A DNA stretch of 64,000 nt, taken from sequence record CP053388.1. One strand, written 5' to 3'. Shown here piece by piece: positions 1 through 64,000 of this stretch. A program made the translations under genes and the position numbers. Origin of the DNA: Escherichia phage CMS-2020a. The notes beneath the pieces are model-generated. The model made no database searches. It had not been told where the DNA came from and was given only the letters and a program-made list of their open reading frames with translations. Positions within the stretch are counted from its first letter, which is position 1. Each line of letters begins with the position of its first letter.

Positions 1-104
1 TGTGAAAAAGGATTTGGCGTTCGGTTTCTTCAGTCATTACATCATTATTGCTGATATAGATAGGCTCAGCCCCATCGCAGAACAACACGCTGGCTGTTTG
101 TGGT

Positions 105-356
105 TTAATGACGCACCCACTTATCATACAACTCACGATGAACGGCAGAAGCATCTTTCTGACGTATTTTACTGCTCGTCTCATTCACCACTTTCACTGT
201 GTTTTGAAGTCGTTTTCTGTCTTCCTGTTTTGCCTTCTCTTCCATTGCTCGTCGCGCCGCATTCCCGCCCATCGTGTAAGCGCCGACAAGAACGAAAAGA
301 ACGGCAGCCAGCGTAATCAAAGCAACTTTTAGCTTTGTCATCAGGCTGCCTAGCAT
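105..356 (-). CDS. hypothetical membrane protein (N-terminal TM helix, charged C-terminus; possible spanin-like lysis component)
   Basis: 83-aa ORF with hydrophobic segment VALITLAAVLFVLVGAY; last gene of the late operon. Confidence 0.35.
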   Translation of the reverse strand: MLGSLMTKLKVALITLAAVLFVLVGAYTMGGNAARRAMEEKAKQEDRKRLQNTVKVVNETSSKIRQKDASAVHRELYDKWVRH

Positions 357-357
357 A

Positions 358-1077
358 TTAGACCATCCCTTTCTGGTGTCTTCTTACCTGCGACCAGGCA
401 ATGAATCCGGCCACAACAATAGTGGCAATGCCGAAGATGATGCGTACTGTATCCCCGCTAGAGATATGACCTTGTGCCTTATCCATAGCAGCGGAAACCT
501 GCGGCATAACATCGGCCAGCTGCGCCAGACCAATACCTGCTGTAACAGTTGCGCCTGCGGTTTCTTTAGTTACAGGAACAGCCTTCACGGTTTTCACCGG
601 CTTAACAACGCCAGCTCGACGCAGACCTTCCTCAATAACTTCTGCCGCATACCAGGTGTTCAGCGTTTTTAGCGGGCCTCGGCCATTCTCGTGGCGAATG
701 ATTGCCTCAACCAAAGGTCGAAGGATGTCGTAATCATGCAGATCGATGATCATGTCTGCGGTTACACCAACGGCTTTAGACACCTCATTAATGTAGGCGT
801 CAGTATTGTTTTCATTCGGCGGTGCCCAGCGTTCAATAACTTCACGAATGGTATCGATACTTGTGCCGTCTTTTGCGCGACGTTTATCGTGGTAGGTAAT
901 TAGAGTCACCGCCAGCGCACGAATCCCCCAAACAGGGTCTTTAAACGTGCAAAAGCGCGGTTCGGCAGGGTTGTCGATTAGCCCCTGCCACGGCGAACCT
1001 TTGTCGAGGTTGCCAGGGTTGTTATTACGAATGCCTCTCGGAGTTTTCATCCTTGATCTCCTGTTATTGCAGTCCAT
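358..1077 (-). CDS. hypothetical protein with C-terminal TM anchor (possible lysis or virion-associated protein)
   Basis: 239-aa ORF; RGIRNNNPGNL motif; C-terminal hydrophobic helix; sits between two small membrane proteins after the fibre genes. Confidence 0.45.
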   Translation of the reverse strand: MDCNNRRSRMKTPRGIRNNNPGNLDKGSPWQGLIDNPAEPRFCTFKDPVWGIRALAVTLITYHDKRRAKDGTSIDTIREVIERWAPPNENNTDAYINEVSKAVGVTADMIIDLHDYDILRPLVEAIIRHENGRGPLKTLNTWYAAEVIEEGLRRAGVVKPVKTVKAVPVTKETAGATVTAGIGLAQLADVMPQVSAAMDKAQGHISSGDTVRIIFGIATIVVAGFIAWSQVRRHQKGMV

Positions 1078-1399
1078 TCTTCACGCCATAAGCGGCCAGA
1101 CCCAGCAGCAGCGCGGTAATCAGGAACGACGTTATCTTTGAGATAATGCCGCCAAAGAACCCGCTGGAGATGGCGTCTAGCCGATTAAGTAGTTTGTCCA
1201 GGTTGGAGTGCTGAATGCTGTGTTGCGAAGGCGTCATATCGCCAAAGTAGGTTTTGAGCTGGTCGTTGACCTCCTGGCCAATTTCCTCACGCAACTCCTT
1301 ACCTAATTTGCCGACAACTTCACGCGCAACGATAGCGGCAATGCGCTCTACCTGCTCTGGCGTTACGCCTGCCATCTCGTTCGACATTATTTCCTCCAT
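1064..1399 (-). CDS. hypothetical small membrane protein (C-terminal TM; holin-like candidate)
   Basis: 111-aa ORF, C-terminal hydrophobic helix; overlaps start of downstream gene. Confidence 0.4.
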   Translation of the reverse strand: MEEIMSNEMAGVTPEQVERIAAIVAREVVGKLGKELREEIGQEVNDQLKTYFGDMTPSQHSIQHSNLDKLLNRLDAISSGFFGGIISKITSFLITALLLGLAAYGVKNGLQ

Positions 1400-1450
1400 G
1401 AATCGTCAAATCGGGATGGCGGTTTTATATCATAAAACGCCCACACTTGG

Positions 1451-1465
1451 TAGGTAAGTACTTAC
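1451..1465. promoter_or_regulatory. motif B palindrome
   Basis: taggtaagtacttac. Confidence 0.45.
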
Positions 1466-2301
1466 ACATGAGCGCCGTAAATTGCCCCAGCTTTAGTCCA
1501 TGTAGGCGCGTTGCCAGTTACGGCTTTACCAGCTGCTCCGCCGTTATATTCTGTACCGTTACCTTGAGTATTACATCTTCCTCCAGCAGCACCGACATTA
1601 CCACCCGAACCGCCTGTATATGCACTAAGAGACCCCTCACCAACAGATCCTTTACCAGGAGCGGAAATAGTACCAGCAGTTGCACCGGAACTCATATGAG
1701 AGGAAGACCCACCAGCACCGAATGGGCGACCACCGCCACCACCAAATATTAGTTTACCCCTGTTACCGCCGCCACCGCCGCCGCCACCTCCAGCGATTGC
1801 ACCATTATTCGTAATACGCAAGCGTGTACCGATGCCATTATTAATTGCGTTACCACCAGCAGCACCGGCAGCGTTACTACCACCATTGCCACCGCGTCCA
1901 TAGACAGTCACACCTGCGTTGATTACAAGGCTGATATAAGAGTTGGTAAGTGAACTCGGGAAATCTAAACATGGCACGCCGCTACTGGACGACACCAGAT
2001 CCCCTGTAATGGTAACAACGACTGGCGTCGCCCCCTGGGATTTTAAATAGTTGATCAGTGTGTCTTTGTTGTAGTTATGATTCGCACCGATGCTGTAATG
2101 AATTTCCTTAGAACGACCTGCTAACTGAGACATATTCCCAGCAGCAGACAATTGCACCGCCGTTCGAGCTGCACTCATCCATCTCTGGCCTGTCACACTG
2201 ACAGCCGAAGACCCAATCCAACCGGGAACACCGACAATTGGCACATCTAATCTCCTTTTTGATGTGAATATCCTGAATTGGTGAGGGTGGCCCCTCACCA
2301 T
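1462..2301 (-). CDS. glycine-rich protein (poly-Gly tracts; candidate adhesin or tail-fibre accessory)
   Basis: 279 aa with runs such as GGGGGGGGGN and many GGxGG repeats, directly downstream of the tail fibre gene. Confidence 0.6.
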   Translation of the reverse strand: MVRGHPHQFRIFTSKRRLDVPIVGVPGWIGSSAVSVTGQRWMSAARTAVQLSAAGNMSQLAGRSKEIHYSIGANHNYNKDTLINYLKSQGATPVVVTITGDLVSSSSGVPCLDFPSSLTNSYISLVINAGVTVYGRGGNGGSNAAGAAGGNAINNGIGTRLRITNNGAIAGGGGGGGGGNRGKLIFGGGGGRPFGAGGSSSHMSSGATAGTISAPGKGSVGEGSLSAYTGGSGGNVGAAGGRCNTQGNGTEYNGGAAGKAVTGNAPTWTKAGAIYGAHV

Positions 2302-2310
2302 TCACCTTGA

Positions 2311-5300
2311 TTACATTTTTGCCTTCAGTTCGCGCACTTCCTCGCGCAGCTCTTTGACAGCCTCGACCAACATGCCGATAACGCCGTTGTAGTTAAGACG
2401 CAGACGAGGCTCTCCTGACTGATCGTTATGGTCAACCGTTACCAGTTCAGGCTGAACATTCTGGACGTCCTGAGCGATGAGGCCGCCAGACTGCTCATAC
2501 CGGTCACAGACCTGAATCTCGTACAGAACACCTTCGATCCGATCCAGCTTGTCGAGCGCTCGTTCAATCTTGCGAATATTGCGTTTGCTACGACGGTCAG
2601 AGCGGATATAAACGTCATTAAAGCTGCCATTACCGCCACAAACCCAAGTACCATCATTCTGGAGGTATGCGTTCGCATCCGTGCCGTTTGCGGTACGTGA
2701 GTTGTTGATCATGTAAAAACCAAACTGACTGTTTCCCAAGCCACCCAAGAAGAATTTGCGATCCGCGTGGTCTTGTCTCAACAACGCTTGTGCAGAGCTT
2801 GTACTTACAGCGTTCCTCCCGAAGATGACGTTCTGGTTACGCATATCTATCCACGCGCCAGAGCCGCTGTTGATGGAAAAACGGTTGGCGTAAACCCACG
2901 CACTTGACGTGATGTCACCCGTTACACTCAACGGCTTAAGGCTTTGCAGCGTGCTATTAACGAACCTAAAAACATGGGCGCTATTGGCGTAAACATCCAG
3001 AATGCCATCTCCGTTCTGTTTAAAGCCGGTGTCATTGTCACCCAGAACAATGGAATTACCGCCAAGAGCACTGGATGTACCGATGCCCAGTGCACCATTC
3101 AATTGACCTCCAGATAATGATAACGCCCCAACATCAGCAGCAGTCGGTTTAATGTGCGAACTGTAAATTACATATACAGTTCCATCTGTCAGGCCTGTTG
3201 GTTTATTCGCTGTATAAGTTGGTGATGTATGAATCGTTACGCTGGCGTTACTGGTATAATCCCACTGGATATTAACACCTGTGGCGTAATTACCTATTTC
3301 TACATAAATGTCATAGGTATCACCGGATGTATTCACCCATGCAAAATTAGTAAATCCAACCGAGGTCCGTCGCCATAATGCACCAGTAATACCTTTGGGG
3401 TTCCCATTTCCTGCACGCAGAACCAGCTCAGAGATGCCTGCTTGCTGCGGGGAGCCAACGTTAAACCCTGCGCCACCAATCAGGCTTATGTAAACCACGG
3501 AACTGGCTTGTGGCATGGTTACAGTTGCCAGCTTGAACCATCCGGCACCACCACTAAAAGACATTGTTGCTGAGTTGATCGTGCCTATAGACCTTGGAGT
3601 TAGCTCAATATTTTTAGAACCGTCAAACGACACCCCATTTATAGTTCTAGCGGTTTGTAACTTGGTCGCTGTCGCTGCATTACCGGTTGTGTTCTGGTTA
3701 CCAGCAATGTTTACACCCGGCAGGTTGATATTGGCGGAGCCATCGAATGACACGCCGCCTATTGTGCGTGCTGTTTGCAGTTTTGTTGCAGTTGCAGCAT
3801 TACCGTTCAAACTACCATTGATGCCGCCAGTAACATTGAGTCCATTACCGATCGTAACAGCACCGCTGGTATTATTAATTATAATAGGTCGCAAACCGTT
3901 CCATGAACCTAATGTGTCTCCTGATGCTGTTAGCATGAAATATGTGTTCGATCCATCATTACGGATAAAGAATCCATAGTTGCCATAGGCAATGCGCAGA
4001 CCATTCGCCGATTTTGAAATAATCTCGCCAGCAGCAGTTAATCCGCCAGTTAACGCTCCTCCAGAAAGCGATAATGCTCCTACATCAGAAGCTGTTGGTT
4101 TGTTTCTAGTGTTATAAGAACGACGCCAGCCTGGCGCGTAATCACTGCCATTGTACACATAAATAAATTCCGCATTGTTAACACCACCATGACCCGATGT
4201 TGTTGTCGTTGTAACACGAATAGTGTAGTGGCTTGTTGCCTTATTACTAAACACCTCAATCACGGAACCAGATAGATCGATCCTACCGCAACCAGTGTCG
4301 TCTATATAATTATTGTTGGCGTAAGTCCATGAGCACCGTGCGATCCAATGTTTGTTTGTAAATGCCCCCTGATTATTTAGCCAAGTTATAAATTGAGCAG
4401 TCGTAAATGCCGTTCCGTTACCACTATTTAACCATCCAGCGGCAGCGGTTGGCGCGTTTATATCAGCCGGCTGAGGCATAAATCCAGTCGTGTAAACCTG
4501 CTCCCAACCACTTTCAAAACCATAGCCATCTCTTGAGGAACGGTAGAACAGACCACCATTTTTATAGTGAGCTTTAATTTGAAGCGTACGGCAACTACCT
4601 AAACCGGTATAAAAGTTGGCAAGAATATAACTGTGGCCTGTTCTATTTACATTATAAGCACCAGATTCAGCATTCCACGGCACGCCACCATCAGCATCCG
4701 CATATGACCCTGTTGCCCTTCTTGCGAAAGCGGCAACATGCGCAGCGGTTAAAGTGATATCAGTAGAACCATCAAATGGAACACCGGATATTTTTCTTAC
4801 CGTCTGAAGTTTTGTAGCAGTTGCAGCATTACCAGTGGTGTTCTGATTACCCGTAGTGTTTACACCTGGAAGGTTAATATTTGCAGAACCGTCGAAAACA
4901 ACTCCACCGATAGATCTTGCCGTCTGCAATTTCGTGGCTGTACTTGCATTACCATTCAATGAACCAGTTAATCCACCTGTAACAGACAACGGACCTGAAA
5001 CTGTTCCTCCGGTTGTTGGCAGTGCTCCAATATCTAACGGCGTCGGTTTCTGATGTGTGCTATACATCGTATAAACAACACCATCGGTAACGCTGGAAGG
5101 CTTACTCGCTGAATATGTTGGCGATGTATAAATAGAAACTGTCGCATTTGCAGTACAATCCCAATGGATATTTACACGAGTCGCATAATTGCCAATCTCA
5201 ACGTAAATATCATATGTATCGCCGGATGTGTTGATCCAGGCGAAATTCGTTAACCCGACGGCTGTACGCTTCCACAAAGCCCCGGTAATTCCTTTGGGGT

Positions 5301-7041
5301 TTCCATTGCCTGCTCGTAGAACCAGTTCTGAAATGCCTGCCTGATGTGGGGAACCGACGTTGTAACCAGCGCCACCAATCAATGCGATGTAAACGATGGA
5401 ACTCGCTTGTGGCATGGTAACCGTAGCCAGTTTGAACCACCCAGCCCCGCCAGAGAAAGACATCGTTACTGAATTTAAAGTACCAATATCTTTCGGCGTT
5501 AATGTTATATCCGCAGTCAGTGCTTTTCCGTTAACTTTTCGGTTAGATGGCACCCTGCTATTCGCATTGTCATTGGCTGCTTTAACTGCTTTTGGCGTTG
5601 CGGCCAGCGATTCACTGGTGCTATCAACAGCACTGCTAAGTTTCACAACACCTTTAGTTGTAAGGCTTGCGTCTTCCATCGCAACTGCACCGGCAATCTC
5701 TTCAGCACGATCAGCAGCAGCTTCCGCACGGGTCGCAGCGGATTCAGCAGCAGTTTTGCTCTGAGATGCTGCCGTCGCACTGCCTGCCGCCTCTGTTGCT
5801 TTCGTGGATGCCGTCGTGGCGCTGCCCTTCGCTGCTGACGCCTGTCTGGTCGCCTCATCTTTTGAAGCAGACGCAGATGATGCCGATGACGCTGCCGAAC
5901 TGGCGGACGATGCGGCTGCCGTTTTTGAGGATTCTGCACGGGTTTCCGACGCTTTCGCGTTCGTTTCGGATGTCTTCGCTGCGGAAGCAGACCTCGCTGC
6001 TGCGCTGGCCTGTTCAGTGGCTTCGCCAGCCTTCGTTGTGGCTGTTGAAGCAGACGATGCGGCACTTTCTGCCGATTTTCCGGCGGCGGTGGCACTGGCT
6101 GAGGCCTGCCCGGCACTTGTTGACGCGGCACTGGCAGACGACGCAGCCGCTGTTTTTGAGCCTGCCGCAGCTGAGGCACTCTGTCCCGCTGCCGTTTCAG
6201 AAGACCTGGCGTTCGTCTCGGACGTTTTTGCCGCCTTCGCGGAATTGCCTGCCGCTGTTGCCGAGGAGGCTGCACTACTGGCGCTCGAGGCTGCGCTCGT
6301 TTCTGATGATTTTGCCGCCTCTTTTGAAGCCGACGCATCTCTGGCTGAGGTGGCAGCTTCTGACGCTTTCGTGGTCGCGGTGGATGCAGAAGTGGCTGCA
6401 GATTTTTGTGACGCTGCAGCATTCGTTTCAGATTTTTTCGCAGCAGTTGCACTCGCACTTGCGGCACTTTGTGAGGATGCCGCAGCGGATGCACTTTGAG
6501 ACGCTTGAGAGGCTTTTTCTCCAGCGATATTGGCGCTTTCTGCTGCTGCGGCAGCACTGGCCGCCGCCTCACGAGCTTTGTCGCCAGCAGCATCAATCGC
6601 GTCAGTGTTATTTTTATACCACTCAACGTTTTCGTTGTGCTCGTTGACGATCTGCATTAGCGGCTTAACGGTCACTTCTGTACCGTCTTCACGCTCGATT
6701 GTCACCTCATCCAGAGCAGTCAACCAACTGCGCATGGACTTGGAATCAGCCGACATACGCGACATTAGTGCTGTAAAGCGCGCGCTAAACTGTGTTAAGT
6801 CGCCTTCATAGGTCGTAATGATTCGGCACGGAACTTCAGACTGAGTTTCGCCGGTATAAGGTTCTGAGAGAACAATGTTCGTATCACTGGTTACGCGCTT
6901 GATCTCATACAGCTTATTGTCGGGGCCAATGACGATCATCCCCGGCAACACACCATTAGCTGTTACGTTCCAGGCTGTCCCTGCCCCAACCAGAGTATTG
7001 CTACCCTGTGTAAATGTGATAGTACCTTCCCTGTACCACAT
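2311..7041 (-). CDS. long tail fibre protein with Ala/Ser-rich stalk, duplicated receptor-binding-type modules and C-terminal intramolecular chaperone (S74-like) domain
   Basis: 1576 aa; repeated TIGGVxFDGSxNIxL and NAATATKLQTAR fibre repeats; two copies of the MSFSGGAGWFKLATVTMPQASS module; C-terminal SDRRSKRNI motif. Confidence 0.9.
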   Translation of the reverse strand: MWYREGTITFTQGSNTLVGAGTAWNVTANGVLPGMIVIGPDNKLYEIKRVTSDTNIVLSEPYTGETQSEVPCRIITTYEGDLTQFSARFTALMSRMSADSKSMRSWLTALDEVTIEREDGTEVTVKPLMQIVNEHNENVEWYKNNTDAIDAAGDKAREAAASAAAAAESANIAGEKASQASQSASAAASSQSAASASATAAKKSETNAAASQKSAATSASTATTKASEAATSARDASASKEAAKSSETSAASSASSAASSATAAGNSAKAAKTSETNARSSETAAGQSASAAAGSKTAAASSASAASTSAGQASASATAAGKSAESAASSASTATTKAGEATEQASAAARSASAAKTSETNAKASETRAESSKTAAASSASSAASSASSASASKDEATRQASAAKGSATTASTKATEAAGSATAASQSKTAAESAATRAEAAADRAEEIAGAVAMEDASLTTKGVVKLSSAVDSTSESLAATPKAVKAANDNANSRVPSNRKVNGKALTADITLTPKDIGTLNSVTMSFSGGAGWFKLATVTMPQASSIVYIALIGGAGYNVGSPHQAGISELVLRAGNGNPKGITGALWKRTAVGLTNFAWINTSGDTYDIYVEIGNYATRVNIHWDCTANATVSIYTSPTYSASKPSSVTDGVVYTMYSTHQKPTPLDIGALPTTGGTVSGPLSVTGGLTGSLNGNASTATKLQTARSIGGVVFDGSANINLPGVNTTGNQNTTGNAATATKLQTVRKISGVPFDGSTDITLTAAHVAAFARRATGSYADADGGVPWNAESGAYNVNRTGHSYILANFYTGLGSCRTLQIKAHYKNGGLFYRSSRDGYGFESGWEQVYTTGFMPQPADINAPTAAAGWLNSGNGTAFTTAQFITWLNNQGAFTNKHWIARCSWTYANNNYIDDTGCGRIDLSGSVIEVFSNKATSHYTIRVTTTTTSGHGGVNNAEFIYVYNGSDYAPGWRRSYNTRNKPTASDVGALSLSGGALTGGLTAAGEIISKSANGLRIAYGNYGFFIRNDGSNTYFMLTASGDTLGSWNGLRPIIINNTSGAVTIGNGLNVTGGINGSLNGNAATATKLQTARTIGGVSFDGSANINLPGVNIAGNQNTTGNAATATKLQTARTINGVSFDGSKNIELTPRSIGTINSATMSFSGGAGWFKLATVTMPQASSVVYISLIGGAGFNVGSPQQAGISELVLRAGNGNPKGITGALWRRTSVGFTNFAWVNTSGDTYDIYVEIGNYATGVNIQWDYTSNASVTIHTSPTYTANKPTGLTDGTVYVIYSSHIKPTAADVGALSLSGGQLNGALGIGTSSALGGNSIVLGDNDTGFKQNGDGILDVYANSAHVFRFVNSTLQSLKPLSVTGDITSSAWVYANRFSINSGSGAWIDMRNQNVIFGRNAVSTSSAQALLRQDHADRKFFLGGLGNSQFGFYMINNSRTANGTDANAYLQNDGTWVCGGNGSFNDVYIRSDRRSKRNIRKIERALDKLDRIEGVLYEIQVCDRYEQSGGLIAQDVQNVQPELVTVDHNDQSGEPRLRLNYNGVIGMLVEAVKELREEVRELKAKM
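3125..3840 (-). repeat. intragenic direct repeat block, copy 2 (module X2 plus fibre-repeat set 2) within tail fibre gene
   Basis: About 80-85% nucleotide identity to 4760-5470; antisense ORFs at 3515 and 5414 start with the same MVTVASLNHPAPP peptide. Confidence 0.75.
4760..5470 (-). repeat. intragenic direct repeat block, copy 1 (module X1 plus fibre-repeat set 1) within tail fibre gene
   Basis: Paralogous to 3125-3840 (offsets about 1.15 and 1.9 kb for the two sub-modules). Confidence 0.75.
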
Positions 7042-7083
7042 GTTGAATATGCTCCTTGATTTGGCGGGCTATCCTTGCCCGCC

Positions 7084-7104
7084 ATTAAGTAAATACTTAC
7101 CTAT
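7084..7104. promoter_or_regulatory. motif B palindrome
   Basis: attaagtaaatacttacctat between J and tail fibre genes. Confidence 0.5.
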
Positions 7105-7134
7105 TTTTACCGATATAAAATTTTTTTTCCACCA

Positions 7135-10100
7135 TCACAGACGGCCAATTCTTACTCGTAAGACGTTGTTATCGTCATAAACGTCAATCCGCTGACCATT
7201 TATAACCAATCGCCCATTGCCGCCGCTATTACCGTTGATCTCAAGCGTTCCATTTTTGCCGAACCGCCATCCAGATCTACCGCTAACAAAATTGGTAGAT
7301 TGCAGATCGCCTACTTTTGCATTGGTGATTGTGCCATCCTTGATATACGCTCCATTCATATAGGCGATACTGTTTTCGATAACAAATGGCGTTGTGATCT
7401 TCCCGTTAACAGAGTTGACCAAACCAAACCTGTCAGCCTGCACCAAAAACTGAGAAAGGCCAGTGGTGTCGATACCAAGCGCAATACCAGCAACATACTT
7501 CTGCCCTCCGCTCGTTGAAGTTTCCATTTTCAACGTCCACGCGGTTGACACTTTTTTGTTGGTATCAGCAATAGCTGTTGCCTGCTGTTGAATTGTCGCG
7601 GTATTTCCATCCACCTCTGCTTTCAGAGTATCGATTCGCCCACTCAGAGCATTATCTGCCTGCGTTCTCGCTGTCGTTTCAGTTGTTACCGCCGCGGAAA
7701 TGTTGGCTGCCGTTTGAGACTCTAAGTTTGTGATTTGAGTCGCCAATGCGGCATCTTGCTCTGTACGCGTTTTCGTTTCGGTTGCTACAGCCGCTTTAAT
7801 ATCCTCTTTGTATTGAGAGGTCAGCTTGGTGATCTGAGACGACAACGCCGAGTCAGCATCAGTTCGAGCCTGCGTTTCAACTGCAACGGCCGCACTAATA
7901 TCTTTCGCTGTCTGTGCTTTTAAACTTGAAACCTCTTTTGTTAAAGCGGTATCACCATCTGCACGAGCCGTTGTTTCTCTGGCAAGAGACGCCTCGAGAT
8001 CATTAGCTTTTGCTGTAAGAGACGTAATCTGGGTAGACAATGCACTATCGGCATCAGTCCTTGCTTTTGTCTCTACAGCAACCGCTGCGGCAATATCAGT
8101 TCCGGTTTGTGCTCGCAGGCTGTTAATTTCTCGTGAGAGCGCCTGGTCAGCACTTGCCCTGGCCTCCTGCTCCTGAGTGATGGCAGCGGATATATCACCG
8201 TCAACCTTTGACTGAAGCTGGTTTATTTGTTTGGCTAACGCAGAGTCCCCGCTTGCTCGAGCCTCCTGCTCACTACGTATTGCAGCAGAAATATCATCAT
8301 CAACCTTTGCCTGAAGTTGGGTGATCTGGCTTGCCAGAGCCGAATCTTCCGTTGCTCGGGCTTCTTGCTCTTCCTTAATAGCTGCGACGATATCGTTGCT
8401 TACTTTCGACTCAAGCTGAGTGATCTGTGTCGTCAGAGCTTCATCGGCAGATGTACGAGCCTCCTGCTCTGTACTAATCGCCGCGCTGATATCTCCTTCA
8501 AACTTAGATTGCAGCTGAGTGACACGCTTTGCCAACGCTTCATCGCCATCGGCACGAGCGGTGGACTCTTCCAGAATACTGGCCTTAATGTCTTCGCCAA
8601 TTTCTACGCGAATTTCCTCAACCTTCGTGGCTATTGCAGACATATCATCAGCAAAGGTTTTCTGTGTTGTTGCGATCTTCGCGTTATTGACCATCTGCTT
8701 GTGCTGGTCTTCATCTTGACGAAGAGCCAGGTCAATATTTGTTTTGGCTAACGCCTCAATGTTCGTAGTCAGTTCTGCACTGGCACGATCGACCTCTGCA
8801 ACCGTCTTTTTCATTTCTTCAACGGCAGCGGAGCTTTCCTCTACCGTTGACTGCAACACTTCCAGTTGTTTAGCGTTTGCAGCATCGCCTTCAACACGAG
8901 CCTCGCTTTCCTTAGCAATAAGAGCCGCCGCTTCATCTCTTGCAGCCTTTATTGCCTCGACTGTATTAGCGAGAGCTTTATCGTGTTCAGATACGGTGTT
9001 TTCGATTTCAACAATTGCAGCATCAGTAGCATCAATTTTTTCAAACGCTTCATTGACCTTGTCAATCGTTGCCGAAACCTCACCTTTAAGCTCGGTTTGT
9101 GCGTTCTCCAAAGCATCGCTACGCTCGTTGAATTTTATTTCAAAATCCGCGAGGTTATCGCTGAACTGCTTATCTAATTCAGCTATATCTTCCTTAACGT
9201 CGTTTACCGCCCCCTCCAAAGATTCGACGCTCTGGTTGATATGCTCATTTAACTCGTCAACTGCTTCTTGAGAGGCTTTGCTGTTGATGTCCTCAAGCAG
9301 AGCCTGACCAAGCTCGGAAGATGTAATTTTGCCAGTCAGGAACGACAGTACATCGCGAGTTGTCGCCTCTGTACCCAAGTTTGAGTTCGGAGGACTTAAC
9401 ATACCTCGCTTGTTCGATGCTCGAACCCAGTAATACCACGTTTCGCTATCCCCAAGACCAGCATGTGTAAAGGTGGTGCTTGCAGACTCTGCGATCAGTT
9501 TCGCCGTATCCAGATTGTTGGTCTGGGATGCGTAAACATTAATGTGATCAAGGTCTACCGAATCTGGATTAACCCAATTCAGTATCACATTACGATAGTC
9601 TCCAACGGCCGTTAATGACGTTGGGGAATCCGGCGGTGTCATTGTGCCCAACACCTGATAAACGGTACTGATAATCTCTGTTTTTTTACCGTTGAATGAA
9701 ACCGCATACAGCTGGAAGTCGTAGCGTCCATTCTCCGCGACATTAACGATTTCGTATTGCTCTTCGGTTACACGCGCCGATTGCCAGTTCGATACATTGT
9801 TTTCATCAGAACGTCGCCAACTGATCCAATACTCTGGAGATTTCCCTTCCCATGTTGCAGTCAGTTTTACTGACAGGTTGCCAGGGCTTGAGAGATAAGT
9901 CCCTTCGGTGATTTGCAAATTAGACGGCTTGGAGTAAGTCGGGTCCAATACCGTCGTATTCTGCGGGATAAGCGTTGCACCATTGTCGATTGCCTCATAT
10001 TTAGACGGATTGTTCTCAACAGCGGTGATGTCAAAGCTACCCGGCGTTTCCCCCTGCGCGATGTTAACGATGCGAACGCGCATAGGTTCGAGATCTGGTT

Positions 10101-11868
10101 CTGTAATTGTCCAGACACCGTTCAAAACAGGCGTTTCCGCTGACGACAGGGCTTTTGAAAACGTAACCTTTGTTATGTTTTCGCCAGTTTCAAGAACATC
10201 GCGTTCAACGATTTTGCCTTCCTGATTCAGTATTCGAATAAAGCAGCCGCCTTTGGCTAACGACACCGGCGCATCGAGTGTGACGCTGTTTTTGGTAAAC
10301 GCCACAATTCGACCTGAGTTACGTTTGCCTGCGCGATATTTGTTCTGAATCAGAACGGTTTCACCAGGCATCAGAAATGACGCGTCTAAGCCGGCAGTAA
10401 ATGTAATTACATCCGACTCCATTCTGGCGGTATATAAAAGCCACAAACCAACTCGGTGAGCCTGCCCTCGGCTTGTACAGCCAAATGCTACGACTTCTGT
10501 CTTACGCTCACCATAACGGCGCATTGCGTCCTGATCTTCAACGTACTCGATGTTTTGCTTATAACCGTCCTCCTTGTTGTTGTAGGTTACGAGCGCAACG
10601 GATGGGCGATCTTTACGCGCAGAACCTTTATAGGTAAACAATCCATCTTTGACGTTAGAGTTGGTAAACATCATTACCGGATCTGATGGGCTATCCTGCA
10701 TGATGTTAACCATGCCACCAGCCCAAAACACCATACCGCGGAATGCACCGGCAATATCCTGAATTAATCGGTATGCGTCCTGTCGACTGGTGATCTGCGT
10801 ATTGATTGCAAAGCGTTTCTCTTTACCACCAAAGCCATCATCAACCTCTTCGTCACAATATCGACCGATCTGGTATAGCTGGCCGAGGTCAATCATAGAT
10901 TCCGACACATACTGACCAAGGCCATATCGAGCATTGGTAAGCAAATCAAAGAGAATCCACGCGGGGTTTGAAGAAGACAACAGCTTAAAAGTGCCATCCC
11001 ATACACCATCATAAGTGTTGCTGGCCTCGTTGTAGTTTGACGGCACGCGAATTTTTAATCCACGTACCAAATACGAACGAGATGGCATGGTGCTACCAAA
11101 CTGCTCAGAATTAACCTTCAGACCCACCAGCACAGAGTTTGGGTAGTTCATCGGTGTATCTACAATCTCACCTATTGAGTCCACCCATGTATCGTTATAG
11201 AGATACTGGCTGCTGTTATCATCGGTAATACGGACTACACGAACCTTGTACGCGCGTCCAGGCTTAGGCAGCTTCAGCTCATAGCTACGGTAATAAACAC
11301 CTGTCTTCTTTGCTGTTAGCTTAATGCCAACGCTTTTTTCACCTTCTGCGACCACATCTACAAATGTTGAGTCGCCATTTGCTATCTGGAACTTGTACTC
11401 AACGGTTGTACCGTTCGTGTCACCAGTTTTTTTATCTATGCTTCGCAAAGAAGGAAACTTCATGATGACACGAACCCGATCAGCTTCATCGTTATCGATT
11501 GAAACCGTTACATAATGTGTTTTTTTTAACTGGATATTGACGGATTTAGGCGTTTCAACGAAATCAAAGCCAGACATTGGAGTCTGGTCTTGCGAACCGT
11601 CGCGAAAATCCCATGTGATTCCGCTGAAGTTGGAGGAACCGTCTTCATTTACAATCGGCAGATCGTCGACAAAAATAGATCTTGCGCCATTTACCAAGCC
11701 GCCAATTACACCTTCCCCAAGAAGATCGAGGATAGCGGCCATTGCACGAGAATTTACGGTATCGTCGGCTTCAACCGGTGTACGGCTAGAGCTTTTGCTG
11801 CTTTTTTTACCACCCGCACCTGCAATAAACAGCGGTAACTTTTTCTTCTTGAACTGTTCCATGTTCAA
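7135..11868 (-). CDS. tail tip / host specificity protein (lambda J-like) with inserted coiled-coil repeat stalk
   Basis: 1577 aa; N-terminal region alignable to lambda J; about 10 tandem ~37-aa repeats of the ITQLxSKVxxDIxAAIxxEQEARxxxDxAL type. Confidence 0.9.
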   Translation of the reverse strand: MNMEQFKKKKLPLFIAGAGGKKSSKSSSRTPVEADDTVNSRAMAAILDLLGEGVIGGLVNGARSIFVDDLPIVNEDGSSNFSGITWDFRDGSQDQTPMSGFDFVETPKSVNIQLKKTHYVTVSIDNDEADRVRVIMKFPSLRSIDKKTGDTNGTTVEYKFQIANGDSTFVDVVAEGEKSVGIKLTAKKTGVYYRSYELKLPKPGRAYKVRVVRITDDNSSQYLYNDTWVDSIGEIVDTPMNYPNSVLVGLKVNSEQFGSTMPSRSYLVRGLKIRVPSNYNEASNTYDGVWDGTFKLLSSSNPAWILFDLLTNARYGLGQYVSESMIDLGQLYQIGRYCDEEVDDGFGGKEKRFAINTQITSRQDAYRLIQDIAGAFRGMVFWAGGMVNIMQDSPSDPVMMFTNSNVKDGLFTYKGSARKDRPSVALVTYNNKEDGYKQNIEYVEDQDAMRRYGERKTEVVAFGCTSRGQAHRVGLWLLYTARMESDVITFTAGLDASFLMPGETVLIQNKYRAGKRNSGRIVAFTKNSVTLDAPVSLAKGGCFIRILNQEGKIVERDVLETGENITKVTFSKALSSAETPVLNGVWTITEPDLEPMRVRIVNIAQGETPGSFDITAVENNPSKYEAIDNGATLIPQNTTVLDPTYSKPSNLQITEGTYLSSPGNLSVKLTATWEGKSPEYWISWRRSDENNVSNWQSARVTEEQYEIVNVAENGRYDFQLYAVSFNGKKTEIISTVYQVLGTMTPPDSPTSLTAVGDYRNVILNWVNPDSVDLDHINVYASQTNNLDTAKLIAESASTTFTHAGLGDSETWYYWVRASNKRGMLSPPNSNLGTEATTRDVLSFLTGKITSSELGQALLEDINSKASQEAVDELNEHINQSVESLEGAVNDVKEDIAELDKQFSDNLADFEIKFNERSDALENAQTELKGEVSATIDKVNEAFEKIDATDAAIVEIENTVSEHDKALANTVEAIKAARDEAAALIAKESEARVEGDAANAKQLEVLQSTVEESSAAVEEMKKTVAEVDRASAELTTNIEALAKTNIDLALRQDEDQHKQMVNNAKIATTQKTFADDMSAIATKVEEIRVEIGEDIKASILEESTARADGDEALAKRVTQLQSKFEGDISAAISTEQEARTSADEALTTQITQLESKVSNDIVAAIKEEQEARATEDSALASQITQLQAKVDDDISAAIRSEQEARASGDSALAKQINQLQSKVDGDISAAITQEQEARASADQALSREINSLRAQTGTDIAAAVAVETKARTDADSALSTQITSLTAKANDLEASLARETTARADGDTALTKEVSSLKAQTAKDISAAVAVETQARTDADSALSSQITKLTSQYKEDIKAAVATETKTRTEQDAALATQITNLESQTAANISAAVTTETTARTQADNALSGRIDTLKAEVDGNTATIQQQATAIADTNKKVSTAWTLKMETSTSGGQKYVAGIALGIDTTGLSQFLVQADRFGLVNSVNGKITTPFVIENSIAYMNGAYIKDGTITNAKVGDLQSTNFVSGRSGWRFGKNGTLEINGNSGGNGRLVINGQRIDVYDDNNVLRVRIGRL
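7670..8750 (-). repeat. tandem ~111-bp coding repeats (coiled-coil heptad array) inside J-like gene
   Basis: Repeating gcctcctgctc... units visible in DNA; protein repeats EQEARA(S/T)xDxAL. Confidence 0.7.
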
Positions 11869-11880
11869 AAAAATCCTTGT

Positions 11881-12474
11881 TTACATTAGCTGGTCAATCG
11901 TGATTGAAGAACTCACAACCTGTGAGCCAACCAGAATTTCCTCGCCATAGATAAGTTGTACTGGGTTGCCCTGGTTTTCTGTATTTTGAGGGCCGTCGAA
12001 ATAATAAGAGTTCGAGTTATCTGCCTGTCTCACACTTTCGTTAGTGGCTTGCGGCGATATGATTTGTGATATGCCGCCCATCATCAGTGACAAACCGAGA
12101 GGTGCTAAAGCAGGCATCACTACCGCCGATACAACCAACAAAGCGGCCCCTACTACCGTCTGAAACCACCCAAAAGCAGATCCACCGCTTCCTCGCGGAA
12201 CAGGTGTAATGCGGATTTTGGCAATGTTGTCAGACTGCCCCATCATCTGATATTCACTTTCGTCAACAGACCACTTGTGGCCCTGTTTATTGGTGATCTG
12301 GATGTGGTAACGGTCATAGGTTTTGATATTGCGCTTCATCCATGCTTTAAACCCAGGCTTGTTGGCCTCAATTAAATCCAGAGCCTGTTTTGTATTGCGC
12401 ACCTTTAGATGCCAGTGGCGGCCAAAATGTTTGGCCATAGGGCCGCCAAGCTGCACATGAACTAACTCAGACAC
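11881..12474 (-). CDS. tail assembly protein (lambda I-like)
   Basis: 197 aa, C-terminal hydrophobic Gly-rich segment; position between K and J. Confidence 0.75.
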   Translation of the reverse strand: MSELVHVQLGGPMAKHFGRHWHLKVRNTKQALDLIEANKPGFKAWMKRNIKTYDRYHIQITNKQGHKWSVDESEYQMMGQSDNIAKIRITPVPRGSGGSAFGWFQTVVGAALLVVSAVVMPALAPLGLSLMMGGISQIISPQATNESVRQADNSNSYYFDGPQNTENQGNPVQLIYGEEILVGSQVVSSSITIDQLM

Positions 12475-13286
12475 GTCTCATCTCCCTTGAGCAAGTCTCT
12501 GTGACGCAAGTGATGCGTCGTATGTTTCTGATACATTCCGCCGTAATAAGCACGACAACTAAGGCGGTCGATCTGGTGATGAAGAATCATTCCATCGCCG
12601 ATATAAACCGCGCAGTGGTCAGGCATTTTCCCGTATTGGATAAAGAAGATGTCCCCACGTTGAGGCTCTGTTCCGGGAGCAAGACGCACCAATCCCTCGT
12701 TACGGTAGTTCTGATCGAGAATGTCGTTATCGCCGGTGTACCACGATGGAATATGCAGGTGTGCGTTCGGGTTTAGTTCGACGTTAAACTCACGCTTCAA
12801 ATAGTCCCGACACAACATCCAGCAATCGAATACGCCAAATACATACGGTCTGCCCAGGTATGGCATTTCGAAACCATCAGGTGTGATCACATTCATCTCG
12901 CTAAAATGGAAAGGGGCATCTCCCTCAACATTCTTGCGAATAGCCAGAATCATCCACGGAACTTCCGTCGCTTCGCAGCCTGCACGATCGGCATCAGATG
13001 CTTCTGCTGATTCATCAGTATGTGAATGCCAGATTGCGATAACATCACCCGCATCCTCTGCCGCCATAATGTCGTCAACGTGCATTACAAAAGTGTTCTG
13101 CGGGTTCTCCGAAACATTCCGCGCTTCCATAAAGCGATATTTGTCGCCATTAGTTCTAACCAGAAAGCCACACGCTTCATTAGGGTAGCGATTTATGGCG
13201 CAGAGATAGATTTGCTGCATAACGTCAGAGCCAAGCTCAGGGATTGCTTTATTACCCATACCGCGTAGCTCCAATAAATCCGCCAA
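12462..13286 (-). CDS. tail assembly protein (lambda K-like; MPN/JAMM plus NlpC/P60 domains)
   Basis: HSHTDESAEASDAD JAMM-like motif and Cys/His NlpC-P60 region; position between L and I. Confidence 0.85.
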   Translation of the reverse strand: MADLLELRGMGNKAIPELGSDVMQQIYLCAINRYPNEACGFLVRTNGDKYRFMEARNVSENPQNTFVMHVDDIMAAEDAGDVIAIWHSHTDESAEASDADRAGCEATEVPWMILAIRKNVEGDAPFHFSEMNVITPDGFEMPYLGRPYVFGVFDCWMLCRDYLKREFNVELNPNAHLHIPSWYTGDNDILDQNYRNEGLVRLAPGTEPQRGDIFFIQYGKMPDHCAVYIGDGMILHHQIDRLSCRAYYGGMYQKHTTHHLRHRDLLKGDETCLS

Positions 13287-13983
13287 AATGGATCACACCG
13301 TCGGCAAAATAATTCCGACGCGCATTACAGGCGTCATAACGTTTTGTGCAGTAATCCGCACCAGACATAGACGTCTGCTGGTTATTTTTGTCGAAATATG
13401 GACCGGTATAGCCGCATTCTGGCCCTCGGTATTTCCACGGGCAGGTGTTTTTAATGATCTGACGATACGGCAGTTGCACCCCCATCAAATCGAACACACT
13501 AGACAATTCAAACTCGACAACCTGATGAGTTTCGAGAGTTTTCTGTTCGATAAACCACATTTCATCCGGGAAATGTTGGTTTGGATCTGCTGTTGGGTTG
13601 CCGTCTTTAAAATTAACGGCATCGAGGAAGCGAGCCAGCGTCATCTTGCGAATAATGCGGCAGCCAACAAGATCGTCGTTTGCCTGAACTTCCGCAGAGA
13701 CAGTTCCGGCAAAGTTCGATACCTGAATTTTTGGACGTGGCAACGTTCCCTGGCCAGTTTTGTCAAAGCCTGATGCTTTGATTGGCCACGGCTCGTATGT
13801 CACTCCTTGCCAGACGACCGGTTGCATCAGTTCGTTTGTTCCGGCGTGGAAGAATAACTTCCCCCCTGAAGTTGTGTTCGACATATCCAGTACGAACAAC
13901 TCAATGAGTGCAGAGGGAGATAAGCTCTGAATATCAGCTTTAATTCCCATTGTTTCATCCTTGAAATAAGTAGGCGCTAACAT
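13252..13983 (-). CDS. minor tail protein (lambda L-like)
   Basis: 243 aa with C-terminal Cys cluster; gene order M-L-K-I-J. Confidence 0.8.
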   Translation of the reverse strand: MLAPTYFKDETMGIKADIQSLSPSALIELFVLDMSNTTSGGKLFFHAGTNELMQPVVWQGVTYEPWPIKASGFDKTGQGTLPRPKIQVSNFAGTVSAEVQANDDLVGCRIIRKMTLARFLDAVNFKDGNPTADPNQHFPDEMWFIEQKTLETHQVVEFELSSVFDLMGVQLPYRQIIKNTCPWKYRGPECGYTGPYFDKNNQQTSMSGADYCTKRYDACNARRNYFADGVIHFGGFIGATRYG

Positions 13984-14000
13984 CCTGTCAGCGCCACAAT

Positions 14001-14025
14001 GATAGTAAATTAGTACTTACTTATC
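14001..14025. promoter_or_regulatory. motif B palindrome
   Basis: gatagtaaattagtacttacttatc between M and L genes. Confidence 0.5.
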
Positions 14026-14032
14026 CAGATAC

Positions 14033-14368
14033 TTAAGCCTCAAATACTTGTCTGAATGTAGCAGTTAAGACACAGTACCCCTGATATCGCTTGACCGTAT
14101 GACTGTCACATACAACTACAATCCGTTTTCCTCTTGGATTAACCCAATAGAACGACTCAACGCCTGCTCGCTCAGTCAGGAAGTCATCGATTGCATTAAT
14201 TTCGTTGTATGATCTGGTAAAGGTTAACGACCATTCTTCTTTAATACGATTAAGACCTTGAGCCTGTCTCTGCTCGTAGTCATCACCAAAATTAAGTACC
14301 GTTACATTCGGTTTTACGCTCTTTTCAGATTCGTAATCTGGATACCAATTAAACGTTTGTCTTTCCAT
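14033..14368 (-). CDS. minor tail protein (lambda M-like)
   Basis: 111 aa, immediately downstream of the tape measure gene. Confidence 0.7.
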   Translation of the reverse strand: MERQTFNWYPDYESEKSVKPNVTVLNFGDDYEQRQAQGLNRIKEEWSLTFTRSYNEINAIDDFLTERAGVESFYWVNPRGKRIVVVCDSHTVKRYQGYCVLTATFRQVFEA

Positions 14369-14410
14369 CTCACATCCTTGTGAGACTGCCCCGGTCGGGG
14401 CAGTCGATAG

Positions 14411-17400
14411 TTAGTTACGTTGAGTGTTTGGGTTGAGTGATCCGCCAGGGCGTTTCTCTTGAGCGATAGTCTCAAGCGCGATTGCTTTCATCCGTTGAGC
14501 GGCATTGTTCCATATGCTTTCTGTATCGCCGGATTCAGTTGTGCTACCGTCACTATGGACGTTGATCTCAATTGATACCGGAGAAAGAACATTTCCTCCT
14601 CCACTCATACCATCGGTACTGAGCGTTACAGGGATTGTTCGACCATCAGGCAATGGAACATACGCCTCATTCATATCGCCTTCCCCAAACAACGCCAATT
14701 GAGGTGAGTTGGCGATACCGCCTTTCTGGTATGCCCGGAGCGGGATCACGCCGTCTTTTCCGAATATGCCACCATTTGCAAACTTCGGAATTGCAGGAAT
14801 ACCATTCGTGCCATCGGCAGCAGAACTGGTCAGATTGTTGAACCCGGAAGTTGAGCCAGAAGAACCGGACATCAATCCATCGAATCCACCACCAGCCCAT
14901 ACTGAAACCAAACCAGATGCAACTGTCGCGCCGAAATTCAACCACTTATTACCAGAGCCGGAAGCATTAGCTCCAAGCATTGCAAACGCGGCAGACAGAG
15001 CGCCGGTAACAGAGCTGAGGTTCTGCATCGAGAAGATGGAGTCCTTCACTGCTTTTGTCTCAGCATCTTTGGCTTCGGTGCTATCAAATAGCCCCGATAC
15101 CCAGCTACCAATCGCATTTGTTGCTGTGCCAATTGCGCTGGTGGTCTGCTGTGTTGTTTGCCCCAATCCAGTTACCGAACTGGACGTCTCCTTCGTGGCT
15201 TCTCCTACCGACTTGTCGCCATTAACAGTGTTGCCCATTCGTACACCTTGATTGGCAACGGCAGAAGCAACTCCAGTGAGCAAATTGCCACTCTGTGAAC
15301 TACCAGCTGCGGTGGTTCCCATCCCCAACATGTTCATTAGAGGCAGCGTGATTTGCGACTTCACGACCATATTGGTGATATCTTTCAAAATGGACTGAGA
15401 TAGGCTGGAGAAGCTCATCTTCCCGTTAATAACGAAATCAGTCAGGACATCAGTTAAGCCACTAAACAAATCAGTCCAGGTGCTTTCGATCTGCTCTGCC
15501 AAGTTTTCGTATTCCAGTGCCAACTTCTGCGTCGCAGTCCCCGTCTCTTTAATAAGCGCGGTATTGCCAGCAGCAATCAGTTGATTGATTTTCTTTGTAT
15601 AAAGCGCCACAACTTTAGGATCAGACGCCTTATCACGAAGTTCTATCAACGCTTTGAGATTGCGGTTGTAGGTGTCTTCGAAATCAGCAACTTTCTCTTC
15701 GCGAGACGGCGTATAGCCAGCACTAATAATGGAATCCGCCTCCGGTGCCCAAGTGGAGATCATCTGCTCAACATTGCGGCGATTAAACATCTCGCGATAT
15801 TCAGGTGTCGCATTTTTGAGGTCTTCAAGACGTTTTTTCGCCTTGTCGATCATCTCTTGAGTGATGAACTCGTTAGGTACCGCATTAGCCAAATCTGTCA
15901 GCGATTTCGTTGTATCGCGAAGAGACTGATCAAACGATACCGTAGCCTTAGAGCTTTCACCCATTTGCCCCATAAGCTGATCAGCTTTGTCCAGAGCCTT
16001 CTGGTATCCGGCTGCCAGTTTCTGTTGCGCTGCCTGTTCCTTCTTGGCCGCACGCTGCGAGGCGTTAGCTGATCGTTGGGCTGCTTTCTCGGCAGCTGCT
16101 GCATCCTGTTCACGAGCTTTAGTAAGTGCGGCAATGGCTGCGGCACGCTCTTCATCGCTCATTTTCTCCAGAGAGCTGGCACTGGATGCTTTCTGCAAAT
16201 TAAGCTGCGTCTTGAGTTGTTTAGGCCCAATAATCGGCTTACCTTCGAAGTCCATCATCGGAGTGCCGTCAGGCAAAGTACGCTGATAAGTCGCAGAATC
16301 CATCTGGTTTCGCATATATTGCGCCAACGCCTTCTGAGCAGCTTTATCAGTTGTACCTAACCCAAGAACAGTCCCCTGGTTTGACATTACGCCCTTACCA
16401 GTTTTGGCCGCGTTATCTCTCTCGAACTCTGCCTGAGTCAGCTCCTGAGCAACGGCTTCCAAATGCTCCTGATAACCACGAATACTGCCTTGCAGTTTCT
16501 GGATCTGCTCGGTATTTCCATCCTTTTTGGCTTTTTCAAGCTGATCATTAAGAGTCGCAATTTGCTTCTCGGTCGCATTCTTACGAGAAGAAAGTGAATC
16601 AACCAGTTTTTGCGCAGGCTCCAGATAGCTTTTGTTTACCGTTTCACGTAACGGTGCCAATAGCTTGTTCTTTTCGTCATCTGAAAGTGAACCGTCATCA
16701 TTGATTTTCTGGATCTTATCCAGAGCCTCTTGCCGGGCTTTCACGAATGTTGCCGCGAAAATCTGGTTTTCCGCTCGAATTTTCTCAATCTGAGATTCGG
16801 CAGCCTCTTTAGCCAAACGCTTTGCTACAGCGCCGTCACCAAGAGCTATCGTGCCGGTTATCTTTTGATACTCCTCCTGATTTTTTTTCAGGCGTGCTTC
16901 GATGTCAGCCTTCGACTCTTTGTGAGTAATAACACCGGCAGAGTTAGATACGTAATTAACACCCTCACCAGTTTTTAATGCTCGTTGATCAGCAAGAATC
17001 TGCTTTTCGAGCTTTTCTGCGCGGTCGGCCATTTGTGCACGTTTGGCCGCTGTCATCGCTTCTGGTATTTTCCTAATCTCGTCAACGACCTTTGAAGTTT
17101 CGCTGCGGAGCATGGTCATGTACGTGATTAGGCCAGCAACAGCTACAGTGGCAACTGTAAATGCTGCCCCTATAGGGTTTGCTGCAATGAACGCCGTTAA
17201 TCCAGCAAAAGCGCCTTTAAGCCCCGTAATCGCCCCACGGATGGCGAAAATAAGAGAGGGGATCGGAGCCAGCCCCATACGTGCCGCACGATTGAATCGA
17301 GTTACTGCTGTAGCGCCGAGGTTAAATGGAGTCTGTATGGCGGTCGCCATCGTGGCAAAGGTGCTAACCATCTGGCTCCCAGCGCCAACTACCCCCATGA

Positions 17401-19000
17401 TCCCTGCTCGCATCAGTTTGAACGCAACCATCGCGGCCACGACCTTACCGAGATTAATTACCAGCTCTTGGTTCTTTGCTAACCATTGAGCAAGCTGACG
17501 CAACCCATCGATTGCCGTTGTTAACCCCGAACCTAAAGAATTGGCAAACGAAATCCCTTCGGCGCTATTCATGATTGAAGCCAGTTCTTTCATCCCCTTC
17601 GATAGAGAATCCAGATATCCGGCCTGACCAACCCGATCAGCAAATAACGTGAATGACGTCTGAAGTTGCGCCAGCGCACCTGTGTAGGTTTGCATCATGT
17701 CTTTCGCTGCGTTCTCATTCTCCGCACGCAGACCAACAAACATCAGAGACAACGCCTGTTTTGCCTCAACCGTACCGCTGGCAACGGCTTTAGTCAGTTC
17801 CCCCATAGTGATGCCTGCGGCGTCTGCCATTGCCTGCATCGCGTTAGGAACGGCTTCACCTAATTGCTGACGTAGCTCTTCCATTGACACGACGCCCTTA
17901 CCGGACATCTGCTGAACGGCCACAGCCGCACGTTTCAACAGCTCACTATCACCACCAAAACGAGCAACGGAGTCCACCAGCGCCTTCAGAGAGCCATCGG
18001 TTGGATCTAAGCCAGCAGAACGAAACTTCACGAAGGAATCTGTTAACGCCTGCATCGCGAACGGCGCATTTTGAGCCATGTCTACGATGTACTTCATGTC
18101 ATCGGCGGCAGCCTGGCCAGGGTTAGACTTCTCCTTATTCAACCCACGAAGCATCACCCGCATACGTTCCATTTCGGCCGCAGCTTCAACAATAGGCTTC
18201 TGCCATCCAAACATGATGTCAGTAACCGTTCTGGCTGCATCTCCGATCTCGCCAAGCAGGAAAATGTTGCCACGAAGGCCAGAGAACATACCTCCTTCGT
18301 TACTTTTACCGCTATGGCCAGAGCCGCTACGCCGCCCGCTGCCACCATCGCCACTTCCAGATGTACGAACGCGTACCGGCTTGCTAATCAGTTGCTGACG
18401 TCCGATAACTTCGTCCATCTGCTCACGAACCTTTTTCAGTCCCTCGGCAGCCTGACTCGTTGTGACACCCCAATTACTGAGTCGCTTCGTCGTGGTATTA
18501 AGGCGCGTATTCATGCCACTCACGGACGCAGAGGCTTCTTTGACCTCCGTACCAAAGCGGCTTGCGCTTTTGCTTGCATAGGTCGCCCAATCAGAGAAAT
18601 CATTTAGCTCTGATTGCACTTTACGTAATGACGCGGTGAGTTTATCTACTGAAGAAGTTGTCGTATCGACGCGCTCAATCAGGGCTTTAAGACCAGAATT
18701 GAGGCTGGTGATGTTGCCACGCATTTTACGCGTAGCATCTGAAGCAAGCTCAAAACCGGCAGCTACATCCTGTAGTTTATCTGCCGTAGAATCGAGCTTG
18801 CTTTCCAGAACGCCAATGATACGGGCGACCGAACCCAAAGAGCGTTCAAAGGTTTGGATTTTTTGAGCAGGCTTTGTTACCTGCTCACCAAATCGAGTAA
18901 GCAGTTTCCCCGCACGATCGATTGACGCTGTAAACTGTTTGTCTTCCAGCGACAGGATAAACTCTACGTTTTGTGACATTCCCTTGTCATCCTCTGCCAA
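14411..19000 (-). CDS. tail tape measure protein
   Basis: 1529 aa, extended helical/coiled-coil composition with hydrophobic central segments; follows G/GT chaperones. Confidence 0.9.
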   Translation of the reverse strand: MAEDDKGMSQNVEFILSLEDKQFTASIDRAGKLLTRFGEQVTKPAQKIQTFERSLGSVARIIGVLESKLDSTADKLQDVAAGFELASDATRKMRGNITSLNSGLKALIERVDTTTSSVDKLTASLRKVQSELNDFSDWATYASKSASRFGTEVKEASASVSGMNTRLNTTTKRLSNWGVTTSQAAEGLKKVREQMDEVIGRQQLISKPVRVRTSGSGDGGSGRRSGSGHSGKSNEGGMFSGLRGNIFLLGEIGDAARTVTDIMFGWQKPIVEAAAEMERMRVMLRGLNKEKSNPGQAAADDMKYIVDMAQNAPFAMQALTDSFVKFRSAGLDPTDGSLKALVDSVARFGGDSELLKRAAVAVQQMSGKGVVSMEELRQQLGEAVPNAMQAMADAAGITMGELTKAVASGTVEAKQALSLMFVGLRAENENAAKDMMQTYTGALAQLQTSFTLFADRVGQAGYLDSLSKGMKELASIMNSAEGISFANSLGSGLTTAIDGLRQLAQWLAKNQELVINLGKVVAAMVAFKLMRAGIMGVVGAGSQMVSTFATMATAIQTPFNLGATAVTRFNRAARMGLAPIPSLIFAIRGAITGLKGAFAGLTAFIAANPIGAAFTVATVAVAGLITYMTMLRSETSKVVDEIRKIPEAMTAAKRAQMADRAEKLEKQILADQRALKTGEGVNYVSNSAGVITHKESKADIEARLKKNQEEYQKITGTIALGDGAVAKRLAKEAAESQIEKIRAENQIFAATFVKARQEALDKIQKINDDGSLSDDEKNKLLAPLRETVNKSYLEPAQKLVDSLSSRKNATEKQIATLNDQLEKAKKDGNTEQIQKLQGSIRGYQEHLEAVAQELTQAEFERDNAAKTGKGVMSNQGTVLGLGTTDKAAQKALAQYMRNQMDSATYQRTLPDGTPMMDFEGKPIIGPKQLKTQLNLQKASSASSLEKMSDEERAAAIAALTKAREQDAAAAEKAAQRSANASQRAAKKEQAAQQKLAAGYQKALDKADQLMGQMGESSKATVSFDQSLRDTTKSLTDLANAVPNEFITQEMIDKAKKRLEDLKNATPEYREMFNRRNVEQMISTWAPEADSIISAGYTPSREEKVADFEDTYNRNLKALIELRDKASDPKVVALYTKKINQLIAAGNTALIKETGTATQKLALEYENLAEQIESTWTDLFSGLTDVLTDFVINGKMSFSSLSQSILKDITNMVVKSQITLPLMNMLGMGTTAAGSSQSGNLLTGVASAVANQGVRMGNTVNGDKSVGEATKETSSSVTGLGQTTQQTTSAIGTATNAIGSWVSGLFDSTEAKDAETKAVKDSIFSMQNLSSVTGALSAAFAMLGANASGSGNKWLNFGATVASGLVSVWAGGGFDGLMSGSSGSTSGFNNLTSSAADGTNGIPAIPKFANGGIFGKDGVIPLRAYQKGGIANSPQLALFGEGDMNEAYVPLPDGRTIPVTLSTDGMSGGGNVLSPVSIEINVHSDGSTTESGDTESIWNNAAQRMKAIALETIAQEKRPGGSLNPNTQRN

Positions 19001-19256
19001 ATATTTGCATCAGTTGCTCTTTGGCGTCAGGGTCTGCCTTATCCTGGCTTGGATCGTAGACTTTATCTGTTACGACTGGTCTTCCAATCCTGAGTTGCAA
19101 ACCCTCCATGAACGCCTTCACAGCCTCGCCATCCGCCTGGGACGCACGAGCGACTTGTAAGTTGCGGACATCCTCTTCCGCACGCAGACGGTCTATATTG
19201 CGACTGAGCATCCAGAACATCGTGAGAGGAACGTTCAGTAGCTCTAATGGCGACAC
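18987..19256 (-). CDS. tail assembly chaperone T-frame segment (probable -1 frameshift product GT)
   Basis: -1 frame is open from the last ~12 codons of the G ORF through this ORF. Confidence 0.5.
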   Translation of the reverse strand: MSPLELLNVPLTMFWMLSRNIDRLRAEEDVRNLQVARASQADGEAVKAFMEGLQLRIGRPVVTDKVYDPSQDKADPDAKEQLMQIFGRG

Positions 19257-19336
19257 GGCGTAGTGAGCAACTACACGACTGAAATAGAATCCGAGATCTA
19301 TTGAGACGGTCCTTGTCCCGGATTCATCGCGGGAAA

Positions 19337-19654
19337 TTACTTTGCCCCTTCGCCAGCCGCTTTTTCGTTTTCTTCATCAATCACTTCCATAGCGAAGGTG
19401 AAGATCTGCTGGAGTTGCGGAACAGTCAGTTTTTCAAGAACTTCGTCAGGTACTGAAGGGATAACCTTACGAACCAGATCTGCATAAGCTGTCACTTGCT
19501 CAACAGGAGACATGTTCATGAGATCTTTGCCTTCCATCTGCTTGATGGAAACGAACAGACCTACCGTCATTTCAACGATGGGATATTCCTGACCGCCAAA
19601 TTTGATGCTTTTCTTCGGAGGCAGAATGGAATCGAGATCGAGTAATTTGGTCAT
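19337..19654 (-). CDS. tail assembly chaperone (lambda G-like)
   Basis: 105-aa acidic protein between major tail and tape measure genes. Confidence 0.6.
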   Translation of the reverse strand: MTKLLDLDSILPPKKSIKFGGQEYPIVEMTVGLFVSIKQMEGKDLMNMSPVEQVTAYADLVRKVIPSVPDEVLEKLTVPQLQQIFTFAMEVIDEENEKAAGEGAK

Positions 19655-19709
19655 TGGTTAAAATCCTTTTAAAAGAGAGGCCCATCCTGAGCCTCTGCTT
19701 AATTACTGA

Positions 19710-20456
19710 TTAATCTGCGGGGTTAATCGTTACTGACTTAGTTGCCTTCTTACCACCGCTATTGCTGGTGAAGGAGATATTTGTAGAACCCTGCGCCACA
19801 CCACGTACCAGACCCGTTTGATCTACCGTGGCCTTTTTCTGGTCTTCGGATTCCCAAACACCGGTTTTGTCTGCGGCATCAGCTGGAGTAATTTCGACTG
19901 TCAGTTGCACAGTCTCCCCTGCTTTTACAGTTGGAGATTCCTGTTTGATCGACACGGTTTTTACCGGTTTAGGACCGCTCATTTTGCCCAGAACGCCTTC
20001 ATCATCCGGGTATGCGCTGAACTGAACAGAGAACACACGAACATCATCAGACTGGTAGGTCATAGTGAAGTTGCCCGCGGTTGCCGCTTTCGGGATGGTC
20101 AACACATAGTCGGTGGTGTCCTGCGGAGTCAGAACCAGCTCCTTCGCCACATCAATCAGGTTAACGCCCTGTGCAGATGTGATCGTGACAGAGCTGTCAT
20201 CTTCGCTCAGAGTAGAACCAGGCATCAGGTCAACCATGTTTTGGAGTACAGACTCAGCCAGAGGCGCGGTGATGGTAATGTTGCGCCCCTGAACTAATTC
20301 GGAAATTACGGTCTGCCCCAACTGATCGACGGTGACTTTCAGCGTTTCAGTGGCTACTTCAACCTGAACACCACCTTTGGTGTAACCCAAATCCACACCA
20401 CCAAACGACACCTTACAGGCACCAAGTTTGATGTTTTTTACATGGGTATTAGACAT
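19710..20456 (-). CDS. major tail protein with C-terminal Ig-like (Big_2) domain
   Basis: Start ATG at 20456 with AAGGAG RBS; C-terminal Big_2-type repeat. Confidence 0.75.
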   Translation of the reverse strand: MSNTHVKNIKLGACKVSFGGVDLGYTKGGVQVEVATETLKVTVDQLGQTVISELVQGRNITITAPLAESVLQNMVDLMPGSTLSEDDSSVTITSAQGVNLIDVAKELVLTPQDTTDYVLTIPKAATAGNFTMTYQSDDVRVFSVQFSAYPDDEGVLGKMSGPKPVKTVSIKQESPTVKAGETVQLTVEITPADAADKTGVWESEDQKKATVDQTGLVRGVAQGSTNISFTSNSGGKKATKSVTINPAD

Positions 20457-20504
20457 TGATGGAAAACTCCTTTTTCCGTTAATTCTACGCATTCATTGCG
20501 CTAA

Positions 20505-20524
20505 TAGTAAGTATATACTTACCA
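20505..20524. promoter_or_regulatory. motif B palindrome
   Basis: tagtaagtatatacttacca upstream of major tail gene. Confidence 0.5.
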
Positions 20525-20530
20525 ATTGAG

Positions 20531-20914
20531 TTAATTCAATAAATAGCCAGCAAATTCAACAGGAATGCCTGCTTCTATTAATGCCCCATCATTTTTGGGA
20601 TAAATGATTGGCATCGCCATCGGTCGTACAAGTCGAAAATAAACACCACCAGATTCCGTTTCCTCTACTGGAAACATCTCAATGATTTTATTGGCTTTCT
20701 CAACCGTCGTAGTAATTGACGAACCACGCACAATGATTGTGAATGATTCGTGATAAAAGCCCTGTAGCTCATGATCGATGCTGATACCGGTATTTGGGTT
20801 AATAAGCAGGACGCCAGATTTCACATTGGCAGGCAAGTAGTGACAGAAAATGTCAGTCCCGACCGTGCCAATCTTTGCCTTCTGCATCAAACTTGCAAAC
20901 GCTTCAATAAACAC
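20531..20914 (-). CDS. tail completion / terminator-like protein (start uncertain)
   Basis: ORF between neck genes and major tail gene; candidate GTG start with AGAGG RBS. Confidence 0.4.
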   Translation of the reverse strand: MFIEAFASLMQKAKIGTVGTDIFCHYLPANVKSGVLLINPNTGISIDHELQGFYHESFTIIVRGSSITTTVEKANKIIEMFPVEETESGGVYFRLVRPMAMPIIYPKNDGALIEAGIPVEFAGYLLN

Positions 20915-20915
20915 A

Positions 20916-21389
20916 TTAACCTCTCGTAAATCCGGCTTTTCTGGCAGCCTCAAGAATCGCTTCTGAGAACTGCTTCTCGCTAATTTCCACCGCTCTTTCC
21001 AGAAAGTGTGGCCCAACACGGGGTTTAACACCGGCAATTGGTGGGTTTGTCACGTTCTTCATTCGAGAAAGATAACCGAGTCGGTATTTACCCAGCTCCA
21101 TGTACTTAGCATAGTCACCGACTTCTACGCCCGGATGCCCCTGACGTGGTTTTGCTCCAGACACAGAAAGCTCAATGCGCAGCCCTGAATAACCTTCTTT
21201 AATCACCCTGGCAAAGATGGCTGTCTCCAGAGATCCGGTTTCCAGCGGGGCCATTGCACGGCTGAGGCGCTCAACCAAACGCGCCAGCTTTTCCATGTCC
21301 CGAATAAGATATCGCTTAAATGCTTTCTGGCTGTTGTTGAGTCTATTCCCCGCACGTTTGAACTGATGCGCATCGTATTTCAGACCCAT
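20916..21389 (-). CDS. neck / tail-component protein (HK97 gp10-like)
   Basis: PLETGSLETAI and GDYAKYMELG segments resemble the HK97 gp10 family. Confidence 0.55.
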   Translation of the reverse strand: MGLKYDAHQFKRAGNRLNNSQKAFKRYLIRDMEKLARLVERLSRAMAPLETGSLETAIFARVIKEGYSGLRIELSVSGAKPRQGHPGVEVGDYAKYMELGKYRLGYLSRMKNVTNPPIAGVKPRVGPHFLERAVEISEKQFSEAILEAARKAGFTRG

Positions 21390-21820
21390 ATATTCGCCCC
21401 TACTTCAAGATGCCCAGGTCTTCCTCGTAGCCCCCAGCGGCGATGAACACTGGACGCCTTTAATTTTTGACCTTCAAGGATCAGTACATCATCAAGTTGT
21501 ACAGCCGCTTCTAAAGGGACTACTAACACAGCATCAAACAGCTCCAGACTCGCCTTACCACGACTACCAGAGCTATCAGCACGAACTGACGATTTCTCAT
21601 TACTCTGTTCGAACTTAACCACGCCGACATTCGTCTTCCTGACGAATTGTAATTGCGCCTCACCGTAAACGTTCTTTGCGCCAAAGCGGTAGATCGCAAT
21701 TTCTGTTTGCCATGAAATATTCATGCTCTCTCCCTGTTGTTGTCGGTCGCTCTCATTACTGGCCAAAAACCCTTTCGACCAAAAGTAAATAATGCGACTG
21801 GCGTTACGCACGGCGAACAA
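21380..21820 (-). CDS. head-tail connector-type protein (hypothetical)
   Basis: Position in neck gene block; start may be the internal MNISWQ. Confidence 0.4.
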   Translation of the reverse strand: MFAVRNASRIIYFWSKGFLASNESDRQQQGESMNISWQTEIAIYRFGAKNVYGEAQLQFVRKTNVGVVKFEQSNEKSSVRADSSGSRGKASLELFDAVLVVPLEAAVQLDDVLILEGQKLKASSVHRRWGLRGRPGHLEVGANIWV

Positions 21821-22637
21821 TCATACGGTTGTTGATGTAACTGACCAGCAAGCGCCAGGTACTACGAGCCACATGCACGTTTGCAGCTTTACCGGTACGG
21901 TACATGTTGGTTGTTTCACCGATGGACTCTGACAAAATGCCATCCTCTCGTGCTGCGGCTACATCATTGCCATTTGCGATCTCACACGCTTCGTTGACAA
22001 CGGCAAGCATCAACGCTTCTTTGAAGTAGTCAGGGAACTCTTCAAACTTCTCCTGCGTCATCTTTTCCCAATCGACTAAATCATGCCGGTACGCTCCATC
22101 TGCTCCCCACGGAATGTCATACACATTCAGCATATTTTGAGGGCGATCGTATCGGTCAAAGTCGATACGTAGAATTTTGCGGATTGAGAACGGTAAAGTT
22201 TTAATTCGTCTGGTAGCCTCAATGAGACGCTTGCGCATTAAGCCTTCACCATCCGACAGCAAAGTGTCCCCATTCAGCATATCGATCGCCTGCATTTGAG
22301 CATCAGCGACAGTTGCAAACGACTGTTCTGGTATCGACAGTTCAAAACTATTCAGCAGAACATACATTTGCCGCTCTTCATGCGTCAGACCCGATGCAAC
22401 AGCCTTCACAATGACGTACCGCAGATCTCGCTCTTTCTCAGAGAGCTGGTTATATTCAGCCGACACGACAACCGGAATCGACATTTGACCGCTGGTAATT
22501 TCTAGCGGCTCGCCATCAACGAGAATAGCCCCGGTGCTGTCCTTTACTGTGTAGGTAGCAGATTCGATATCCAGCACGTTGAAGGCAAATGAAAGAGAAA
22601 CAGCTTCACCGCTACGATACGAGTCGATCTGCGCCAT
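21804..22637 (-). CDS. hypothetical virion protein
   Basis: 277-aa ORF in head/neck block. Confidence 0.45.
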   Translation of the reverse strand: MAQIDSYRSGEAVSLSFAFNVLDIESATYTVKDSTGAILVDGEPLEITSGQMSIPVVVSAEYNQLSEKERDLRYVIVKAVASGLTHEERQMYVLLNSFELSIPEQSFATVADAQMQAIDMLNGDTLLSDGEGLMRKRLIEATRRIKTLPFSIRKILRIDFDRYDRPQNMLNVYDIPWGADGAYRHDLVDWEKMTQEKFEEFPDYFKEALMLAVVNEACEIANGNDVAAAREDGILSESIGETTNMYRTGKAANVHVARSTWRLLVSYINNRMIVRRA

Positions 22638-23071
22638 TACTCACCGCCTTGTGCTTTCAGGATGCCTTCAATCATCTCGACAATTCCTTTCGCTTTGACA
22701 CCAACCTGATTACCAATAACTCGTAGACCGGCAATACCTTCGTTGTCTGCAATGGACTCCAGCTCTTCTCGTGTGAAAGCCTGGATCTGTTTGGCCGGTT
22801 CATCTGGTGTTCCACGTTTCATTGGCACAATGTCAGGCGCTGCTGGCTCGGTAATCAGGTCTGCTGTCAATTCACCACGATCACTGTATGCGGCAGACGG
22901 AGAAACATTTTTGCCCTCTACTGTTGACGCTCGCATTGAAGCACAAATCCTCTGCTGATCGATAAAAGGCAACTCCGCTACGGATACCCCGTTCTCGAAC
23001 TGAACGCCGCACAGCATTCCCGAATAACCGGAAAATTGCGGTTCTAATAAAACAATTTTTGCTGGTTTCAT
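22637..23071 (-). CDS. hypothetical virion protein
   Basis: 144-aa ORF downstream of decoration gene. Confidence 0.45.
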   Translation of the reverse strand: MKPAKIVLLEPQFSGYSGMLCGVQFENGVSVAELPFIDQQRICASMRASTVEGKNVSPSAAYSDRGELTADLITEPAAPDIVPMKRGTPDEPAKQIQAFTREELESIADNEGIAGLRVIGNQVGVKAKGIVEMIEGILKAQGGE

Positions 23072-23115
23072 AACGCTTTCTCTCCTCTTGGGCGGCTTTC
23101 GCCGCCCAATGTCGG

Positions 23116-24036
23116 TTATTCCTGTGCGGCAGTGACCTCTACGGTCGCTGTCGCTTTGTGGCTACCATCTTGGGTAGTAACCTCGATTGTGGCAGTACCA
23201 GCCGCAACACCAGTTACAACACCGGTTTCGCTGTCCACCGTTGCAAACTCGGTATTTTTAGATTCCCAAGTAACGGTTTTATTTGTGGCTCCTGCCGGCT
23301 CGACATTTGCGGTCAGCTGAACAGTTTTGTTTGCCTCAACGGTTGTGCTATTTGGGTCGATTCCGACGCCGGTAACAGCCACAACAGGCGCAGTTACTTC
23401 CACCGTTGCAGTTGCCTTTTTGCTGCCATCTTGGGAAACGATCTCAATCGTCGCAGTGCCAACTTCTACACCAGTAACGTTCCCGCTCTGGTCTACCGTT
23501 GCCTTGTCTTCATTTTTGGAAGACCAGGTAACTGCCTTATTCGTCGCATTTGACGGCTGAACATTCGCTTTCAGACTGACTGATTTCCCTTTCTCAACAG
23601 AGGTTGAGTCTGGCGTTACCGTTACGGATTTAACGGCTACCGGATTTACGGTGACTTCCACTGACGCGGAAAGCTGGGTTTCCTGATCAGTTGCGGTAAT
23701 TTTCACTTTGCCTGGGGCTACGCCAGTTACTAATCCAGTGCCGTTAACGGTTGCAATTTGATCATTGGCTGACTTCCAGGTAAATGAACTGGCACTCTTA
23801 CCCATACTAATACCTGCACTAAGTTGAACAGTTTTCCCAACCAAAACTGATGGTGAAGCCGGAGTTATGTTTACGGATTGGGAGAAGGGAACCGCCTGCA
23901 AACAAGCAGATAGCTGACTTTGTTGCCGCTCGGTTAAAGGTTCATCGGAGATAGAATTGGTAAATCCGGCGCGGCACATATGCCCCGTAAAATCCGAAAA
24001 TGCCTCTTCCGTAATCTTCATCTTTTGTTCTGGCAT
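23116..24036 (-). CDS. Ig-like (Big_2) repeat protein, probable capsid decoration
   Basis: Four tandem Big_2-type repeats (VTV.P.S.....G..V.L.A.V.P..ATNK.VTW.S); immediately after capsid gene. Confidence 0.6.
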   Translation of the reverse strand: MPEQKMKITEEAFSDFTGHMCRAGFTNSISDEPLTERQQSQLSACLQAVPFSQSVNITPASPSVLVGKTVQLSAGISMGKSASSFTWKSANDQIATVNGTGLVTGVAPGKVKITATDQETQLSASVEVTVNPVAVKSVTVTPDSTSVEKGKSVSLKANVQPSNATNKAVTWSSKNEDKATVDQSGNVTGVEVGTATIEIVSQDGSKKATATVEVTAPVVAVTGVGIDPNSTTVEANKTVQLTANVEPAGATNKTVTWESKNTEFATVDSETGVVTGVAAGTATIEVTTQDGSHKATATVEVTAAQE

Positions 24037-24080
24037 TTCTTGCTCCTACAAAAAGGGTGGGCGTATAGCCCACCCTTAAA

Positions 24081-24100
24081 CATAGATAATTACTTATCTA
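24081..24100. promoter_or_regulatory. motif B-like palindrome
   Basis: catagataattacttatcta. Confidence 0.4.
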
Positions 24101-24109
24101 CAACACTGA

Positions 24110-24985
24110 TTAAATTTTTACATTGGTCAGTGCAGCGATAGCCTTATCGTGCTTATTCGCCAGAGAGCAGTACCACTTCACACGGGTACGTACTGCGTCT
24201 TTGTTCTGTACAGTACCAATGTTTTCAACAACGATACCTGCGTTGTCGCCGCCATACAGACCAGTAACGCCGTTCTCTTCTGACAGATGCAGGCAGTAGA
24301 TGCTTGCTTTGCCAGCATCGGTCGGAATGAAGTCGTTTACGATAAACGGAACGCCGTTATGGCACAGCATCGGACGACCGAAGTTCTCCATCATGATTTC
24401 AGACGGACCTACGTTTACTGTACGCAGCAGCGCACGGTAAGCACGCAGGTGCTCTGAACGCATCATGATGCAGTCAGCACCAAGATCTTTCACCGCATCG
24501 ACCAGTTCGTCGAACATGGAGAAAGTCATAGATGCACCGGCGATATCGATCTTCTGATCTGCGTGCATCAGGCGTGGAATGCCGTCAAACGCCTTGTTGT
24601 TAGTGGTGGAGTCGCCAACAATCAGATTGCGACGGAAGGCACGAGCCAGACCTTTGACTTTCTGACGAACCTGGATAGCCAGCTGGTTGTTGGTATCAGC
24701 CATAGTGGTAGCCAGGAATTTGTCGACGTCAACGTCGCCAGCCAGAATGCGCAGCTTCGCAACTTTCTCTTCGAAGGTTGCTGCACCTTCGGTGATGGTG
24801 TCGTTCACATCAATGAAAGTAGCTTCGCTCAGCGTTTTTTCACGGTTGTACAGATATGCCTTTGAATTAATTTTCATAAAAGGCAGGATGGCAAACAGGT
24901 CATCGCGATCGATGATAGTTTCGATCACACCCTGTTCAAGTTCGTTGTTAGACAGCTTTTCAGCTTCTTCACGCAGTAATGGCAT
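24110..24985 (-). CDS. major capsid protein (putative)
   Basis: 291-aa ORF after scaffold gene and before decoration gene; highly expressed-type codons. Confidence 0.55.
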   Translation of the reverse strand: MPLLREEAEKLSNNELEQGVIETIIDRDDLFAILPFMKINSKAYLYNREKTLSEATFIDVNDTITEGAATFEEKVAKLRILAGDVDVDKFLATTMADTNNQLAIQVRQKVKGLARAFRRNLIVGDSTTNNKAFDGIPRLMHADQKIDIAGASMTFSMFDELVDAVKDLGADCIMMRSEHLRAYRALLRTVNVGPSEIMMENFGRPMLCHNGVPFIVNDFIPTDAGKASIYCLHLSEENGVTGLYGGDNAGIVVENIGTVQNKDAVRTRVKWYCSLANKHDKAIAALTNVKI

Positions 24986-25010
24986 CTATCAATTCCCTTT
25001 GATTTAGATG

Positions 25011-25898
25011 TTACTTAAGTCCAATTTTCCCCAGACCGGAGGCCAACTTATCCATAGTCGACTTGTTCTTCGGTTGGGATATTGTGTAGGTCGATTTGGA
25101 ATGTGAGCCTACACCCTGCTTGGCTTCGCTACGCATCAATGCGTCAGCTTCCGGATCTGCCCGCACAATGCGTTCAATCGCGGATTCAAACGGCAACGGC
25201 TTACCTTCACCGTCAACCAGAACAGCTCGTTCTTTATGACCTGCCGGTTTGTCATAACCCACTACGCTACCGTCTTCACCCACTTCAAAATGAGAACCGT
25301 AGATCACGCGGGCTTTTGCCGGGGTCATCAGAACTTTGTCACGTAGGAAGAGAGAGTTACTGAAGGAAGCGCCCACGGTCATCTCGACTAATTGAGATTT
25401 CAGTGATGCGTTTTCACTTTCCAGTGCTGTATAACGTTCGTCACGCTGTGCCAGCTCTGCCTGGTGTGCTTCGATCATCTGTTTTTTAACAGCATCGAAC
25501 TCACCACGACGCTCCAGTTCAGCTTGCTCCGCCTCACGACGTGCATTTTCTGCGGCCTGTTCAGCTTCTAAAAGCTGGCGAGCACGCGCCGGGTCGATAT
25601 CACCGTACTGAGCAAGCTGATCGGCCAATGTGCGCTCTTTCTCTTTGCGCTTCATGTTCTCCTTCAGCAGTTCAGCACCAGCTTTCTTGGTTTTACGAAG
25701 TTCGGCCAGTAACTCTTCCTGAGTCATGCCAGCGTATTCGTCATCGCCCTTCGGCTGCTCTTTTTGTTCACCCTGTTTGTCAGGATCTTGTGTGCTCTGC
25801 TCATTATCAGCAGCTACACCGCCAGCGCCTCCACGCTCATGCGCTTCAGCGACATCCATCAGACCACGACGGGCCAAAAGCATTTGCCACAGATTCAT
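25011..25898 (-). CDS. scaffolding protein (putative)
   Basis: Acidic, coiled-coil-rich 295-aa protein between portal and capsid genes. Confidence 0.5.
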   Translation of the reverse strand: MNLWQMLLARRGLMDVAEAHERGGAGGVAADNEQSTQDPDKQGEQKEQPKGDDEYAGMTQEELLAELRKTKKAGAELLKENMKRKEKERTLADQLAQYGDIDPARARQLLEAEQAAENARREAEQAELERRGEFDAVKKQMIEAHQAELAQRDERYTALESENASLKSQLVEMTVGASFSNSLFLRDKVLMTPAKARVIYGSHFEVGEDGSVVGYDKPAGHKERAVLVDGEGKPLPFESAIERIVRADPEADALMRSEAKQGVGSHSKSTYTISQPKNKSTMDKLASGLGKIGLK

Positions 25899-25919
25899 AA
25901 AAATTCCTTTTGTTACTTA

Positions 25920-27494
25920 TCACTCGTTCTCTTGAGTAGATGAGTCCCCATTCCCTCGGGGTTGATCTTGCCCGCTTTCTTGGGCTGCACCACGATAATA
26001 AGTAAGTACTGACTTATTTTCAAGGGTATTTAGATCATTTTTTGGAGGAAAATTCAAGAGATCTTTATCAAATTCCTTTTTCATCGCCTCAGTAATGTTC
26101 GGGAAAATCTTCTCAATAAGCATTTCCATCTGGTGACGACGTACAGAGTCCGGTGCCTGAAGTAATGACAGTTTCTCGGCAACAGAAAATTCATCAGTAA
26201 GGCCACGAATATCGAAACTTTCTGGATACGCAATTAAAGAGTGGTCTTCGTCCAGATCTGCCCCCATCCATTTCGCAACCAGTAGCATGATTTGGCGTTC
26301 AGCCCTTTCCAGACGCTCTGCTTTTGTGACAAGCAAGCTATTTACACGCTGGAAGTCATACATTTTTGCGGCACCAGATGAATTATCGATTCCCTGTGCG
26401 TTGTCCTGCTTCGTTCGCTCACCAGCTACACCAACTGAATGGTAGATTTCGTTAATCACCGTCTTAATCGTAGTGATGATCATCTGAGCTTGTTTCGGGT
26501 CTGGTGACAGATAAAACGGCTGGTTTCCACCTTCAGAATCGTAGGTGAAGACTCGCTTTGTGCCCATTTCAAGCACTTTAGTGTGGTTTTCATCACCAGG
26601 TAAAAGCGACTGTACCGGTATAGCCAACTGGCTAAATGTCTGATCCTGAATAATGGCATCAAGGTTTGACAGATAGTTTGCAACCGCACGATCAAGATAA
26701 GCGATATCATCGATCAACGATGGGCTGAAATACGGTGATTCACTTTCTCCAATACAATCAACAGGAAACACAGGAACTACGCCGAGATTATGCTCACCGC
26801 TATCCTCTAAAATAACTTTTGCCTGACGGCGACCTGCTCCACCAGCGCCCTTCTTCACTTCCTCACGGAACAGATACCACTCGTTTTGTGTCCACAGACG
26901 ATAACGTTGGTATTCCTGACCTGTAGAAGTAAAAGGATCTGCGTCATCACGAGCGACTTCCACAATTAACGCCCACAACATATTCCCGTCGTCGTCCCAT
27001 GCCACATCCAGCATTTGCTGAGGTGAAATCCAGTAGGCGTAGGCGCGAGCATCTTTCTTTTTCTCGTCAGCTACTGACTCAACATCACCACTCATCGTGC
27101 TATCGACAACAACCCATATGCGACCGTAAATAGACGACTGCAAATCAATAGCGGCCATAAATGAGTCAATAGAGGCATTCTGGCGAGTCGCACGTTTCCA
27201 GAAATTGCGGATCTGCTCTGGTGCCTCTTCGATATTTCTATGAATGTCTTCTTTAAAGAGATATTTGTTGATGAGGTTTACCACCTCACGAGTGTGGTTG
27301 AAGCGATAAGCACGTTCAACTCGCTCCTTAAACTCCTGATCTCCCTCTTTAAAGTAACGAAAGATATTGTCTGTAAACCAACCACGCCCGCCAGCGTAAG
27401 TGCTGGCGAGGAAGTCCCAATGTTCTTTTTTCTTTTCGTATTCCGGGTGGCGTCGCGCCACCAGATCCTTAATTTGTTTGTCGTTCAATTCCAT
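25920..27494 (-). CDS. portal protein
   Basis: 524 aa, immediately downstream of terminase large subunit. Confidence 0.75.
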   Translation of the reverse strand: MELNDKQIKDLVARRHPEYEKKKEHWDFLASTYAGGRGWFTDNIFRYFKEGDQEFKERVERAYRFNHTREVVNLINKYLFKEDIHRNIEEAPEQIRNFWKRATRQNASIDSFMAAIDLQSSIYGRIWVVVDSTMSGDVESVADEKKKDARAYAYWISPQQMLDVAWDDDGNMLWALIVEVARDDADPFTSTGQEYQRYRLWTQNEWYLFREEVKKGAGGAGRRQAKVILEDSGEHNLGVVPVFPVDCIGESESPYFSPSLIDDIAYLDRAVANYLSNLDAIIQDQTFSQLAIPVQSLLPGDENHTKVLEMGTKRVFTYDSEGGNQPFYLSPDPKQAQMIITTIKTVINEIYHSVGVAGERTKQDNAQGIDNSSGAAKMYDFQRVNSLLVTKAERLERAERQIMLLVAKWMGADLDEDHSLIAYPESFDIRGLTDEFSVAEKLSLLQAPDSVRRHQMEMLIEKIFPNITEAMKKEFDKDLLNFPPKNDLNTLENKSVLTYYRGAAQESGQDQPRGNGDSSTQENE

Positions 27495-27505
27495 TTGAAT
27501 AACCT

Positions 27506-27528
27506 TAGATAACTACTTACCTATCGAG
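27506..27528. promoter_or_regulatory. motif B palindrome
   Basis: tagataactacttacctatcgag between terL and portal genes. Confidence 0.5.
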
Positions 27529-28777
27529 AACCACCAAGAATAACACGGTTTTTGACTGGATACCTACGATGTACTGGATAGCCCAATGCGTCTGCACTAT
27601 GCTCAATGCCACCTGTCTTATCCATATCTCGTGTTCCAGGCTTGTAGATGACTTTTTCCAGTGAATCAATCAAATGCTTGCACTTCGGATCGATATACAG
27701 CCGGATATCTCCAGATGCGGACATCAGCATTCGGTTAACAGCATTAACACGATCCGCAATTGGCGGGTGCTTTTTCGAATAATCGACACGTAAGAATCCC
27801 TTCTCTTTGAATATGTCTACGTCAGACTCCCCACGAGCATGTTGGCGATAAGCACCTGCCGGATCTGGAAATACCGTTACCTGTGATTTCCAGCGCCAGA
27901 AGCGTCTCTCAAGCTCATCACAAACTTCTGCCGTGTTAGAGGAAAAGAGCACCAATTCATCAATTGCCCATAGCTCACCATTTGGCTGAGGTTGCAAAAT
28001 TACTGAAGACATCGGGTCAATGTTGAAGTCCTGCCCTACCCATATAGGCAACCGAGGGTTGAACTGAAGCGGTTTTACATGCACGTTACGATCGAACGGG
28101 TAGTAAACGCGCCCGGACATGTTCTCAAAGCTGGCCAGGTACTCCTGAGCGAACGATTTGGGGTCCATATCGTTCTTAGCAGCTTCAATTTCCGCCGTAG
28201 GTACAAACGGAGAATCGGCAGTTACAAACTGCCAGCTCTTCCACTGTCCCTTTCTTTGCAGCTCTACGTTCTGGCCTATCGTCCACAGTTTGTGAAATTC
28301 CGAGAAGCCTTTTGGCGTACCAATGATCAGTGCACCGCCGCGTGTCGATGAAAGAGTAGGTCGTAACACCTTGTACCAGGTGTCAGCCTTCATATCCTGA
28401 AATTCATCAAGCACTACAAAATGCAACGCTACGCCGCGCAGAGTGTCAGGCTTATCAGCACCTTTGAGGGCGATCTCCGAACCGTTCTTCAACACGATTG
28501 TCATCGTGGTGTCGTTCTTTTTCCTAACCCACTTACGAGGCAGAACTTCCTGTAGATCGTCCCACAAAATCTGGCGAGCCATCTGGTAAGTAGGAGCGAC
28601 ATACCAGACCCTTTGCTTTTTTTCCTTTGCCGCCGCACGAATAATAGTGGAGATCGACAACCGGGATTTTCCCCAGCGTCGACCAGCACAAACAACTTTA
28701 AATCGATGCGGAGACTGGAAGACTTTCATCTGTCCAGAATGCAGTTGCACAAGACTGAGCGAGGACGGGATTGCCAT
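27521..28777 (-). CDS. terminase large subunit
   Basis: Walker A-like CAGRRWGKS, Walker B VVLDEF, C-terminal nuclease-type Asp motifs (DFNIDP, DPAG). Confidence 0.85.
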   Translation of the reverse strand: MAIPSSLSLVQLHSGQMKVFQSPHRFKVVCAGRRWGKSRLSISTIIRAAAKEKKQRVWYVAPTYQMARQILWDDLQEVLPRKWVRKKNDTTMTIVLKNGSEIALKGADKPDTLRGVALHFVVLDEFQDMKADTWYKVLRPTLSSTRGGALIIGTPKGFSEFHKLWTIGQNVELQRKGQWKSWQFVTADSPFVPTAEIEAAKNDMDPKSFAQEYLASFENMSGRVYYPFDRNVHVKPLQFNPRLPIWVGQDFNIDPMSSVILQPQPNGELWAIDELVLFSSNTAEVCDELERRFWRWKSQVTVFPDPAGAYRQHARGESDVDIFKEKGFLRVDYSKKHPPIADRVNAVNRMLMSASGDIRLYIDPKCKHLIDSLEKVIYKPGTRDMDKTGGIEHSADALGYPVHRRYPVKNRVILGGSR

Positions 28778-29409
28778 TATTCGTCCTCCCCTTCACTTCC
28801 ATCATCTGTCGCATCAAATTCGCTTAGAGCTTCTTCTTCCAACGTCTCAAGCAATTCGTCATCGATGATTTCAGGCTCGTCGTCTTCCTGACGTAATTTC
28901 GCCACCTGGGAAGGCGTAAGCTCACCAAATACCAGGTTCGGAATTTCTTCCTCGTCATTTTCCGCATGATCCATGCCCAATGCTTTGGACGAAACTTCAA
29001 AGCATTTTGCAAGGGTATTACTGGCTCTCTGTAAGCTCTTGAGAGAATCCTCAATCGCCCCTAAAGGCTTACCCTCACGTTTGGCCGTAGTGACTTCGAC
29101 CATCACCATCTGCCCCAACGCATACGCCCAGCCGTCATAACGTGTACGACGTTCTTCTATCTTTTCCGCACGGGCTTTAGCGCGAAGCTCTGCGTCAGAT
29201 TTAAGAGACTCACGAACCATCTTCCCAACAGAGTCCGCGCCTTTCTCTAATCCTCGCTTTTTGAAATGTCTGGAGAGTGTTTCACGACGAATGCCGTACT
29301 CTTCCTCCAGCTTTGAGAGTGTATATTCGCCTGACGTCCATTTGGCTTCAGCTTCGGCCCACTCCGCTGGTGTCAGGCGAGTTTTTACCTCGTCTTTTTC
29401 GACCGTCAT
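28777..29409 (-). CDS. terminase small subunit (putative, HTH plus acidic tail)
   Basis: N-terminal HTH-like region, acidic C-terminus, immediately upstream of terL. Confidence 0.6.
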   Translation of the reverse strand: MTVEKDEVKTRLTPAEWAEAEAKWTSGEYTLSKLEEEYGIRRETLSRHFKKRGLEKGADSVGKMVRESLKSDAELRAKARAEKIEERRTRYDGWAYALGQMVMVEVTTAKREGKPLGAIEDSLKSLQRASNTLAKCFEVSSKALGMDHAENDEEEIPNLVFGELTPSQVAKLRQEDDEPEIIDDELLETLEEEALSEFDATDDGSEGEDE

Positions 29410-29418
29410 AGATCCCTC

Positions 29419-29450
29419 TAAAACACACAGAGCGCGTCCATGCGCTCTAA
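29419..29450 (-). terminator. hairpin plus U-tract in terS leader (candidate regulated terminator)
   Basis: Minus strand reads AGAGCGCATGGACGCGCTCT followed by GTGTGTTTT, then GAGGG RBS and terS ATG. Confidence 0.5.
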
Positions 29451-29492
29451 AACAACTTGTTTACTGCATCTGCTAACCAACTTGTTTTCTGG
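29448..29492. promoter_or_regulatory. two copies of motif A (AAACAAnTTGTTT palindrome) upstream of terS
   Basis: aaaacaacttgtttac and aaccaacttgttttctgg. Confidence 0.55.
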
Positions 29493-29525
29493 GGTGTTTA
29501 ATTAGGTCTGGCATGTCTTACGAAG

Positions 29526-29580
29526 CCTGCTTCCGTATATATTTAATAAGTTACTTATTATTTATATATACAGAAGCAGG
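29526..29580. repeat. 55-bp near-palindrome, copy 1
   Basis: cctgcttccgtatatat ... atatatacagaagcagg arms with central AATAAGTtACTTATT palindrome; copy 2 at 59621-59677. Confidence 0.8.
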
Positions 29581-29604
29581 TCTTTAAATAAGCTCCCAGA
29601 CCGA

Positions 29605-29871
29605 TTACATCACCAGTAACTTCGCTTTGGCTCGACCTAAAGTAGTTAACCCAAGAGTTCGGCGGTGATAGCGATTGTCACTGCGTTGGCGCGTATGCCC
29701 TTTCTCCACCAGCCCCTTTTTTATCAGAGCGCGAATTGAGAACTGGATACTTTGCTTGGTTGTCTTGTACGGCAAAACTTCAAGCAATTCGTCCAGGTCA
29801 AGTAGATGACCTCGCTCATAACCGAGATTGAGCGTTTTGATGATGTCCTTTTGTTTATCGGTTAACGTCAT
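29605..29871 (-). CDS. small winged-helix DNA-binding protein (putative regulator)
   Basis: 88 aa; helix-turn-helix-like segment and basic C-terminus. Confidence 0.45.
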   Translation of the reverse strand: MTLTDKQKDIIKTLNLGYERGHLLDLDELLEVLPYKTTKQSIQFSIRALIKKGLVEKGHTRQRSDNRYHRRTLGLTTLGRAKAKLLVM

Positions 29872-29880
29872 GGCAAATCC

Positions 29881-30780
29881 TTATGCCGGTAAAGCAATTT
29901 CTAACGGTTTATCCAAAGGTTGTTTGTCGAATGCCAGCAGTGGCAGCGTGTCAGGCAGTCGACGACCAAAGTCAGGGTTTCGATACACACCATACAACGG
30001 AGACGTAAAGCTCAGGTTGTGAATGTCCTTGAGCAGCTTCACAATGCTGGCCTCGTCCACCAGACTGTCGGCAATGTCCTGAATCGTCGTGCCACGATTC
30101 CGCCCAGCTTTTGCCAGGGAACTGTTCTTGTGGTAGTCCGCCACCAGATCACGCAGTGCACGGCGACGACGAGACTCGCTCATAGCGAACAACTCTTTGA
30201 CGATCGCCTCGTTATCACCCGGGTCGGAGCGGAAATGGCGCTGGAACACACGCAGTGCACTTTCATAGCTCTTCGGTCGCTCAGGGCGGATGAACTTAAA
30301 CCCTGCTTTCATGGCGAAGGGATTGTATTTGCTCATCGATGACTGGATCTCAATGATTGGCCGGTCATGCATCCTGCTAACCAGGTTAATCATTCGATAA
30401 GAGACGCCTACGCCACGGTACTGAGTATCCACAACTGAGCGGCTGATCACCGCAAAGTTGTTATTCACGTACCGGCCCCAGTACTGGTTAGCCACGGTGG
30501 TATTGGTAGTTGGTTTCAACTTAGGAAACATGCGATGGCGAGGTGCCAGCAGAAGTTTCGGGTAAGCCATAACCACGACGCCCACCAGACGGTCATCCAG
30601 TTCGCAGCGATAGTATGTTGGCGCGAAAGGTTTGCCGTCTGTTTTGTAGTGAAGCGATTTAAGAGCGTGCCAGTCCTCTACAGTTCCCTTTGTGACAGTC
30701 ATTCGCTCCAGAAAGTCCAGATGACGCGGAAACTCTTCAGGGCGGTAGCGTTTGATGATGATATCTGCCATCTCGATCAC
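29881..30780 (-). CDS. GNAT-like acetyltransferase-fold protein (function unknown)
   Basis: VVDTQYRGVGVSYRMINL resembles the GNAT acetyl-CoA-binding motif. Confidence 0.45.
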   Translation of the reverse strand: MIEMADIIIKRYRPEEFPRHLDFLERMTVTKGTVEDWHALKSLHYKTDGKPFAPTYYRCELDDRLVGVVVMAYPKLLLAPRHRMFPKLKPTTNTTVANQYWGRYVNNNFAVISRSVVDTQYRGVGVSYRMINLVSRMHDRPIIEIQSSMSKYNPFAMKAGFKFIRPERPKSYESALRVFQRHFRSDPGDNEAIVKELFAMSESRRRRALRDLVADYHKNSSLAKAGRNRGTTIQDIADSLVDEASIVKLLKDIHNLSFTSPLYGVYRNPDFGRRLPDTLPLLAFDKQPLDKPLEIALPA

Positions 30781-31031
30781 CTGCGCTCGATATTGGCATT
30801 GATGAAATCCAGGCGAAGAGACTCCATCGCCCCTACCATGACATACGGGCGCCCGCCGTTATGCCAGCAATCAAGAACACTGCCGTCGTTGTTGATCATC
30901 AACAGCGCCAGGCTCTGGCTTTTTCCTTCTCTGGCGTGCTGAAGTGCTTCTTCCAGCAGGCGGATGACTTCCACGTTGTTGTTATCAGTCTCTTTCGATG
31001 GCTTCAGCTCTACGATCTTCAAATCAGGCAT
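30777..31031 (-). CDS. hypothetical protein
   Basis: 84-aa ORF translationally coupled to flanking genes. Confidence 0.4.
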   Translation of the reverse strand: MPDLKIVELKPSKETDNNNVEVIRLLEEALQHAREGKSQSLALLMINNDGSVLDCWHNGGRPYVMVGAMESLRLDFINANIERR

Positions 31032-31662
31032 ATTCCACCTTCACGCGTTCTTTGTAGTGCTTGGTGATCTGCATATCCGGGCGCAGCGCGTTCTTCAGGT
31101 CTTCGTGAGTCGTCGCCACCATTACCGTCGCACCAACCTTTCGAGCGGCACGCTGGAGGTTAGATGCCACAACCTGAGCGGTTACACGGTCGAGAACAGC
31201 GCCGAACTCGTCAGCAGCCCACACTTTAGCGCCTGACTCAATCAGTTTGGCAATCTTGAGACGATATTTCTGACCGTCTGACATTTCAGAAGGCTTGCGA
31301 ACAAACAGATATGCATCGTTCAGACCAGCCATAGATAACAACCCAAGCGCATCACTGGTAGTTTTGCCCAGTTGGTCAATGACGTTAACCTCATTATCGA
31401 AGGTAAAATCATCGATGGAGGCCACAGATAGCCCTTCATCCTTCATCTGGTGTTGCAGCTCGCGCAGCACAACGGATTTGCCGGAACCGGATTGGCCGGT
31501 AATGTACACCACATCGCCCTGCTTCACTTCCAGCTCCAGATTGTCGTAAAGCGTCCACTCTTTTTCGTCCAGGCCAAGCCCGAACGACTCAGCGATTTCC
31601 AACGTGCGCGTGGTTTTATTTACGCGTGTCTGAAACGATACGTTGATGATGTATTTGCTCAT
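31024..31662 (-). CDS. stand-alone ABC-type ATPase
   Basis: Walker A GQSGSGKS, signature-like MSDGQKYRL, Walker B VWAADE, H-loop TTHE. Confidence 0.7.
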   Translation of the reverse strand: MSKYIINVSFQTRVNKTTRTLEIAESFGLGLDEKEWTLYDNLELEVKQGDVVYITGQSGSGKSVVLRELQHQMKDEGLSVASIDDFTFDNEVNVIDQLGKTTSDALGLLSMAGLNDAYLFVRKPSEMSDGQKYRLKIAKLIESGAKVWAADEFGAVLDRVTAQVVASNLQRAARKVGATVMVATTHEDLKNALRPDMQITKHYKERVKVEYA

Positions 31663-32360
31663 GCAGCCATCTCCCCGGAAGAGATCTTCTCCGCATATGC
31701 CACAAATGCGTCTACCCCGCTTTCTCCCGTCATTTCTTCCATGTGGGCAAGCAAATCACCAACAACAATGGCAGAGCCAGCAGGGAGCGTTTTAAAGCCC
31801 AATACGTCGACAACACGTACTTCTTCCGCTGCAACTTCACGACTGATCTCGGTGTGTTCATCCTTCTGTCGTTTAGTTTCTTCGCCAAGATCGATAACTA
31901 GCGAGTCGGTGTCCATTTCTTCTGTCATACTGCCAACGAGAACATTCAACTCACGCTCTTCAAAGCCGAAAACCTCGATATCGTCCAGAACAAGCGACTC
32001 AAGCTCTTTCTGTAGCTTAATTGCATCGTAATCAATGCTGGCAAGTCGGTTATCTTCAAGGCGCTTCGCACGAACCTCGTCATCACTGAGATCATCGCGA
32101 ACAATAACCGGTACGCGCTCAAGTCCAGCAAAAATTGCAGCCTCACGGCGGCCGTGGCCAGTAATAATTACGTCGTTCTTATCGACCGTAATTGGCTGGT
32201 CAAATCCGCGCTTTTTAATGGCTGCGGCTAGATCTCGGATCTGCTGTTCATCATGCTTTTTGGCATTCATCTCATAGGGAATAAGATCTGCCGGGTCGCG
32301 ATATACGATTTCAAACTTTTTGGTCATTACATACGCTCCTTGTAGTAGTCGACCAGCCAT
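31659..32360 (-). CDS. ParB-like nuclease-domain protein
   Basis: ITGHGRREAAIFAG ParB/Srx-type motif. Confidence 0.65.
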   Translation of the reverse strand: MAGRLLQGAYVMTKKFEIVYRDPADLIPYEMNAKKHDEQQIRDLAAAIKKRGFDQPITVDKNDVIITGHGRREAAIFAGLERVPVIVRDDLSDDEVRAKRLEDNRLASIDYDAIKLQKELESLVLDDIEVFGFEERELNVLVGSMTEEMDTDSLVIDLGEETKRQKDEHTEISREVAAEEVRVVDVLGFKTLPAGSAIVVGDLLAHMEEMTGESGVDAFVAYAEKISSGEMAA

Positions 32361-33025
32361 ACCAGAGCCTCACCAGCGTTCTCCATTTCATTACCGGTGT
32401 TAATAGCCTGCTCTTTGATGATGTTTTTTATGGTTTCTGCAACACGATCTGACGCATCGAAAGTTACTTTGAAGCGCATGGTCTGATGTTCCGCACCCAC
32501 ACGTTCGGTTTTCTCTCGTTTGTCGGTATCGACAGGCTCATCACTACCACGAGACAACGCCTCCAGTGCTTCAAGGTCGATTGCCGCCTCTTTTGCTAAA
32601 ACCATCGAGATTTCGTCGTCATACGGGGCGATTTCAGACAGTTGATAGTCAAGTTCTGACTGAATTTCTTCAATGAAGCGTTGCAATGCGATTTGGTCGT
32701 CTTCACCGTATCGCTCGTTGTCCACCAGTGACATCTGTTTAGCTACGACATCGCTAATTTTGCCCACAGAAAGCACCGGAACCGTTGAAATTCCTTGCTC
32801 AATAGCAGCACGCCAGCGATGTTCGCCGCCGAGGATTTCAAAAAATCCATCTTCAAGTTCACGAGCCAAAATTGGCTTAAAAAAGCCCAATTTTTCGATA
32901 GAACCTTTCAGTTTTTCAAAATTCTGCGCACCAACCGAATTGGTGTTCCAGGTATTCGGGCGAAGGTTGGCAACATCAACCTGCAAAATCGTGATTTTTA
33001 CATCCATTTTATTGCTACAATCCAC
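32327..33025 (-). CDS. ParB-like nuclease-domain protein (second paralogue)
   Basis: ILGGEHRWRAAIEQG ParB/Srx-type motif. Confidence 0.65.
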   Translation of the reverse strand: MDCSNKMDVKITILQVDVANLRPNTWNTNSVGAQNFEKLKGSIEKLGFFKPILARELEDGFFEILGGEHRWRAAIEQGISTVPVLSVGKISDVVAKQMSLVDNERYGEDDQIALQRFIEEIQSELDYQLSEIAPYDDEISMVLAKEAAIDLEALEALSRGSDEPVDTDKREKTERVGAEHQTMRFKVTFDASDRVAETIKNIIKEQAINTGNEMENAGEALVWLVDYYKERM

Positions 33026-33045
33026 TAAGTAATCACTTACTTATT
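33025..33045. promoter_or_regulatory. motif B-type palindrome in divergent intergenic region
   Basis: ctaagtaatcacttacttatt between the ParB-like gene (-) and the helicase gene (+). Confidence 0.45.
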
Positions 33046-33089
33046 ATAATAGCCAAATAACATACAAAAGGCACTAAGGAAAGAGGTTT

Positions 33090-34649
33090 ATGACTGTTCG
33101 GATTGTATCTAACGCAGTAAATGCGCTTATTTCTGGCGCAGATGACAAGGTAAAGCAACTGGTGCAGCAAATGTTGAGCTACGAAGTCGAGACTGGCGAC
33201 TGGAAGGGCACAAGCACGATGTTCAACTGGAGTAAAAACTCGTTCCCTGCTGGCTTTGCCAAGCCTGTAGCGGCGAACTTGAACAAGGCGGGCATCAAAT
33301 GTGTTCATATCCGCAAAGACAAAGCCCCGGCGCTTGGTAAACCAAATCCGGCGGTTAACCCATTCCCATACAATCCTGATTATGCGTATCAGGATCAGAC
33401 TGTGGAAACACTGGTTCGAGAGGGAATGATGATTGCGCAGATCGCTACTGGTGGCGGGAAATCTAACGTTGCCTGCAAAGCAGCTGCACGTATCGGTCGA
33501 ATGACATTATTTTTAACAACTCGCTCTGTTCTGATGTTTCAAATGGCCGAAAACTTCCAGAGATCCATCGACTACCGCGCCGAAAATGGCGAACCGTGGT
33601 TAAAGGGCCAAAAGGTTGGAGTCATTGGCTCGGGTGAGTTCCAGGTATCACGACATATCAACGTCGCTACAGTTCAAACTCTGGCAAGTTTCCTTGAAGA
33701 ACCACCACGCGATGCAACACCAGATAAAAAGAGCTACCATCTCAAACGTCGGGAGTTGGTGAAACGCTTCCTTTCAAGTGTGTCTCTGCTTATTCTGGAA
33801 GAAGCGCATGAGTCTTCAGGCTCTAATTTCTATGACATTGCCAGATTATGTGTGAACGCAGACTATCGTCTGGCGCTTACAGCCACGCCGTTCATGAAGG
33901 ATTCGACGGAAGCCAACATGCGCCTGATGGCGGTGGCCGGGCGAATTGAAATTAAAGTCACAGAAAAGTACCTGATTGATCGAGGCATTCTGGCAAAGCC
34001 GTACTTCCTTTATCATAAAGTTGCCTACAAGCCAGACGAGGCCAGAATCAAGGCCGAACTTGCCAACAAACACCTCAATTTTAGAGTTGGTATGAGCACC
34101 GCCTACCAAAAGGCTTATCAGTTGGGGATCGTGTATAATTTGGGACGTAACGAGGCCATAGTGCGCGAGGCATTGCTTTATAAGCAACATTCACTCAACT
34201 GCATGACTCTGGTTCGTCTTAAACGCCACGGGCAAATCCTGATGGAGATGATGAAGGAGTCAGGTCTTAAAGTTGATTTCATCTATGGGGAATCTAACCA
34301 GACGACAAGGCAAGCAAAGCTGAATAGTTTAGCGTCTGGTGAAATAGATGTTTTAATAGGCTCGACTATTCTGGATGTTGGTGTTGATGTGCCAAGCGTT
34401 GGTGCGGTCATTCTTGCTGGTGGTGGGAAAGCAGAAGTTGAAATGAGACAGCGTGTCGGTCGTGGCTTACGAGCCAAAAAAAATCAGGCAAACGTGTGTT
34501 TTATCACTGATTTCATTGACATTAGCAACAAATACCTGTTGTCTCACTCTTATGAGCGAAAACACATCATCGACACCACACCTGGCTTTGCAGAAGGTGT
34601 ATTGCCTATTGATGGAGCATTCGATTTTGGAGTTCTGAAACGAGATTAG
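33090..34649 (+). CDS. SF2 (DEAD/DEAH-type) helicase
   Basis: Walker A ATGGGKS, DExH-like LEEAHE, C-terminal helicase domain motifs. Confidence 0.8.
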   Translation: MTVRIVSNAVNALISGADDKVKQLVQQMLSYEVETGDWKGTSTMFNWSKNSFPAGFAKPVAANLNKAGIKCVHIRKDKAPALGKPNPAVNPFPYNPDYAYQDQTVETLVREGMMIAQIATGGGKSNVACKAAARIGRMTLFLTTRSVLMFQMAENFQRSIDYRAENGEPWLKGQKVGVIGSGEFQVSRHINVATVQTLASFLEEPPRDATPDKKSYHLKRRELVKRFLSSVSLLILEEAHESSGSNFYDIARLCVNADYRLALTATPFMKDSTEANMRLMAVAGRIEIKVTEKYLIDRGILAKPYFLYHKVAYKPDEARIKAELANKHLNFRVGMSTAYQKAYQLGIVYNLGRNEAIVREALLYKQHSLNCMTLVRLKRHGQILMEMMKESGLKVDFIYGESNQTTRQAKLNSLASGEIDVLIGSTILDVGVDVPSVGAVILAGGGKAEVEMRQRVGRGLRAKKNQANVCFITDFIDISNKYLLSHSYERKHIIDTTPGFAEGVLPIDGAFDFGVLKRD

Positions 34650-34651
34650 TT

Positions 34652-34930
34652 ATGAGTGAAAAGAAAACAACTTACTGTCAGGTAGCATTGTCTGATAAGG
34701 CCAATGACAAACTTGGAAAGTTTCAAGTGAAACTAAAAGAAAAAAATATCAAAATGTCTAAGGCTGAAGTCATAAATACCATTCTGGAACAATTGACAAT
34801 GGCCGACTTTGACAAGGTTATATCTTCTGTCGGGGCTTCCGCTAAGACTCGTGAGAAAATCATGCGTATCTATGAGAACTCTAATATGACAAAGGAAGAT
34901 CTCGAAACGCTATTAAGCAGATTAAAATAA
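34652..34930 (+). CDS. hypothetical protein
   Basis: 92-aa ORF, Lys-rich. Confidence 0.45.
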   Translation: MSEKKTTYCQVALSDKANDKLGKFQVKLKEKNIKMSKAEVINTILEQLTMADFDKVISSVGASAKTREKIMRIYENSNMTKEDLETLLSRLK

Positions 34931-34956
34931 TCACGCTATCAATTAGGGAGACAAAG

Positions 34957-35421
34957 ATGAAGTCTCCCATACTGTTCACTTTCTGTTCTAAAACTATCAT
35001 GAAATACTCGCTTCTCCCTCTACTAACGTTACCAGTGTTGATGCTTACCGCGTGCCAATCACGCCCAATATCAATCCATGACGCCAAACCAGCACCGCAG
35101 GCCAAAGTGTTCAAGTATCAAAGCGCAGCGCCAGCTACGTTGGTGGTAATGAGAGACACAGGTTTTGTAGGAGCTGGATGTGATGCTTCCATTTTCATCA
35201 ACGGCGAAACTGTCGCAAAACTGGCTACAGGCGAAAAAGCGACTTTCCATTTAAATGCCGGAGTATTAATTGTGGGTGCATCTCTTGAAGGTGCAGGTTT
35301 ATGTGCTCTAAACCCCGCTCGTCAAGAGCGAGAAACGACTCTGAAGAATGGAGACACAAAAGCGTTCAGGGTGTTCACCAGCAATTCTGGTGACATCGAC
35401 ATTCTGCCAACAACTCTGTGA
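34957..35421 (+). CDS. putative lipoprotein
   Basis: GGGAG RBS; signal peptide with LTAC lipobox. Confidence 0.55.
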   Translation: MKSPILFTFCSKTIMKYSLLPLLTLPVLMLTACQSRPISIHDAKPAPQAKVFKYQSAAPATLVVMRDTGFVGAGCDASIFINGETVAKLATGEKATFHLNAGVLIVGASLEGAGLCALNPARQERETTLKNGDTKAFRVFTSNSGDIDILPTTL

Positions 35422-35425
35422 TGAC

Positions 35426-35950
35426 ATGACAACCAAAGATATTACCTACGGTATCCAAGCTGAACTCTGGCCGCGAGATTACACTAACGTTGAAAAACTA
35501 CTGATGTTCTGGCGCAGAGAACAAATTCCTGTAAGGGTCACTCTCGAAGATGGCCAGGCGTTTTGCATGTACGTTTATGGCCTCATGCCATCTCGTAACA
35601 AAGTTGACCTTTGCCCAGCCCCTTTTGACAAAGAAAATCGTATAAGGCTCCCACTTGAACGCATTAGTACAATTGAATCAGGTGTGGTTGACAGTATCGC
35701 TCACGATTTCAAAGGTCGACTAACAGTTCACCCTGATTATGTCGATAATCGGCCATCACGCCGCGATTTTTTTGCAATTTGCAACCAAGCCTACAAAGCA
35801 AACAAATCTATAAGGGTGTACATGGCGGATGGCCGTGAAATTGAGGGGGTGTCAGCAGGTGCAGATGCTTGTCAGGTTACACTACGTGTCGAGAACGGTA
35901 GAAAAATAGTTGTTTTGTTCGATTGGGTTGAACGAATTTTGCCTTTTTGA
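35426..35950 (+). CDS. hypothetical protein
   Basis: ORF starting MTTKDITYG after lipoprotein stop. Confidence 0.45.
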   Translation: MTTKDITYGIQAELWPRDYTNVEKLLMFWRREQIPVRVTLEDGQAFCMYVYGLMPSRNKVDLCPAPFDKENRIRLPLERISTIESGVVDSIAHDFKGRLTVHPDYVDNRPSRRDFFAICNQAYKANKSIRVYMADGREIEGVSAGADACQVTLRVENGRKIVVLFDWVERILPF

Positions 35951-35953
35951 GTT

Positions 35954-36262
35954 ATGAAATCGATATTGTTACCACCATTATTTTTACTTTGCTCAGTTGC
36001 AGCAAATGCAATGGACTATAAGCCTGTCATTCAGTCGCTGATGAATGACGTGTGCTCAACGTCTCAGAATGTATCAGTTTGCATGTATCAATTTTCGGCA
36101 GCCGTAAAAGCAGGAAAAGCGATAGGCGAGAATGTGGAACTGTGTAAGAAAGTGGCAAATGAAGAACGGGCAATGTTGGATTGCGAATCTAGCGAGTCAT
36201 CGGCACAGTTCGTTGATGCGCTATTTGACACCAATCGTAAGGCTGTAGAGTCTGTTCAATAA
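35954..36262 (+). CDS. small secreted Cys-containing protein
   Basis: N-terminal signal peptide, several Cys. Confidence 0.5.
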   Translation: MKSILLPPLFLLCSVAANAMDYKPVIQSLMNDVCSTSQNVSVCMYQFSAAVKAGKAIGENVELCKKVANEERAMLDCESSESSAQFVDALFDTNRKAVESVQ

Positions 36263-36274
36263 ATCTATAAGGTT

Positions 36275-36306
36275 AATAACCGGCTAAGTCCGGTTATTAT
36301 TTTTCA
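36275..36306 (+). terminator. rho-independent terminator
   Basis: aataaccggctaagtccggttatt followed by T-run. Confidence 0.7.
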
Positions 36307-36453
36307 CATCACTTCTTTATATCTACAAATCAAATAACCTAAATATATATAAGGTCTAAAGCCGCAATCGATTATTTATTTAGGGAACACCTTCGACGAT
36401 CTCGCTTTTATTTCTAGGACTTTCATCCCTGCAAAAAATTTTAAAAAAAACAC

Positions 36454-36481
36454 TTGCAATCTTTTTTCGTATATCGATAAT
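36454..36481 (+). promoter_or_regulatory. sigma70-type promoter candidate for 36547-37701 cassette
   Basis: TTGCAA, 16-bp spacer, GATAAT; A/T-rich upstream tract. Confidence 0.45.
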
Positions 36482-36546
36482 TGAACTCGTCGAAAGCGAA
36501 GACGCTAACGACAATAAATTTTAAATTTACATAAGGAAAAATCATC

Positions 36547-37197
36547 ATGGCTAACATTATCATTTCTAAAAAATCCATCGTTGAAGCTGCTTCCATTGTA
36601 TCCGATGAACTGCGCGAAAAAGCAGATCTGGCAACTCAAACATACAACGAACATTATAAAAATGGTACGCACACTAAAGCAGACAAAGCAAATATGCAAG
36701 CTGCGACCACTAAACTAGCTTACTTCATCAACAACGTTGTAAACGCTGTAGAAGACGAAAAATTGTGCTCTGTTTTCTACTATGCGATTAAAGCAAGCAA
36801 ACAAGCGCCAGAAGTATTTTTTCGTGATGCAATGACTAATAGTTATTCTCTGGAAAAACTGGTTTATCTGGTTAAATCAATTAAATCTGGTAAATGCATT
36901 TATTCCATCGCTGATATGTCTGGATCTCGTGTATTCGCTTTAATCGATATGATTAACGACGAGATCGACACGTTCACCAATGGCGCTGTTTTCGATTTAA
37001 TGAATGAAGCTAAAAAAGCGTGTGAAATTAAATTGGACGCTGGCTATACTCAAGCCAACCAGTTGATCAATCTTTGCGAACGTCTCGGACTTGTTGAAAA
37101 AGTCAAAGGAGCTGGGAGCGCCAAAGCTGGTACACAGCAATATCGCTTTATCAAGAATGATTTCTACAATTATTTAGCTGATGCTTTTAAAGCGTAA
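36547..37197 (+). CDS. hypothetical protein (cassette gene 1)
   Basis: 216 aa, strong RBS TAAGGAAAAA. Confidence 0.6.
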   Translation: MANIIISKKSIVEAASIVSDELREKADLATQTYNEHYKNGTHTKADKANMQAATTKLAYFINNVVNAVEDEKLCSVFYYAIKASKQAPEVFFRDAMTNSYSLEKLVYLVKSIKSGKCIYSIADMSGSRVFALIDMINDEIDTFTNGAVFDLMNEAKKACEIKLDAGYTQANQLINLCERLGLVEKVKGAGSAKAGTQQYRFIKNDFYNYLADAFKA

Positions 37198-37245
37198 TTA
37201 ATGGAATCAAGCGCCCACAATGGGCGCTTTAAAGGAGCTTTAAAG

Positions 37246-37449
37246 ATGGTCAGCTATGACAAGATCCGCGCAGAATATCGCGCAAATTATCGCGCTTATA
37301 AACTGGAATTAATCGACGATTTGATCGCGCAACGCGACCAATTAAATTTTACGTTTTCTGATTTGCTTAACAGCAAGCGAGATTGCAAGCGCAAACGTGA
37401 ATACTTACGCTTAAGCGCATTAATCGGAAAACTTCAAAATTCTATTTAA
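37246..37449 (+). CDS. hypothetical small protein (cassette gene 2)
   Basis: AAGGAG RBS, preceded by hairpin agcgcccacaatgggcgct. Confidence 0.45.
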   Translation: MVSYDKIRAEYRANYRAYKLELIDDLIAQRDQLNFTFSDLLNSKRDCKRKREYLRLSALIGKLQNSI

Positions 37450-37470
37450 TTTTTTTTAAGGAGCTTAATC

Positions 37471-37701
37471 ATGTTTGTTCTTATCGCTGGCGTTAACGTC
37501 CATAATGAATATTATGTTAATCGCATCGCTGGGATCGCTGGTTACGCTGGGCGCGTAGTCGAGCTTATAGACGAAACGACGCGCAAAATTGACTTATTGA
37601 GCGACCAGGAGCGAAAAAAAGCAGACGTGAACGACGCTGATATATTTTTAATGTTAAAAGCGTTCGTAGAAATGGGATTTAAAATCAGTTTACACAAATA
37701 A
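37471..37701 (+). CDS. hypothetical small protein (cassette gene 3)
   Basis: AAGGAG RBS; followed by terminator. Confidence 0.45.
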   Translation: MFVLIAGVNVHNEYYVNRIAGIAGYAGRVVELIDETTRKIDLLSDQERKKADVNDADIFLMLKAFVEMGFKISLHK

Positions 37702-37705
37702 AATC

Positions 37706-37731
37706 GAGCGCCCACTATGGGCGCTTTTTTC
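37706..37731 (+). terminator. rho-independent terminator
   Basis: agcgcccactatgggcgct plus TTTTTT. Confidence 0.75.
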
Positions 37732-37751
37732 GTTTCCAATACACCTACCAT

Positions 37752-37777
37752 AACGCGCCAATGATGGCGCGTTTTTA
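37752..37777 (+). terminator. second tandem terminator hairpin
   Basis: aacgcgccaatgatggcgcgttttt. Confidence 0.6.
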
Positions 37778-38317
37778 TTGTCTTTAACTCACTCCAACAA
37801 CATAAAAATAAGCGCCAAAATAACGCCATAGACGCGCTTTTATATCCTTACCAGTACATGCCCATTACTTAACACATTAACGCGCTTAAAACGCGTTATA
37901 TTGCGCTATAGAGTATGGTTAATCATTGGCTTTTAGTCTTGCTATGTGATCCGCGCTTATTTGTCGGTGCGGATCGGTATTTTGTTTTGTTCTGTATCCG
38001 CTCGCGTATTATGTGCGCGTGATTTTTCACTTAATCACACCACTTAATCACGTATGTGATTATGCTACGAAAGAAATCTGGATGTCTCAGGTGACGAAAG
38101 TCATCATAATTTTCCCCGCTCACCTGTCCGACAACCGCTGGTTGGATTCCACCAGCTTCCCGATGTTTTTTCTACACAAAGGCGAATGCAGCCGTTTCCC
38201 GAAAAAATCCTGGCCGTTCCCCCGTCGGCTCATGAATACGTTCCTCGCCGCTTCTGAAAATTTCCCTGCGGCAGCTGGTGGCTATAGAGAAAGGGCCGTT
38301 TCTGGCCCTCTTCTCAG

Positions 38318-38800
38318 TTACACGCCATCAAGGATGTGGATGCGGTTGCTTGCGTATACATTCAGCATAAAGTTAGCGCAAAACAGTTTCCATGTATCAA
38401 CGCCAGCGGTATACGTAATGTTTTTGCATTTAATCGCATTGTTGGCGATCCGCATCCCCTGCGATACTGCTTCATCGTCGGAAAATTTGAACGACGATTG
38501 AGTTTTAATCCAGACAGAAATCTGCGTAGCGAACTCAATCAGCTTGGACTGGCAGAATCGCCCGGAGCGCACCGGAAAGACGAACGTTCCGAATCCAGAA
38601 TTTACCACATATGCTTTCTCAAATACCCTCGAGTAACGACGATTGCCAATGATGTCGCGTGCAATAATGCATTTTTCTTGTGCTGACAGTTCTACCGTCT
38701 CATTGTCGCGCCATGCACCAAGTACTCGTTTTTCAATGTCAGAGAACGTTACAGCGATATTGCCATGTGCGGGTGCGTTTACAGTAGCGATAAAATTCAT
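38318..38800 (-). CDS. hypothetical protein
   Basis: 160-aa ORF with TAAGGAA RBS and motif A upstream. Confidence 0.5.
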   Translation of the reverse strand: MNFIATVNAPAHGNIAVTFSDIEKRVLGAWRDNETVELSAQEKCIIARDIIGNRRYSRVFEKAYVVNSGFGTFVFPVRSGRFCQSKLIEFATQISVWIKTQSSFKFSDDEAVSQGMRIANNAIKCKNITYTAGVDTWKLFCANFMLNVYASNRIHILDGV

Positions 38801-38821
38801 GATTAATTCCTTATCGTAAAT

Positions 38822-38842
38822 AACAAATTGTTTTCTTGTTGG
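38822..38842. promoter_or_regulatory. motif A
   Basis: aacaaattgttttcttgttgg about 20 nt upstream of ATG. Confidence 0.55.
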
Positions 38843-38882
38843 TGTTAATTATCGTTGTACGAATAAGGCGTCAAAGTGGAAA

Positions 38883-38955
38883 GTTGCGGTAGCCGGACGG
38901 GAACAGGTGGGTTTGTCGGTTGCCTGGAGGTAAGAGGTTGGTGTTTTTAGCCTGC
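38883..38955. repeat. ~75-bp GT-rich repeat, copy 1
   Basis: About 75% identical to 42055-42130 (cggtagcc..aggtgggt..tcggt.gcctg..aagaggttggt). Confidence 0.6.
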
Positions 38956-39002
38956 GGGAAACAAGATGGTCATTTAAGGCCACCAATGCTGATGGCCTTA
39001 AT

Positions 39003-39148
39003 AATTATCGCACGATTACGCTAAGGATCTTTTCCTCAACTGATTTGTTGTTGCGACTAAACTGCCTTGCGTATCTGATGACAGAAGAGGCGTTTTGCTT
39101 TCTGACCATCTCGGCTCTTTCCTTCAGGCGTTTCTTGAAATCGCCCAT
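39003..39148 (-). CDS. hypothetical small basic protein (not in ORF track)
   Basis: 47-aa ORF MGDFKKRLKERAEMVRKQNASSVIRYARQFSRNNKSVEEKILSVIVR. Confidence 0.25.
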
Positions 39149-39150
39149 AT

Positions 39151-39525
39151 TTACCACCAGGCGCAGAAGGTCAGTCTGTTATTGTGAAAGTCGTGGTTCT
39201 TAATCAGATCTTCCACAAGCTCTTTCAACTGCCCCACATCATGCCAGTAACCTTCATCGTACTCCTGACTGCCGAAGAAAAAACCTTCCCGGGTAGGCAA
39301 GTACTCTTCGCAATTACTTTCGTTTATGTGCATCAAATGAGCCTTCAGAAAACAAATGTCATTCATCGTTAATTCTAAAAGCTCACAATTTTCGACTTCA
39401 CCTACGTTGCGCTCCATCCACCCAACGAGCGCATTGAACTTACGGAAGTAAGCAACCTGCTTTCTGGATGCCTCGTTATTCAGATCGTTTTTAGGCTGTG
39501 TCTCGATATAGATATCAAGTCCCAT
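39151..39525 (-). CDS. hypothetical protein
   Basis: Start MGLDIY with AAGGAA RBS. Confidence 0.5.
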   Translation of the reverse strand: MGLDIYIETQPKNDLNNEASRKQVAYFRKFNALVGWMERNVGEVENCELLELTMNDICFLKAHLMHINESNCEEYLPTREGFFFGSQEYDEGYWHDVGQLKELVEDLIKNHDFHNNRLTFCAWW

Positions 39526-39582
39526 GATGGTTTCCTTATTAAGTTGCTTCAGTGAAATCATTTTCACAAATCAGATAAGGCA

Positions 39583-39600
39583 GAAAACAAATTGTTATCG
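39583..39600. promoter_or_regulatory. motif A
   Basis: gaaaacaaattgttatcg. Confidence 0.5.
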
Positions 39601-39634
39601 GGCTTAATAAAATGGCGCGGTTTACGCGCCATTT
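39601..39634 (-). terminator. rho-independent terminator
   Basis: GC hairpin ggcgcg..cgcgcc with flanking T-run on minus strand. Confidence 0.6.
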
Positions 39635-39642
39635 AAAGAGGA

Positions 39643-40038
39643 TTAAGCGAATACGCTTTCAGGGATTAAGGTGTCGGCAGGAATGCCAGAGGTAATGCGC
39701 AGGCCGTACTGACCAATCCAGGTAGTGTTGGTATTCAGGTTGGAGGCGAATACGGTGTTAACCATATTCATCATGGTTTCAAACACCTCTTCATCAACCT
39801 GGCGGAAGTAGTTCTCGATTTTCAGCAGCAGCGGGTCAGTTGCATCGAGAATGGACTGGTATTGAGTCGCGTACTCGCCGTCGGAGGCATCACCTTTACG
39901 CACGATCGTACTGGCCTGGACTTCGGCACCAGTTTCGGTGTTGTACGTAACAACGGTGATTTTTGCCACATTCTTACCTTCGGCGGTTTCAGAGGCATAG
40001 TAAACATCAACTGTCAGTTTTTCGCGTTTAACGGTCAT
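39643..40038 (-). CDS. hypothetical protein
   Basis: Start MTVKREK with GGAGAG RBS. Confidence 0.5.
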   Translation of the reverse strand: MTVKREKLTVDVYYASETAEGKNVAKITVVTYNTETGAEVQASTIVRKGDASDGEYATQYQSILDATDPLLLKIENYFRQVDEEVFETMMNMVNTVFASNLNTNTTWIGQYGLRITSGIPADTLIPESVFA

Positions 40039-40074
40039 TTCACTCTCCGTAGTGTTTTGGTTATTTTTATATTC

Positions 40075-40102
40075 TATGATAGTAAGTATGTACTTACAAT
40101 AC
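40075..40102. promoter_or_regulatory. motif B palindrome
   Basis: tatgatagtaagtatgtacttacaatac between terminator and RBS. Confidence 0.5.
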
Positions 40103-40131
40103 AAAAAAGCCCCGTAAGGATGGCGGGGCTG
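40101..40131 (-). terminator. rho-independent terminator
   Basis: agccccg..cggggct hairpin followed by TTTTTT on minus strand. Confidence 0.7.
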
Positions 40132-40164
40132 TCGTACTGTCGACTAATTGCCACTTGCACATTA

Positions 40165-40476
40165 TCAGGCTATTGCCATCACTGATGCTCTCTGAATCTC
40201 TTGCTGGGCCACGCGGTTAACTTCCATCAAAGCCAGTTCGAGCTGATGTTCCGGCCACATTCTTTGAAATGCCACCCAGCCTTTTCCACGCTGGCGACGA
40301 ACATTCATTACATAACGAGTAAAGGTGTTTTTATCGAAAGACACCGCTGTTTCACGGAACAGACGAATAGAGGTTCCATTGGCAACGATGTCCAGCAAAG
40401 TTAATTGAGCAACCAGCGCAGGCTTCTCTTTTCTCTTCTGGTCTTTGTCCAGACCAAGAACCAATGATTTTTTCAT
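40165..40476 (-). CDS. hypothetical protein
   Basis: Start MKKSLVLG with GGAG RBS. Confidence 0.5.
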   Translation of the reverse strand: MKKSLVLGLDKDQKRKEKPALVAQLTLLDIVANGTSIRLFRETAVSFDKNTFTRYVMNVRRQRGKGWVAFQRMWPEHQLELALMEVNRVAQQEIQRASVMAIA

Positions 40477-40486
40477 TACAACTCCG

Positions 40487-40509
40487 TAAACAACTTGTTT
40501 TCTCAATGG
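40487..40509. promoter_or_regulatory. motif A
   Basis: taaacaacttgttttctcaatgg. Confidence 0.55.
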
Positions 40510-40629
40510 CGTAAATAATACCAGTAAGAAAACGGCTACAAAGCATATTGATCAGGTGCATGAGCGATATGCAGGTTCTTCCCTGCGGCTATAGAGAAAT
40601 TAAGCCAGCATTGCTGGCTTTGGTTGGGG

Positions 40630-40959
40630 TTACTCGAATACTTCAAGAAACTCCTGAACGTCCCAATGCTGGACGAGGTGAAGATAGACCTTAGAAATCA
40701 CGTCATTTTCGCTATCGCATGTGAAGTAGTACTTCTGGCTGCGGTTGTATGTGTCCACACAAAATTCGCTCATATCCATAAAGTCAGCATCTTCACCCAG
40801 GTCGCTGATCATCAAAGCAGGTGCGTCATCACGAGTCATCAGTTCCAGCACCCATCTTGAATTGATCAGAGTGGAAGACCAACCTTCTAACTCATAAAAC
40901 TGATCAAACTCTTTTTGAGTTAATTTCTTGATTTGGTTGATGTCGATATTTGTAAACAT
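40630..40959 (-). CDS. hypothetical protein
   Basis: Start MFTNIDIN with AAGGA RBS. Confidence 0.5.
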   Translation of the reverse strand: MFTNIDINQIKKLTQKEFDQFYELEGWSSTLINSRWVLELMTRDDAPALMISDLGEDADFMDMSEFCVDTYNRSQKYYFTCDSENDVISKVYLHLVQHWDVQEFLEVFE

Positions 40960-40971
40960 AAAGCAATCCTT

Positions 40972-40993
40972 AAACATGTTGTTTTCTTGATGG
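40972..40993. promoter_or_regulatory. motif A
   Basis: aaacatgttgttttcttgatgg. Confidence 0.55.
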
Positions 40994-41317
40994 TGTTATT
41001 ATCGCAATAACACACAGGCGGAAAAGGATTTTATTCCGGTGAATGTGGTTTTGGCAGTGAGTTTTCAGGTTCAGTACCGAGTACACTTTTTACATTATTC
41101 TGATTTAGTGGCCGAAAGTGGCTGGTGGCAGAGTAATCCTCTCCCCAAAAACCTACTGAAATCGATTGTGCCCCGTTGGCTGTCTGGCACAATTACGCTG
41201 TAGCTGGGCATTCAGAGGGAATCCAGCGGTAAGCAAGTCCGCCTACGTGAGCGCCTCTCTTCTTCCCGCACATTACAGGTGGGTAGCCGCAACTCTCCCT
41301 CTCGCTATACCGGTACG

Positions 41318-41475
41318 CCACCGTTCCTGAACCGGCATCGAGCCTTCTCCCGAAATCCACACAGGCAACTCGACCGTTTCTCTGAAAACCTCCAGCCGTT
41401 CCCCGAAGGCAACCCAGCCGTTTCTGTAGCGGGATGCAGCCTTTTCCCTGTATGGACCGAAGGCTGACCGTAGGG
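41318..41475. repeat. iteron-like array (6-7 degenerate ~22-bp direct repeats)
   Basis: Units cagccgtt(c/t)c..gaa at 41318, 41340, 41371, 41394, 41415, 41437. Confidence 0.6.
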
Positions 41476-42054
41476 GTGTTACGGGGGGATAAAATCAGGA
41501 GTTGAATAAATACGAAAAAGGAGGCGACACCTCTCCTTCCCTCCCCACTTATACATACCTGGCTTCTTCGCTATACATGTTGTGTTTTCTTCGTGTTTTA
41601 TCTGTCTCAACCTCTCTATAGGCGTTAATGCTCACTCCTTCCAGAACGTTCTATACGGCGACTATTTCTGTTGGTGAATTGGGTGTGTTGTTTTCTCTGT
41701 CGGTGTATGTGGTTTCGTTCGTTTTGCGGTGGTTCTTCTAGGGGGTGTTCTCGTCGTTTTGGTGATTGTTCTTCTCCATGTATGGAGTAATGGCAGGTGG
41801 GCGATTCCTTTCGTTGTTGTGTTTGAGTTGTTTGTCTGGAGTGCGTGAAGGGCTTTTGTAGTTATTCGTGTATTGGGTAATGGCGTTTCCCGTGATTGTT
41901 ATGTTTCGTGTCTTTTGGGATTGAGAGAATCCTTGTGGTTACAGGCTTCGTTGGGGTTTCAGTGATTCTGGTGTTTCTTCGCTGTTTGGGTAATGGCCTG
42001 TCGTGGGTATCGCGCGTATGAATGTTTTCGGATTGCCTGTGAAAGTTAGGTTGG

Positions 42055-42130
42055 TTGTCCGGTAGCCTGGGGAGAAGAGGTGGGTCTTTTCGGTAGCCTG
42101 CCATAAAGAGGTTGGTTGTTTTTGGGAATG
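42055..42130. repeat. ~75-bp GT-rich repeat, copy 2
   Basis: Paralogous to 38883-38955. Confidence 0.6.
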
Positions 42131-42512
42131 GCATGTGTGTTATTTAGTTGTTTTGTTATACCTGAAAATGAGTTGTTTATATGGTTGTGTAACGCAACGG
42201 GAGCGATTTTGAGCGTGTGTTTTTGTTGGTAGTGTGTTGGGTCGTCTGTGGTGAAAATTGGACGCTGTGGCGCTGTCTGCTGCGTAGAGTTACGGGTATA
42301 AGAAGTGATGTGTGAAAACGTCAATTTTTTAGACCAAATCGGGTGAAAGCGTTGACGTTTCGTTGATCTGTTATTTAGTTGTTTTCTTATTTGTATAAAC
42401 AACCATAACCTATTGATATTTAAAGATATGATTGCAGCTATGGAAGGGGAGTAGTGGCGATCAACGGATTCTTATAGAAAAGAATCAAATTGTGACCGCC
42501 ATTATCAATGTT

Positions 42513-43247
42513 TTACATAGTTTTGTTTAGCAGAGAGAGAATTTCATCACTAATTTCACTCGCCTGTTTTATAGCCAATGCAGTTACCTCTTCTATGGTT
42601 GGTGACTGTTGATGCTCATGTTTGGTTTCAGTTATGACAATGTGTTCTTCACCTGAATTTGCGCATAGTGCCGCATTGACGATAAGGTTTGAGTAAGAAT
42701 TTAGCAGAGCACTGTTGATAAACGCTTTCACGGTATTACTGTCTGCACCAAATACATCTTTTCTGACCGCTTCAGCCTCACAGCGAACCCCTGCAGCAAC
42801 ATCGTGAAGAACATGTATGGCCTTGGGGCTTGTTTGTTCACAGTACTCAATCATTATTGTCGAATTGTTCTGTTCAACAAACGATCTGATGCCTGACGAT
42901 TCACCCATAGCATCGAAGGCAGCGTGACCCGCACTGGTAGAGATATCTTCATAGAGTTCTTCATCGCTATCTTTTTCTTCAGGTGTCGAGGTGTCTTCAT
43001 CGTCGTAATAGATATTGCCTTTAATCAGTGTTTTGGACACTTGATATAAACAATAAGAAACGAGATTTAAGCATTGGATTTTAGCTGTATTGTCCTTTGT
43101 CGCCTCGCTCTTCAGTTCTTTCGCTTCTTCAGTAAGGCTGTTGATAAGACTTTGTATTTTTTCCAACGCGTTAGGCGCACACTCCGCGTTGTCCATAAAG
43201 AATTTATAACCAGTCCCAGGGATTTCTAAACTTTTCAACTTTTTCAT
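42513..43247 (-). CDS. hypothetical protein
   Basis: 244-aa acidic ORF. Confidence 0.5.
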   Translation of the reverse strand: MKKLKSLEIPGTGYKFFMDNAECAPNALEKIQSLINSLTEEAKELKSEATKDNTAKIQCLNLVSYCLYQVSKTLIKGNIYYDDEDTSTPEEKDSDEELYEDISTSAGHAAFDAMGESSGIRSFVEQNNSTIMIEYCEQTSPKAIHVLHDVAAGVRCEAEAVRKDVFGADSNTVKAFINSALLNSYSNLIVNAALCANSGEEHIVITETKHEHQQSPTIEEVTALAIKQASEISDEILSLLNKTM

Positions 43248-43292
43248 TTCTTTGATAATCCTAAAAACAAACTACCAATGCTTTAATATCTG

Positions 43293-43592
43293 TTACCAGT
43301 TCCAGCACTCAAGCCCTTCAACGACTGGTGCTCCACAATCAAAATGTACAGAGTCAAAGCCTACATCAAGTACTTTCTGAATGTTAGCAATCGCGCCTTC
43401 GGATATACCATATCGACGCAAGTCGTCTTTCCAGACATCATCCTGTAACCCGGCGTGAACAATACAACCGCCATCAATTTGTGAAACCCAATCCAGCTCA
43501 TTGCTTGCGATCATGAATCGGCGAGCATCTTCCTCTGATGTATGAGATGAACTGATCAATGCCACCTGGTAGGCTTGGGTAATGTTCAACAT
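43293..43592 (-). CDS. hypothetical protein
   Basis: 99 aa; GGAG RBS; two motif A copies upstream. Confidence 0.5.
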   Translation of the reverse strand: MLNITQAYQVALISSSHTSEEDARRFMIASNELDWVSQIDGGCIVHAGLQDDVWKDDLRRYGISEGAIANIQKVLDVGFDSVHFDCGAPVVEGLECWNW

Positions 43593-43604
43593 TTCAACTA
43601 CTCC

Positions 43605-43629
43605 AAAACAAGTTGTTTTCTTATGTGGC
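43605..43629. promoter_or_regulatory. motif A
   Basis: aaaacaagttgttttcttatgtggc. Confidence 0.6.
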
Positions 43630-43646
43630 TTATTATCTCAATCAAC

Positions 43647-43675
43647 AAAAGGTAGAAAACAAATTGTTTTAGGGC
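43647..43675. promoter_or_regulatory. motif A variant
   Basis: aaaaggtagaaaacaaattgttttagggc; candidate -10 GATAAT lies between the two copies. Confidence 0.5.
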
Positions 43676-43704
43676 TTGTGTAAATCAGGAGGGATTGTGT
43701 CTAT

Positions 43705-43736
43705 ATGAAAATGCCCGGCGTGTTGCCGGGCATTGT
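43705..43736 (-). terminator. metG terminator hairpin
   Basis: aatgcccggc..gccgggcatt just after the metG stop. Confidence 0.5.
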
Positions 43737-43753
43737 GAAAAATGGTTGTTTAG

Positions 43754-45787
43754 TTACTTAACTTGGTGGCCTGGTTTAGCACCAGCATCCGGGCTTAACA
43801 GGAAGATATCTTTTCCGCCAGGGCCAGCAGCCATCACCATGCCTTCGGAGATACCGAAGCGCATTTTACGCGGTGCCAGGTTAGCCACCATAATGGTGTG
43901 ACGACCAATCAGTGCCTGTGGATCTGGATAAGCGGAACGAATGCCTGAGAAGACATTACGTTTTTCTCCGCCGAGATCCAGTGTCAGGCGCAGCAGTTTG
44001 TCAGAACCTTCGACAAACTCCGCGTTTTCAATCAGCGCCACACGCAGGTCAACTTTGGCGAAGTCGTCAAAGGTGATGGTTTCCTGAATCGGGGCGTCAG
44101 CCAGTGGGCCAGTTACCGGTGCAGCTGTGGCTTTCACTTCTTCTTTGGATGCTTCCACCAGTGCTTCCACCTGTTTCATATCGATACGGTTATACAGTGC
44201 CTTGAACGGATTCACTTTATGGCCCAGCAGCGGTTGCTGGATACCATCCCAGGTCAGTTCTGTATTCAGGAATGCTTCTGCACGTTCAGTCAGTTTCGGC
44301 AGTACCGGTTTCAGGTACGTCATCAGCACGCGGAACAGGTTAATGCCCATAGAGCAAATCGCCTGCAGATCGGCATCGCGTCCTTCCTGCTTCGCCACCA
44401 CCCACGGAGCCTGTTCATCAACATAGCGGTTAGCCAGGTCAGCCAGTGCCATGATTTCACGGATAGCTTTGCCAAATTCGCGGCTTTCCCATGCTTCGCC
44501 AATCACTTCAGCGGCATCAGTAAAGGTTTTGTACAGTTGCGGGTCAGCCAGTTCGCTTGCCAGCACGCCGTCAAAACGCTTGTTGATAAAGCCTGCATTA
44601 CGGGAGGCCAGGTTAACCACTTTGTTCACGATATCGGCATTCACGCGCTGAACGAAATCTTCCAGGTTGAGATCGATATCATCAATGCGCGAAGAGAGTT
44701 TCGCAGTGTAGTAGTAACGCAGGCTGTCGGCGTCAAAATGATTCAGCCAGGTGCTGGCTTTAATAAAGGTGCCGCGAGACTTGGACATCTTCGCACCGTT
44801 CACCGTCACATAGCCATGAACAAACAGGTTGGTCGGCTTGCGGAAGTTGCTGCCTTCTAGCATGGCAGGCCAGAACAGGCTGTGGAAGTAAACGATATCT
44901 TTGCCGATGAAGTGGTACAGCTCGGCGGTGGAGTCTTTCTTCCAGTATTCGTCGAAGCTGGTAGTGTCGCCGCGTTTGTCGCACAGATTCTTGAAGGAAC
45001 CCATGTAGCCAATCGGCGCGTCCAGCCAGACGTAGAAGTATTTGCCCGGTGCGTTCGGAATTTCAAAACCGAAGTAAGGTGCGTCACGGGAGATATCCCA
45101 CTGTTGCAGGCCAGATTCAAACCACTCCTGCATTTTGTTTGCCACCTGCTCCTGCAACGCACCGCTGCGGGTCCATGCCTGCAACATTTCGCTGAAAGAA
45201 GGCAGATCAAAGAAGAAGTGTTCGGAATCACGCATTACCGGTGTAGCGCCAGAAACTACCGATTTCGGCTCGATCAGTTCCGTCGGGCTGTATGTCGCGC
45301 CGCAGACTTCACAGTTATCGCCGTATTGATCCGGCGCTTTACATTTCGGGCATGTGCCTTTTACAAAACGGTCCGGCAGGAACATGCCTTTTTCCGGGTC
45401 GTACAGCTGAGAGATGGTGCGGTTTTTAATAAAACCGTTCTCTTTCAGGCGAGTGTAGATAAGCTCGGACAACTGACGGTTCTCTTCGCTGTGCGTCGAG
45501 TGATAGTTGTCATAGCTGATGTTAAAGCCTGCGAAATCAGTCTGATGTTCCTGACTCATTTCGCCAATCATCTGCTCCGGTGTGATACCAAGCTGCTGTG
45601 CTTTCAGCATGATCGGCGTACCGTGGGCATCGTCGGCACAGATGAAATTAACCTCGTGGCCGCGCATTCGCTGGTAACGAACCCAGACATCAGCCTGGAT
45701 GTGCTCCAGCATATGGCCGAGGTGGATTGAGCCGTTAGCGTACGGCAGCGCGCACGTCACCAGAATTTTCTTCGCGACTTGGGTCAT
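43754..45787 (-). CDS. metG: methionyl-tRNA synthetase
   Basis: Start [25 protein letters not shown] (HIGH motif), KMSKS motif, C-terminal tRNA-binding domain; matches enterobacterial MetG as recalled from memory. Confidence 0.97.
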
Positions 45788-45944
45788 AGTAGGCATTACT
45801 TCTTTGTAGTGAAAAGGGGCTTGATAGTAACAAAATGGCCTTATGTCTGCCATGTGATAACAGCATTTCTCATAAATGATTAAATGTCGTAGCTGGAGTA
45901 CACTACAAGGCGACAATTGCGCAAATTAAAATAAAGGAGACGGG

Positions 45945-47045
45945 ATGAGCGAGTCCAAATCGCCGGATGCCCTGAGAGCAATGGTAGCCGGTACGCTGGC
46001 TAATTTTCAGCACCCAACCCTGAAACACAACCTGACTACGCTTAAAGCGTTACACCATGTTGCGTTGATGGATGACACACTGCATGTCGAACTAATCATG
46101 CCTTTCGTGTGGAATAAGCCTTTTGAAGACCTGAAAGAGCAATGTAGTGGTGATCTGCTCCGTATCACTGGCGCAAAGGCTATTGACTGGAAGCTGTCGT
46201 ACAACATTGCCACGCTTAAGCGTGTCAAAAACCAACCAGGCATTAATGGCGTTAAGAACATTATCGCCGTCAGCTCAGGCAAGGGCGGCGTGGGTAAATC
46301 CTCCACGGCGGTAAACCTGGCACTGGCGTTGGCTGCTGAAGGTGCGAAAGTTGGTATTTTGGATGCCGATATCTATGGTCCATCAATTCCAACCATGCTG
46401 GGCGCGGAAAACCAACGTCCAACCTCACCTGACGGTACTCACATGGCACCTATCATGTCTCATGGCCTGGCAACCAACTCTATTGGTTATCTGGTCACCG
46501 ACGACAATGCAATGGTGTGGCGTGGACCGATGGCCAGCAAGGCGCTGATGCAGATGTTGCAGGAAACATTGTGGCCTGATCTGGACTATCTTGTTCTCGA
46601 TATGCCGCCGGGCACTGGTGATATTCAGTTGACGCTGGCGCAGAACATTCCTGTAACTGGTGCTGTTGTGGTAACTACGCCGCAAGACATCGCGCTGATC
46701 GATGCGAAGAAAGGCATTGTGATGTTCGAAAAAGTCGAAGTGCCGGTACTGGGTATCGTTGAAAACATGAGTGTGCATATTTGCAGTAACTGCGGTCATC
46801 ACGAGCCAATTTTTGGCACCGGTGGCGCACAGAAACTGGCCGAGAAATACAACACGCAGTTGTTAGGCCAAATGCCACTTCATATCTCTCTTCGTGAAGA
46901 TCTGGATAACGGAACACCAACCGTTATTAGTCGTCCAGATAGCGAATTTACAGCTATTTATCGTGACCTCGCAGATCGCGTTGCCGCCCAAATGTATTGG
47001 CAAGGTGAAGTAATACCTGGCGAAATCGCATTCCGCGCAGTGTGA
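45945..47045 (+). CDS. apbC: Fe-S cluster carrier ATPase ApbC/Mrp
   Basis: P-loop SGKGGVGKSS and CxxC motif; divergent from metG with AAGGAG RBS, the native enterobacterial arrangement. Confidence 0.95.
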   Translation: MSESKSPDALRAMVAGTLANFQHPTLKHNLTTLKALHHVALMDDTLHVELIMPFVWNKPFEDLKEQCSGDLLRITGAKAIDWKLSYNIATLKRVKNQPGINGVKNIIAVSSGKGGVGKSSTAVNLALALAAEGAKVGILDADIYGPSIPTMLGAENQRPTSPDGTHMAPIMSHGLATNSIGYLVTDDNAMVWRGPMASKALMQMLQETLWPDLDYLVLDMPPGTGDIQLTLAQNIPVTGAVVVTTPQDIALIDAKKGIVMFEKVEVPVLGIVENMSVHICSNCGHHEPIFGTGGAQKLAEKYNTQLLGQMPLHISLREDLDNGTPTVISRPDSEFTAIYRDLADRVAAQMYWQGEVIPGEIAFRAV

Positions 47046-47072
47046 TAAAAAGGCGGTGCATTGCACCGCCTA
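47046..47072. terminator. hairpin terminator at the apbC / UmuD'-like junction
   Basis: aaaaa + ggcggtgcattgcaccgcc; U-tract is on the minus-strand side. Confidence 0.55.
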
Positions 47073-47082
47073 ATCAGTTCTC

Positions 47083-47472
47083 CTACATCACGGGACAATC
47101 ATCAAACTCGCCACTTCTTGCGTCGTTGATAATGTGAGTGATCACACCAAACACGGCATTGCTGCCCGTGCATCCATCGTCATCCTTTGGCAATGCTTCC
47201 TTCTTACCGGTTCTTAAATCCTCCAGATGCTGACGTGGGTACTTCCGGTATCTTTTTACGCGATATTCCCCATCCAGAGCGCATACAAGCAGAGAACCAT
47301 CAACCGGGGTAAGTGAGGAATCGACCACCAGCAATGCACCCTGTAATATTCCCTCACGATGATGACTATCAGCTGCCCTCATGAAGTAGGTCGCTGAAGG
47401 ATGTCTAATTATCTGCTGATCAAGAGAAATACGGCTCTCAACATAATCCGCCGCAGGAGAAGGGAAGCCCAT
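47083..47472 (-). CDS. UmuD'-like S24 peptidase-family protein (N-terminally pre-truncated, HumD-like)
   Basis: GFPSPAADYVESRISLDQQIIRHPSATYF aligns with UmuD from its autocleavage-site region onward; no umuC. Confidence 0.85.
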   Translation of the reverse strand: MGFPSPAADYVESRISLDQQIIRHPSATYFMRAADSHHREGILQGALLVVDSSLTPVDGSLLVCALDGEYRVKRYRKYPRQHLEDLRTGKKEALPKDDDGCTGSNAVFGVITHIINDARSGEFDDCPVM

Positions 47473-47488
47473 AATACTCGCCTCTTAA

Positions 47489-47508
47489 TACTGTATACAC
47501 ATACAGTA
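47489..47508. promoter_or_regulatory. LexA (SOS) box overlapping the UmuD'-like promoter
   Basis: tactgtatacacatacagta = CTGT-N8-ACAG; -35 TTCAAA and -10 TATACT on minus strand. Confidence 0.85.
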
Positions 47509-47803
47509 TATATTGAAGCTATATATTTTTGAACTCTATCTCTTAAAAAAGATGTTAATAAGATGCTAACTATTGAAAGGCATAAATATATACAATTCAA
47601 ACAAACGTTATTTTTAACAAATTTTTTCTTCCCATTGACTTTTTCGAACGCCTTGTCCGGTCTAAAGTGCGCAGAAGTCACTTTTTCCTTCCTGAGTTAT
47701 CCACAGGCTTATGCACTTGCATGAAAAATCTATTCACACTATCTTAATTCGCAAGACACTGATGTTGCAGTATTGAGGGTATGTTGGGTTAAAAATAGAC
47801 ATT

Positions 47804-47836
47804 AAAAAGCCCAGTTGACTAGGCTGGGCTTTTTAA
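47804..47836. terminator. bidirectional terminator hairpin
   Basis: aaaaagcccagttgactaggctgggcttttt. Confidence 0.65.
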
Positions 47837-48229
47837 AAGGAAACAGAGTTTGCGGCTCTGTTCCTGAGCCATAAGTATCTGGCGACTGAGCTAAGATTAA
47901 CCGAATGTACTGGATTCATCAAGAAACGTTGAGTGGTCATACTAGGTAATAATGACCATTTACTAAACATCGTTGTTCTCAAAGAAGATTTAAGTCCAGG
48001 TTTTTGGTGACTCTAAAACCTTACCTTAACTCGAAATCGTGCCGTAAGTATCTGGCGACTACAGATATTGCAACTGCAAAGGCAAGCTCAAAGGTATTTG
48101 CAGCTAGGTGCGATAAAACTAAGTGAGGCCTATAGTGCTTAACTTACTTTTCAAAATCGTGCCGCCTATGTTCGCAATCATCGAAGCGATCATTGAGTAC
48201 GTCAACCAGCGCCCATAATGCTAGTTGTT

Positions 48230-48257
48230 ACCGGCCCCATCCAAATGGGGCCATTTT
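48230..48257 (+). terminator. plus-strand rho-independent terminator
   Basis: ggccccatccaaatggggcc followed by atttt. Confidence 0.55.
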
Positions 48258-48267
48258 ATTGTATTGA

Positions 48268-48900
48268 CTACATACTTTCTGATCTAATTGAGTTGTTCAC
48301 TGCTCTGGCAATCTTCTCCCGCAATTGCTGCGCTCCGTGGTACTGAACCGCAATATCCCGCAACTCGTTCACCAGTTCTCTAATCTGGTGATCTTTAAGC
48401 TCATTATTTGGGTGATGGGTAACAACTCTGGTTAATTCACCCTTGTCTTTTGCTCTTACGTATGCAGCTCTTGTGCATTCGACCCATGTATTACCGCCTA
48501 CATTAACTTCGTAGATTAGGCTGGACTTATCTGTCAATTCGGAACAAATACGGGCCGTGGTCTGGCAACTAGAGCATTCGCAGTTATCGCGGAAACCGTG
48601 ATCTACCGGTCGAGAAAGAGGTTTAACTTTTTCATCCAACTTCATCACAGCATCGTGATAAGCGTTCCAGCCGTCATCTTTACCAAGTTGATAAATCTCT
48701 GAAGGCTCCATGTAGTCTATATCGCAACCTTCTTCATCCGATCTATCTGGTCGCTTCCCTGGTAATCGCTCATAAAAACGTTTTCTGTCTCGACGTTCGG
48801 CTCTCAGAGCTAACGCAAGAAGTTGCTCAAGCGAGGTATTTGCACCAGCAATAATTTCATTGAGAATATCTTCTGTGAGATCTTTCGCTACCGTGCTCAT
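48268..48900 (-). CDS. hypothetical protein
   Basis: 210-aa ORF. Confidence 0.5.
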   Translation of the reverse strand: MSTVAKDLTEDILNEIIAGANTSLEQLLALALRAERRDRKRFYERLPGKRPDRSDEEGCDIDYMEPSEIYQLGKDDGWNAYHDAVMKLDEKVKPLSRPVDHGFRDNCECSSCQTTARICSELTDKSSLIYEVNVGGNTWVECTRAAYVRAKDKGELTRVVTHHPNNELKDHQIRELVNELRDIAVQYHGAQQLREKIARAVNNSIRSESM

Positions 48901-49280
48901 TTATCTCTCTCAGTATGTTGCGATGGCGTAAATTTGACGACATCAAATATTTTGGATGGCATCAACTTTATCCGCGAGCTTAGTTCGGCTCTTCTCTGTA
49001 ATGCGGTTAATAATGTTTTCGTTCTGACGCCTTCGTGTATCCTCATCCCTGGCACAAGAACTACATCGCAGGGGAGATGCTCAGGTGACAAATCATTTTG
49101 GGCATCGCTAATCAGTCGTGTAATCTCTCTTTCAAGCCGACCGCCTAGCTCTGTTTTAGTGCAATGTTCTGACCAATCGCCAGCCTCAAGCAGCGCGAGA
49201 ATGCTTAAAATATCGTCCAATAGAACGGTAGTATTATCGACTTCCTTCTGAAACTCACCGGCTACTGATTTATGCATCAT
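48897..49280 (-). CDS. hypothetical protein
   Basis: 127-aa ORF, coupled to neighbours. Confidence 0.45.
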   Translation of the reverse strand: MMHKSVAGEFQKEVDNTTVLLDDILSILALLEAGDWSEHCTKTELGGRLEREITRLISDAQNDLSPEHLPCDVVLVPGMRIHEGVRTKTLLTALQRRAELSSRIKLMPSKIFDVVKFTPSQHTERDK

Positions 49281-49930
49281 TCGTCATCCTCATCCGAGTC
49301 ATCCTCATCACAGGATGAGAGTAGTGGGTTAGTCATTCGCCCTACTTGAGTGGCGTAGCCACGCCGACAGAGATTGCGCAGCACACTGTATATTTCGAAC
49401 ATCTCGGTTCGTTCATCGCCAACATCAAGCTCAGATGCTATAGCGTGGCATTCAGTCGCGAGAGCCGATATTTTCTGAAATAACTCTGCATTATTCACTG
49501 TTCGACTCCTGCGGCGTTCTGGTAGTGACATCCAGTGTGTGACATTGCTAATCAGACCATATTCATTAGTTTGAGGATGGTTGCCGTTAGCGTCTCCGTA
49601 TTTAAGACTCTCCATAAAGCCATAATGCCTATCACCATTAACGCTCACAAAGCCGTAATAAGCAGGTATAACGCCGATCTCACACGTAACCAGTAAAGGA
49701 AAACTAGTTCTCCAATTTAGCTCGCCAATTACAGGCATTCGCTCACTACAGCTTATCCAACCATCCTTAGATGCGGCTGTATTGGCATAGGCCTTACGGT
49801 GCTTCTGTAGCTCTGCTGCAATCGCTCTCACGACTTCAACTGGTGCTCTTGCAGCAAACTCAATGTTGGTGATCAGCTCATTAAGATATTTCTCGCTTGG
49901 GTAGCATTTCTTATTGTTAACGGTGGTCAT
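49277..49930 (-). CDS. DUF551-like phage early protein
   Basis: GWISCSERMP ... VTHWMSLPERRR pattern. Confidence 0.55.
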   Translation of the reverse strand: MTTVNNKKCYPSEKYLNELITNIEFAARAPVEVVRAIAAELQKHRKAYANTAASKDGWISCSERMPVIGELNWRTSFPLLVTCEIGVIPAYYGFVSVNGDRHYGFMESLKYGDANGNHPQTNEYGLISNVTHWMSLPERRRSRTVNNAELFQKISALATECHAIASELDVGDERTEMFEIYSVLRNLCRRGYATQVGRMTNPLLSSCDEDDSDEDDE

Positions 49931-50115
49931 TAGGCAGCTCTCTCAACAACAAGCAATTCGTCGTAGTCATAATCAGTTTCGGAACCATCCGTACCGAACA
50001 GAGTCACTTTGTCATTTTCCATCCAAAAAGATTTAACCGCACATTGTTGACCTTTAGATGTTATGAGCACATCACCAGGGATTACGTCTTCAGCGCGAAC
50101 CTCTAGTGTTCTCAT
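49930..50115 (-). CDS. hypothetical small protein
   Basis: 61-aa ORF. Confidence 0.35.
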   Translation of the reverse strand: MRTLEVRAEDVIPGDVLITSKGQQCAVKSFWMENDKVTLFGTDGSETDYDYDELLVVERAA

Positions 50116-50642
50116 CGTGCTGCCCCCTCTTTGGTGAAAATGCCTGCTGCAATGCTGTTTATGATGCTGTCAGTGCATGGAGTAGAAAGCTGGGCATCTC
50201 CAGCAATTTTCATGACCTCAACATCCGCATATCGAATACCGAGGTGTATCAGACCGGCTATACCTGACTTAAGTCGAACATTTTCCATAAACAGATCTTT
50301 TTCCCGCTGTTTAGCGCCTTCCAACTCCATCGACAATTTTTCCAACTGCTCTTTATGCTTCTTGTATTCCTGATACGCGTGCCAAGACTGACCTTTGCGC
50401 ACACTATCAGTGATATCAGCAACCTGCTCTGGTGTTAGCGTGGTCAGTGGCTGTGCTGGAAAAATCATCACTTGCCCGGCATCCCAATCAAAACCCGCCT
50501 GAATTGACTGAACCTCAACTGATGGTGTTGAACCGATGCGACCAGGCGAATGAACAACGATCGTTACATCCATATCGCGACGATGGCTGTGGTTGTTGGA
50601 CAAAATACGATTCACCAACTCAGAAAATTTGGATAATTTCAT
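50112..50642 (-). CDS. hypothetical protein (start set at MKLSKF)
   Basis: ATG overlaps stop of upstream gene (ATGA). Confidence 0.45.
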
Positions 50643-50962
50643 GCTGATCTCTCTTTCTCTCCCCGGATAATTCTGTTGCACACATCCACACACTCGTCGC
50701 AGATGAAAACGGCGTCCCCAGCAATTAACTTTTTGACGGCGTACTGGGATTTGTTGCAGAAGCTGCAACAAAGTGTTCGCCTGACTGATAAGGATGGAGC
50801 GCCAGATGTCAGCCGCTCCATATCGTTCTTGCGACGCAATATCACACGGCTGAACTCAACCAGTTTCTCCGGGGATATCTCCTCCTCCGTAGCGAGCGTC
50901 TCTAGTCGTTCGAGTATGTTGAAGGCTTTTTCTTGGGTAATAGCAGAGTGCGATGTGGTCAT
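50639..50962 (-). CDS. ClpX-type C4 zinc-finger domain protein
   Basis: [35 protein letters not shown] closely parallels the ClpX N-terminal zinc-binding domain. Confidence 0.6.
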
Positions 50963-51360
50963 TTTCTTTCACCTTCAATGTTCGTGGCGCTGGCACGATT
51001 GTCCTTGCGAAGAAGAGCGGCTATGCGCTTACTTCCATCCGAGATAACGCCCTCGTAATACTCACGCTGCTCGTTGAGTTTTGATTTTGCCAACTCCAGT
51101 TGTTTTGTTAGTTCCGCAATACGGCAAACATCGTTGATACGCGTTTCCTCTAATGCGTTGATCTCATCCAGTAGTGCCAGCACGGTTTCTGGTCCGGCCA
51201 GAAATTTGAAGGCGTTGAGGGCATCAATATCAACACCGCTATCTTTAAGTTCCTGTTCGCATATCAGATCATCATCAACTGGCAACATTAACAGGCGTTC
51301 CATTGCCGGAATTGCACGCTCTGCCGCCTCACGCAGTGCCTGATAGTCAATCTTGCTCAC
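50959..51360 (-). CDS. hypothetical coiled-coil protein (Ea22-like?)
   Basis: 133-aa ORF. Confidence 0.4.
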
Positions 51361-51857
51361 TGGATGACTCCTTTACGAAGCTGTTCAGCAATACTTACGC
51401 ATATCTCTGCGCCTCTAATCAGCCCCGGAACGTTCTTGTTTGGCCCAACTTCACCATCAACAAAATCAATCATCGCGTTACGAGCCATATCCACGCCCTG
51501 CGCACGTACTTCAGCCAGAAAAGCATCGGTGGCTGGAGTCTCCGTCAATTCGCTAACCCAATTATCTCCGTGTTCCTCGGCACACATCGCATCGAATGCT
51601 CGCTCAGATTCTTTCAGGGCTGCATTCTCCGCCGCTAATGCGTCTCTTTGCGCCAGCAACTTCTCAATTTCGGCAGCCATGTAGTAACCAACCATAGCGA
51701 AGACGGCAAAAGAGTTATCTGCCTCATCAGGCGACACTGAGGCCATTAGCAGGCCATCGTAAAAATCGTGACTCCCATTGGTGATCGCCACCGCATAGGA
51801 GTCGTGGTTCTCGCGCTTGTGAATGAGAACTACGGGATTTTCGATTTTGTTACTCAT
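51357..51857 (-). CDS. hypothetical protein
   Basis: 166-aa ORF; motif A variant upstream. Confidence 0.5.
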   Translation of the reverse strand: MSNKIENPVVLIHKRENHDSYAVAITNGSHDFYDGLLMASVSPDEADNSFAVFAMVGYYMAAEIEKLLAQRDALAAENAALKESERAFDAMCAEEHGDNWVSELTETPATDAFLAEVRAQGVDMARNAMIDFVDGEVGPNKNVPGLIRGAEICVSIAEQLRKGVIQ

Positions 51858-51920
51858 GTGTTTTTCTCTTCTTTGCTGTTACATAAGCACTACCAAGTGC
51901 TGGTTTATTTTCACAAATAA

Positions 51921-51948
51921 GAAAAGGTAGAAAACAATTTATTTAAGG
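51921..51948. promoter_or_regulatory. motif A variant
   Basis: gaaaaggtagaaaacaatttatttaagg. Confidence 0.45.
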
Positions 51949-51995
51949 CCACAACTTATGGCCTTTATTTATTCATGCCGAAGGATTTGTAGCGT

Positions 51996-52376
51996 CTAAT
52001 TGCCGGATAAAATGGGGTGAGGTGCTTGCCAGTAGGCTCCACCGTTCCATGTGAACCCCATGCGAATAAGAGTGTTTATTGCGGCTTTGGTAGCCTCCGA
52101 TTCGACACTGGCTTTTCGAAACTCTTGAACCTCTTTCGCCAACTTGTATGTAATTGTGCAGGGGACGATTGCAGCCCAGCCTTTCTCATGACTGTTAATG
52201 ACCATCTGGATGTGACCATCCAGAATAGGTTGATTAGGCATGTTATTGAAAATGTCTGCCTGTTTTTGAATGTGAAGAAAAAGCCTTGCCAGCTCCATTT
52301 GCTCACTCCGAGACAAGGGATTATCAAGAGGGCTTTTTGCAAAAGCGGCTACACGCTGTGCGTCAATGCCAAACAT
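51996..52376 (-). CDS. hypothetical protein
   Basis: 126-aa ORF. Confidence 0.45.
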   Translation of the reverse strand: MFGIDAQRVAAFAKSPLDNPLSRSEQMELARLFLHIQKQADIFNNMPNQPILDGHIQMVINSHEKGWAAIVPCTITYKLAKEVQEFRKASVESEATKAAINTLIRMGFTWNGGAYWQAPHPILSGN

Positions 52377-53080
52377 CAGCGCACCTCACCATCTTTATGG
52401 CTGGAGTTAACTTCCGCCATTAAATGTCTGACGTAATCGACAAGAGAGCCACCTGGTGGAATCTGGCATTCCTCGACTAACTGGAAGTAGATATCCGCAG
52501 CATTACGTGTATTGCTACCCGCACATATTCTTTCTTCCCGAAGTGCATGAAGCTCGTTGATCAAACGGTCACACTCTCCGTTACGCTGATCCACAACGGC
52601 CTCAAGCTCTGCGACGCGTTCACCTGGCGTCTTACCTTCTTTGCGTTGGATGGTAACGACGAAATCGCCAATTTCCGGGACGTTGTAATCCAGCTCAAGG
52701 TAGTTTTTGGCACCGCTGCGGACGAACTCACCCGCGAACATGGTAGCGAACATCGCAGAGGCCACTTCGCCGTTGAAAAGTGACTCCAGATCTAACGGAG
52801 TACCGGCAGCAAGAGCCTCTTTTGCTGTATCCATTGCATCCATGAACCGATCAAACTCATTGGCGCGCTTTTCCAGGTTTTTCCATTGCTCGCTCCAACG
52901 TTTGGCAACGAAGTCTATGAATGTTTTCGCGGATTCATCAAAATTCCCCTCAAACTTAACGATGCCTTTATCAATAATGATCTGGCCTACCGCATCCTCT
53001 GCATAACCTTTCAATGTAAACTTGAAAGGAAAATCGGAATGGCCTGTGACGTTAAAATGCTCTAACTGGAGGTTGCTCAT
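52376..53080 (-). CDS. hypothetical protein
   Basis: 234-aa ORF. Confidence 0.5.
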   Translation of the reverse strand: MSNLQLEHFNVTGHSDFPFKFTLKGYAEDAVGQIIIDKGIVKFEGNFDESAKTFIDFVAKRWSEQWKNLEKRANEFDRFMDAMDTAKEALAAGTPLDLESLFNGEVASAMFATMFAGEFVRSGAKNYLELDYNVPEIGDFVVTIQRKEGKTPGERVAELEAVVDQRNGECDRLINELHALREERICAGSNTRNAADIYFQLVEECQIPPGGSLVDYVRHLMAEVNSSHKDGEVR

Positions 53081-53121
53081 GTGTTTTCTCTTATCGTTTA
53101 GTTACTACATTCTTACATAAA

Positions 53122-53142
53122 CTAAGTAAGTATTTACCTATC
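53122..53142. promoter_or_regulatory. motif B palindrome
   Basis: ctaagtaagtatttacctatc at the MTase gene stop. Confidence 0.5.
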
Positions 53143-54826
53143 ATTTAACGCGTTTGAAAACGTATACGCTGACTGTGATCCCTGTGTCTTCAAACTCGTT
53201 GGTAAACGACTTCCCTCTGGCATAAACGTAATTATCCATCGTCATCCAGTCCAGTATTGGCGCAGTGCCCGGCAATACTGCTACAAGACGCCCGCCGACT
53301 TTCAGATGCCCCAGCGCAGCCAGCGTGTGCTCTCTATGACGACCAAGCGAGTACGGCGGGTTCATAACGATTTTGTCGAACTGATAACCTACGTTGTCCT
53401 CAGACCACTTTATGAAGTCGCAGCAAATCGTGTTCGTATACCCTTTTCCGCGCAGGATATCAGCGAAGAGAGGTGCGATTTCTATGCAGGTAACATCTTC
53501 CAGATCGGCGTTGATATAGGCCAGAAGATCCCCACGTCCGGCTTGAGGCTCCAGCAGCTTCTCACCAGACTTCAATTCAGTGGCTCTGGCAACGTACTCA
53601 GCAATCAAGCGTGGGGTAGGGTAGAACTGGTGTGATTTTGTATCCGGTATTAATCCGGTAGCCACAATCGTATTTAGCGTATGGCCGATCTCATACGGGA
53701 ACTGCCAGTGTTTTTTCTCCTGCACGCCGCCAATGAAGCTCAGTGTGCGCTCAAGCTCTTCCACCTGCGACTTCTGGAGAGCTGAATCAGAGAAGTACCA
53801 TACGCCTTTGTCTTTGCTCAATCGCCCGTCACGAAGCGCAGTGCGAACCGGCACGGAGATCGTCTTCTGGATTAACCCGAACTGCTTTGGTGCCCGTGTT
53901 TTTGGCGCAGTTCGGCATGGCGCGGGGATTGCAGCAGGCATACTGTAAGCCAGCACCTCATTCAACTTCCAGGCCACGTCAGGATGTATTTCAAAGTGAA
54001 CGTTGCCGTTCTTGAACATCTTCACGCGCATCAGATTTCCATCGACGTTCATCCAGTCACCGGTCTGGCAGTCGTTTGCTCGATACGCAGCTGATAGCAC
54101 CTCAGCAGTGCGGTTGATGGTAATAAATTCTTTGTGCGCGAAGAAATGAAGCAAGACACGCAGATCGTCGATGTAGTCCTCTTTGCGATAGTTCACGCTA
54201 ACGCTGTCCCGCCAGAAATCAGAAATGCAGTCAGCGATTATCAGACGCTCGCTGAAACCGTTTGTCTTATTTGTCTTGTGCGCAGGACTCAGCGCCTTAA
54301 ACAAGCCATACACGCGCTCAGAGAGATATTTGTGCCTGTCATTCAGCAAATTAAGCATCGTGGGTATGACCGTTTCTGCTTTGAACTCCGGTACACCAAC
54401 GAACTCTTTAACCTTCATCTGGTAGCCGGTTCTGTCAGTTTTGATGACTTCCTGTTTGCCCTCTATAAACTGCTCGCGCCACTCATCTCGACGGGAAGCT
54501 GGCATGATCAGCAAAACGTTAGTCATGTCCGTGACCTTCCTCCAGTACTCGGCCCAAATATTCTGTTTCACCCATTCCAGATCGACTTTATCCAACCAAC
54601 CTCGATTTAAACGCGAGCGATCTTCATCTGGTCGATGGTTTAGTCTCAGCAGGCGATTAATCATGTTGTGGCGTTCGTCGCCATAAACGAAGTCGTGTAC
54701 CTGATACATGAAGGCGATCTCTTTCTCGCACTCGGCCACAATTTCGTGGATGACGTTCATTTCCTGCCGATAGTCGATAGCAGTGTTTGAGTTGGCATCG
54801 TCGATGATGGAAAGGGCTGTATTCAT
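53141..54826 (-). CDS. DNA methyltransferase (NPPY class) with ~380-aa N-terminal domain of unknown function
   Basis: C-terminal FYPTP, EPQAGRGDL (SAM-binding) and IVMNPPY motifs. Confidence 0.7.
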   Translation of the reverse strand: MNTALSIIDDANSNTAIDYRQEMNVIHEIVAECEKEIAFMYQVHDFVYGDERHNMINRLLRLNHRPDEDRSRLNRGWLDKVDLEWVKQNIWAEYWRKVTDMTNVLLIMPASRRDEWREQFIEGKQEVIKTDRTGYQMKVKEFVGVPEFKAETVIPTMLNLLNDRHKYLSERVYGLFKALSPAHKTNKTNGFSERLIIADCISDFWRDSVSVNYRKEDYIDDLRVLLHFFAHKEFITINRTAEVLSAAYRANDCQTGDWMNVDGNLMRVKMFKNGNVHFEIHPDVAWKLNEVLAYSMPAAIPAPCRTAPKTRAPKQFGLIQKTISVPVRTALRDGRLSKDKGVWYFSDSALQKSQVEELERTLSFIGGVQEKKHWQFPYEIGHTLNTIVATGLIPDTKSHQFYPTPRLIAEYVARATELKSGEKLLEPQAGRGDLLAYINADLEDVTCIEIAPLFADILRGKGYTNTICCDFIKWSEDNVGYQFDKIVMNPPYSLGRHREHTLAALGHLKVGGRLVAVLPGTAPILDWMTMDNYVYARGKSFTNEFEDTGITVSVYVFKRVK

Positions 54827-54929
54827 AATTGCACCATTAAGAAGTGATTTGTTTAATGGTGCAATTATTTCAAAAATGAAAAGGTACTAAATAGAAATAA
54901 ACAGGCAATCGTTCAAATAAAGGCATTGG

Positions 54930-55535
54930 CTAATCATACTTGGAGGTATTTATCACCAGAATTTTGTTTGTATAAATCTTCTTAATATCCCATGTGACAT
55001 TACCGGAATACCATTGACCGTTATATACTTGGTTTCCAGTTGCACCTGTCATTGTTACATAGACAGGTCTGTCGTAATCGGTTCGTCTATAGTTATATAC
55101 CCCAACCATAGCAGGCATTACCGCACATGGATACCCCATATCTATTGTAAATTGAGGGTCAGAAATAGTGATAAGTTTCGCATCAAGGGGCATCATCTCA
55201 CCGTGATACACCATTGCGCCTGCGCTGTTATACATGGCAATGCCATAGCCAGAATGTGGTAACACCATATCAGAAAAAGCATAAACTGTTATTGTTCCGG
55301 GGCTACCATTTACCTGATGCAATCTGAGAGCATTGTATCCGTTACTATGCTCATGAATAAACATCATGTTCGCCTTATTACTGCTTTTTATGAAGAAAAA
55401 GCATGATTTGTTTGATGGGATTGATGTTTGAAAAACAGAACCTTTAGATGTAGACATTGTCCCTTTATTAATCAGATTTTGCGGAGTAAATTCTGGACTC
55501 ATCCACAAACTTCCATCTGATTGAGTAATTGACAT
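54930..55535 (-). CDS. hypothetical protein (AT-rich cassette gene 2)
   Basis: Asn/Tyr/Gly-rich; start MSITQSDG. Confidence 0.45.
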   Translation of the reverse strand: MSITQSDGSLWMSPEFTPQNLINKGTMSTSKGSVFQTSIPSNKSCFFFIKSSNKANMMFIHEHSNGYNALRLHQVNGSPGTITVYAFSDMVLPHSGYGIAMYNSAGAMVYHGEMMPLDAKLITISDPQFTIDMGYPCAVMPAMVGVYNYRRTDYDRPVYVTMTGATGNQVYNGQWYSGNVTWDIKKIYTNKILVINTSKYD

Positions 55536-55546
55536 CCCGAACATAA

Positions 55547-55828
55547 TTATCCCCAGTATGTGTATATGTAAGAACCAAGCCCCGTATATAAATTTGACCA
55601 ACTAACCGTATTTCCATTAATAGTAACTGTTGGAACAGGTAAATTAATGTAGTTGTCGTTGTTAAGAGGCATCAATGACCACACGGCATGTAGCGATTTA
55701 CCCGGTGGCGGATTGGAGTACGTCTTAGAGCCTGATGACGCAGTAAATCGATCAAGAAAAAAAATAGGAGTAAGGAAGCCAGTAACGTTAATTCCTTTAT
55801 TGTTGTAAATCCCTGTACCGTATGACAT
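55547..55828 (-). CDS. hypothetical protein (AT-rich cassette gene 1)
   Basis: 93 aa, Asn/Tyr/Gly-rich. Confidence 0.45.
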   Translation of the reverse strand: MSYGTGIYNNKGINVTGFLTPIFFLDRFTASSGSKTYSNPPPGKSLHAVWSLMPLNNDNYINLPVPTVTINGNTVSWSNLYTGLGSYIYTYWG

Positions 55829-55882
55829 TTTTCACCCTTGTTTTTATCAACACAATATGGCCGATCATGCGGCCATATCAGA

Positions 55883-56452
55883 TCAATTAGAGCTTTGAAA
55901 GACTTTGTGTGGTTGTGTTGCGAGGTTATGTCGATGGCTTAACTCACGCATCATGTCTTCAAGCCGACTCTTTGTGTCGTCGAGTTGGTCGGCCATTGCT
56001 CCCAAAAGCTGACGAACGGCCATCGGATCATCGCTGTTTAGTGATGGCATTTTATAACCCGCCTGAGAAGACATAAGATTGAACGCAGACATCAACATCG
56101 TTAGAGAGGATTTAAGCCCAGCAATTTCACGATCTTTGCTGGCAATAATCGCCTCACTCTTGTTAGTGTCATCAGTTCGTTGAGTCTCGCTCACCATATC
56201 CAAAGTCGCCTGCAACTTATCAGCGCGCTCTTTTTCAGCAAGATAATGAACACCGAAATGATGTGCTAAAGCTACAACCTGAGTTGGCTCTTCAAAGGTG
56301 GACTCAAAATTAAGTGCTGTAACCACTCTCTCAAATATGGAAACGTCTTCTATTCCTCGAAGAATGGCTAACATTTTGACCAGTTCATTAGCATCCATTT
56401 CTTCGAATAAGGCGTTTTGTTCATCAGCTATCGCTTTGCATTTCTTGCACAT
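55883..56452 (-). CDS. hypothetical coiled-coil protein
   Basis: 189-aa ORF; motif A upstream. Confidence 0.5.
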   Translation of the reverse strand: MCKKCKAIADEQNALFEEMDANELVKMLAILRGIEDVSIFERVVTALNFESTFEEPTQVVALAHHFGVHYLAEKERADKLQATLDMVSETQRTDDTNKSEAIIASKDREIAGLKSSLTMLMSAFNLMSSQAGYKMPSLNSDDPMAVRQLLGAMADQLDDTKSRLEDMMRELSHRHNLATQPHKVFQSSN

Positions 56453-56468
56453 GTGTTTTTCCTAATGC

Positions 56469-56493
56469 TTAAACAAGTTGTTTTCTTATTGGC
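56469..56493. promoter_or_regulatory. motif A
   Basis: ttaaacaagttgttttcttattggc. Confidence 0.6.
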
Positions 56494-56559
56494 TTTATTG
56501 TGATGTGGCATAAAAGGGGAGCAAGCTAAACGTAAAGGTGCAAACTCTCTATTTCGGTC

Positions 56560-56590
56560 AACGAAACACAAGGGCCATTTGGCCCTTGTC
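56560..56590 (-). terminator. rho-independent terminator
   Basis: aagggccatttggccctt hairpin, T-rich tail on minus strand. Confidence 0.6.
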
Positions 56591-56749
56591 ATTAACACGT
56601 TGCTTTACGGACTAGCGGATAAGCGAAGTAGATCGCCAGACCAATGAGGACGCCATCAGAAATGACAGACATCATCTTTCCCGTAAAATCCACCAACACC
56701 GCCATCACCAGAAGAGCAATGACGATCACAAGCCGGAATCTCTCAAGCA

Positions 56750-57175
56750 TTAGAGATAAGCATCCAGTGACAACTGAAGCGCCTGGGCGATCTTTTTCAG
56801 TGCCTGCTCTTCTTGTTCACCAATGCCGTCCTGATCGGCAATATCAAGGCACAGACACAGAACATCGACCGCCTCTGGAGTACCCGCAATATCAGACAGC
56901 TCACGAATAGCCTGTGCATTAGCAGAACGAGGGGACGCTTCGTAACGAGCACGGATATTGGCGCTCATTTGGGCAATTTCACCAGCAAACGGAGAAAACG
57001 CAGGCAGAGCTGCAATTGTCTTCTCAAGAATGGCAATTTCTTTTGCGTCACATGTGCCGTCGGCATAGGAGATCATGTACGCGCCCCACACGGTGGCCTC
57101 AACCGCATCACGGTTCTCCATTTTTTTGACTTCGATAACAGCTTTACGAGTTTTCTTTTTGAAGAAACCTAACAT
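56750..57175 (-). CDS. TerB-like domain protein
   Basis: Tandem YADG / DIADQDG acidic motifs. Confidence 0.5.
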   Translation of the reverse strand: MLGFFKKKTRKAVIEVKKMENRDAVEATVWGAYMISYADGTCDAKEIAILEKTIAALPAFSPFAGEIAQMSANIRARYEASPRSANAQAIRELSDIAGTPEAVDVLCLCLDIADQDGIGEQEEQALKKIAQALQLSLDAYL

Positions 57176-57197
57176 GTGCTTTCCTTTTATTATTTGT

Positions 57198-57220
57198 CAA
57201 AACAAGTTGTTTTCTAATTA
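57198..57220. promoter_or_regulatory. motif A
   Basis: caaaacaagttgttttctaatta. Confidence 0.6.
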
Positions 57221-57268
57221 CATAAATTGCTTACGCAGAGATGGTCAATGCATATGCACTAACAGCCG

Positions 57269-57457
57269 TCAGAAATAACCAAGTACCGAACCAACTGGAA
57301 AAACAAAAATCCCAACAACACGAGCCAAGGTCATACCAGCCTGAAACTGGAGATCGCCAGAGCAAACAAGTTTTATAATGTTCGATACCCAACCGGCGGC
57401 CATGAGGGCAAGAATTGCCAGCCAAATTTTTCCAAAGTGATTTGAAAACCAGTTCAT
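57269..57457 (-). CDS. small two-TM membrane protein
   Basis: 62 aa with two hydrophobic helices; ATG overlaps upstream stop. Confidence 0.4.
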   Translation of the reverse strand: MNWFSNHFGKIWLAILALMAAGWVSNIIKLVCSGDLQFQAGMTLARVVGIFVFPVGSVLGYF

Positions 57458-57672
57458 ACAACCGCCTTAGTCACAGCATGATCCTGAGTAACTGGATGAA
57501 CTTGAGGTATCGCATCCACCGTCATCCCATCCAGAGTGACAGGACGCTCTACTGGAGTGGTGGTAATTGTCGTCGACGAAGGTGTGGTGGTGGATGAATC
57601 CGGCATCAAAAGGCTCTGACCGGCTGGAACGGCTACCGTCGCCAGTGAAACTATAATGAGAACGTAGGCCAT
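57454..57672 (-). CDS. small secreted Thr/Pro-rich protein
   Basis: Start MAYVLIIVSLATVAVPA with AAGAGG RBS; overlaps 57467-57961 in another frame. Confidence 0.4.
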   Translation of the reverse strand: MAYVLIIVSLATVAVPAGQSLLMPDSSTTTPSSTTITTTPVERPVTLDGMTVDAIPQVHPVTQDHAVTKAVV

Positions 57673-57961
57673 TGGTTTCAGCCTCTTTCTTTGAAAATTT
57701 TCCATTCGAACTGTCCTTGTTGTTTTTCTCCTTCACTAAAGGCCGTGCATTTTTCGCTTCGCGTGAAGAACCAGAGGCAACAATCGCCCCCACGTTCGCA
57801 ACAACTGACGCTTGATTATCTAAACGTTCATTCAGCAACCGAACGGTAGTCTCTAGTTCTTCAAGGCGTGACATAACACGACCGCTAAATAATTCGGCCA
57901 AAATTTGACGTAAAGAACGAGGGCGTTTAGTTACAGAAGTGAAATAGGTTTGACGTGCCAT
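57467..57961 (-). CDS. hypothetical protein (3' half doubtful)
   Basis: N-terminal 100 aa look protein-like, C-terminal part low-complexity. Confidence 0.35.
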   Translation of the reverse strand: MARQTYFTSVTKRPRSLRQILAELFSGRVMSRLEELETTVRLLNERLDNQASVVANVGAIVASGSSREAKNARPLVKEKNNKDSSNGKFSKKEAETNGLRSHYSFTGDGSRSSRSEPFDAGFIHHHTFVDDNYHHSSRASCHSGWDDGGCDTSSSSSYSGSCCD

Positions 57962-58089
57962 GTGGACTCCATCCAGTGTCAGAAAGAGTTGCGGCTGGCG
58001 ATTGCCAGCCGCCTTTCTCGTTCCATCCTGGAACTGTGTCTTACCGACACATTGTCATCCTGACGCCGATAAGATACATGATTTAAAAT

Positions 58090-58110
58090 GATAGGTAAAC
58101 ACTTACTTAC
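58090..58110. promoter_or_regulatory. motif B palindrome
   Basis: gataggtaaacacttacttac at RNase H stop. Confidence 0.5.
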
Positions 58111-58700
58111 TATTTATTATAAACAAAACCAATATCTTTCTTGTGAGGCATATCTGCTGCTGAAAAAGCTGCGATCTTCGCGAGTCGATCACATATTTCA
58201 TTTTCACGATGCCCGGCGTGACCTTTAACCCACTTCCAGCGAACATTATGTCGACTTGCGGCCTCATCCAGACGCTTCCACAGATCAACATTCTTTACCG
58301 GTTTTTTGTCAGAAGTCATCCATCCATTGCGTTTCCACCATTTCATCCACTGTGTCATGCCGTTTTTCAGATACTGGCTATCAGAGTGCAAAATAACGTT
58401 GCATGGATATTTCAAACGCTCCAGCCCGATAAGTGCCCCCATCATCTCCATGCGGTTATTGGTGGTGCTATGAAAACCATCTGAGAACTCGCGTTCCTCT
58501 CCACGATACTGAAGAACGATACCGTAACCGCCCGGGCCACCCGGATTTTTAAGGCAAGAGCCATCACTGAAGATTTTCACGGTTTTAAGCTGGGGATTGA
58601 ACTCTACGACAGGCGTTGTGGGATTGGTGCGGGGAGAATTTTTGTTTTTGGCTTTTTTGCGAGTTTTCGCTTGCGATCGGGCTGGTGTCTTCGTCGTCAT
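58110..58700 (-). CDS. ribonuclease HI
   Basis: [41 protein letters not shown] motifs; start MTTKTPARS with AGGAG RBS. Confidence 0.85.
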
Positions 58701-59283
58701 ATAAACTCCTGAATCAAGCGCCGCGCCGATTTTTCCTCGCGCGTGCGCACACGCGTGCGTGTTAATAATTATTAAAATAAACAAATTACTTCCCAGAACA
58801 GGTTTTTATAAACCTGAACTGAACGAACGAAGTGAGTGAAGTTCACCTCGAACGAAGTGAGAGGTTGTCTTTTCAGGTAATACTCTCCCAGGGAGGTGAG
58901 TATAAAAATCTCTCACCAACCTGGTCGTTTCATAACCTGAAAAGTTATGGTCTAAGTCTACTGCCAGCTTAGACTTGGGAAGTTATGGATGACAGCACCC
59001 CAGAACCGAGATCTTCCCACACTTTATGAAGGGGAGTACTGGATTCAACCTCTCGAAACACCCCAGACTCGACAATCATAAAGTGACCCTTGTCTCTGCT
59101 CACTTTGGTTCCCCCTTCCCCGACACCTAAACGGCACCAGTTCTACGCTGGTAGTGAGCTTTTTTTAAACCTGACGCCAGTGACGCTTACCCCCACCCAT
59201 CAGGTCGAGTCTCCAGTCTACGACTGGAAACTATCAGATCTTAGCACTTACAATTCACTTTATGAATAGTTTGTACTTATCTA

Positions 59284-59538
59284 TCATTGTGATTGATTAT
59301 TTTCTCTACCATGTAGTTGAACATTCAAGGCAAACACCTCATTGATCAACTCACCTAAAAGCTGTTCAACAAGTTCGCGATGCTCGCCAAGATGCAAGCA
59401 CTTAATTGCCCATTCGTACAAGTTGAAAGCCTGCTCACGATCTTTCATCATTTCACGAGCCTGGGCCAGAAAATCGCTCTCTACGAGCGCAACGACATTA
59501 GTCGGGTATGACATGTTGGTTTCCTTAAAGTGGTTCAT
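59284..59538 (-). CDS. hypothetical protein
   Basis: 84-aa ORF. Confidence 0.45.
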   Translation of the reverse strand: MNHFKETNMSYPTNVVALVESDFLAQAREMMKDREQAFNLYEWAIKCLHLGEHRELVEQLLGELINEVFALNVQLHGRENNQSQ

Positions 59539-59620
59539 AAAATCGATTTTAAAGCGTCTGGGAAGGGGTTCTAGTGGATTCTGTAGTGATGTTCAGGTCT
59601 GGAGTCTCTGATACAAAGCT

Positions 59621-59677
59621 GCCTGCTTCCGTATATTAATAATTAATATGTAGTTATTTATATATACAGAAGCAGGC
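59621..59677. repeat. 55-bp near-palindrome, copy 2
   Basis: gcctgcttccgtatat ... atatacagaagcaggc. Confidence 0.8.
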
Positions 59678-59699
59678 TAATTACAGACGCCAGAACAAA

Positions 59700-60293
59700 C
59701 TAAGCAGCCTTCTTTGATGGTCTTTTTTTCCTGATCACATTCGCAGGATCATACCCTCCCAGACTTTTCATGACGTCCAAAGGGATCTTGCTTATAGAGT
59801 GCCCAGCGTCCTGACAGAATCCTCGAAAAACAACGAGCATACTGCCACCTGGGTTGATGTTTACTTCTACCTGACCCAGATTTACGTCAGGCTCGACAAA
59901 CGCTACGCGGCCACCAGACAGAATAATCGTCTCATTCGCACACTCTGTTGCACGCTCATACCACTTTGTATCTAGGGATTGAGGAATTAGCATCACTGTT
60001 GTAACTCCACGAGCCTGCTCACGTATAGCCGCATCAATCCAGGGGGAGATTTTGGAGTAGGGTGGATTGAGGAAGGCAATTGTACCTGGCTGTCCCCATT
60101 CAGATTTCAAAGCATCACGCTCAACGCCTATGAAATTAGGCAGCTTTGCATTGTCCTTGTTGCAGGCAACGTCAACATCAAATGTCACTCCAAGATAACG
60201 TTGAATGGCAGAAAACAGCCAGTCAGGTGTTCTCCAGAGGTCACGAAGAGAGTTGTCGCGCTTTCGCTGTTTGATTTTTTCGGCTGCAATCAT
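59700..60293 (-). CDS. phage-type DNA N6-adenine methyltransferase (Dam family)
   Basis: WRTPDWLF, DVDVAC, FLNPPY motifs. Confidence 0.7.
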   Translation of the reverse strand: MIAAEKIKQRKRDNSLRDLWRTPDWLFSAIQRYLGVTFDVDVACNKDNAKLPNFIGVERDALKSEWGQPGTIAFLNPPYSKISPWIDAAIREQARGVTTVMLIPQSLDTKWYERATECANETIILSGGRVAFVEPDVNLGQVEVNINPGGSMLVVFRGFCQDAGHSISKIPLDVMKSLGGYDPANVIRKKRPSKKAA

Positions 60294-60303
60294 CTTCTTT
60301 CTC

Positions 60304-60324
60304 GATAGGTAAGTATATACCTAT
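60304..60324. promoter_or_regulatory. motif B palindrome
   Basis: gataggtaagtatatacctat. Confidence 0.5.
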
Positions 60325-60351
60325 TTTTGCATTTGATTTTATGTCTGGCAA

Positions 60352-60403
60352 TCAAATAAAACGCGCCAGAAATGCAAACGAGAAGCTCTCTGGCGCGTTT
60401 TTG
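60352..60403 (-). terminator. hairpin terminator
   Basis: acgcgccaga..tctggcgcgt with T-rich flank on minus strand. Confidence 0.5.
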
Positions 60404-60476
60404 TGGTGCTGGGTATGTGATTGGCTTACCCAGTACTATAAAGCTCTCTATGGGCTTTATTTTAAGTAGGGGAACG

Positions 60477-61286
60477 TCATCCAATAGTGTACTCCGCGAC
60501 AAACTTCTTAACGATCGGTGATTCTTCGTTCAATGTTAGATTTCCACCGTCTCTAACGGCAATTCCTGTCGCTGGAAATACAGCCATCATTTGCCCAGCC
60601 TGAGTTGACGCAGTATTAAGCGGATACGGTTTTTCTGGATTGCTCATTAAAGCAATCTTAATACTATTACTTGTAGCCTTCTTTTCTGTGAGAAGGTGTC
60701 TCATGGAAATTACCGTGTAAACACTAATATCTGGACCTCCGCTAAACCAATTAAGAAGGTTTAATATCTTATCCTTTGCTTTGACAGGCGCGTTATCGTA
60801 AGCGTCTAAGAAAATATCTTTTTCTAAGCCCGCTTTATTGAAAAACGAATCATCTTTATCACTTAAAGTAAAACGAGGACCTCTTGCAGTACGCGCTTTT
60901 TTATTTGTATTGCTATCATTTGACTGTTGAACTTTTAATTCATCATTAACCTCAACACACTCTTCAACCTCAATAAATCCCAATTGTTCTGGCTCGTTTT
61001 CGGCAGCTTCAACACTTTCAGCGTTAATTACGTTTATAGGCTCATGCGCTAACTCCAACTCATTTAAAGCAGAGCTGAAATCACCTGCTTTTTCTTCATT
61101 GAACAGTTCTTCGGCAACATCATCAGAACTCATGGCTACGCCAGCATCTAGGCCGAGCAGCAGATCGTCAATATCATCAGTATTTTCAACCTGTGCAGCT
61201 TTTTTTACTGGTTCATCAAGTGATTGCAACATGGCTGTCAGCTCGTCCAGATCAGCATTTGTCATTACATTTTCAACCGAACTCAT
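60477..61286 (-). CDS. hypothetical acidic protein
   Basis: 269-aa ORF. Confidence 0.45.
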   Translation of the reverse strand: MSSVENVMTNADLDELTAMLQSLDEPVKKAAQVENTDDIDDLLLGLDAGVAMSSDDVAEELFNEEKAGDFSSALNELELAHEPINVINAESVEAAENEPEQLGFIEVEECVEVNDELKVQQSNDSNTNKKARTARGPRFTLSDKDDSFFNKAGLEKDIFLDAYDNAPVKAKDKILNLLNWFSGGPDISVYTVISMRHLLTEKKATSNSIKIALMSNPEKPYPLNTASTQAGQMMAVFPATGIAVRDGGNLTLNEESPIVKKFVAEYTIG

Positions 61287-61444
61287 GTAAGTCTCCTTCT
61301 GTTTGGTTACATTTGCGTTTCGATGGCTGCATTTTGACTAAACCTATCAGGCGGAAAAGTATTAAATACAGGCAGGAAATGATTGAAAGGCGACTGTTCT
61401 TTAAAAAAAAGCCTACTTTAAACTTTTTAAAGTAGGCTTTTGTT

Positions 61445-62002
61445 TTACACAATTTCAGAGGGTAATTTAAAAAATCCGTACTTATTACGTGCCTTAAAGA
61501 AGCATTGCATCATTAAGTTTGTGTCATATAAGGCACTATGTGCTTTGGCATGATCGTATATAAAGCCAAGAGAGAAGGCCAACTCTTCAAGGCGGGGACG
61601 TTTACCGTCTTCTGTGGCCCACAATCCCGATAACATAGTATCTATAACAGGAACTTCTGGCAGTCTTACTCCATACCCTGAAAACTCGTGTCGAATAAAT
61701 GGTATATCAAATGCTTCGCCGTTATGAGCAACCCACACACTACATGCCCCCATATAAGCGCCAATTTCGCTGGCATGATTTGACAACAAAGGTTCAGCTG
61801 CGAGCTGTTCCAATGAAATGCCATGAACGGCTTGAGCTTTCGGATCTATGTTTCTGCGAGGGTTAAAACGCATCTCCAGACTATCAATATGTCTCTGTGT
61901 CTCCAGTTCATAGCGGGTAATTGCGATTTCAATAATTTTATGACCAGCAAGGAAATCCAGTCCCGTAGACTCGATATCGATGCCTGCAACAATCGTTGTC
62001 AT
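61445..62002 (-). CDS. DEDDh 3'-5' exonuclease (DnaQ-like)
   Basis: Exo I DIESTG, Exo II HNGEAFDIPF, Exo III HSALYDT. Confidence 0.75.
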   Translation of the reverse strand: MTTIVAGIDIESTGLDFLAGHKIIEIAITRYELETQRHIDSLEMRFNPRRNIDPKAQAVHGISLEQLAAEPLLSNHASEIGAYMGACSVWVAHNGEAFDIPFIRHEFSGYGVRLPEVPVIDTMLSGLWATEDGKRPRLEELAFSLGFIYDHAKAHSALYDTNLMMQCFFKARNKYGFFKLPSEIV

Positions 62003-62011
62003 CAGAACTCC

Positions 62012-62431
62012 TTACAACTTCTTAGCGCCCTTAAGTAGTGCGCTACGTACAAATTGAGCCGCTTTTTTCAAAGTTTCTTCACTGGTTTCACAGACAATCG
62101 GATCTTTCCACTTACCTGACACAGTGTTGAGAATATTGATTTGGTTGCTATCCAGACAAACAGAGATATAAAGCACCGTGCCACCAGCCAGCATCAAATG
62201 CATAGGAAACAGAGGCTTTTTACTGCCTTCACTGAACTGAGACATGGCGATGTTAATGGCTTCACCCACTTGTGTACCAACAAGCCCCTGCGCAGTTTCG
62301 AATATGGCACGAATAGCCAGACGAGCCTCTCGATCGCTCATAAGCGACCGGGAATGTTCGTCCGCTACACGAATCAAAGCCTCTGTTGTTTTCCGATCCA
62401 GTTCATCTTCAAGCAACATTTCACTAAACAT
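62012..62431 (-). CDS. hypothetical protein
   Basis: 139-aa ORF. Confidence 0.45.
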   Translation of the reverse strand: MFSEMLLEDELDRKTTEALIRVADEHSRSLMSDREARLAIRAIFETAQGLVGTQVGEAINIAMSQFSEGSKKPLFPMHLMLAGGTVLYISVCLDSNQINILNTVSGKWKDPIVCETSEETLKKAAQFVRSALLKGAKKL

Positions 62432-62492
62432 TTTTTATCCTTAACCCATTTTGAGAGTTTTATTGTCGCAATGTCGAAGAGGCGAACAATTT

Positions 62493-63137
62493 CTAATGAA
62501 CGGTCACTCGGCCACAGAACCGGTTTTCTATCTTTTCTACAGCGTTATCTAGCATTCTCATCACTGATCTGGCTCTTGCTTCAACCGTGCGATATCGGTT
62601 GGAAACGACGAAGGTTTGCAGATCTCCCCTTTGCGGATGCAGGTGAATTTTTGTCAGTTCCCCGCACATCAACGCATCAATACGAGCGACATACAGACGG
62701 TCTAATGATGCTCGTTGTGATCGCAAGTAATCTCGCTCTGAGAGAGCGACTCCCGGGCGTAAGCCAGCAATGGCGTTAAAGTTTGAAATAGCAGTTTTGT
62801 GGCAAAACTTTTCGATATCGAGGGCTAACTCAATACACCGATCTTCATTTGTATGGCCGACCAAATCCAACGTGTAGGCCATAACATCAGCAGGTGTGCG
62901 ATCGATAACAAAGCCTTCAACACCACGCGTAAGTAGCTCTATATGCTTTGCTATTTCCATTTGAATCTGAAGCCGCTCATATAGAGGCATAGAATCACCT
63001 ACTCGAACACCGAGGCGGCTCATCAAACTTCCGACACCAGCATCCACGTAAGGGATTCCGTAATGTTTGTCGATATATTTAGCCAGGGTTGTTTTCCCAC
63101 TGCCCTGAGCACCAGTGATCCCAATCCGGTAATCCAT
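62493..63137 (-). CDS. P-loop NTPase (putative nucleotide kinase)
   Basis: Walker A GAQGSGKTT near N-terminus. Confidence 0.55.
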   Translation of the reverse strand: MDYRIGITGAQGSGKTTLAKYIDKHYGIPYVDAGVGSLMSRLGVRVGDSMPLYERLQIQMEIAKHIELLTRGVEGFVIDRTPADVMAYTLDLVGHTNEDRCIELALDIEKFCHKTAISNFNAIAGLRPGVALSERDYLRSQRASLDRLYVARIDALMCGELTKIHLHPQRGDLQTFVVSNRYRTVEARARSVMRMLDNAVEKIENRFCGRVTVH

Positions 63138-63613
63138 TACGACCTTCTGTATACGATCTGCGAAAAGCCAGGCTCTTCCTCGCTGGCTCGTTGGGTATAA
63201 GCTGTTTCAACAGGCACAAAGCCTAAATTACGCATCATGCTTGCCGGGAAGAATGCATCGGCGTTTGGCACATCAACGCCGATGTGGGAGAGCCAAATCT
63301 CTTCAACATGCGGCATGAATAGCGAGTAAATTTGTTCCCCGCCAATCACCCACACAGGCTCTGGTAATCGCAACACATCATCCACACCAGCAGGGTAGAA
63401 TCCATTTGGTACAAAGCCATGAGAGCGCGTCAAAACGAGGTTATGACGCTCTGGAAGAGGGCGTTTGAGACTTTCCATCGTTTTACGCCCCATAACGACA
63501 GTGGCGTTTTTGGTGAGTCTCTTAAATAGCTTCAGATCGGTAGAACAACGCCAGGGCAGTTCGTTCGCTATGCCGATCTCATAGTTACGGCCAACAGCAG
63601 CTATCATCTTCAT
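63137..63613 (-). CDS. dihydrofolate reductase
   Basis: MIAAV..N..G..N.LPW, VVMGRKT, VIGGEQIY pattern typical of DHFR. Confidence 0.8.
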   Translation of the reverse strand: MKMIAAVGRNYEIGIANELPWRCSTDLKLFKRLTKNATVVMGRKTMESLKRPLPERHNLVLTRSHGFVPNGFYPAGVDDVLRLPEPVWVIGGEQIYSLFMPHVEEIWLSHIGVDVPNADAFFPASMMRNLGFVPVETAYTQRASEEEPGFSQIVYRRS

Positions 63614-64000
63614 TTGCTCACCTCATAGATGACCGGTCTATGATGAGAGTCAGCTAAAGCGGCACGGAGTCGAGGATCGTGCACCAGCGCAGCGATAAGC
63701 AGATCGCCTTTATGCTCCGCTAATGTGCGCTTAATATGCTTCTCATAACTGGTGCCATTCGGTACTAGATGAAGCCAGTCATAATCAACACCAAAATCTT
63801 TCAGCCATCGTTTAGTGGGCGCTTCAAGAGTTTCAGAGCGGCTACTGATAAGCACCACTTCAGCCCCTGAGCGAGCAAAACCACGCAACATACGGCTGGT
63901 GGGGAAAATGAGTTCATCACCGGCAATGAATTGGCCTGCATCCGAGTCAGATACAGATTTACGATGGCTGGTATTTGCCAGCACACCTTCAATTTCGCAT
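63610..64000 (-). CDS. hypothetical protein, 5' end beyond window
   Basis: ORF runs to the window edge; overlaps DHFR start. Confidence 0.35.
   Translation of the reverse strand, partial: CEIEGVLANTSHRKSVSDSDAGQFIAGDELIFPTSRMLRGFARSGAEVVLISSRSETLEAPTKRWLKDFGVDYDWLHLVPNGTSYEKHIKRTLAEHKGDLLIAALVHDPRLRAALADSHHRPVIYEVSK

What the first reader, a model, noticed from the sequence alone, without database searches (positions are those of the whole stretch)
37700..38070. Cluster of related GC-stem hairpins and an inverted-repeat site at the convergent junction
Between the plus-strand block and the next minus-strand block there are at least four hairpins of the form GCGCC-loop-GGCGC (37706, 37752, 37810, 37880), then direct and inverted repeats around cacttaatcacaccacttaatcacgtatgtgatt (38030-38063). 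Possible stacked bidirectional terminators, or a protein-binding site such as a packaging or replication signal.
Basis: seen in the sequence. Interest (0 to 1): 0.4.

Follow-up and report, generated by a model that had tools for sequence, protein, structure and literature searches.

The report
Terminators plus iteron-like repeats junction
The hairpins are mainly two ordinary back-to-back transcription terminators, but they sit at the edge of a 615-base gene-free stretch, conserved across a whole family of phage-plasmids, whose best-kept part (just outside the reported coordinates) looks like a protein-binding repeat array of the kind found at replication origins.

Summary
The window is an SSU5/pHCM2/pMT1-family phage-plasmid. 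The finding lies in a 615-nt gene-free gap (37702-38317) between convergent genes.

Two of the four reported hairpins (37706-26 and 37752-73) are strong, U-tailed intrinsic terminators. They are conserved in nearly all of 85 distinct relatives. The 37810 hairpin is no better than chance, and the 37880 hairpin is marginal. The CACTTAATCAC repeats and palindrome (38028-63) are real, but only the E. coli clade has them.

The gap itself is the more notable feature:
- It is 610-695 nt long in 96 loci.
- It is non-coding, has no Rfam match and no conserved RNA fold.
- It is more conserved than synonymous sites in the flanking genes.

Its most conserved part (38149-38311) holds 22-bp-phased GCCGTTTCC repeats between two inward-facing Chi sites. 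A paralogous array lies at 41316-41470. Elsewhere, phased arrays of this motif mark replication origins, for example inside lambda O-like initiator genes.

My best reading is tandem terminators insulating an iteron-type DNA element, possibly a lytic origin. No matching initiator, DnaA box or AT-rich unwinding region was found, so that function is inferred (confidence about 0.4). A pac/cos site is unlikely.

The parts
37209..37230 (+). Third copy of the GCGCC(C)A...TGGGCGC hairpin (AAGCGCCCACAATGGGCGCTT), between the 216-aa gene and the next small gene. It is an intercistronic hairpin and has no T-run.
   Evidence: (nhmmer E 1.9e-5 against the HP1-HP2 part of the profile)
37471..37701 (+). Last gene of the rightward block (76 aa, PHROG 1585, function unknown).
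37706..37731 (+). T1, an intrinsic terminator: 9-bp GC-rich stem, 3-nt loop, T6 tract.
   Evidence: present with its T-run in 84 of 85 relatives; loop CTA, TAG or TGA
37752..37778 (+). T2, a second intrinsic terminator in tandem: 9-bp stem, 4-nt loop, T5 tract.
   Evidence: 10 different loops on an invariant stem
37803..37843 (.). Conserved AAAAATAAGCGCC block with a weak, non-significant pairing. On the minus strand it gives a weak terminator-like site (37827->37811).
   Evidence: (z -0.98 and -0.71)
37878..37898 (.). TAACGCG-cttaaaa-CGCGTTA hairpin. Marginal, with no U tail in this window. In SSU5-like relatives the equivalent place is a minus-strand terminator-like site.
37947..37986 (+). 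Clade-specific strong hairpin (GATCCGC...GCGGATC) followed by a T-rich tail.
38028..38063 (.). CACTTAATCAC x2 plus the palindrome TAATCAC-N4-GTGATTA. An operator-like site found only in the E. coli clade.
38059..38088 (-). Sigma-70-like promoter match (GAGACA-18-CATAAT) whose -10 hexamer overlaps the palindrome. This is a consensus match only and is not conserved outside the clade.
   Evidence: relatives
38149..38156 (-). Chi site (CCACCAGC on the plus strand), active for RecBCD moving rightward.
38166..38183 (.). Conserved T-rich block TTTTTTCTACACAAAGGC, immediately left of the repeats.
38189..38229 (+). Iteron-like repeats r1 (GCCGTTTCC at 38191) and r2 (GGCCGTTCCCCCGTCGGC at 38212-38229, with palindromic arms), 22 bp apart.
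38247..38272 (+). Repeat r3 (GCCGCTTCT) and the nearly invariant TTTCCCTGCGGC.
38274..38281 (+). Chi site (GCTGGTGG), active for RecBCD moving leftward.
38283..38311 (-). Intrinsic terminator of the 160-aa gene (stem 38290-38311, U-tract to 38283). Its loop and 3' arm are a fourth copy of the repeat (GCCGTTTCT at 38295).
   Evidence: (-13.6 kcal/mol, z -2.6)
38318..38800 (-). First gene of the leftward block as met from the gap (160 aa, PHROG 1641). The family is confined to SSU5-like elements and the predicted fold has no PDB match.
41316..41470 (+). Paralogous array of 5-6 copies of the same repeat, with an exact 22-nt period and the same orientation. On the minus strand it also follows a terminator-like hairpin.
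   Evidence: (nhmmer E 4e-4)

Best explanation
The finding is the left and middle part of a conserved, non-coding junction of about 615 bp (37702-38317) between two convergent operons of an SSU5/pHCM2-family phage-plasmid.

Its left edge is a pair of tandem Rho-independent terminators (T1 37706-37731, T2 37752-37778). They stop rightward transcription. A third terminator (38283-38311, minus strand) stops leftward transcription from the 160-aa gene.

Between these barriers lies DNA that is kept for its sequence, not for a protein or a folded RNA. Its core (38149-38311) is a set of 4-5 iteron-like GCCGTTTCC repeats, phased at 22 bp (two helical turns) and bracketed by two inward-facing Chi sites.

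I propose that a DNA-binding protein occupies these repeats. The element would be an iteron-type cis site, most likely an origin used in the phage (lytic) replication mode or a site that titrates or controls its initiator. The terminators would keep it free of read-through transcription, and the Chi sites would halt RecBCD on either side.

What is shown: the hairpins and their conservation; the non-coding nature of the gap; sequence constraint; repeat phasing; paralogy with the second array; the Chi pair; and the use of the same phased motif at replication origins elsewhere.

What is inferred: that termination actually occurs, that a protein binds, and that replication starts here.

The CACTTAATCAC/palindrome site is a clade-specific operator-like addition, not part of the conserved core.
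For: Family assignment.

Gene-free gap at the same place:
- 610-695 nt in 94 loci.
- 664 and 618 nt in the two most divergent relatives.

Terminators.

The gap is non-coding and not a folded RNA:
- No 3-base periodicity and no conserved open frame.
- No Rfam match.
- Structure conservation index 0.1-0.4 outside T1/T2, and a positive (penalising) covariation term.

Sequence constraint: mean identity in the gap is 0.80 among SSU5-like sequences. Fourfold-degenerate sites of the flanking genes are 0.31-0.88 identical, and mostly lower than the gap identity for the same genome pair, e.g. SSU5 vs Klebsiella NC-01: gap 0.89, fourfold sites 0.72 and 0.37.

Repeats:
- The motif [AG]CC[GT]TT[CT]C[CT] occurs 13 times in the 64 kb. 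Eight of these lie in two stretches of about 110-120 nt, all on one strand, with 22-nt spacing.
- There are no further clusters in the rest of the 112-kb plasmid or in the SSU5 flank.
- The two arrays are paralogous.

Chi:
- 16 sites against 1.8 expected.
- The minus/plus pair brackets 2-3 repeats in 67 of 85 relatives, at distances of 123-125, 144-146 or 168-170 nt, so the left Chi is kept in non-homologous contexts.
- Both sites are lost in Y. pestis pMT1.

The same motif at origins elsewhere. A scan of viral contigs for CCGTTTCC-N14-CCGTTTCC returned 120 loci:
- 60 were SSU5-like and 60 were not.
- 26 of the others place the array, next to GATCTGT repeats (many also with a DnaA-box-like CCACAGG stretch upstream), in an open frame of 283-369 aa. 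The two tested are O-like initiators (PHROG 9773/345/391, E 5e-35 and 5e-59).
- Others lie next to a Rep3 initiator or a VapE primase-helicase, or inside an HTH_36 protein.
Against: - No O-like or second Rep-type initiator is detectable anywhere in the roughly 112-kb plasmid (best E 0.06). The adjacent 160-aa protein is not O-like: hhalign probability 0.3%, and no PDB fold match.
- A profile of the lambdoid origin does not hit the window's gap significantly. It gives E 0.033 only for the most divergent relative's gap. The resemblance is therefore limited to a 9-16-nt core plus the phasing.
- The gap has no perfect DnaA box. Box-like matches are near background (5 in 0.8 kb against about 2 per kb), and no 40-nt stretch exceeds 72% A+T.
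- GC skew shows no switch at this position.
- The plasmid's own RepA (Rep3_N) uses unrelated iterons (TATGCTGTCAGCGGT), about 36 kb away the short way round the circular record.
- Two arrays 3.2 kb apart are unusual for a single origin.
- There is no expression, binding or replication data.
Confidence: 0.4

Rival explanations
1. The repeats are protein-binding sites of a non-replicative kind. They could be dispersed centromere-like sites or operator arrays for a plasmid or phage regulator. Phage-plasmid N15 has scattered sopC sites that also affect gene expression (my own knowledge, not tested here).
For: - Two arrays in one orientation, phased on one face of the helix, each just downstream of a minus-strand terminator and upstream of several hundred gene-free bases.
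- The plasmid encodes a ParA-like ATPase with a small partner, and two ParB_N proteins whose sites are unknown.
- The gap has no DUE or DnaA box.
Against: - The arrays are not next to any par gene. The ParA-like gene lies about 39 kb away in the record.
- In other elements the same phased motif sits at replication genes rather than partition genes.
- No sigma-70 promoter is conserved downstream of the arrays.
Confidence: 0.2
2. The gap is an ordinary convergent terminator zone. Only T1, T2 and the leftward terminator are functional, and the rest is spacer whose similarity reflects recent shared ancestry and recombination.
For: - T1, T2 and the gene-160 terminator are by far the strongest features.
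- The central 37780-38160 part has been replaced or has diverged in the E. coli clade.
- Mosaicism is evident: gene 160 is 98-99% identical (nucleotides) to two plasmids whose gaps are only 71-82% identical.
Against: - The gap is more conserved than fourfold sites of both flanking genes in most pairs.
- Its length is held at 610-695 nt even in relatives with 51% protein identity.
- The repeat motif, its phasing and the Chi pair persist across genera, and the array is duplicated at a second locus.
Confidence: 0.15
3. The gap encodes one or more non-coding RNAs. One candidate is a leftward transcript of about 250-400 nt starting near 38052 (promoter match 38088-38059) and ending near 37803-37827. 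Another is minus-strand RNA carrying repeated AGGGAAACGG (GGA) motifs that sequester an RNA-binding protein such as CsrA.
For: - A minus-strand promoter match overlaps the palindrome.
- SSU5-like relatives have two minus-strand terminator-like sites facing T1/T2.
- The minus-strand repeats read (A/C)GGGAAACGG, and a FljA-type RNA-binding repressor gene lies 1.8 kb away.
Against: - No Rfam match.
- No conserved secondary structure or covariation on either strand.
- The promoter and the minus-strand terminators are not conserved across clades.
- The repeats lie downstream of a terminator.
- Exact 22-nt phasing points to DNA rather than RNA.
- The Y. pestis RNA-seq catalogue lists only two pMT1 sRNAs, both elsewhere (PMC3770706 Table S1).
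Confidence: 0.15
4. The gap is a recombination hot spot at a module boundary. The two inward-facing Chi sites focus RecBCD-RecA exchange on a conserved linker between the rightward and leftward gene modules.
For: - The conserved inverted Chi pair.
- Recombination breakpoints fall inside the gap.
- Chi is about 9-fold over-represented in the element.
Against: - It does not explain the phased repeats, the second array or the fixed length.
- Chi is abundant throughout the element, so a pair here could be part of general RecBCD protection.
Confidence: 0.07
5. The gap is a packaging (pac or cos) site bound by the small terminase.
For: The repeat core CGTTTCC resembles lambda cosB R sites as I recall them (a lead from memory only, not tested).
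Against: - It lies 8.7-8.9 kb from the terminase genes.
- The large terminase is of the Terminase_6N/Terminase_3 type, not GpA-type.
- There are two arrays.
- The Chi pair is oriented so that it would not protect ends made between the two sites.
- Only one or two draft contigs end in the gap.
Confidence: 0.03

Closest known systems
Tandem Rho-independent (intrinsic) terminators at a convergent gene junction
   Same: GC-rich stems of 9 bp with loops of 3-4 nt, followed directly by T5-T6 tracts, just after the last stop codon. A third terminator faces them from the other operon.
   Different: The stems share a sequence family (GCGCC(C)A / TGGGCGC) that occurs only here in 64 kb. They are kept invariant across at least eight genera. 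The most divergent relative has three such hairpins in tandem.
Lambda-type origin: iterons inside an O-like initiator gene (the class found here in about 26 viral contigs)
   Same: The core motif GCCGTTTCC, often with palindromic arms GCCG...CGGC. 22-bp phasing, 4-6 copies, and a T-rich element on the same side of the array.
   Different: - Here the array is intergenic.
- No O-like protein is encoded anywhere in the plasmid.
- There is no DnaA box and there are no GATCTGT repeats.
- Profile-level similarity is not significant.
- The array is bracketed by Chi sites and duplicated 3.2 kb away.
Rep3/P1-type plasmid iterons with a separate control array (oriR/incA)
   Same: Two arrays of direct repeats, in one orientation, phased at about two helical turns.
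   Different: The plasmid's RepA iterons are a different sequence (TATGCTGTCAGCGGT) and lie next to repA at the record start. No rep gene lies between or beside the two arrays.
Chi (GCTGGTGG) polarity switch around a bidirectional origin such as E. coli oriC (established knowledge)
   Same: Left site on the bottom strand and right site on the top strand, so RecBCD coming from either side meets an active Chi before the central segment.
   Different: This is a local pair 123-170 bp apart, not a replichore-wide bias. Chi orientation to the right of the gap is mixed, and GC skew shows no switch.

Membership tests
Intrinsic (Rho-independent) terminator | Stable GC-rich stem-loop | tested here: met
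   T1 -15.5 kcal/mol (z -3.8) and T2 -14.8 kcal/mol (z -3.7). The reported 37810 (z -1.0) and 37880 (z -1.9) hairpins do not meet it.
Intrinsic (Rho-independent) terminator | U/T tract directly 3' of the stem, on the strand of the upstream gene | tested here: met
   T6 after T1 and T5 after T2, on the plus strand, 5 and 51 nt after the stop codon at 37701.
Intrinsic (Rho-independent) terminator | Hairpin kept in relatives with free variation in the loop | tested here: met
   HP1 with its T-run is present in 84 of 85 relatives. Two GCGCC-loop-GGCGC hairpins are present in 76 of 85. There are 3 loop variants for HP1 and 10 for HP2.
Intrinsic (Rho-independent) terminator | Mapped RNA 3' ends | not testable with these tools
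   No transcript data are available for this element.
Iteron-type replication origin | Three or more direct repeats phased at about 22 bp | tested here: met
   Copies at 38191, 38213, 38247 and 38295, and at 41373/41395/41417/41439 with an exact 22-nt period. The same holds in SSU5.
Iteron-type replication origin | Initiator gene containing or adjoining the iterons | tested here: not met
   No O-like, Rep3 or HTH_36 homologue lies near either array or elsewhere (apart from the distant RepA, which has other iterons). A non-homologous initiator cannot be excluded.
Iteron-type replication origin | AT-rich unwinding element and DnaA boxes beside the iterons | tested here: not met
   No perfect DnaA box. 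Matches with one mismatch are near background. The maximum is 72% A+T in 40 nt, and that stretch is not next to the array.
Iteron-type replication origin | Sequence relationship to iterons of known origins | tested here: inconclusive
   The core and phasing are shared with arrays inside O-like genes. The origin profile gives no significant hit in the window.
Phage pac/cos site | Location at or next to the terminase genes, and conservation among relatives | tested here: not met
   The terminase genes are at 27521-29409. The 38028-63 site is clade-specific.
Phage pac/cos site | Virion DNA termini at the site | not testable with these tools
   No virion sequencing data.
Structured non-coding RNA (any Rfam family) | Match to a curated covariance model | tested here: not met
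   No hit at gathering score in the 64 kb. Only weak, sub-threshold matches driven by the terminators appear in 37400-38600.
Structured non-coding RNA (any Rfam family) | Conserved secondary structure with compensatory changes | tested here: not met
   Structure conservation index 0.1-0.4 outside T1/T2. The covariation term is a penalty on both strands.
Chi recombination hot-spot sites | Exact octamer GCTGGTGG, over-represented | tested here: met
   16 sites against 1.78 expected, and no shuffle of 100 reached 16. The pair is present in the gap in 67 of 85 relatives.
Chi recombination hot-spot sites | RecBCD-dependent activity | not testable with these tools
   Needs genetics in recBCD+ and recBCD- hosts.
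Plasmid RepA (Rep3) iterons | Same repeat as the iterons flanking repA | tested here: not met
   The RepA iterons are TATGCTGTCAGCGGT, with 11 copies after repA and more before it. This is unrelated to GCCGTTTCC.

The most novel reading that the evidence does not exclude
SSU5-family phage-plasmids carry two Chi-guarded, terminator-insulated arrays of lambdoid-type origin iterons, yet encode no recognisable initiator for them.

One reading is that the arrays are a new kind of lytic origin fired by an unrelated, still unknown initiator. The more unusual reading is that they are decoys or hitch-hiking sites. They would bind the O-like initiators of co-resident or superinfecting lambdoid phages, either titrating a competitor's replication protein or borrowing it.
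Probability: 0.12. Interest if true: 0.75.

Novelty: new variant of a known kind. Interest (0 to 1): 0.45.

Why it matters
SSU5/pHCM2/pMT1-like phage-plasmids are widespread in Escherichia, Klebsiella, Salmonella, Enterobacter and Yersinia. This gap alone matches 784 PLSDB plasmids. Some carry resistance genes, such as blaCTX-M-15 on a near-identical plasmid.

Their plasmid replicon (RepA with iterons) can be recognised. I found no description of where and how they start phage-mode replication, or how the switch is controlled. My literature searches were limited, and most of the older subscription papers are not held in the library.

A conserved, insulated iteron array gives a concrete and cheaply testable candidate for that missing cis element. 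The Chi enrichment suggests how these elements cope with RecBCD.

If the gap turns out to be only terminators plus spacer, the finding is ordinary.

Tried and rejected
- Rfam, at gathering score over the whole window and at E-value threshold over 37400-38600: nothing relevant. No tRNA or tmRNA.
- RNAalifold on both strands, over the whole gap, in sliding windows, and on the SSU5-like subgroup only: no conserved structure beyond the terminators.
- Hidden gene: no 3-base periodicity and no conserved open frame. The small ORFs annotated in SSU5, Citrobacter and Buttiauxella are not shared.
- Published sRNAs: the Y. pestis RNA-seq catalogue has two pMT1 sRNAs, both at other loci. The LF82/Cyrano paper does not mention this gap. 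Other literature searches gave nothing usable. One relevant 2026 preprint and the P1 genome paper could not be opened.
- Plasmid origin: RepA and its iterons are elsewhere and unrelated.
- Dam-site cluster of the P1 pac type: GATC density is ordinary.
- DnaA boxes and an AT-rich unwinding element: not found.
- GC skew: follows gene orientation, with no switch.
- Neighbouring proteins: no Pfam or NCBIfam family apart from the FljA-like repressor. PHROGs give 'unknown function'.
- The 160-aa protein: a good AlphaFold model (pLDDT 85), but no PDB match by sequence or by fold.
- O-like initiator in the plasmid: none found by phmmer, hmmsearch or hhalign.
- CRISPR-repeat mimicry, a XerCD site and a sigma-54 promoter: considered by eye and dropped, because the defining motifs do not fit.
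Full report
**What the window is.** The region 37300-38500 is 96-98% identical to Escherichia phages CMS-2020a, PhiR41_1 and Cyrano, and more distantly related to Salmonella phage SSU5 and Klebsiella phage-plasmids. The gap alone (37690-38330) matches 784 PLSDB plasmids from Klebsiella, Escherichia, Enterobacter, Yersinia (pMT1), Salmonella (pHCM2), Citrobacter and Cronobacter. The best match is 99.8% identical, to E. coli pEcFELIX526.1. The window is therefore part of an SSU5/pHCM2/pMT1-family phage-plasmid.

Gene order:
- Structural and terminase genes on the minus strand up to about 29.4 kb.
- ParB_N and ABC-like genes up to 33.0 kb.
- A short plus-strand block from 33090 to 37701, with a UvsW-like helicase and a FljA-like repressor.
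- Minus-strand genes from 38318 onward.

The finding lies in the 615-nt gene-free gap between the 76-aa gene (37471-37701, plus strand) and the 160-aa gene (38318-38800, minus strand).

**Checking the observation.** Two of the four reported hairpins are real and strong.
- 37706-37726: -15.5 kcal/mol, z -3.8.
- 37752-37773: -14.8 kcal/mol, z -3.7.
- Each is followed by a T-run on the plus strand.

The form GCGCC-loop-GGCGC occurs only three times in the 64 kb, against 0.49 expected. The sites are 37211, 37708 and 37755.

The '37810' hairpin is no better than chance (z -1.0). The '37880' hairpin is an ACGCG/CGCGT stem of marginal stability without a U tail. A stronger hairpin with a T-rich tail, not reported, lies at 37947-37976 (-17.3 kcal/mol) and is specific to the E. 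coli clade.

The repeats at 38028-38063 are exact. The palindrome TAATCAC-N4-GTGATTA is unique in the whole plasmid. The heptamer itself is not over-represented: 9 in the window against 9.6 in shuffles.

**Conservation.** I gathered the gap from 12 annotated plasmids and phages, 6 genome contigs and 77 viral contigs, giving 85 distinct sequences. I also gathered it from the two most divergent carriers of the 160-aa gene, at 51% and 57% protein identity.
- The gap is always present and 610-695 nt long.
- HP1 with its T-run is present in 84 of 85 sequences.
- Two GCGCC-loop-GGCGC hairpins are present in 76 of 85.
- Stems are invariant and loops vary freely, including a loop inversion CTA/TAG.
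- The most divergent relative has three such hairpins in tandem.

This is the signature of selected tandem terminators.

The CACTTAATCAC/palindrome site, by contrast, exists only in the E. coli clade. Other lineages carry GGATTCACATAATCACAT there, and several positions vary inside the clade.

**The gap is neither a gene nor a folded RNA, yet it is constrained.**
- No 3-base periodicity of substitutions and no shared open frame.
- No Rfam family reaches threshold.
- Outside T1/T2 the structure conservation index is 0.1-0.4 on both strands, and the covariation term of the consensus folds is a penalty.
- The gap is nevertheless more similar between genomes than the fourfold-degenerate sites of the flanking genes. 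For SSU5 against Klebsiella NC-01 the gap is 0.89 identical, against 0.72 and 0.37 for fourfold sites. Mean gap identity is 0.80 in the SSU5-like group.

**The conserved core.** In 38189-38303 the motif GCCGTTTCC recurs at 38191, 38213, 38247 (degenerate) and 38295. The last copy forms the loop and 3' arm of the minus-strand terminator of the 160-aa gene.

The relaxed motif [AG]CC[GT]TT[CT]C[CT] occurs 13 times in the 64 kb.
- Three copies are here.
- Five are in a second gene-poor stretch, at 41320, 41373, 41395, 41417 and 41439. All five are on the plus strand, and the last four are exactly 22 nt apart.
- There is no other cluster in the window, in the remaining 48 kb of the near-identical plasmid, or in the SSU5 flank.

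A profile of the gap finds the second array at E 4e-4, so the two arrays are paralogous. Phasing at two helical turns is preserved between E. coli and Salmonella elements while the spacers diverge. That pattern argues for recognition on DNA.

**Chi sites.** The nearly invariant 20-mer TTCCCTGCGGCAGCTGGTGG contains Chi (GCTGGTGG, 38274-38281). A second Chi lies on the other strand at 38149-38156. Chi is about 9-fold over-represented in the window: 16 sites against 1.78 expected, and no shuffle of 100 reached 16.

The pair is minus-strand on the left and plus-strand on the right. It brackets 2-3 repeats in 67 of 85 relatives, at distances of 123-125, 144-146 or 168-170 nt. The left octamer is therefore kept in non-homologous contexts. 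Cronobacter-type gaps have two such pairs. Y. pestis pMT1 has lost both sites.

From the established polarity of Chi recognition, RecBCD approaching from either side would meet an active Chi before reaching the repeats. This is the polarity seen around a bidirectional origin. It is only a local pair, though, and GC skew shows no switch.

**What phased GCCGTTTCC arrays are elsewhere.** Sixty were SSU5-like and 60 were not.

Twenty-six of the others form one class:
- Three (A)AGATCTGT repeats, then TATAGAGAWAGG, then 4-6 units of GCCGTTTCCATTCGGC at 22/44-bp phase. Many also have a DnaA-box-like CCACAGG stretch upstream, and one (L118) has a complete TTATCCACA box.
- The array lies in an open frame of 283-369 aa. 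The two I tested are 'replication initiation O-like' proteins (PHROG 9773/345/391, E 5e-35 and 5e-59).
- This is the lambda arrangement of an origin inside the O gene.

Other arrays lie just upstream of a Rep3 initiator, just downstream of a VapE primase-helicase, or inside an HTH_36 protein.

The window's r2 unit is GGCCGTTCCCCCGTCGGC, and the SSU5 form is GGCCGTTTCCCTTCGGTT. Both share the core and the palindromic arms with the O-type unit TGCCGTTTCCATTCGGCG.

**Limits of the origin reading.**
- No O-like or additional Rep protein is detectable among all six-frame ORFs of the roughly 112-kb plasmid (best E 0.06).
- The 160-aa neighbour is not O-like: hhalign probability 0.3%, and a good AlphaFold model without any PDB fold match.
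- A profile of the lambdoid origins does not hit the window's gap significantly.
- The gap has no DnaA box and no marked AT-rich segment.
- The plasmid-mode replicon is elsewhere and uses other iterons: RepA with Rep3_N at record position 1-1095, and iterons TATGCTGTCAGCGGT.

The family resemblance is therefore 'works like', not membership.

**Interpretation.**
- Shown: tandem conserved terminators on the left, a terminator on the right, and between them constrained non-coding DNA with phased, duplicated iteron-like repeats inside a conserved Chi pair.
- Inferred: a protein binds the repeats. The element is an iteron-type cis site, most likely a phage-mode origin or an initiator-control site, kept free of transcription and shielded from RecBCD (confidence about 0.4).
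- Rivals, in order of likelihood: a non-replicative protein-binding array such as a centromere-like or operator array (0.2); plain terminators plus spacer (0.15); non-coding RNA (0.15); a Chi-focused recombination linker (0.07); pac/cos (0.03).

The pac/cos idea is weak for several reasons. The terminase genes are 8.6 kb or more away, and the large terminase is of the Terminase_6N/Terminase_3 type. The Chi pair faces the wrong way to protect ends made between the two sites.

**Verdict.** As reported, the finding is largely ordinary: two terminators and a clade-specific repeat. The gap that contains it is an undescribed, family-wide non-coding element and a testable candidate function can be put forward for it.

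Noticed in passing
window 1-64000 (sites listed): Chi (GCTGGTGG) is about 9-fold over-represented: 16 sites against 1.8 expected. Ten are on the minus strand. The rest of the near-identical plasmid has more (5 in L102, 4 in L103). This suggests the element relies on Chi for protection from RecBCD.
   Followed up: partly
window 40980-42510: A second gene-poor stretch of about 1.5 kb, conserved in SSU5 and Klebsiella relatives. It holds the paralogous repeat array (41316-41470), a minus-strand terminator-like hairpin (~41515-41535), and about 850 nt that are strongly G/T-rich on the plus strand with GGGTAATGGC repeated 4-6 times (41560-42400). It is unannotated in RefSeq.
   Followed up: partly
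window 37209-37230: A copy of the T1 hairpin (same stem, loop CAA) lies between the 216-aa gene and the next small gene, directly before a Shine-Dalgarno sequence. The two small genes 37246-37701 are thus flanked by copies of one hairpin. Some relatives lack the 76-aa gene.
   Followed up: partly
window 37706-37726 and relatives (alignment A1): The loop of T1 is inverted (CTA vs TAG) in Citrobacter, Enterobacter and Buttiauxella elements while the stem is unchanged. Likewise, ATGTGATTAT at 38053-38062 is the exact reverse complement of the ATAATCACAT that relatives carry at the aligned place.
   Followed up: no
window 38318-38800 vs 37775-38160: Mosaicism. The 160-aa gene is 98-99% identical (nucleotides) to two plasmids (L006, L014) whose gaps are only 71-82% identical, so recombination breakpoints fall inside the gap.
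   Followed up: partly
window 35348-35950: A FljA-type 'repressor of phase-1 flagellin' homologue (Pfam E 2.5e-84), with a weak Hfq-like match in its C-terminal part (E 0.001, below the cut-off).
   Followed up: no
L102 1-1700 and L103 15900-16129 (NZ_CP101923, outside the window): The plasmid replicon: a 364-aa RepA (Rep3_N), unannotated in the PLSDB table, flanked by at least 15 iterons TATGCTGTCAGCGGT.
   Followed up: yes
L118 4180-4460, L127 780-1100 and about 24 further viral loci: A coherent class of lambdoid origins inside O-like genes: (A)AGATCTGT x3, then 4-6 GCCGTTTCCATTCGGC iterons, many with a DnaA-box-like stretch upstream. Only one GenBank phage record matches it, Klebsiella phage ST405-OXA48phi1.2, where the gene is annotated as hypothetical.
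   Followed up: partly
L102 24093-26486 (NZ_CP101923, outside the window): A plasmid 99.8% identical over the gap carries ISEcp1-blaCTX-M-15.
   Followed up: no
window 43754-47045: Host-like genes metG (methionyl-tRNA synthetase) and apbC sit inside the phage-plasmid, next to an S24 peptidase gene (47083-47472).
   Followed up: no

Follow-up and report, generated by a model that had tools for sequence, protein, structure and literature searches.

A dyad in fixed register with extended −10 elements as the probable operator of viral gene silencing in SSU5-type phage-plasmids

Motif A is a short palindrome that recurs at the promoters of early genes and of the terS leader in the window, the 64,000-nucleotide stretch of Escherichia phage CMS-2020a (CP053388.1) analyzed here. 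It is most likely the site by which one element-encoded repressor silences viral genes in the plasmid state. The best explanation, to which we assign a probability of about 0.6, is that motif A is a repressor operator embedded in a cassette that is reiterated ~16 times in SSU5-type phage-plasmids. The likeliest binder, if at somewhat under even odds, is CYRAN_29, a small ParG/omega-like RHH protein encoded directly after a type-Ib parA outside the window.

Motif A comprises 13–17 bp, AAAACAA-n-TTGTTTT, in which two 7-bp AAAACAA units converge around one free base. A search of the window with AAAACAANTTGTTTTC (≤ 2 mismatches) yielded 20 strand-matches, representing 11 loci and one weak hit. Only 0.29 loci are expected, and the maximum was 3 per shuffle in 100 shuffles, which provides the shuffled control that the initial annotation had called for. 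The core AAACAANTTGTTT (≤ 1 mismatch) is centered at 29456, 29481, 38827, 39591, 40494, 40978, 43612, 43663, 51938, 56477, and 57206, and all copies are intergenic. The at least 11 copies listed initially are thereby confirmed as 11 loci; nine of their start coordinates were accurate to 1–3 nt, while 43647 and 51921 were off by ~8–9 nt and are corrected to 43655–43671 and 51930–51946. All copies lie ahead of minus-strand starts as claimed, at centre-to-start distances of 18–81 nt rather than 15–60 nt, and seven sit just ahead of the RBS, the position that had been ascribed to most of them. In the near-identical phage Cyrano, ~16 promoters carry a dyad, with extra intergenic copies ahead of parA, the DNA helicase gene, a cobT-like gene, CYRAN_58, and nrdB.

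The copies belong to a repeated cassette with the order terminator hairpin, dyad, CCTTTTc, TGnGATAAT (extended −10), aACACCAnCAAG, dyad, RBS, and ATG. Class 1 dyads are centered 25–26 nt downstream of the −10 start, at ~+14, and class 2 dyads 26 nt upstream of it, at ~−38 over the −35 region; one promoter has both positions filled, with 51 bp between them. Pairs flanking a −10 had been described in the plural, but only 43663/43612 (TGAGATAAT) is arranged in this way. Both dyads of the pair 29481/29456 lie downstream of the −10, and this pair is a 25-bp tandem duplication, with one copy at that place in the Klebsiella relative. The extended plus-strand consensus ending in TTGTTTTCttatTGG was correctly recognized; on the other strand it reads CCAnnAAGAAAACAA, the conserved linker between dyad and −10. 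The individual features of the window are listed below, the dyads without strand.

43655..43671, putative upstream operator dyad TAAAACAATTTGTTTTC at ~−38 in the promoter of the gene with start 43592; partner of 43604–43620, 51 bp apart
43632..43637, minus strand, extended −10, TGaGATAAT, with a dyad on each side
43604..43620, putative downstream operator dyad GAAAACAACTTGTTTTG, centre at ~+14; ATG 43592 is 20 nt further
43711..43733, minus strand, GC hairpin plus T-run, terminator-like, closing the upstream transcription unit directly ahead of the cassette
38819..38835, class 1 dyad with one mismatch; GATAAT 38848–38853; ATG 38800 of a 160-aa gene, the CYRAN_111 orthologue
39583..39599, class 2 dyad after the terminator hairpin 39612–39632 and before TGtGAAAAT (hexamer 39560–39565); ATG 39525
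40486..40502, class 1 dyad; TGgTATTAT (hexamer 40515–40520); ATG 40476
40970..40986, class 1 dyad; TGcGATAAT (hexamer 40998–41003); its one mismatch creates an internal ATG, and the true gene start is likely 40959
51930..51946, class 2 dyad with one mismatch, abutting the hairpin 51945–51965; TGtGAAAAT (hexamer 51907–51912); gene start 51857
56469..56485, class 1 dyad; CACAAT 56497–56502; ATG 56452
57198..57214, perfect class 1 dyad ahead of a TciA-like gene (ATG 57175), with a weaker −10, TGTAAT
29473..29489, distal terS-leader dyad in class 1 register behind CCTAATTAAACACCCCAG
29448..29464, proximal terS-leader dyad, product of the 25-bp duplication
29429..29448, minus strand, conserved terminator-like hairpin AGAGCGC-N6-GCGCTCT followed by GTGTGTTTT, between the terS-leader dyads and the terS RBS; terS ATG 29409
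29605..29871, minus strand, winged-HTH gene (88 aa, CYRAN_123), the binder initially put forward and not supported here

The register was analyzed for 24 dyad sites, drawn from SSU5 as well as the window. In 12 of them, a −10-like hexamer begins −25/−26 from the dyad centre (class 1; 8/12 with TG), and in five it begins at +26 (class 2; 5/5 with TG). Altogether, 17/24 sites hold a hexamer (A2, T6) in exact register, 13 of them with TG, as in extended −10 sigma-70 promoters. A promoter scanner run over 38000–44000 detected no canonical −35/−10 pair (TTGACA-like, 16–18 bp) at the motif A cassettes, where TTGACG/TTTGTA-like hexamers stand ~15 bp off; a TGn-extended −10 usually does without a −35. 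We regard each cassette as a putative extended −10 promoter for sigma-70 (TGnGATAAT or TGnGAAAAT) with predicted start sites. The tight spacing to the −10 suggests that selection has acted on the control of transcription. The initial annotation had also considered a phage-specific promoter element, but the dyad itself is probably not a promoter-specificity element. It mostly lies downstream of the extended −10 (~+14) and otherwise over the −35 region (~−38). Moreover, motif A does not match the LexA/SOS box (CTGT-N8-ACAG); the only good LexA box, at 47489–47508, precedes a UmuD′-like gene.

The motif is unchanged in SSU5-type elements of Escherichia, Salmonella, and Klebsiella, with 13 copies in 31 kb of SSU5 and 13 copies in Klebsiella pJN2-26 (0.15 expected). 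It is absent from the syntenic relatives in Pectobacterium, Xenorhabdus, and Morganella. Half-site positions are invariant in 22–24 of the 24 sites, while the centre base is free (C7/A7/G7/T3).

Published RNA-seq of the LF82 lysogen (per-gene counts, PMC9928086 supplement) gives most first genes behind the motif values of 5.7–12.9 compared with a median of 9.8 (PMC9928086), and 11/14 first genes are at lysogen background, the counts referring to the lysogen state only. Some expression persists for parA (50), the helicase gene (21), and CYRAN_111 (25), although their dyads are good. The proposal that the motif controls the early genes and also the terS leader is supported. Mechanistically, a symmetric element-encoded DNA-binding protein would sit on the dyads in the plasmid (lysogenic) state and would keep RNA polymerase from binding or from escaping the promoter. 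Early, replication-accessory, and late (terS) transcription units would thereby be silenced in parallel. With CYRAN_29 as the binder, two of its dimers would share each dyad, in the manner of omega on a converging pair of heptads.

Other functions of the dyad were weighed against this model. Class 1 copies would be transcribed 10–25 nt ahead of the RBS and might thus act in RNA, as a 5′-leader hairpin or as a protein or sRNA site for translation or stability, but class 2 copies lie upstream of their own promoter. Further, the hairpin reaches −1.8 kcal/mol at best, dyad variants include no compensated changes whereas single uncompensated ones are tolerated, and motif A has no match in Rfam. A stable fold with covariation is therefore not seen, and we consider a role in RNA highly improbable. 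The uncompensated variants together with the random centre and the weak hairpin indicate that motif A is read as double-stranded DNA by a symmetric protein. The sequence-conserved dyad with its free centre lies over the core promoter or start region (+14, −38) in fixed −10 register, in line with the original suggestion of a dyad operator for a dimeric regulator. The same site could be bound by an activator or specificity factor, such that the cassettes need a phage activator as P1 late promoters need Lpa. The missing consensus −35 and the class 2 dyads at ~−38, a position compatible with class II activation, would fit this, and silence in the lysogen is expected equally. However, 12 of the 17 positioned sites are at ~+14 in the transcribed leader, where activators do not act, and the extended −10 normally needs no −35, making this alternative improbable. 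Similarly unlikely is a transcription factor of the host Enterobacteriaceae that binds the dyad and thus draws the element promoters into a host regulon. The occurrence of the motif in elements of Escherichia, Salmonella, Klebsiella, Kluyvera, and Yersinia and its absence from those of Pectobacterium, Xenorhabdus, and Morganella would agree with a host factor, but among viral contigs multi-copy use is confined to the SSU5 supergroup. Moreover, the consensus was not found in the literature searched, and we know of no E. coli factor that has it.

The repressor operator reading leads to the question of the binder, for which the par operon offers the likeliest candidate. CYRAN_28 (parA) is a 222-aa Walker-type protein matching AAA_31, MipZ, CbiA, and ParA, and its stop codon is overlapped by the 119-aa gene CYRAN_29; type-Ib modules likewise pair a small Walker ParA lacking an N-terminal HTH with a small adaptor gene downstream. 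CYRAN_29 displays a basic tail and a strand-helix-helix pattern. All 12 members of its family hit the RHH family aCcr1 with a best E of 1.6e-4, the hits falling short of the curated cut-offs (PMC9976878), and RHH_1 scores E = 0.019 in one member. No significant support for the RHH fold came from PDB phmmer, from a profile search, or from hhalign comparison with ParG, omega, and CopG. The operon is expressed in the lysogen (50/89/55 in the LF82 RNA-seq). Its promoter carries a perfect dyad in class 1 register in Cyrano and two sister lineages, which would represent autoregulation only if the adaptor CYRAN_29 is the binder. The protein is 91–100% identical across all motif-bearing phages, SSU5 included, and no variation affects its putative DNA-reading parts in any element with the motif. 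In the sister lineages, which have motif A at the parA and helicase promoters, overall identity is 47–64% with arm, strand, and helix B invariant. The motif-less Drgb1 has a split parA and a decayed homologous operator, and its CYRAN_29 orthologue likewise keeps the putative DNA-reading parts; the Drgb1 argument for CYRAN_29, which rests on the split parA and scattered half-sites, is weak. We tentatively propose that this partition adaptor, a putative RHH protein, doubles as master silencer, and that its autoregulatory par-operon operator may have spread by copying to ~16 phage promoters within the SSU5 clade of enterobacteria.

The same link to the parA operon would hold if the dyads primarily were dispersed centromere sites for ParA/RHH partition, with a secondary effect on transcription, and phage-plasmid N15 is a precedent for dispersed centromere sites. 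Against this rather improbable scheme, the strict −10 register points to transcriptional control, and neither a centromere array (≥ 4 contiguous repeats) nor parH-like repeats were found near parA, where 1–4 extra half-sites occur within 150–250 bp. Additionally, each site has two heptads, whereas omega needs at least four contiguous heptads to activate ParA (PMC9499535). A different binder had been suggested in the initial annotation, the winged-HTH protein CYRAN_123. Made lytically from the parB-ABC operon, it would bind the dyads and shut the early promoters and/or control the terS leader as a temporal switch. Its gene immediately precedes the two terS-leader dyads, helix 3 and the wing of the protein do not differ between the window, SSU5, and pJN2-26, and the terS leader of Drgb1 contains an everted dyad of identical half-site. 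However, this everted dyad is not kept among the motif-less relatives, and with the protein bound at +14, the terS promoter and with it the adjoining late genes would be repressed. CYRAN_123 is not supported as binder because its recognition helix is equally conserved in motif-less Pectobacterium, Xenorhabdus, and Morganella relatives (in Drgb1, two Xenorhabdus elements, and one Morganella element), and because its transcript stays at background (7.8) in the lysogen, the state in which the motif promoters are silent. We therefore hold this possibility to be doubtful. A word-indexed homologue search with the protein returned close relatives only.

Several further proteins were screened and rejected. 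The HTH "putative repressor" CYRAN_45 has no SSU5 homologue, is only 56% identical in the Klebsiella phages, and has its own divergent region with a different dyad, GGTAAGTGCTTACC. CYRAN_43, the top-expressed lysogen gene, is unique to Cyrano. In the lysogen-expressed CYRAN_117 (34652–34930), RHH-like by eye, the outward strand residues vary among motif-sharing elements, and the AF2 model from a single sequence is poor. CYRAN_98 contains an S24 domain only and has its own LexA box, which marks it as UmuD′/HumD-like and not as a repressor. CYRAN_99, annotated as "MinD", is an Mrp/ApbC NTPase adjoining metG and no partition protein, and CYRAN_111 (38318–38800) lacks a DNA-binding signal. None of the small proteins was named by Pfam, PHROGs, or NCBIfam, and subtractive comparison with Drgb1 was indecisive owing to too many differing accessory genes.

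The proposed system shares features with several known ones. Operators of the lac O1/O3 type lie at ~+11 and upstream and act with looping, and in IncP plasmids KorA/KorB reuse one palindrome at many promoters. The motif A promoters resemble the former in a site just past the start point plus an auxiliary same-face site at 51 bp (~5 turns), and the latter in the reuse of one palindrome, in both cases without sequence or protein relationship. Looping between the 43655..43671 and 43604..43620 dyads is suggested by their spacing. T4-type PeSLs, which reiterate a terminator hairpin and an early promoter between small genes and may be recombination points, are similar terminator-plus-promoter units; in contrast, they lack a repressor dyad, and T4 is virulent. 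Phage-plasmid P1 likewise holds down lytic functions via many scattered operators, its C1 repressor acting at 22 dispersed operators on individual promoters genome-wide (PMC8546580). However, the C1 operator is an asymmetric 17-mer, ATTGCTCTAATAAATTT (PMC8546580), unrelated in sequence to the perfectly symmetric motif A, and the cassette architecture is far more uniform here. Closest to our proposal are omega (pSM19035) and ParG (TP228), in which a small Walker-type ParA also precedes a small basic-tailed strand-helix-helix protein. Omega, a ParB of the RHH type, binds heptads that overlap with several promoters, and a converging pair is enough for high affinity (PMC9499535). As proposed here, a 7-bp unit is recognized, two converging units suffice for tight binding, and the sites lie across several promoters, the par operon's own among them, the protein acting as a global repressor (PMC9499535). 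In contrast, omega uses six arrays of 7–10 heptads rather than the ~16–18 isolated two-unit dyads found here across a 108-kb phage genome, its unit is WATCACW instead of AAAACAA, and the targets here are phage lytic and late promoters, with RHH fold and binding putative.

No description of lysis-lysogeny control in SSU5/pHCM2-type phage-plasmids was found in the searchable literature. These elements are common in clinical Enterobacteriaceae, and PLSDB holds 798 plasmids with the wHTH marker gene of the family. A defined operator with a list of its promoters offers a direct experimental handle, by reporter fusions, ChIP, or titration of the operator as a means of inducing or curing the element. 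Should the partition adaptor prove to be the binder, the recruitment of a plasmid-maintenance module for prophage repression would be clearly exemplified, and it would explain how stable inheritance is coupled to viral gene silencing in a phage-plasmid: one protein would wire plasmid maintenance to the lysis-lysogeny state of the phage.

The initial annotation had drawn attention to a repeated palindrome, motif A, and this observation is confirmed. When AAAACAANTTGTTTTC is searched with up to two mismatches, the window yields 11 loci and one weak match, where 0.29 are expected and shuffled sequences reach a maximum of 3. The 13-bp core, with at most one mismatch, is centred at 29456, 29481, 38827, 39591, 40494, 40978, 43612, 43663, 51938, 56477, and 57206. 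Nearly all genes in this region lie on the minus strand, which sets the orientation used below. Two of the coordinates first assigned were displaced by 8–9 nt, and the others were right. Every copy is intergenic, and within the 29-kb structural block motif A occurs only in the terS leader. At 38000–46000 (8 kb), the window shares 97.6% of its nucleotides with Escherichia phage Cyrano (OV696614), the SSU5-like phage-plasmid pLF82 from E. coli LF82 (PMC9928086). Beyond the window, Cyrano carries additional copies before parA, a DnaB-type helicase gene, a cobT-like gene, CYRAN_58, and nrdB. At the dyad centred on 40978, the single mismatch creates an ATG (40975–40977) within the operator, so that ORF callers place the gene start at 40977, while the true start is likely the ATG at 40959, which has an RBS in front.

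Motif A is embedded in a recurrent cassette which, in gene orientation, reads: GC hairpin and T-run – dyad – TCTA-CCTTTTc – 4–9 nt – TGnGATAAT – aACACCAnCAAG – dyad – 10–25 nt – RBS – ATG. To measure the register, we took 24 sites of the window and of SSU5 together and counted as −10-like any hexamer with A2, T6, and at least four of six matches. Class 1 comprises 12 of the 24 sites, in which the hexamer begins exactly 25 or 26 nt ahead of the dyad centre, with a TG extension in 8 of the 12; class 2 comprises 5 of 24, in which it begins exactly 26 nt downstream, with TG in all five. Placing the −10 element at −12 to −7 puts the centre of the dyad at about +14 in class 1 and about −38 in class 2, where terminator-like hairpins directly precede the dyads. 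The gene at 43592 has a promoter with two dyads spaced 51 bp apart, and its SSU5 orthologue shows the same layout (14975/14924). A canonical −35/−10 scanner called none of the motif A cassettes in 38000–44000 as promoters; the promoter assignment thus rests on the extended −10, from which we infer that transcription starts at the cassettes. A second perfect dyad, AGCACTTGGTAGTGCT (51886–51901, minus strand), lies in the class-2 promoter of the dyad at 51938 and occupies the place where class-1 promoters have motif A; the SSU5 orthologue of this site retains the left half only (AGAAAACAAC).

The variation among the 24 copies bears on whether motif A works as DNA or as RNA. At each position of the half-sites, 22–24 of 24 copies agree, while the base at the centre varies at random (C7, A7, G7, T3). 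Ten copies have a single mismatch, which in all of them breaks the symmetry, and compensated double variants are absent among the 24. Moreover, the best RNA hairpin formed from the dyad reaches only −1.8 kcal/mol, an Rfam search of the window gave no match, and class-2 copies precede the promoter they belong to. Together, these features are the mark of double-stranded DNA recognised by a symmetric protein. The proposal of an operator for a dimeric regulator is therefore supported, and it is refined by the fixed register to an extended −10.

Per-gene RNA-seq counts of the Cyrano lysogen in LF82 (median 9.8; PMC9928086, supplementary file 2) place most first genes behind cassettes at background: terS 7.1, CYRAN_47 7.8, CYRAN_58 5.7, CYRAN_70 12.9, CYRAN_85 7.0, CYRAN_87 7.1, CYRAN_93 6.3, CYRAN_101 7.5, CYRAN_105 12.8, CYRAN_106 12.2, and CYRAN_108 5.7. 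Despite a cassette, parA (49.8), the helicase gene (21.1), and CYRAN_111 (25.5) are above background. Extended −10 promoters with TGnGATAAT are expected to be active without help, so the silence of the cassettes in the lysogen favours repression. A required activator would leave the same silence in the counts and fits them as well, but the +14 position of most dyads speaks against activation, and we consider this explanation improbable.

Further elements in the window, some of them with lysogen counts, are the following.
7086–7099, 20508–20521, 26003–26016, 33026–33039, 40083–40096: motif B, a second recurrent dyad, (G)GTAAGTnnnnACTTAC
35348–35950, plus strand: FljA-like gene (Pfam Flag1_repress, phase-1 flagellin repressor, E = 2.5e-84), with orthologues in Cyrano, SSU5, and pJN2-26
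43754–45916, minus strand: metG, methionyl-tRNA synthetase
45945–47045, plus strand: Mrp/ApbC-type NTPase gene, divergent from metG, annotated ‘MinD’ in Cyrano, lysogen count 92
47083–47472, minus strand: S24-peptidase-only gene, 129 aa, UmuD'/HumD-like, 148 counts in the lysogen and higher in macrophages
47489–47508: perfect LexA box TACTGTATGTGTATACAGTA ahead of the S24 gene
47510–48270, minus strand: about 760 nt lacking ORFs of at least 60 aa on either strand, two copies of AGTCGCCAGATACTTAYGGC (48041–48060, 47868–47887), and a terminator-like hairpin

Motif B may be an activator site of late or middle promoters; it mostly precedes tail/late operons or falls within the divergent region between parB and uvsW. 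The copy at 40083 takes up the −35-to-spacer segment of a TTGTAA-17-TAGAAT promoter, and the related TGTA(A/T)GTATnTAAATAC is a repeated element of the Pectobacterium relative. The S24/LexA-box gene is probably an entry point for the SOS signal of this ciprofloxacin-inducible element, and the FljA-like gene suggests lysogenic conversion of host flagellar expression. Since metG lies next to mrp on the chromosome as well, the metG/NTPase pair looks like a captured host module. The interval 47510–48270 has no match in Rfam and may be a source of regulatory RNAs such as an immunity RNA of the P1 c4 type.

Among relatives, SSU5 carries 13 copies in 31 kb with identical consensus and architecture, Yersinia pMT1-type and Kluyvera contigs share both, and Klebsiella pJN2-26 has 13 copies in 41 kb against 0.15 expected. 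Motif A is also present in two sister lineages. In an IMG/VR scan with the exact 17-mer, multi-copy carriers are confined to SSU5-supergroup contigs, with single matches elsewhere. The three loci that make up all 108 kb of the syntenic Pectobacterium plasmid Drgb1 show no enrichment (8 versus 8.2 expected, 1 versus 0.9, and 5 versus 5.1), and the terS regions (16 kb) of two Xenorhabdus elements and one Morganella element contain zero copies. The Xenorhabdus and Morganella elements share a terS leader ending in ...TAAACACTGCGGAAAAAGGA followed directly by the RBS, whereas the SSU5-clade leader reads ...TAAACACCCCAGAAAACAAnTTGTTT followed by a hairpin; from this comparison, it looks as if the SSU5 clade had added the dyad's right half to an ancestral leader. 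The literature searched yielded no description of motif A or of the regulation of SSU5-type elements.

A lysogenic repressor reading motif A should be present with unchanged DNA-reading parts wherever the motif occurs, differ or be defective where it is absent, and be expressed in the lysogen. The protein at 29605–29871, put forward initially as a possible binder, is a winged helix invariant among motif-bearing elements. This role is not supported: its recognition helix is equally kept in four of four motif-less relatives, and it is silent in the lysogen (7.8). A 37-bp AT-rich near-perfect palindrome, GTATATATAAATAATAAGTAACTTATTAAATATATAC (29535–29571, minus strand), lies between its gene and the terS promoter, is kept in the Klebsiella relative, and may be a site for this protein, or a packaging or late-promoter element. 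CYRAN_43 is found only in Cyrano, and putative base-contacting positions vary in CYRAN_117. The HTH protein CYRAN_45 lacks an SSU5 homologue and has its own control region with a different dyad. This region, divergent to CYRAN_46 and outside the window (Cyrano stretch L003, 6575–6825), contains GGTAAGTGCTTACC and GGTAAG/CTTACC half-sites and is probably the operator of CYRAN_45; the 14-mer pattern occurs once in the SSU5 stretch examined and twice in that of pJN2-26.

The best remaining candidate is CYRAN_29, to which we assign a probability of roughly one in three and which is of greater interest than the winged helix. Its gene lies outside the window, second in the parA operon behind that of a small-type Walker ATPase of 222 aa. 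In the lysogen, a class-1 cassette whose dyad is perfect drives expression of the operon. The 119-aa protein has a basic Pro/Arg/Lys tail followed by a strand-helix-helix segment (SRTMSLED, EYFELLEMMKF, TRSDVIRAAIFHLAEK). All 12 family members match weakly to aCcr1, an RHH factor (PMC9976878), with a best E = 1.6e-4 below the cut-off, and one matches Pfam RHH_1 (E = 0.019). PDB sequence and profile searches were not significant, nor was hhalign against ParG, omega, and CopG, whose three sequences were entered by hand. Half-sites near parA show only mild enrichment. CYRAN_29 is 91–100% identical across all motif-bearing phages, SSU5 included. The sister lineages, at only 47–64% overall identity, keep the arm PQGRPTRGK, the strand SRTMS-EDE, and helix B FTRSDVIRAAI unchanged, and have motif A at parA and the helicase gene. 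In Drgb1, the only fully scanned relative without motif A, the orthologue shares 34% identity, and at the homologous position the operator has decayed, leaving scattered half-sites (AAGAAAACAA, TTGTTT, GTTTTCTT) upstream; this contrast is weak, since the DNA-reading parts are kept there too. The annotation of Drgb1 parA itself (stretch L103, 6303–6991) splits it into two CDS (90 and 123 aa), owing either to a frameshift in a pseudogene or to an error of sequencing.

The closest system in logic is omega of pSM19035, an RHH ParB whose 7-bp heptads overlap the copS, delta, and omega promoters; two converging heptads suffice for high affinity, while ParA activation requires at least four contiguous ones (PMC9499535). 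Motif A likewise consists of exactly two converging 7-bp units and, by this analogy, would act as an operator rather than a centromere. P1 is closest in lifestyle, with 22 dispersed operators for its C1 repressor (PMC8546580), but the C1 operator is asymmetric and unrelated in sequence to the motif A dyad. A symmetric repressor bound at +14 would prevent the open complex from forming or the polymerase from escaping the promoter; bound at −38, it would occlude the upstream contact region; and the 51-bp spacing of double dyads, about five helical turns, would permit cooperative binding. In the terS leader, a conserved GC hairpin and T-run between operator and RBS suggest an extra, antitermination-type control of the late genes. 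Since every small transcription unit comes with a terminator-promoter-operator cassette of its own, a single protein would silence all of them in parallel, the late operon included via terS.

Follow-up and report, generated by a model that had tools for sequence, protein, structure and literature searches.

Which function is served by a conserved stretch of phage-plasmid DNA in which no gene has been annotated? The window, that is, the whole stretch of 64,000 nucleotides analyzed here, represents an SSU5-like phage-plasmid with 98% identity to an E. coli plasmid and 96% identity to phage Cyrano. Between positions 41040 and 42500, it contains a module for which the PGAP annotation holds nothing and which is flanked by genes that all lie on the minus strand; the transcribed strand switches nearby, at 37.7 kb in the window. 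Searches of the literature on SSU5, pHCM2, and Cyrano did not turn up any account of the module. We tentatively propose that it is a cis-acting noncoding control module of SSU5-type phage-plasmids, possibly a transcription-activated phage-mode origin or control region resembling T4 oriE/oriF, a reading that we prefer while considering it short of probable.

The module can be aligned with 839 plasmid records from Klebsiella, Escherichia, Enterobacter, Salmonella, Citrobacter, and Cronobacter and also with phage SSU5. It occurs in 239 of 5426 complete E. coli genomes (4.4%), where it is always plasmid-borne and found in no chromosome. Its layout is retained in 64 of the 76 loci of relatives, and the module is about as conserved as the genes adjacent to it, with a DNA identity to the Salmonella clade of 66 to 68% for both. 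Deletions of 18 to 35 kb have removed it in five or six relatives, and since these variants persist, the module is dispensable for plasmid maintenance. The left, more variable part of the gap (41040 to 41290, from sequence and alignment) has been swapped for other sequence in SSU5 and in an Enterobacter relative; it includes a hairpin (41166 to 41192) and, within a conserved block, an exact Chi octamer on the plus strand (41121 to 41128). In large Klebsiella plasmids, the part corresponding to 42060 to 42388 was rejected as an independent context because it is a truncated leftover, bordered on the left by unrelated sequence that looks coding; the left junction of this remnant may be read as the end of an insertion sequence.

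The preliminary description of this DNA had reported no convincing open reading frame (ORF) at 41040 to 42500, and its coordinates are correct to within ~20 bp. The ORFs that are present encode only 41 to 118 amino acids and none is conserved; among 21 diverse homologues, stop-free stretches differ in place, frame, and strand. Neither a period-3 nor a period-10.5 signal, both of which were looked for in the module, could be detected. There is no hidden gene, and the repeats described below are conserved in relatives, these being the two points on which the description itself would have failed.

Six direct repeats with the consensus CCAGCCGTTTCCC(T)G make up iteron array A on the plus strand (41316 to 41451), which was delimited by a motif scan and by comparison with relatives. 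The 17-mers start at 41316, 41338, 41369, 41391, 41413, and 41435, with spacings of 22, 31, 22, 22, and 22 bp, in agreement with the 6 to 7 degenerate repeats of ~22-bp period noted earlier except that we count six plus-strand copies and that one gap is 31 bp. Matches to CCKTTYCYS number 12 in the whole window, and five of these lie within 128 bp, an interval in which ~0.015 would be expected. The same approach revealed array B (38187 to 38310), with the same motif in the same orientation, located 3 kb from array A and directly downstream of a gene for a 160-amino-acid (aa) protein; its best site is TGCAGCCGTTTCCCGAA at 38187, and weaker copies start at 38209, 38243, and 38291. Array A is present with identical spacing in relatives of all clades, which also have array B, so that the two-array layout is conserved throughout, and array B is retained even in variants that lack the main region. 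When the local motif was used as a position weight matrix over ~98 kb of the 98%-identical plasmid, matches were found in arrays A and B only.

The iteron spacing of 22 or 31 bp, together with the 31-bp period of the units described below, amounts to about two and three helical turns, a spacing suggestive of DNA sites for a protein; the lack of a consensus RNA fold over array A on either strand likewise favors protein binding on DNA. No candidate iteron-binding protein was found, and the 160-aa neighbor has no structural relatives. A search for iteron pairs in one genome per species gave only chance matches among those listed, the pattern being too degenerate. Between the iterons and the skewed tract lies a short A+T-rich segment (41489 to 41519) with a core, CTTGAATWWATACG, that is conserved in the alignment, and this segment might act as an unwinding element.

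To the right follows a strand-asymmetric tract of 730 bp (41665 to 42394, read as minus-strand RNA in the folding analysis) whose plus strand is 73% G+T (G, 32%; T, 41%; A, 15%; C, 12%). The G+T richness had been noticed before over ~800 bp, of which the skew holds and the length does not. Within the module, the GC skew reaches +0.50 and the AT skew reaches -0.60, and the tract is the maximal-scoring skew segment of the 64-kb window, with a score of 226, whereas the runner-up in skew, whether positive or negative, scores 43; on the scale of the window, no origin-like GC-skew switch occurs at the module. Minus-sense RNA from the tract would consist of 41% A, 32% C, 15% U, and 12% G. Its predicted minimum free energy is -85 kcal/mol, versus -223 ± 21 kcal/mol for other 730-nt windows (z = +6.7), and at -0.117 kcal/mol per nt it is the least foldable 730-nt stretch in the window.

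The tract is present in 64 of 76 loci of relatives with a length of 688 to 898 bp, and its composition is held in all clades at 34% divergence. G<->T exchanges form the largest class of substitutions and transitions account for just 38% of the differences, which led us to reject a mutational (deamination) origin of the skew and points to selection on composition over mutational bias. Among trinucleotide and primase words on the G+T-rich strand, TTC and TCT are only mildly enriched, and GTC and CTG are not.

Several oriented repeats recur within the tract. A repeat search identified three dispersed 28-bp repeats on the plus strand (41772 to 41799, 41862 to 41889, and 41975 to 42002) that share the core RGTAATGGC, at 41786, 41876, and 41989; the core occurs six times in the window versus 0.75 expected, and a degenerate fourth copy in this series, GGGAATGGC, lies at 42124 to 42132. 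Relatives have 2 to 6 copies, always in the same orientation. These are followed on the plus strand by three tandem 31-bp units of the form CGG(T/A)(A/T)GCCTG-N8-(A)AGAGGT(G/T)GGT-T-rich (42029 to 42122), recognized from sequence and alignment, which start at 42029, 42060, and 42091 and are strongly conserved. Within the recurring CGGTAGCCTG...AAGAGGTGGGT units, CGGTAGCCTG is found at 42060 and 42091, and a third, degenerate copy at 42029 brings out the period of 31 bp. The RGTAATGGC and CGGTAGCCTG copies bear out the earlier remark on recurring gggtaatggc and cggtagcctg units. Equally sound was the report that segment 42055 to 42130 is repeated at 38883 to 38955: 54 of 83 aligned columns are identical (42050 to 42130 versus 38878 to 38958; BLAST E value, 5e-4). 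This second copy, found by repeat search and BLAST, comprises two plus-strand units with a period of 30 (38885 to 38948) and sits immediately upstream of the 160-aa gene's promoter. Finally, the 22-nt plus-strand repeat TGTTATTTAGTTGTTTTGTTAT (family D7) occurs at 42138 to 42159, next to an operator-like box at 42164 to 42178, and, with 95% identity, at 42369 to 42390. On the minus strand, the sequence of the second copy is AAGAAAACAACTAAATAACA, which corresponds to one half of the GAAAACAA-N-TTGTTTTC box found after the -10 element of the early promoters.

Both ends of this region are marked by hairpins that fold on the minus strand only. Hairpin H3, identified by terminator scoring and alifold at the left, i.e., downstream, end of the tract (41514 to 41541, minus strand), is terminator-like: pairing joins a G-rich 5' arm to a C/U-rich 3' arm, after which comes, in the clade of the window, a U-rich run, and an invariant TATAAG (41548 to 41553) lies just upstream. 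Its alifold energy is -5.9, versus 0.0 on the plus strand. In H3, 89% of cells are paired, a value that barely exceeds shuffles, and one pair shows eight AU<->GC double changes; covariation is weak, and the U tract is poor outside the clade of the window. Hairpin H1 (42456 to 42500, minus strand; alifold) forms the right boundary, just past the stop codon of the upstream gene, with an outer stem of GGCGGUCA/UGAUCGCC that includes a conserved G.U pair and with energies of -7.6 versus 0.0; it is kept although the upstream gene varies among relatives. Sequence and alignment further show an inverted repeat, H2 (42314 to 42361; GAAAACGTCAA-N27-TTGACGTTTC with the conserved loop AGACCAAATC), whose stem persists in bulged form in other clades and for which the two strands are not told apart; it could be an operator or an RNA hairpin.

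A candidate promoter for a leftward transcript can be read on the minus strand at 42295 to 42324, with a -35 element TTGACG (42324 to 42319), a spacer of 17 to 18 nt, and a -10 element TTATAC/TATACC (42301 to 42295). Of 19 distinct homologue rows, 18 retain the -35 element, and GGTATAAG is likewise conserved. In a consensus sigma-70 scan of the right end, no promoter passed, this candidate included, and it is probably weak.

The suggestion that the region might be a long noncoding RNA read from the minus strand finds indirect support. The structure-free minus-sense sequence, its constrained composition, the minus-only hairpins H1 and H3, and the minus-strand flanking genes speak for it; a structured RNA it is not, and it belongs to no Rfam family. 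An Rfam 15 scan in E-value mode over 36000 to 47000 gave two chance-level matches only, both outside the module, and a tRNA scan gave no tRNAs. In a sliding RNAalifold analysis, the structure conservation index never reached 0.4 in any of the 150-nt windows on either strand. The module thus lacks the covarying fold of a structured noncoding RNA and has only short boundary hairpins with weak covariation.

From this anatomy, we infer the following course of events. A promoter at the right end (~42295 to 42400) would send RNA polymerase leftward, in the same direction as the transcription of the neighboring early genes, across ~750 nt of untranslated sequence that has been selected to be mostly A and C in the RNA. 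With such a composition, neither the RNA nor the displaced DNA strand would fold, and the unfolded RNA would be prone to remain hybridized to its template as an R-loop. The transcript would end or be processed at H3 (41514 to 41541), beside the A+T-rich segment and the six iterons, which would lie on one face of the helix and be bound by a phage protein. RNase H, a gp32-like single-stranded-DNA-binding protein (SSB), a DnaB-like helicase, and primase, all supplied by the element itself, would then establish a replication fork, as at T4 oriF/oriG.

This reading accommodates the conservation of the module across genera without coding capacity, its helically spaced repeats, the joint presence of arrays A and B in all clades, and a tract that is unique in the window, with structure-free minus-sense RNA and minus-only H1 and H3. 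It also fits the proteins of the element, which encodes a T4-like replication and recombination set (gp32-like SSB, RecA family protein, UvsY, RNase HI, DnaB-like helicase, primase, and ligase). T4 provides the precedent: promoter transcripts at its origins form R-loops that RNase H then processes, and direct repeats at even spacing are found in oriE (PMC3016281).

Several observations nevertheless stand against a phage-mode origin. The right end fails the sigma-70 consensus scan, and H3 shows weak covariation and a poor U tract outside the clade of the window. R-loops are usually favored by G-rich RNA, whereas the RNA here would be C/A-rich. At ~750 nt, the distance between promoter and iterons far exceeds that between promoter and downstream unwinding element (DUE) at T4 oriF/oriG; the A+T-rich segment is only ~30 bp long, and there are no DnaA boxes. 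The module was lost in the deletions of five or six relatives, no candidate iteron-binding protein was found, and there is no large-scale skew switch. Moreover, Rho, a factor that removes R-loops, acts preferentially on untranslated RNA that is C-rich and G-poor (PMC6797219; PMC12360218).

More speculatively, and in our view rather doubtfully, the tract may represent a new kind of cis element, a strand that stays unpaired because it consists almost entirely of A and C. Base class rather than sequence would then be under selection, with plus-strand G<->T exchanges being neutral. In the form of nascent RNA or of displaced DNA, the strand would offer a single-stranded landing pad on which a machine of the host or the phage (Rho, a helicase, SSB, or a recombinase) would be loaded beside the phased iteron array. 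If so, such an A/C landing pad would link transcription with the change from plasmid-mode to phage-mode replication in a family of phage-plasmids that is widespread in the clinic.

The same tract allows a different interpretation, which we consider possible but not likely, namely, that the functional product is a structure-free C/A-rich noncoding RNA of ~0.75 to 0.9 kb and that the iterons are a separate DNA site. In cis, this RNA would be a very strong Rho-loading (rut) region that blocks read-through from the cargo genes into the early genes unless antiterminated; in trans, it would be a decoy or sponge for a factor that binds single-stranded RNA, either Rho or a protein recognizing GCCAUUAC(C) and CAGGCUACCG. 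Rho attaches itself to nascent RNA at cytidine-rich motifs (PMC6797219), and the minus-sense RNA would have 32% C and 12% G, be untranslated, and be the least foldable 730 nt in the window. By sequence, a rut region comprises at least ~80 nt that are C-rich, G-poor, unstructured, and ORF free, and the tract has these properties over 730 nt. Its composition is constrained while A<->C exchange (on the RNA) is tolerated, the hairpins at the two boundaries fold only when read from the minus strand, and oriented short motifs recur 2 to 6 times. An insulator role would fit both the absence, in terminator scoring, of a strong intrinsic terminator after the upstream gene and the right boundary, which always adjoins variable cargo genes. 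Against this, a rut site requires ~80 nt, not 730 nt that include conserved motifs, a period of 31 bp, as seen in the units, fits helical phasing of DNA and is meaningless for RNA, the promoter and terminator are weak by consensus, and the downstream genes are served by promoters of their own, which have operator boxes. In five clades, AANAANAA, Hfq-type ARN/AAN runs, ACA, and YC were not above mononucleotide shuffles. This lack of enrichment beyond composition counts against the RNA interpretation, as does the lack of an Rfam match, and on the motif counts we rejected an Hfq/CrcZ-type sponge and a MazF (ACA) decoy.

In another reading, which we regard as rather unlikely, the module is a purely DNA-level regulatory or architectural platform of oriented sites. 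The iterons, the 31-bp units, the GTAATGGC repeats, and the operator half-sites would bind proteins of the phage-plasmid, candidates being the repressor, ParB/Srx-domain proteins, or a small early protein, and arrays A and B would be bridged into a loop, with the enclosed block of small early genes silenced or timed as a result; alternatively, the module would be an accessory centromere or an incompatibility locus. Besides being phased, the arrays lie 1.5 to 4 kb apart in the same orientation and bracket the same gene block in every clade, and array B survives in variants that lack array A. The units are duplicated just upstream of a promoter (38885 to 38948), operator-like boxes occur in and around the module, and two proteins with ParB N-terminal domains are encoded ~9 kb away. 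Such a platform leaves unexplained the one-strand G+T richness over 730 bp and the one-strand hairpins, and no binding protein was found. ParB-type sites are usually palindromes beside par genes, whereas ParA is encoded elsewhere in this element.

That the module is the plasmid (lysogenic) origin, or an incA-like copy-control array for the RepA of the element, is very improbable. Six iterons of 22-bp period next to an A+T-rich segment do resemble RepA-type origins, and the relatives are typed as IncFIB. However, RepA (CYRAN_63) is encoded ~33 kb from the module in Cyrano and is flanked on both sides by its own, different iterons, CTATAGTGGAT, of 21-bp period, as well as by GATC clusters and the DnaA-box-like TGTGGATAA; the local motif is absent there. 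At the module, the tandem repeats are helix phased as in a plasmid origin, but there is no adjacent rep gene, the flanking proteins contain no Rep domain, the DnaA box TTWTNCACA does not occur in 41000 to 42500, and in place of a 13-mer unwinding element there is an A+T-rich segment of only ~30 bp. The persistence of deletion variants without the module points the same way. An iteron replication origin, as first suggested, is therefore unsupported as far as the plasmid state is concerned. The companion suggestion of a partition site fares no better: ParA and its partner are encoded elsewhere, at 29.3 to 30.3 kb in Cyrano and at 30.2 to 31.2 kb in NZ_CP082122, so that nothing beyond the repeats supports it. 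A second, phage-mode origin is possible, and it is our leading guess. As for a decayed or unusually encoded protein-coding sequence or a nonfunctional spacer, two hypothetical coding sequences are annotated inside the module in Cyrano and PhiR41_1 and the U- and G-poor minus strand yields long stop-free stretches, but these ORFs are not kept in position, frame, or strand, there is neither a period-3 signal nor a PGAP call, and sequence, motifs, repeat spacing, and composition are all kept across genera, which makes this reading hardly credible.

SSU5-type phage-plasmids are common in clinical Enterobacteriaceae and carry resistance genes. Their plasmid replicon is already known, and the module is a concrete candidate for the control point of the switch to the phage mode and of early-gene timing: 1.5 kb of PGAP-unannotated DNA with gene-like conservation that combines putative phased binding sites with a structure-free tract. 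If it is a lytic origin, it would provide a handle on copy-number bursts, which are relevant to resistance-gene dosage, and a marker that separates functional from decayed elements. If a structure-free RNA loads or traps Rho or another factor, that would be an unusual regulatory principle. Either way, the locus merits annotation.

Among known systems, the vertebrate mitochondrial control region has a G+T-rich heavy strand beside a transcript-primed origin, and its skew has been put down to deamination of DNA exposed in single-stranded form. Our tract shares the strong one-strand keto (G+T) skew, but transitions are not its main substitution class. The putative long noncoding RNA with repeated short motifs recalls the sponges CsrB/RsmZ and CrcZ; unlike in these, GGA or A-rich ARN motifs are not above chance, and the motifs do not lie in hairpin loops. 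With rut regions and Rho-dependent terminators such as lambda tR1, it would have in common a C-rich, G-poor, untranslated, and predictedly unstructured RNA, whereas the tract is ten times as long as a typical rut region and has conserved oriented repeats followed by iterons. Iteron plasmid origins (P1 oriR/incA, RepFIB, R6K gamma, and RK2 oriV) likewise have tandem repeats about two helical turns apart, an A+T-rich neighbor, and a second array some kilobases away, but here there is no adjacent rep gene or DnaA box, and the RepA replicon lies elsewhere.

The origins of T4 are the model for the phage-mode reading. At oriF and oriG, a promoter and a downstream unwinding element give rise to an R-loop primer that is processed by RNase H, and oriE combines an early promoter with evenly spaced 12-nt iterons, the role of which is itself unproven (PMC3016281). 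There is no sequence similarity between these origins and the module, and the details differ: iterons of ~15 bp with a period of 22 bp in place of 12-nt iterons, a strongly A/C-rich tract of ~750 nt in place of an A+T-rich DUE of ~50 bp, and no MotA-type promoter. Nevertheless, like the T4 origins, the module lies close to a switch of the transcribed strand (37.7 kb) in an element with genes for a gp32-like SSB, RecA/UvsX- and UvsY-like proteins, RNase H, helicase, and primase, and it would combine a noncoding transcript, here putative, in the early region with evenly spaced direct repeats.

Over the interval 41000-42520, identity to Escherichia phage Cyrano is 96% and that to the E. coli plasmid NZ_CP082122 is 98%; Salmonella phage SSU5 and plasmids of Salmonella, Enterobacter, Klebsiella, Citrobacter and Cronobacter follow at 66-77%. 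On the basis of these identities, we assign the window to an SSU5-type phage-plasmid. Matches were found in 839 plasmid records; among 5426 complete E. coli genomes, 239 have a match, on plasmids every time and never on chromosomes. RefSeq annotates no feature in the region, the entries being "none" or hypothetical protein only; the hypothetical CDS of NZ_CP082122 is a 244-aa gene, the end of which extends into the query, and the two CDSs placed here by the annotators of Cyrano and PhiR41_1 are not conserved. The element also carries a full-length methionyl-tRNA synthetase gene (43754-45916, minus strand) and a gene for an ApbC/Mrp-type iron-sulfur carrier ATPase (45945-47045, plus strand), and tRNA-Asn, -Thr and -Ser genes are present elsewhere in the Cyrano genome. 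A 200-aa FljA-like protein (35348-35950, plus strand) has a Pfam match to Flag1_repress (E 2.5e-84), the family of FljA, which represses phase-1 flagellin, and a further faint Hfq-like match; such a post-transcriptional regulator on a phage-plasmid could silence host flagellin.

The preliminary description had pointed to an ORF-free region (about 41040-42500) with iteron-like repeats, recurring motifs, a segment repeated elsewhere and a GT skew, and all of these features were recovered. ORFs in the interval measure just 41-118 aa, the longest stop-free stretches in 21 diverse homologues vary in position, frame and strand, and no period-3 signal was found in the region. Array A (41316-41451) consists of six plus-strand iterons, CCAGCCGTTTCCC(T)G, spaced by 22, 31, 22, 22 and 22 bp, and five of the 12 window-wide matches to a degenerate 9-mer are packed into 128 bp. 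Of six window-wide occurrences of RGTAATGGC (0.75 expected), three fall in the skewed tract, and CGGTAGCCTG heads three tandem 31-bp units (plus strand; starts at 42029, 42060 and 42091), duplicates of which were found at 38885-38948. The iteron spacings of 22 and 31 bp and the 31-bp unit period, both retained in relatives, equal whole numbers of helical turns, which puts all sites on one face of the duplex. Phasing of this kind is the classic mark of DNA sites bound by protein and has no rationale for an RNA. A second iteron set, array B (38187-38310, plus strand), and the unit copy flank a 160-aa gene (38318-38800), and this arrangement is kept in all clades, including deletion variants without the main region.

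The maximal G+T-rich segment spans 730 bp (41665-42394; plus strand G 32, T 41, A 15 and C 12%), with a skew score of 226; the second most skewed segment of the 64 kb scores 43. Genes on both flanks all lie on the minus strand, which has more G than C outside the tract and the reverse within it. A leftward transcript would contain 41% A, 32% C, 15% U and 12% G and, since A does not pair with C, would fold weakly: its minimum free energy is -85 kcal/mol, while 42 other minus-sense windows of 730 nt give -223 ± 21 (z +6.7). Read in the plus sense, the RNA is unremarkable (-179). Tract composition is alike in all clades at ∼34% divergence; G↔T is the biggest substitution class and transitions make up 38% of differences, which fits selection on base class and would argue against deamination of an exposed strand. 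Hfq-type, ACA-type or primase-site functions of the tract found no support beyond composition. We read the module as having two parts, phased arrays of putative DNA-binding sites and a long tract apparently selected against folding of one strand, most likely that of the leftward transcript.

Homologous loci were collected from IMG/VR by a conserved 15-mer (∼50) and via the neighbouring 160-aa protein (a further 77). Conservation along the region is fairly even, and identity to the Salmonella clade (66-68%) is about that of neighbouring genes. At 64 of 76 loci the gene-sense strand has an A+C-rich segment of 688-898 bp, with array A ∼100-250 bp downstream of it and array B directly after the 160-aa gene. 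Among the 12 loci lacking the tract, six are cut off by contig ends and one (L203) is a truncated version; the remaining five are the IMG/VR relatives L180, L198, L200, L205 and L169. Upstream sequence could be matched in L180 and L198, where the region was lost in ∼18-35 kb deletions together with many accessory genes, an early promoter box near 41000 being fused to sequence 18-35 kb onward in the reference; the whole intervening stretch therefore behaves as dispensable for maintenance. In the other three, the region is simply missing at the expected position. A truncated copy of the module's right half also occurs in a 175-kb IncFIB/IncHI1B Klebsiella plasmid (NZ_CP092410; L131 4707-5470), adjoining DUF262 and type I restriction-modification genes. 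Judged by sequence alone, its left end is a putative insertion-sequence junction, and we take the copy as evidence that phage-plasmids and large plasmids have recombined.

Hairpins H1 (42456-42500) and H3 (41514-41541), at the right and left ends of the tract, rely on G.U pairs and hence fold on the minus strand only. Their covariation is weak, with mostly one-sided changes barely above shuffled controls; H1 is unchanged across relatives although the gene upstream varies from 186 to 1200 nt. A conserved candidate promoter, TTGACG-N17/18-TTATAC/TATACC (42324-42295), is sited exactly at the skew start and was not called by a consensus promoter scan. The tract also holds half-copies (42379, 42148 and 41688) and a near-complete copy (42164) of a palindromic early-promoter box, GAAAACAA-N-TTGTTTTC. 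This box gave 21 matches on both strands, with 1 expected, at ∼12 places (29450, 29475, 38821, 39585, 40488, 40972, 42164, 43606, 43657, 51930, 56471 and 57200). At several minus-strand early genes it is preceded, at a distance of ∼10 nt, by a -10-like GATAAT and closely followed by the Shine-Dalgarno sequence; it resembles an operator through which a master repressor would control the early regulon, or else a leader element common to that regulon.

Two back-to-back GC-rich hairpins with T-runs, gagcgcccactatgggcgctttttt and gcgccaatgatggcgcgttttt, probably form a bidirectional terminator at 37700-37790, where plus-strand regulatory genes and minus-strand early genes converge; one of them gave a sub-threshold Rfam match to Hrs1. 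The E. coli Chi octamer GCTGGTGG is enriched ninefold, mostly in gene orientation, with 16 copies in the window (11 minus, 5 plus) and 1.8 expected from shuffles. Examples are 1709, 10715, 26839 and 38149 (minus) and 15137, 38274 and 41121 (plus), the last lying in the studied region, within a conserved block. A possible role of this enrichment is protection from RecBCD when replication is of the rolling-circle or linear type.

The module appears to have a real but unproven function. The T4-like protein set of the element and the T4 origin precedent lead us to rank first, tentatively, a transcription-activated phage-mode origin. Against this reading stand the length of the tract, the shortness of the A+T-rich segment, a predicted RNA that is not rich in G, and the survival of some relatives without the region; moreover, the RNA would be an ideal substrate for Rho, a suppressor of R-loops (PMC6797219; PMC12360218). 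The main rival, which we hold only slightly less likely, is that the structure-free RNA itself is functional, whether as a giant insulator or conditional terminator that loads Rho or as a decoy. A regulatory or looping platform that works purely at the DNA level would account for the two arrays but leaves the skew unexplained, and we consider it rather improbable. A structured RNA was rejected: the structure conservation index stayed below 0.4 in sliding windows on both strands, the array A consensus has a folding energy near zero, and Rfam and tRNA scans of the region yielded no family match and no tRNA. Nor were the earlier readings as a plasmid origin or partition site borne out: partition genes do not adjoin the module, no DnaA box was found in the region, weight-matrix matches to the local motif are confined to arrays A and B when ∼98 kb of the plasmid with 98% identity are scanned, and Cyrano RepA (CYRAN_63), ∼33 kb away, has classic iterons of its own, CTATAGTGGAT with a 21-bp period, which lie on either side of it together with GATC-rich repeats and TGTGGATAA boxes. 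This true replicon, RepA with two sets of ∼21-bp iterons, and the T4-style recombination-replication genes named below were located at 10143-12432 of the Cyrano 50001-89000 locus (L209) and at 4413-5486 and 6760-7788 of locus L130.

No description of the module was found in the literature searched. Its parts are of known kinds, namely iterons and an untranslated C-rich RNA; unusual are their combination and a 730-nt tract in which base class, not exact sequence, is conserved. The element encodes a gp32-like SSB, a RecA family protein, UvsY, RNase H, a DnaB-like helicase, primase, ligase and a Pol III alpha subunit; it is a siphovirus phage-plasmid with a T4-style recombination-replication toolkit (T4 gp32-like SSB, RecA family recombinase and UvsY). 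For the transcription-activated origin, the comparison is with T4, whose origins use promoter transcripts for firing; these transcripts stay in place as R-loops and undergo RNase H processing, and T4 oriE has evenly spaced direct repeats in addition (PMC3016281). The replication and recombination protein set of the element resembles that of T4, and the phased iterons of the module parallel the repeats at oriE.
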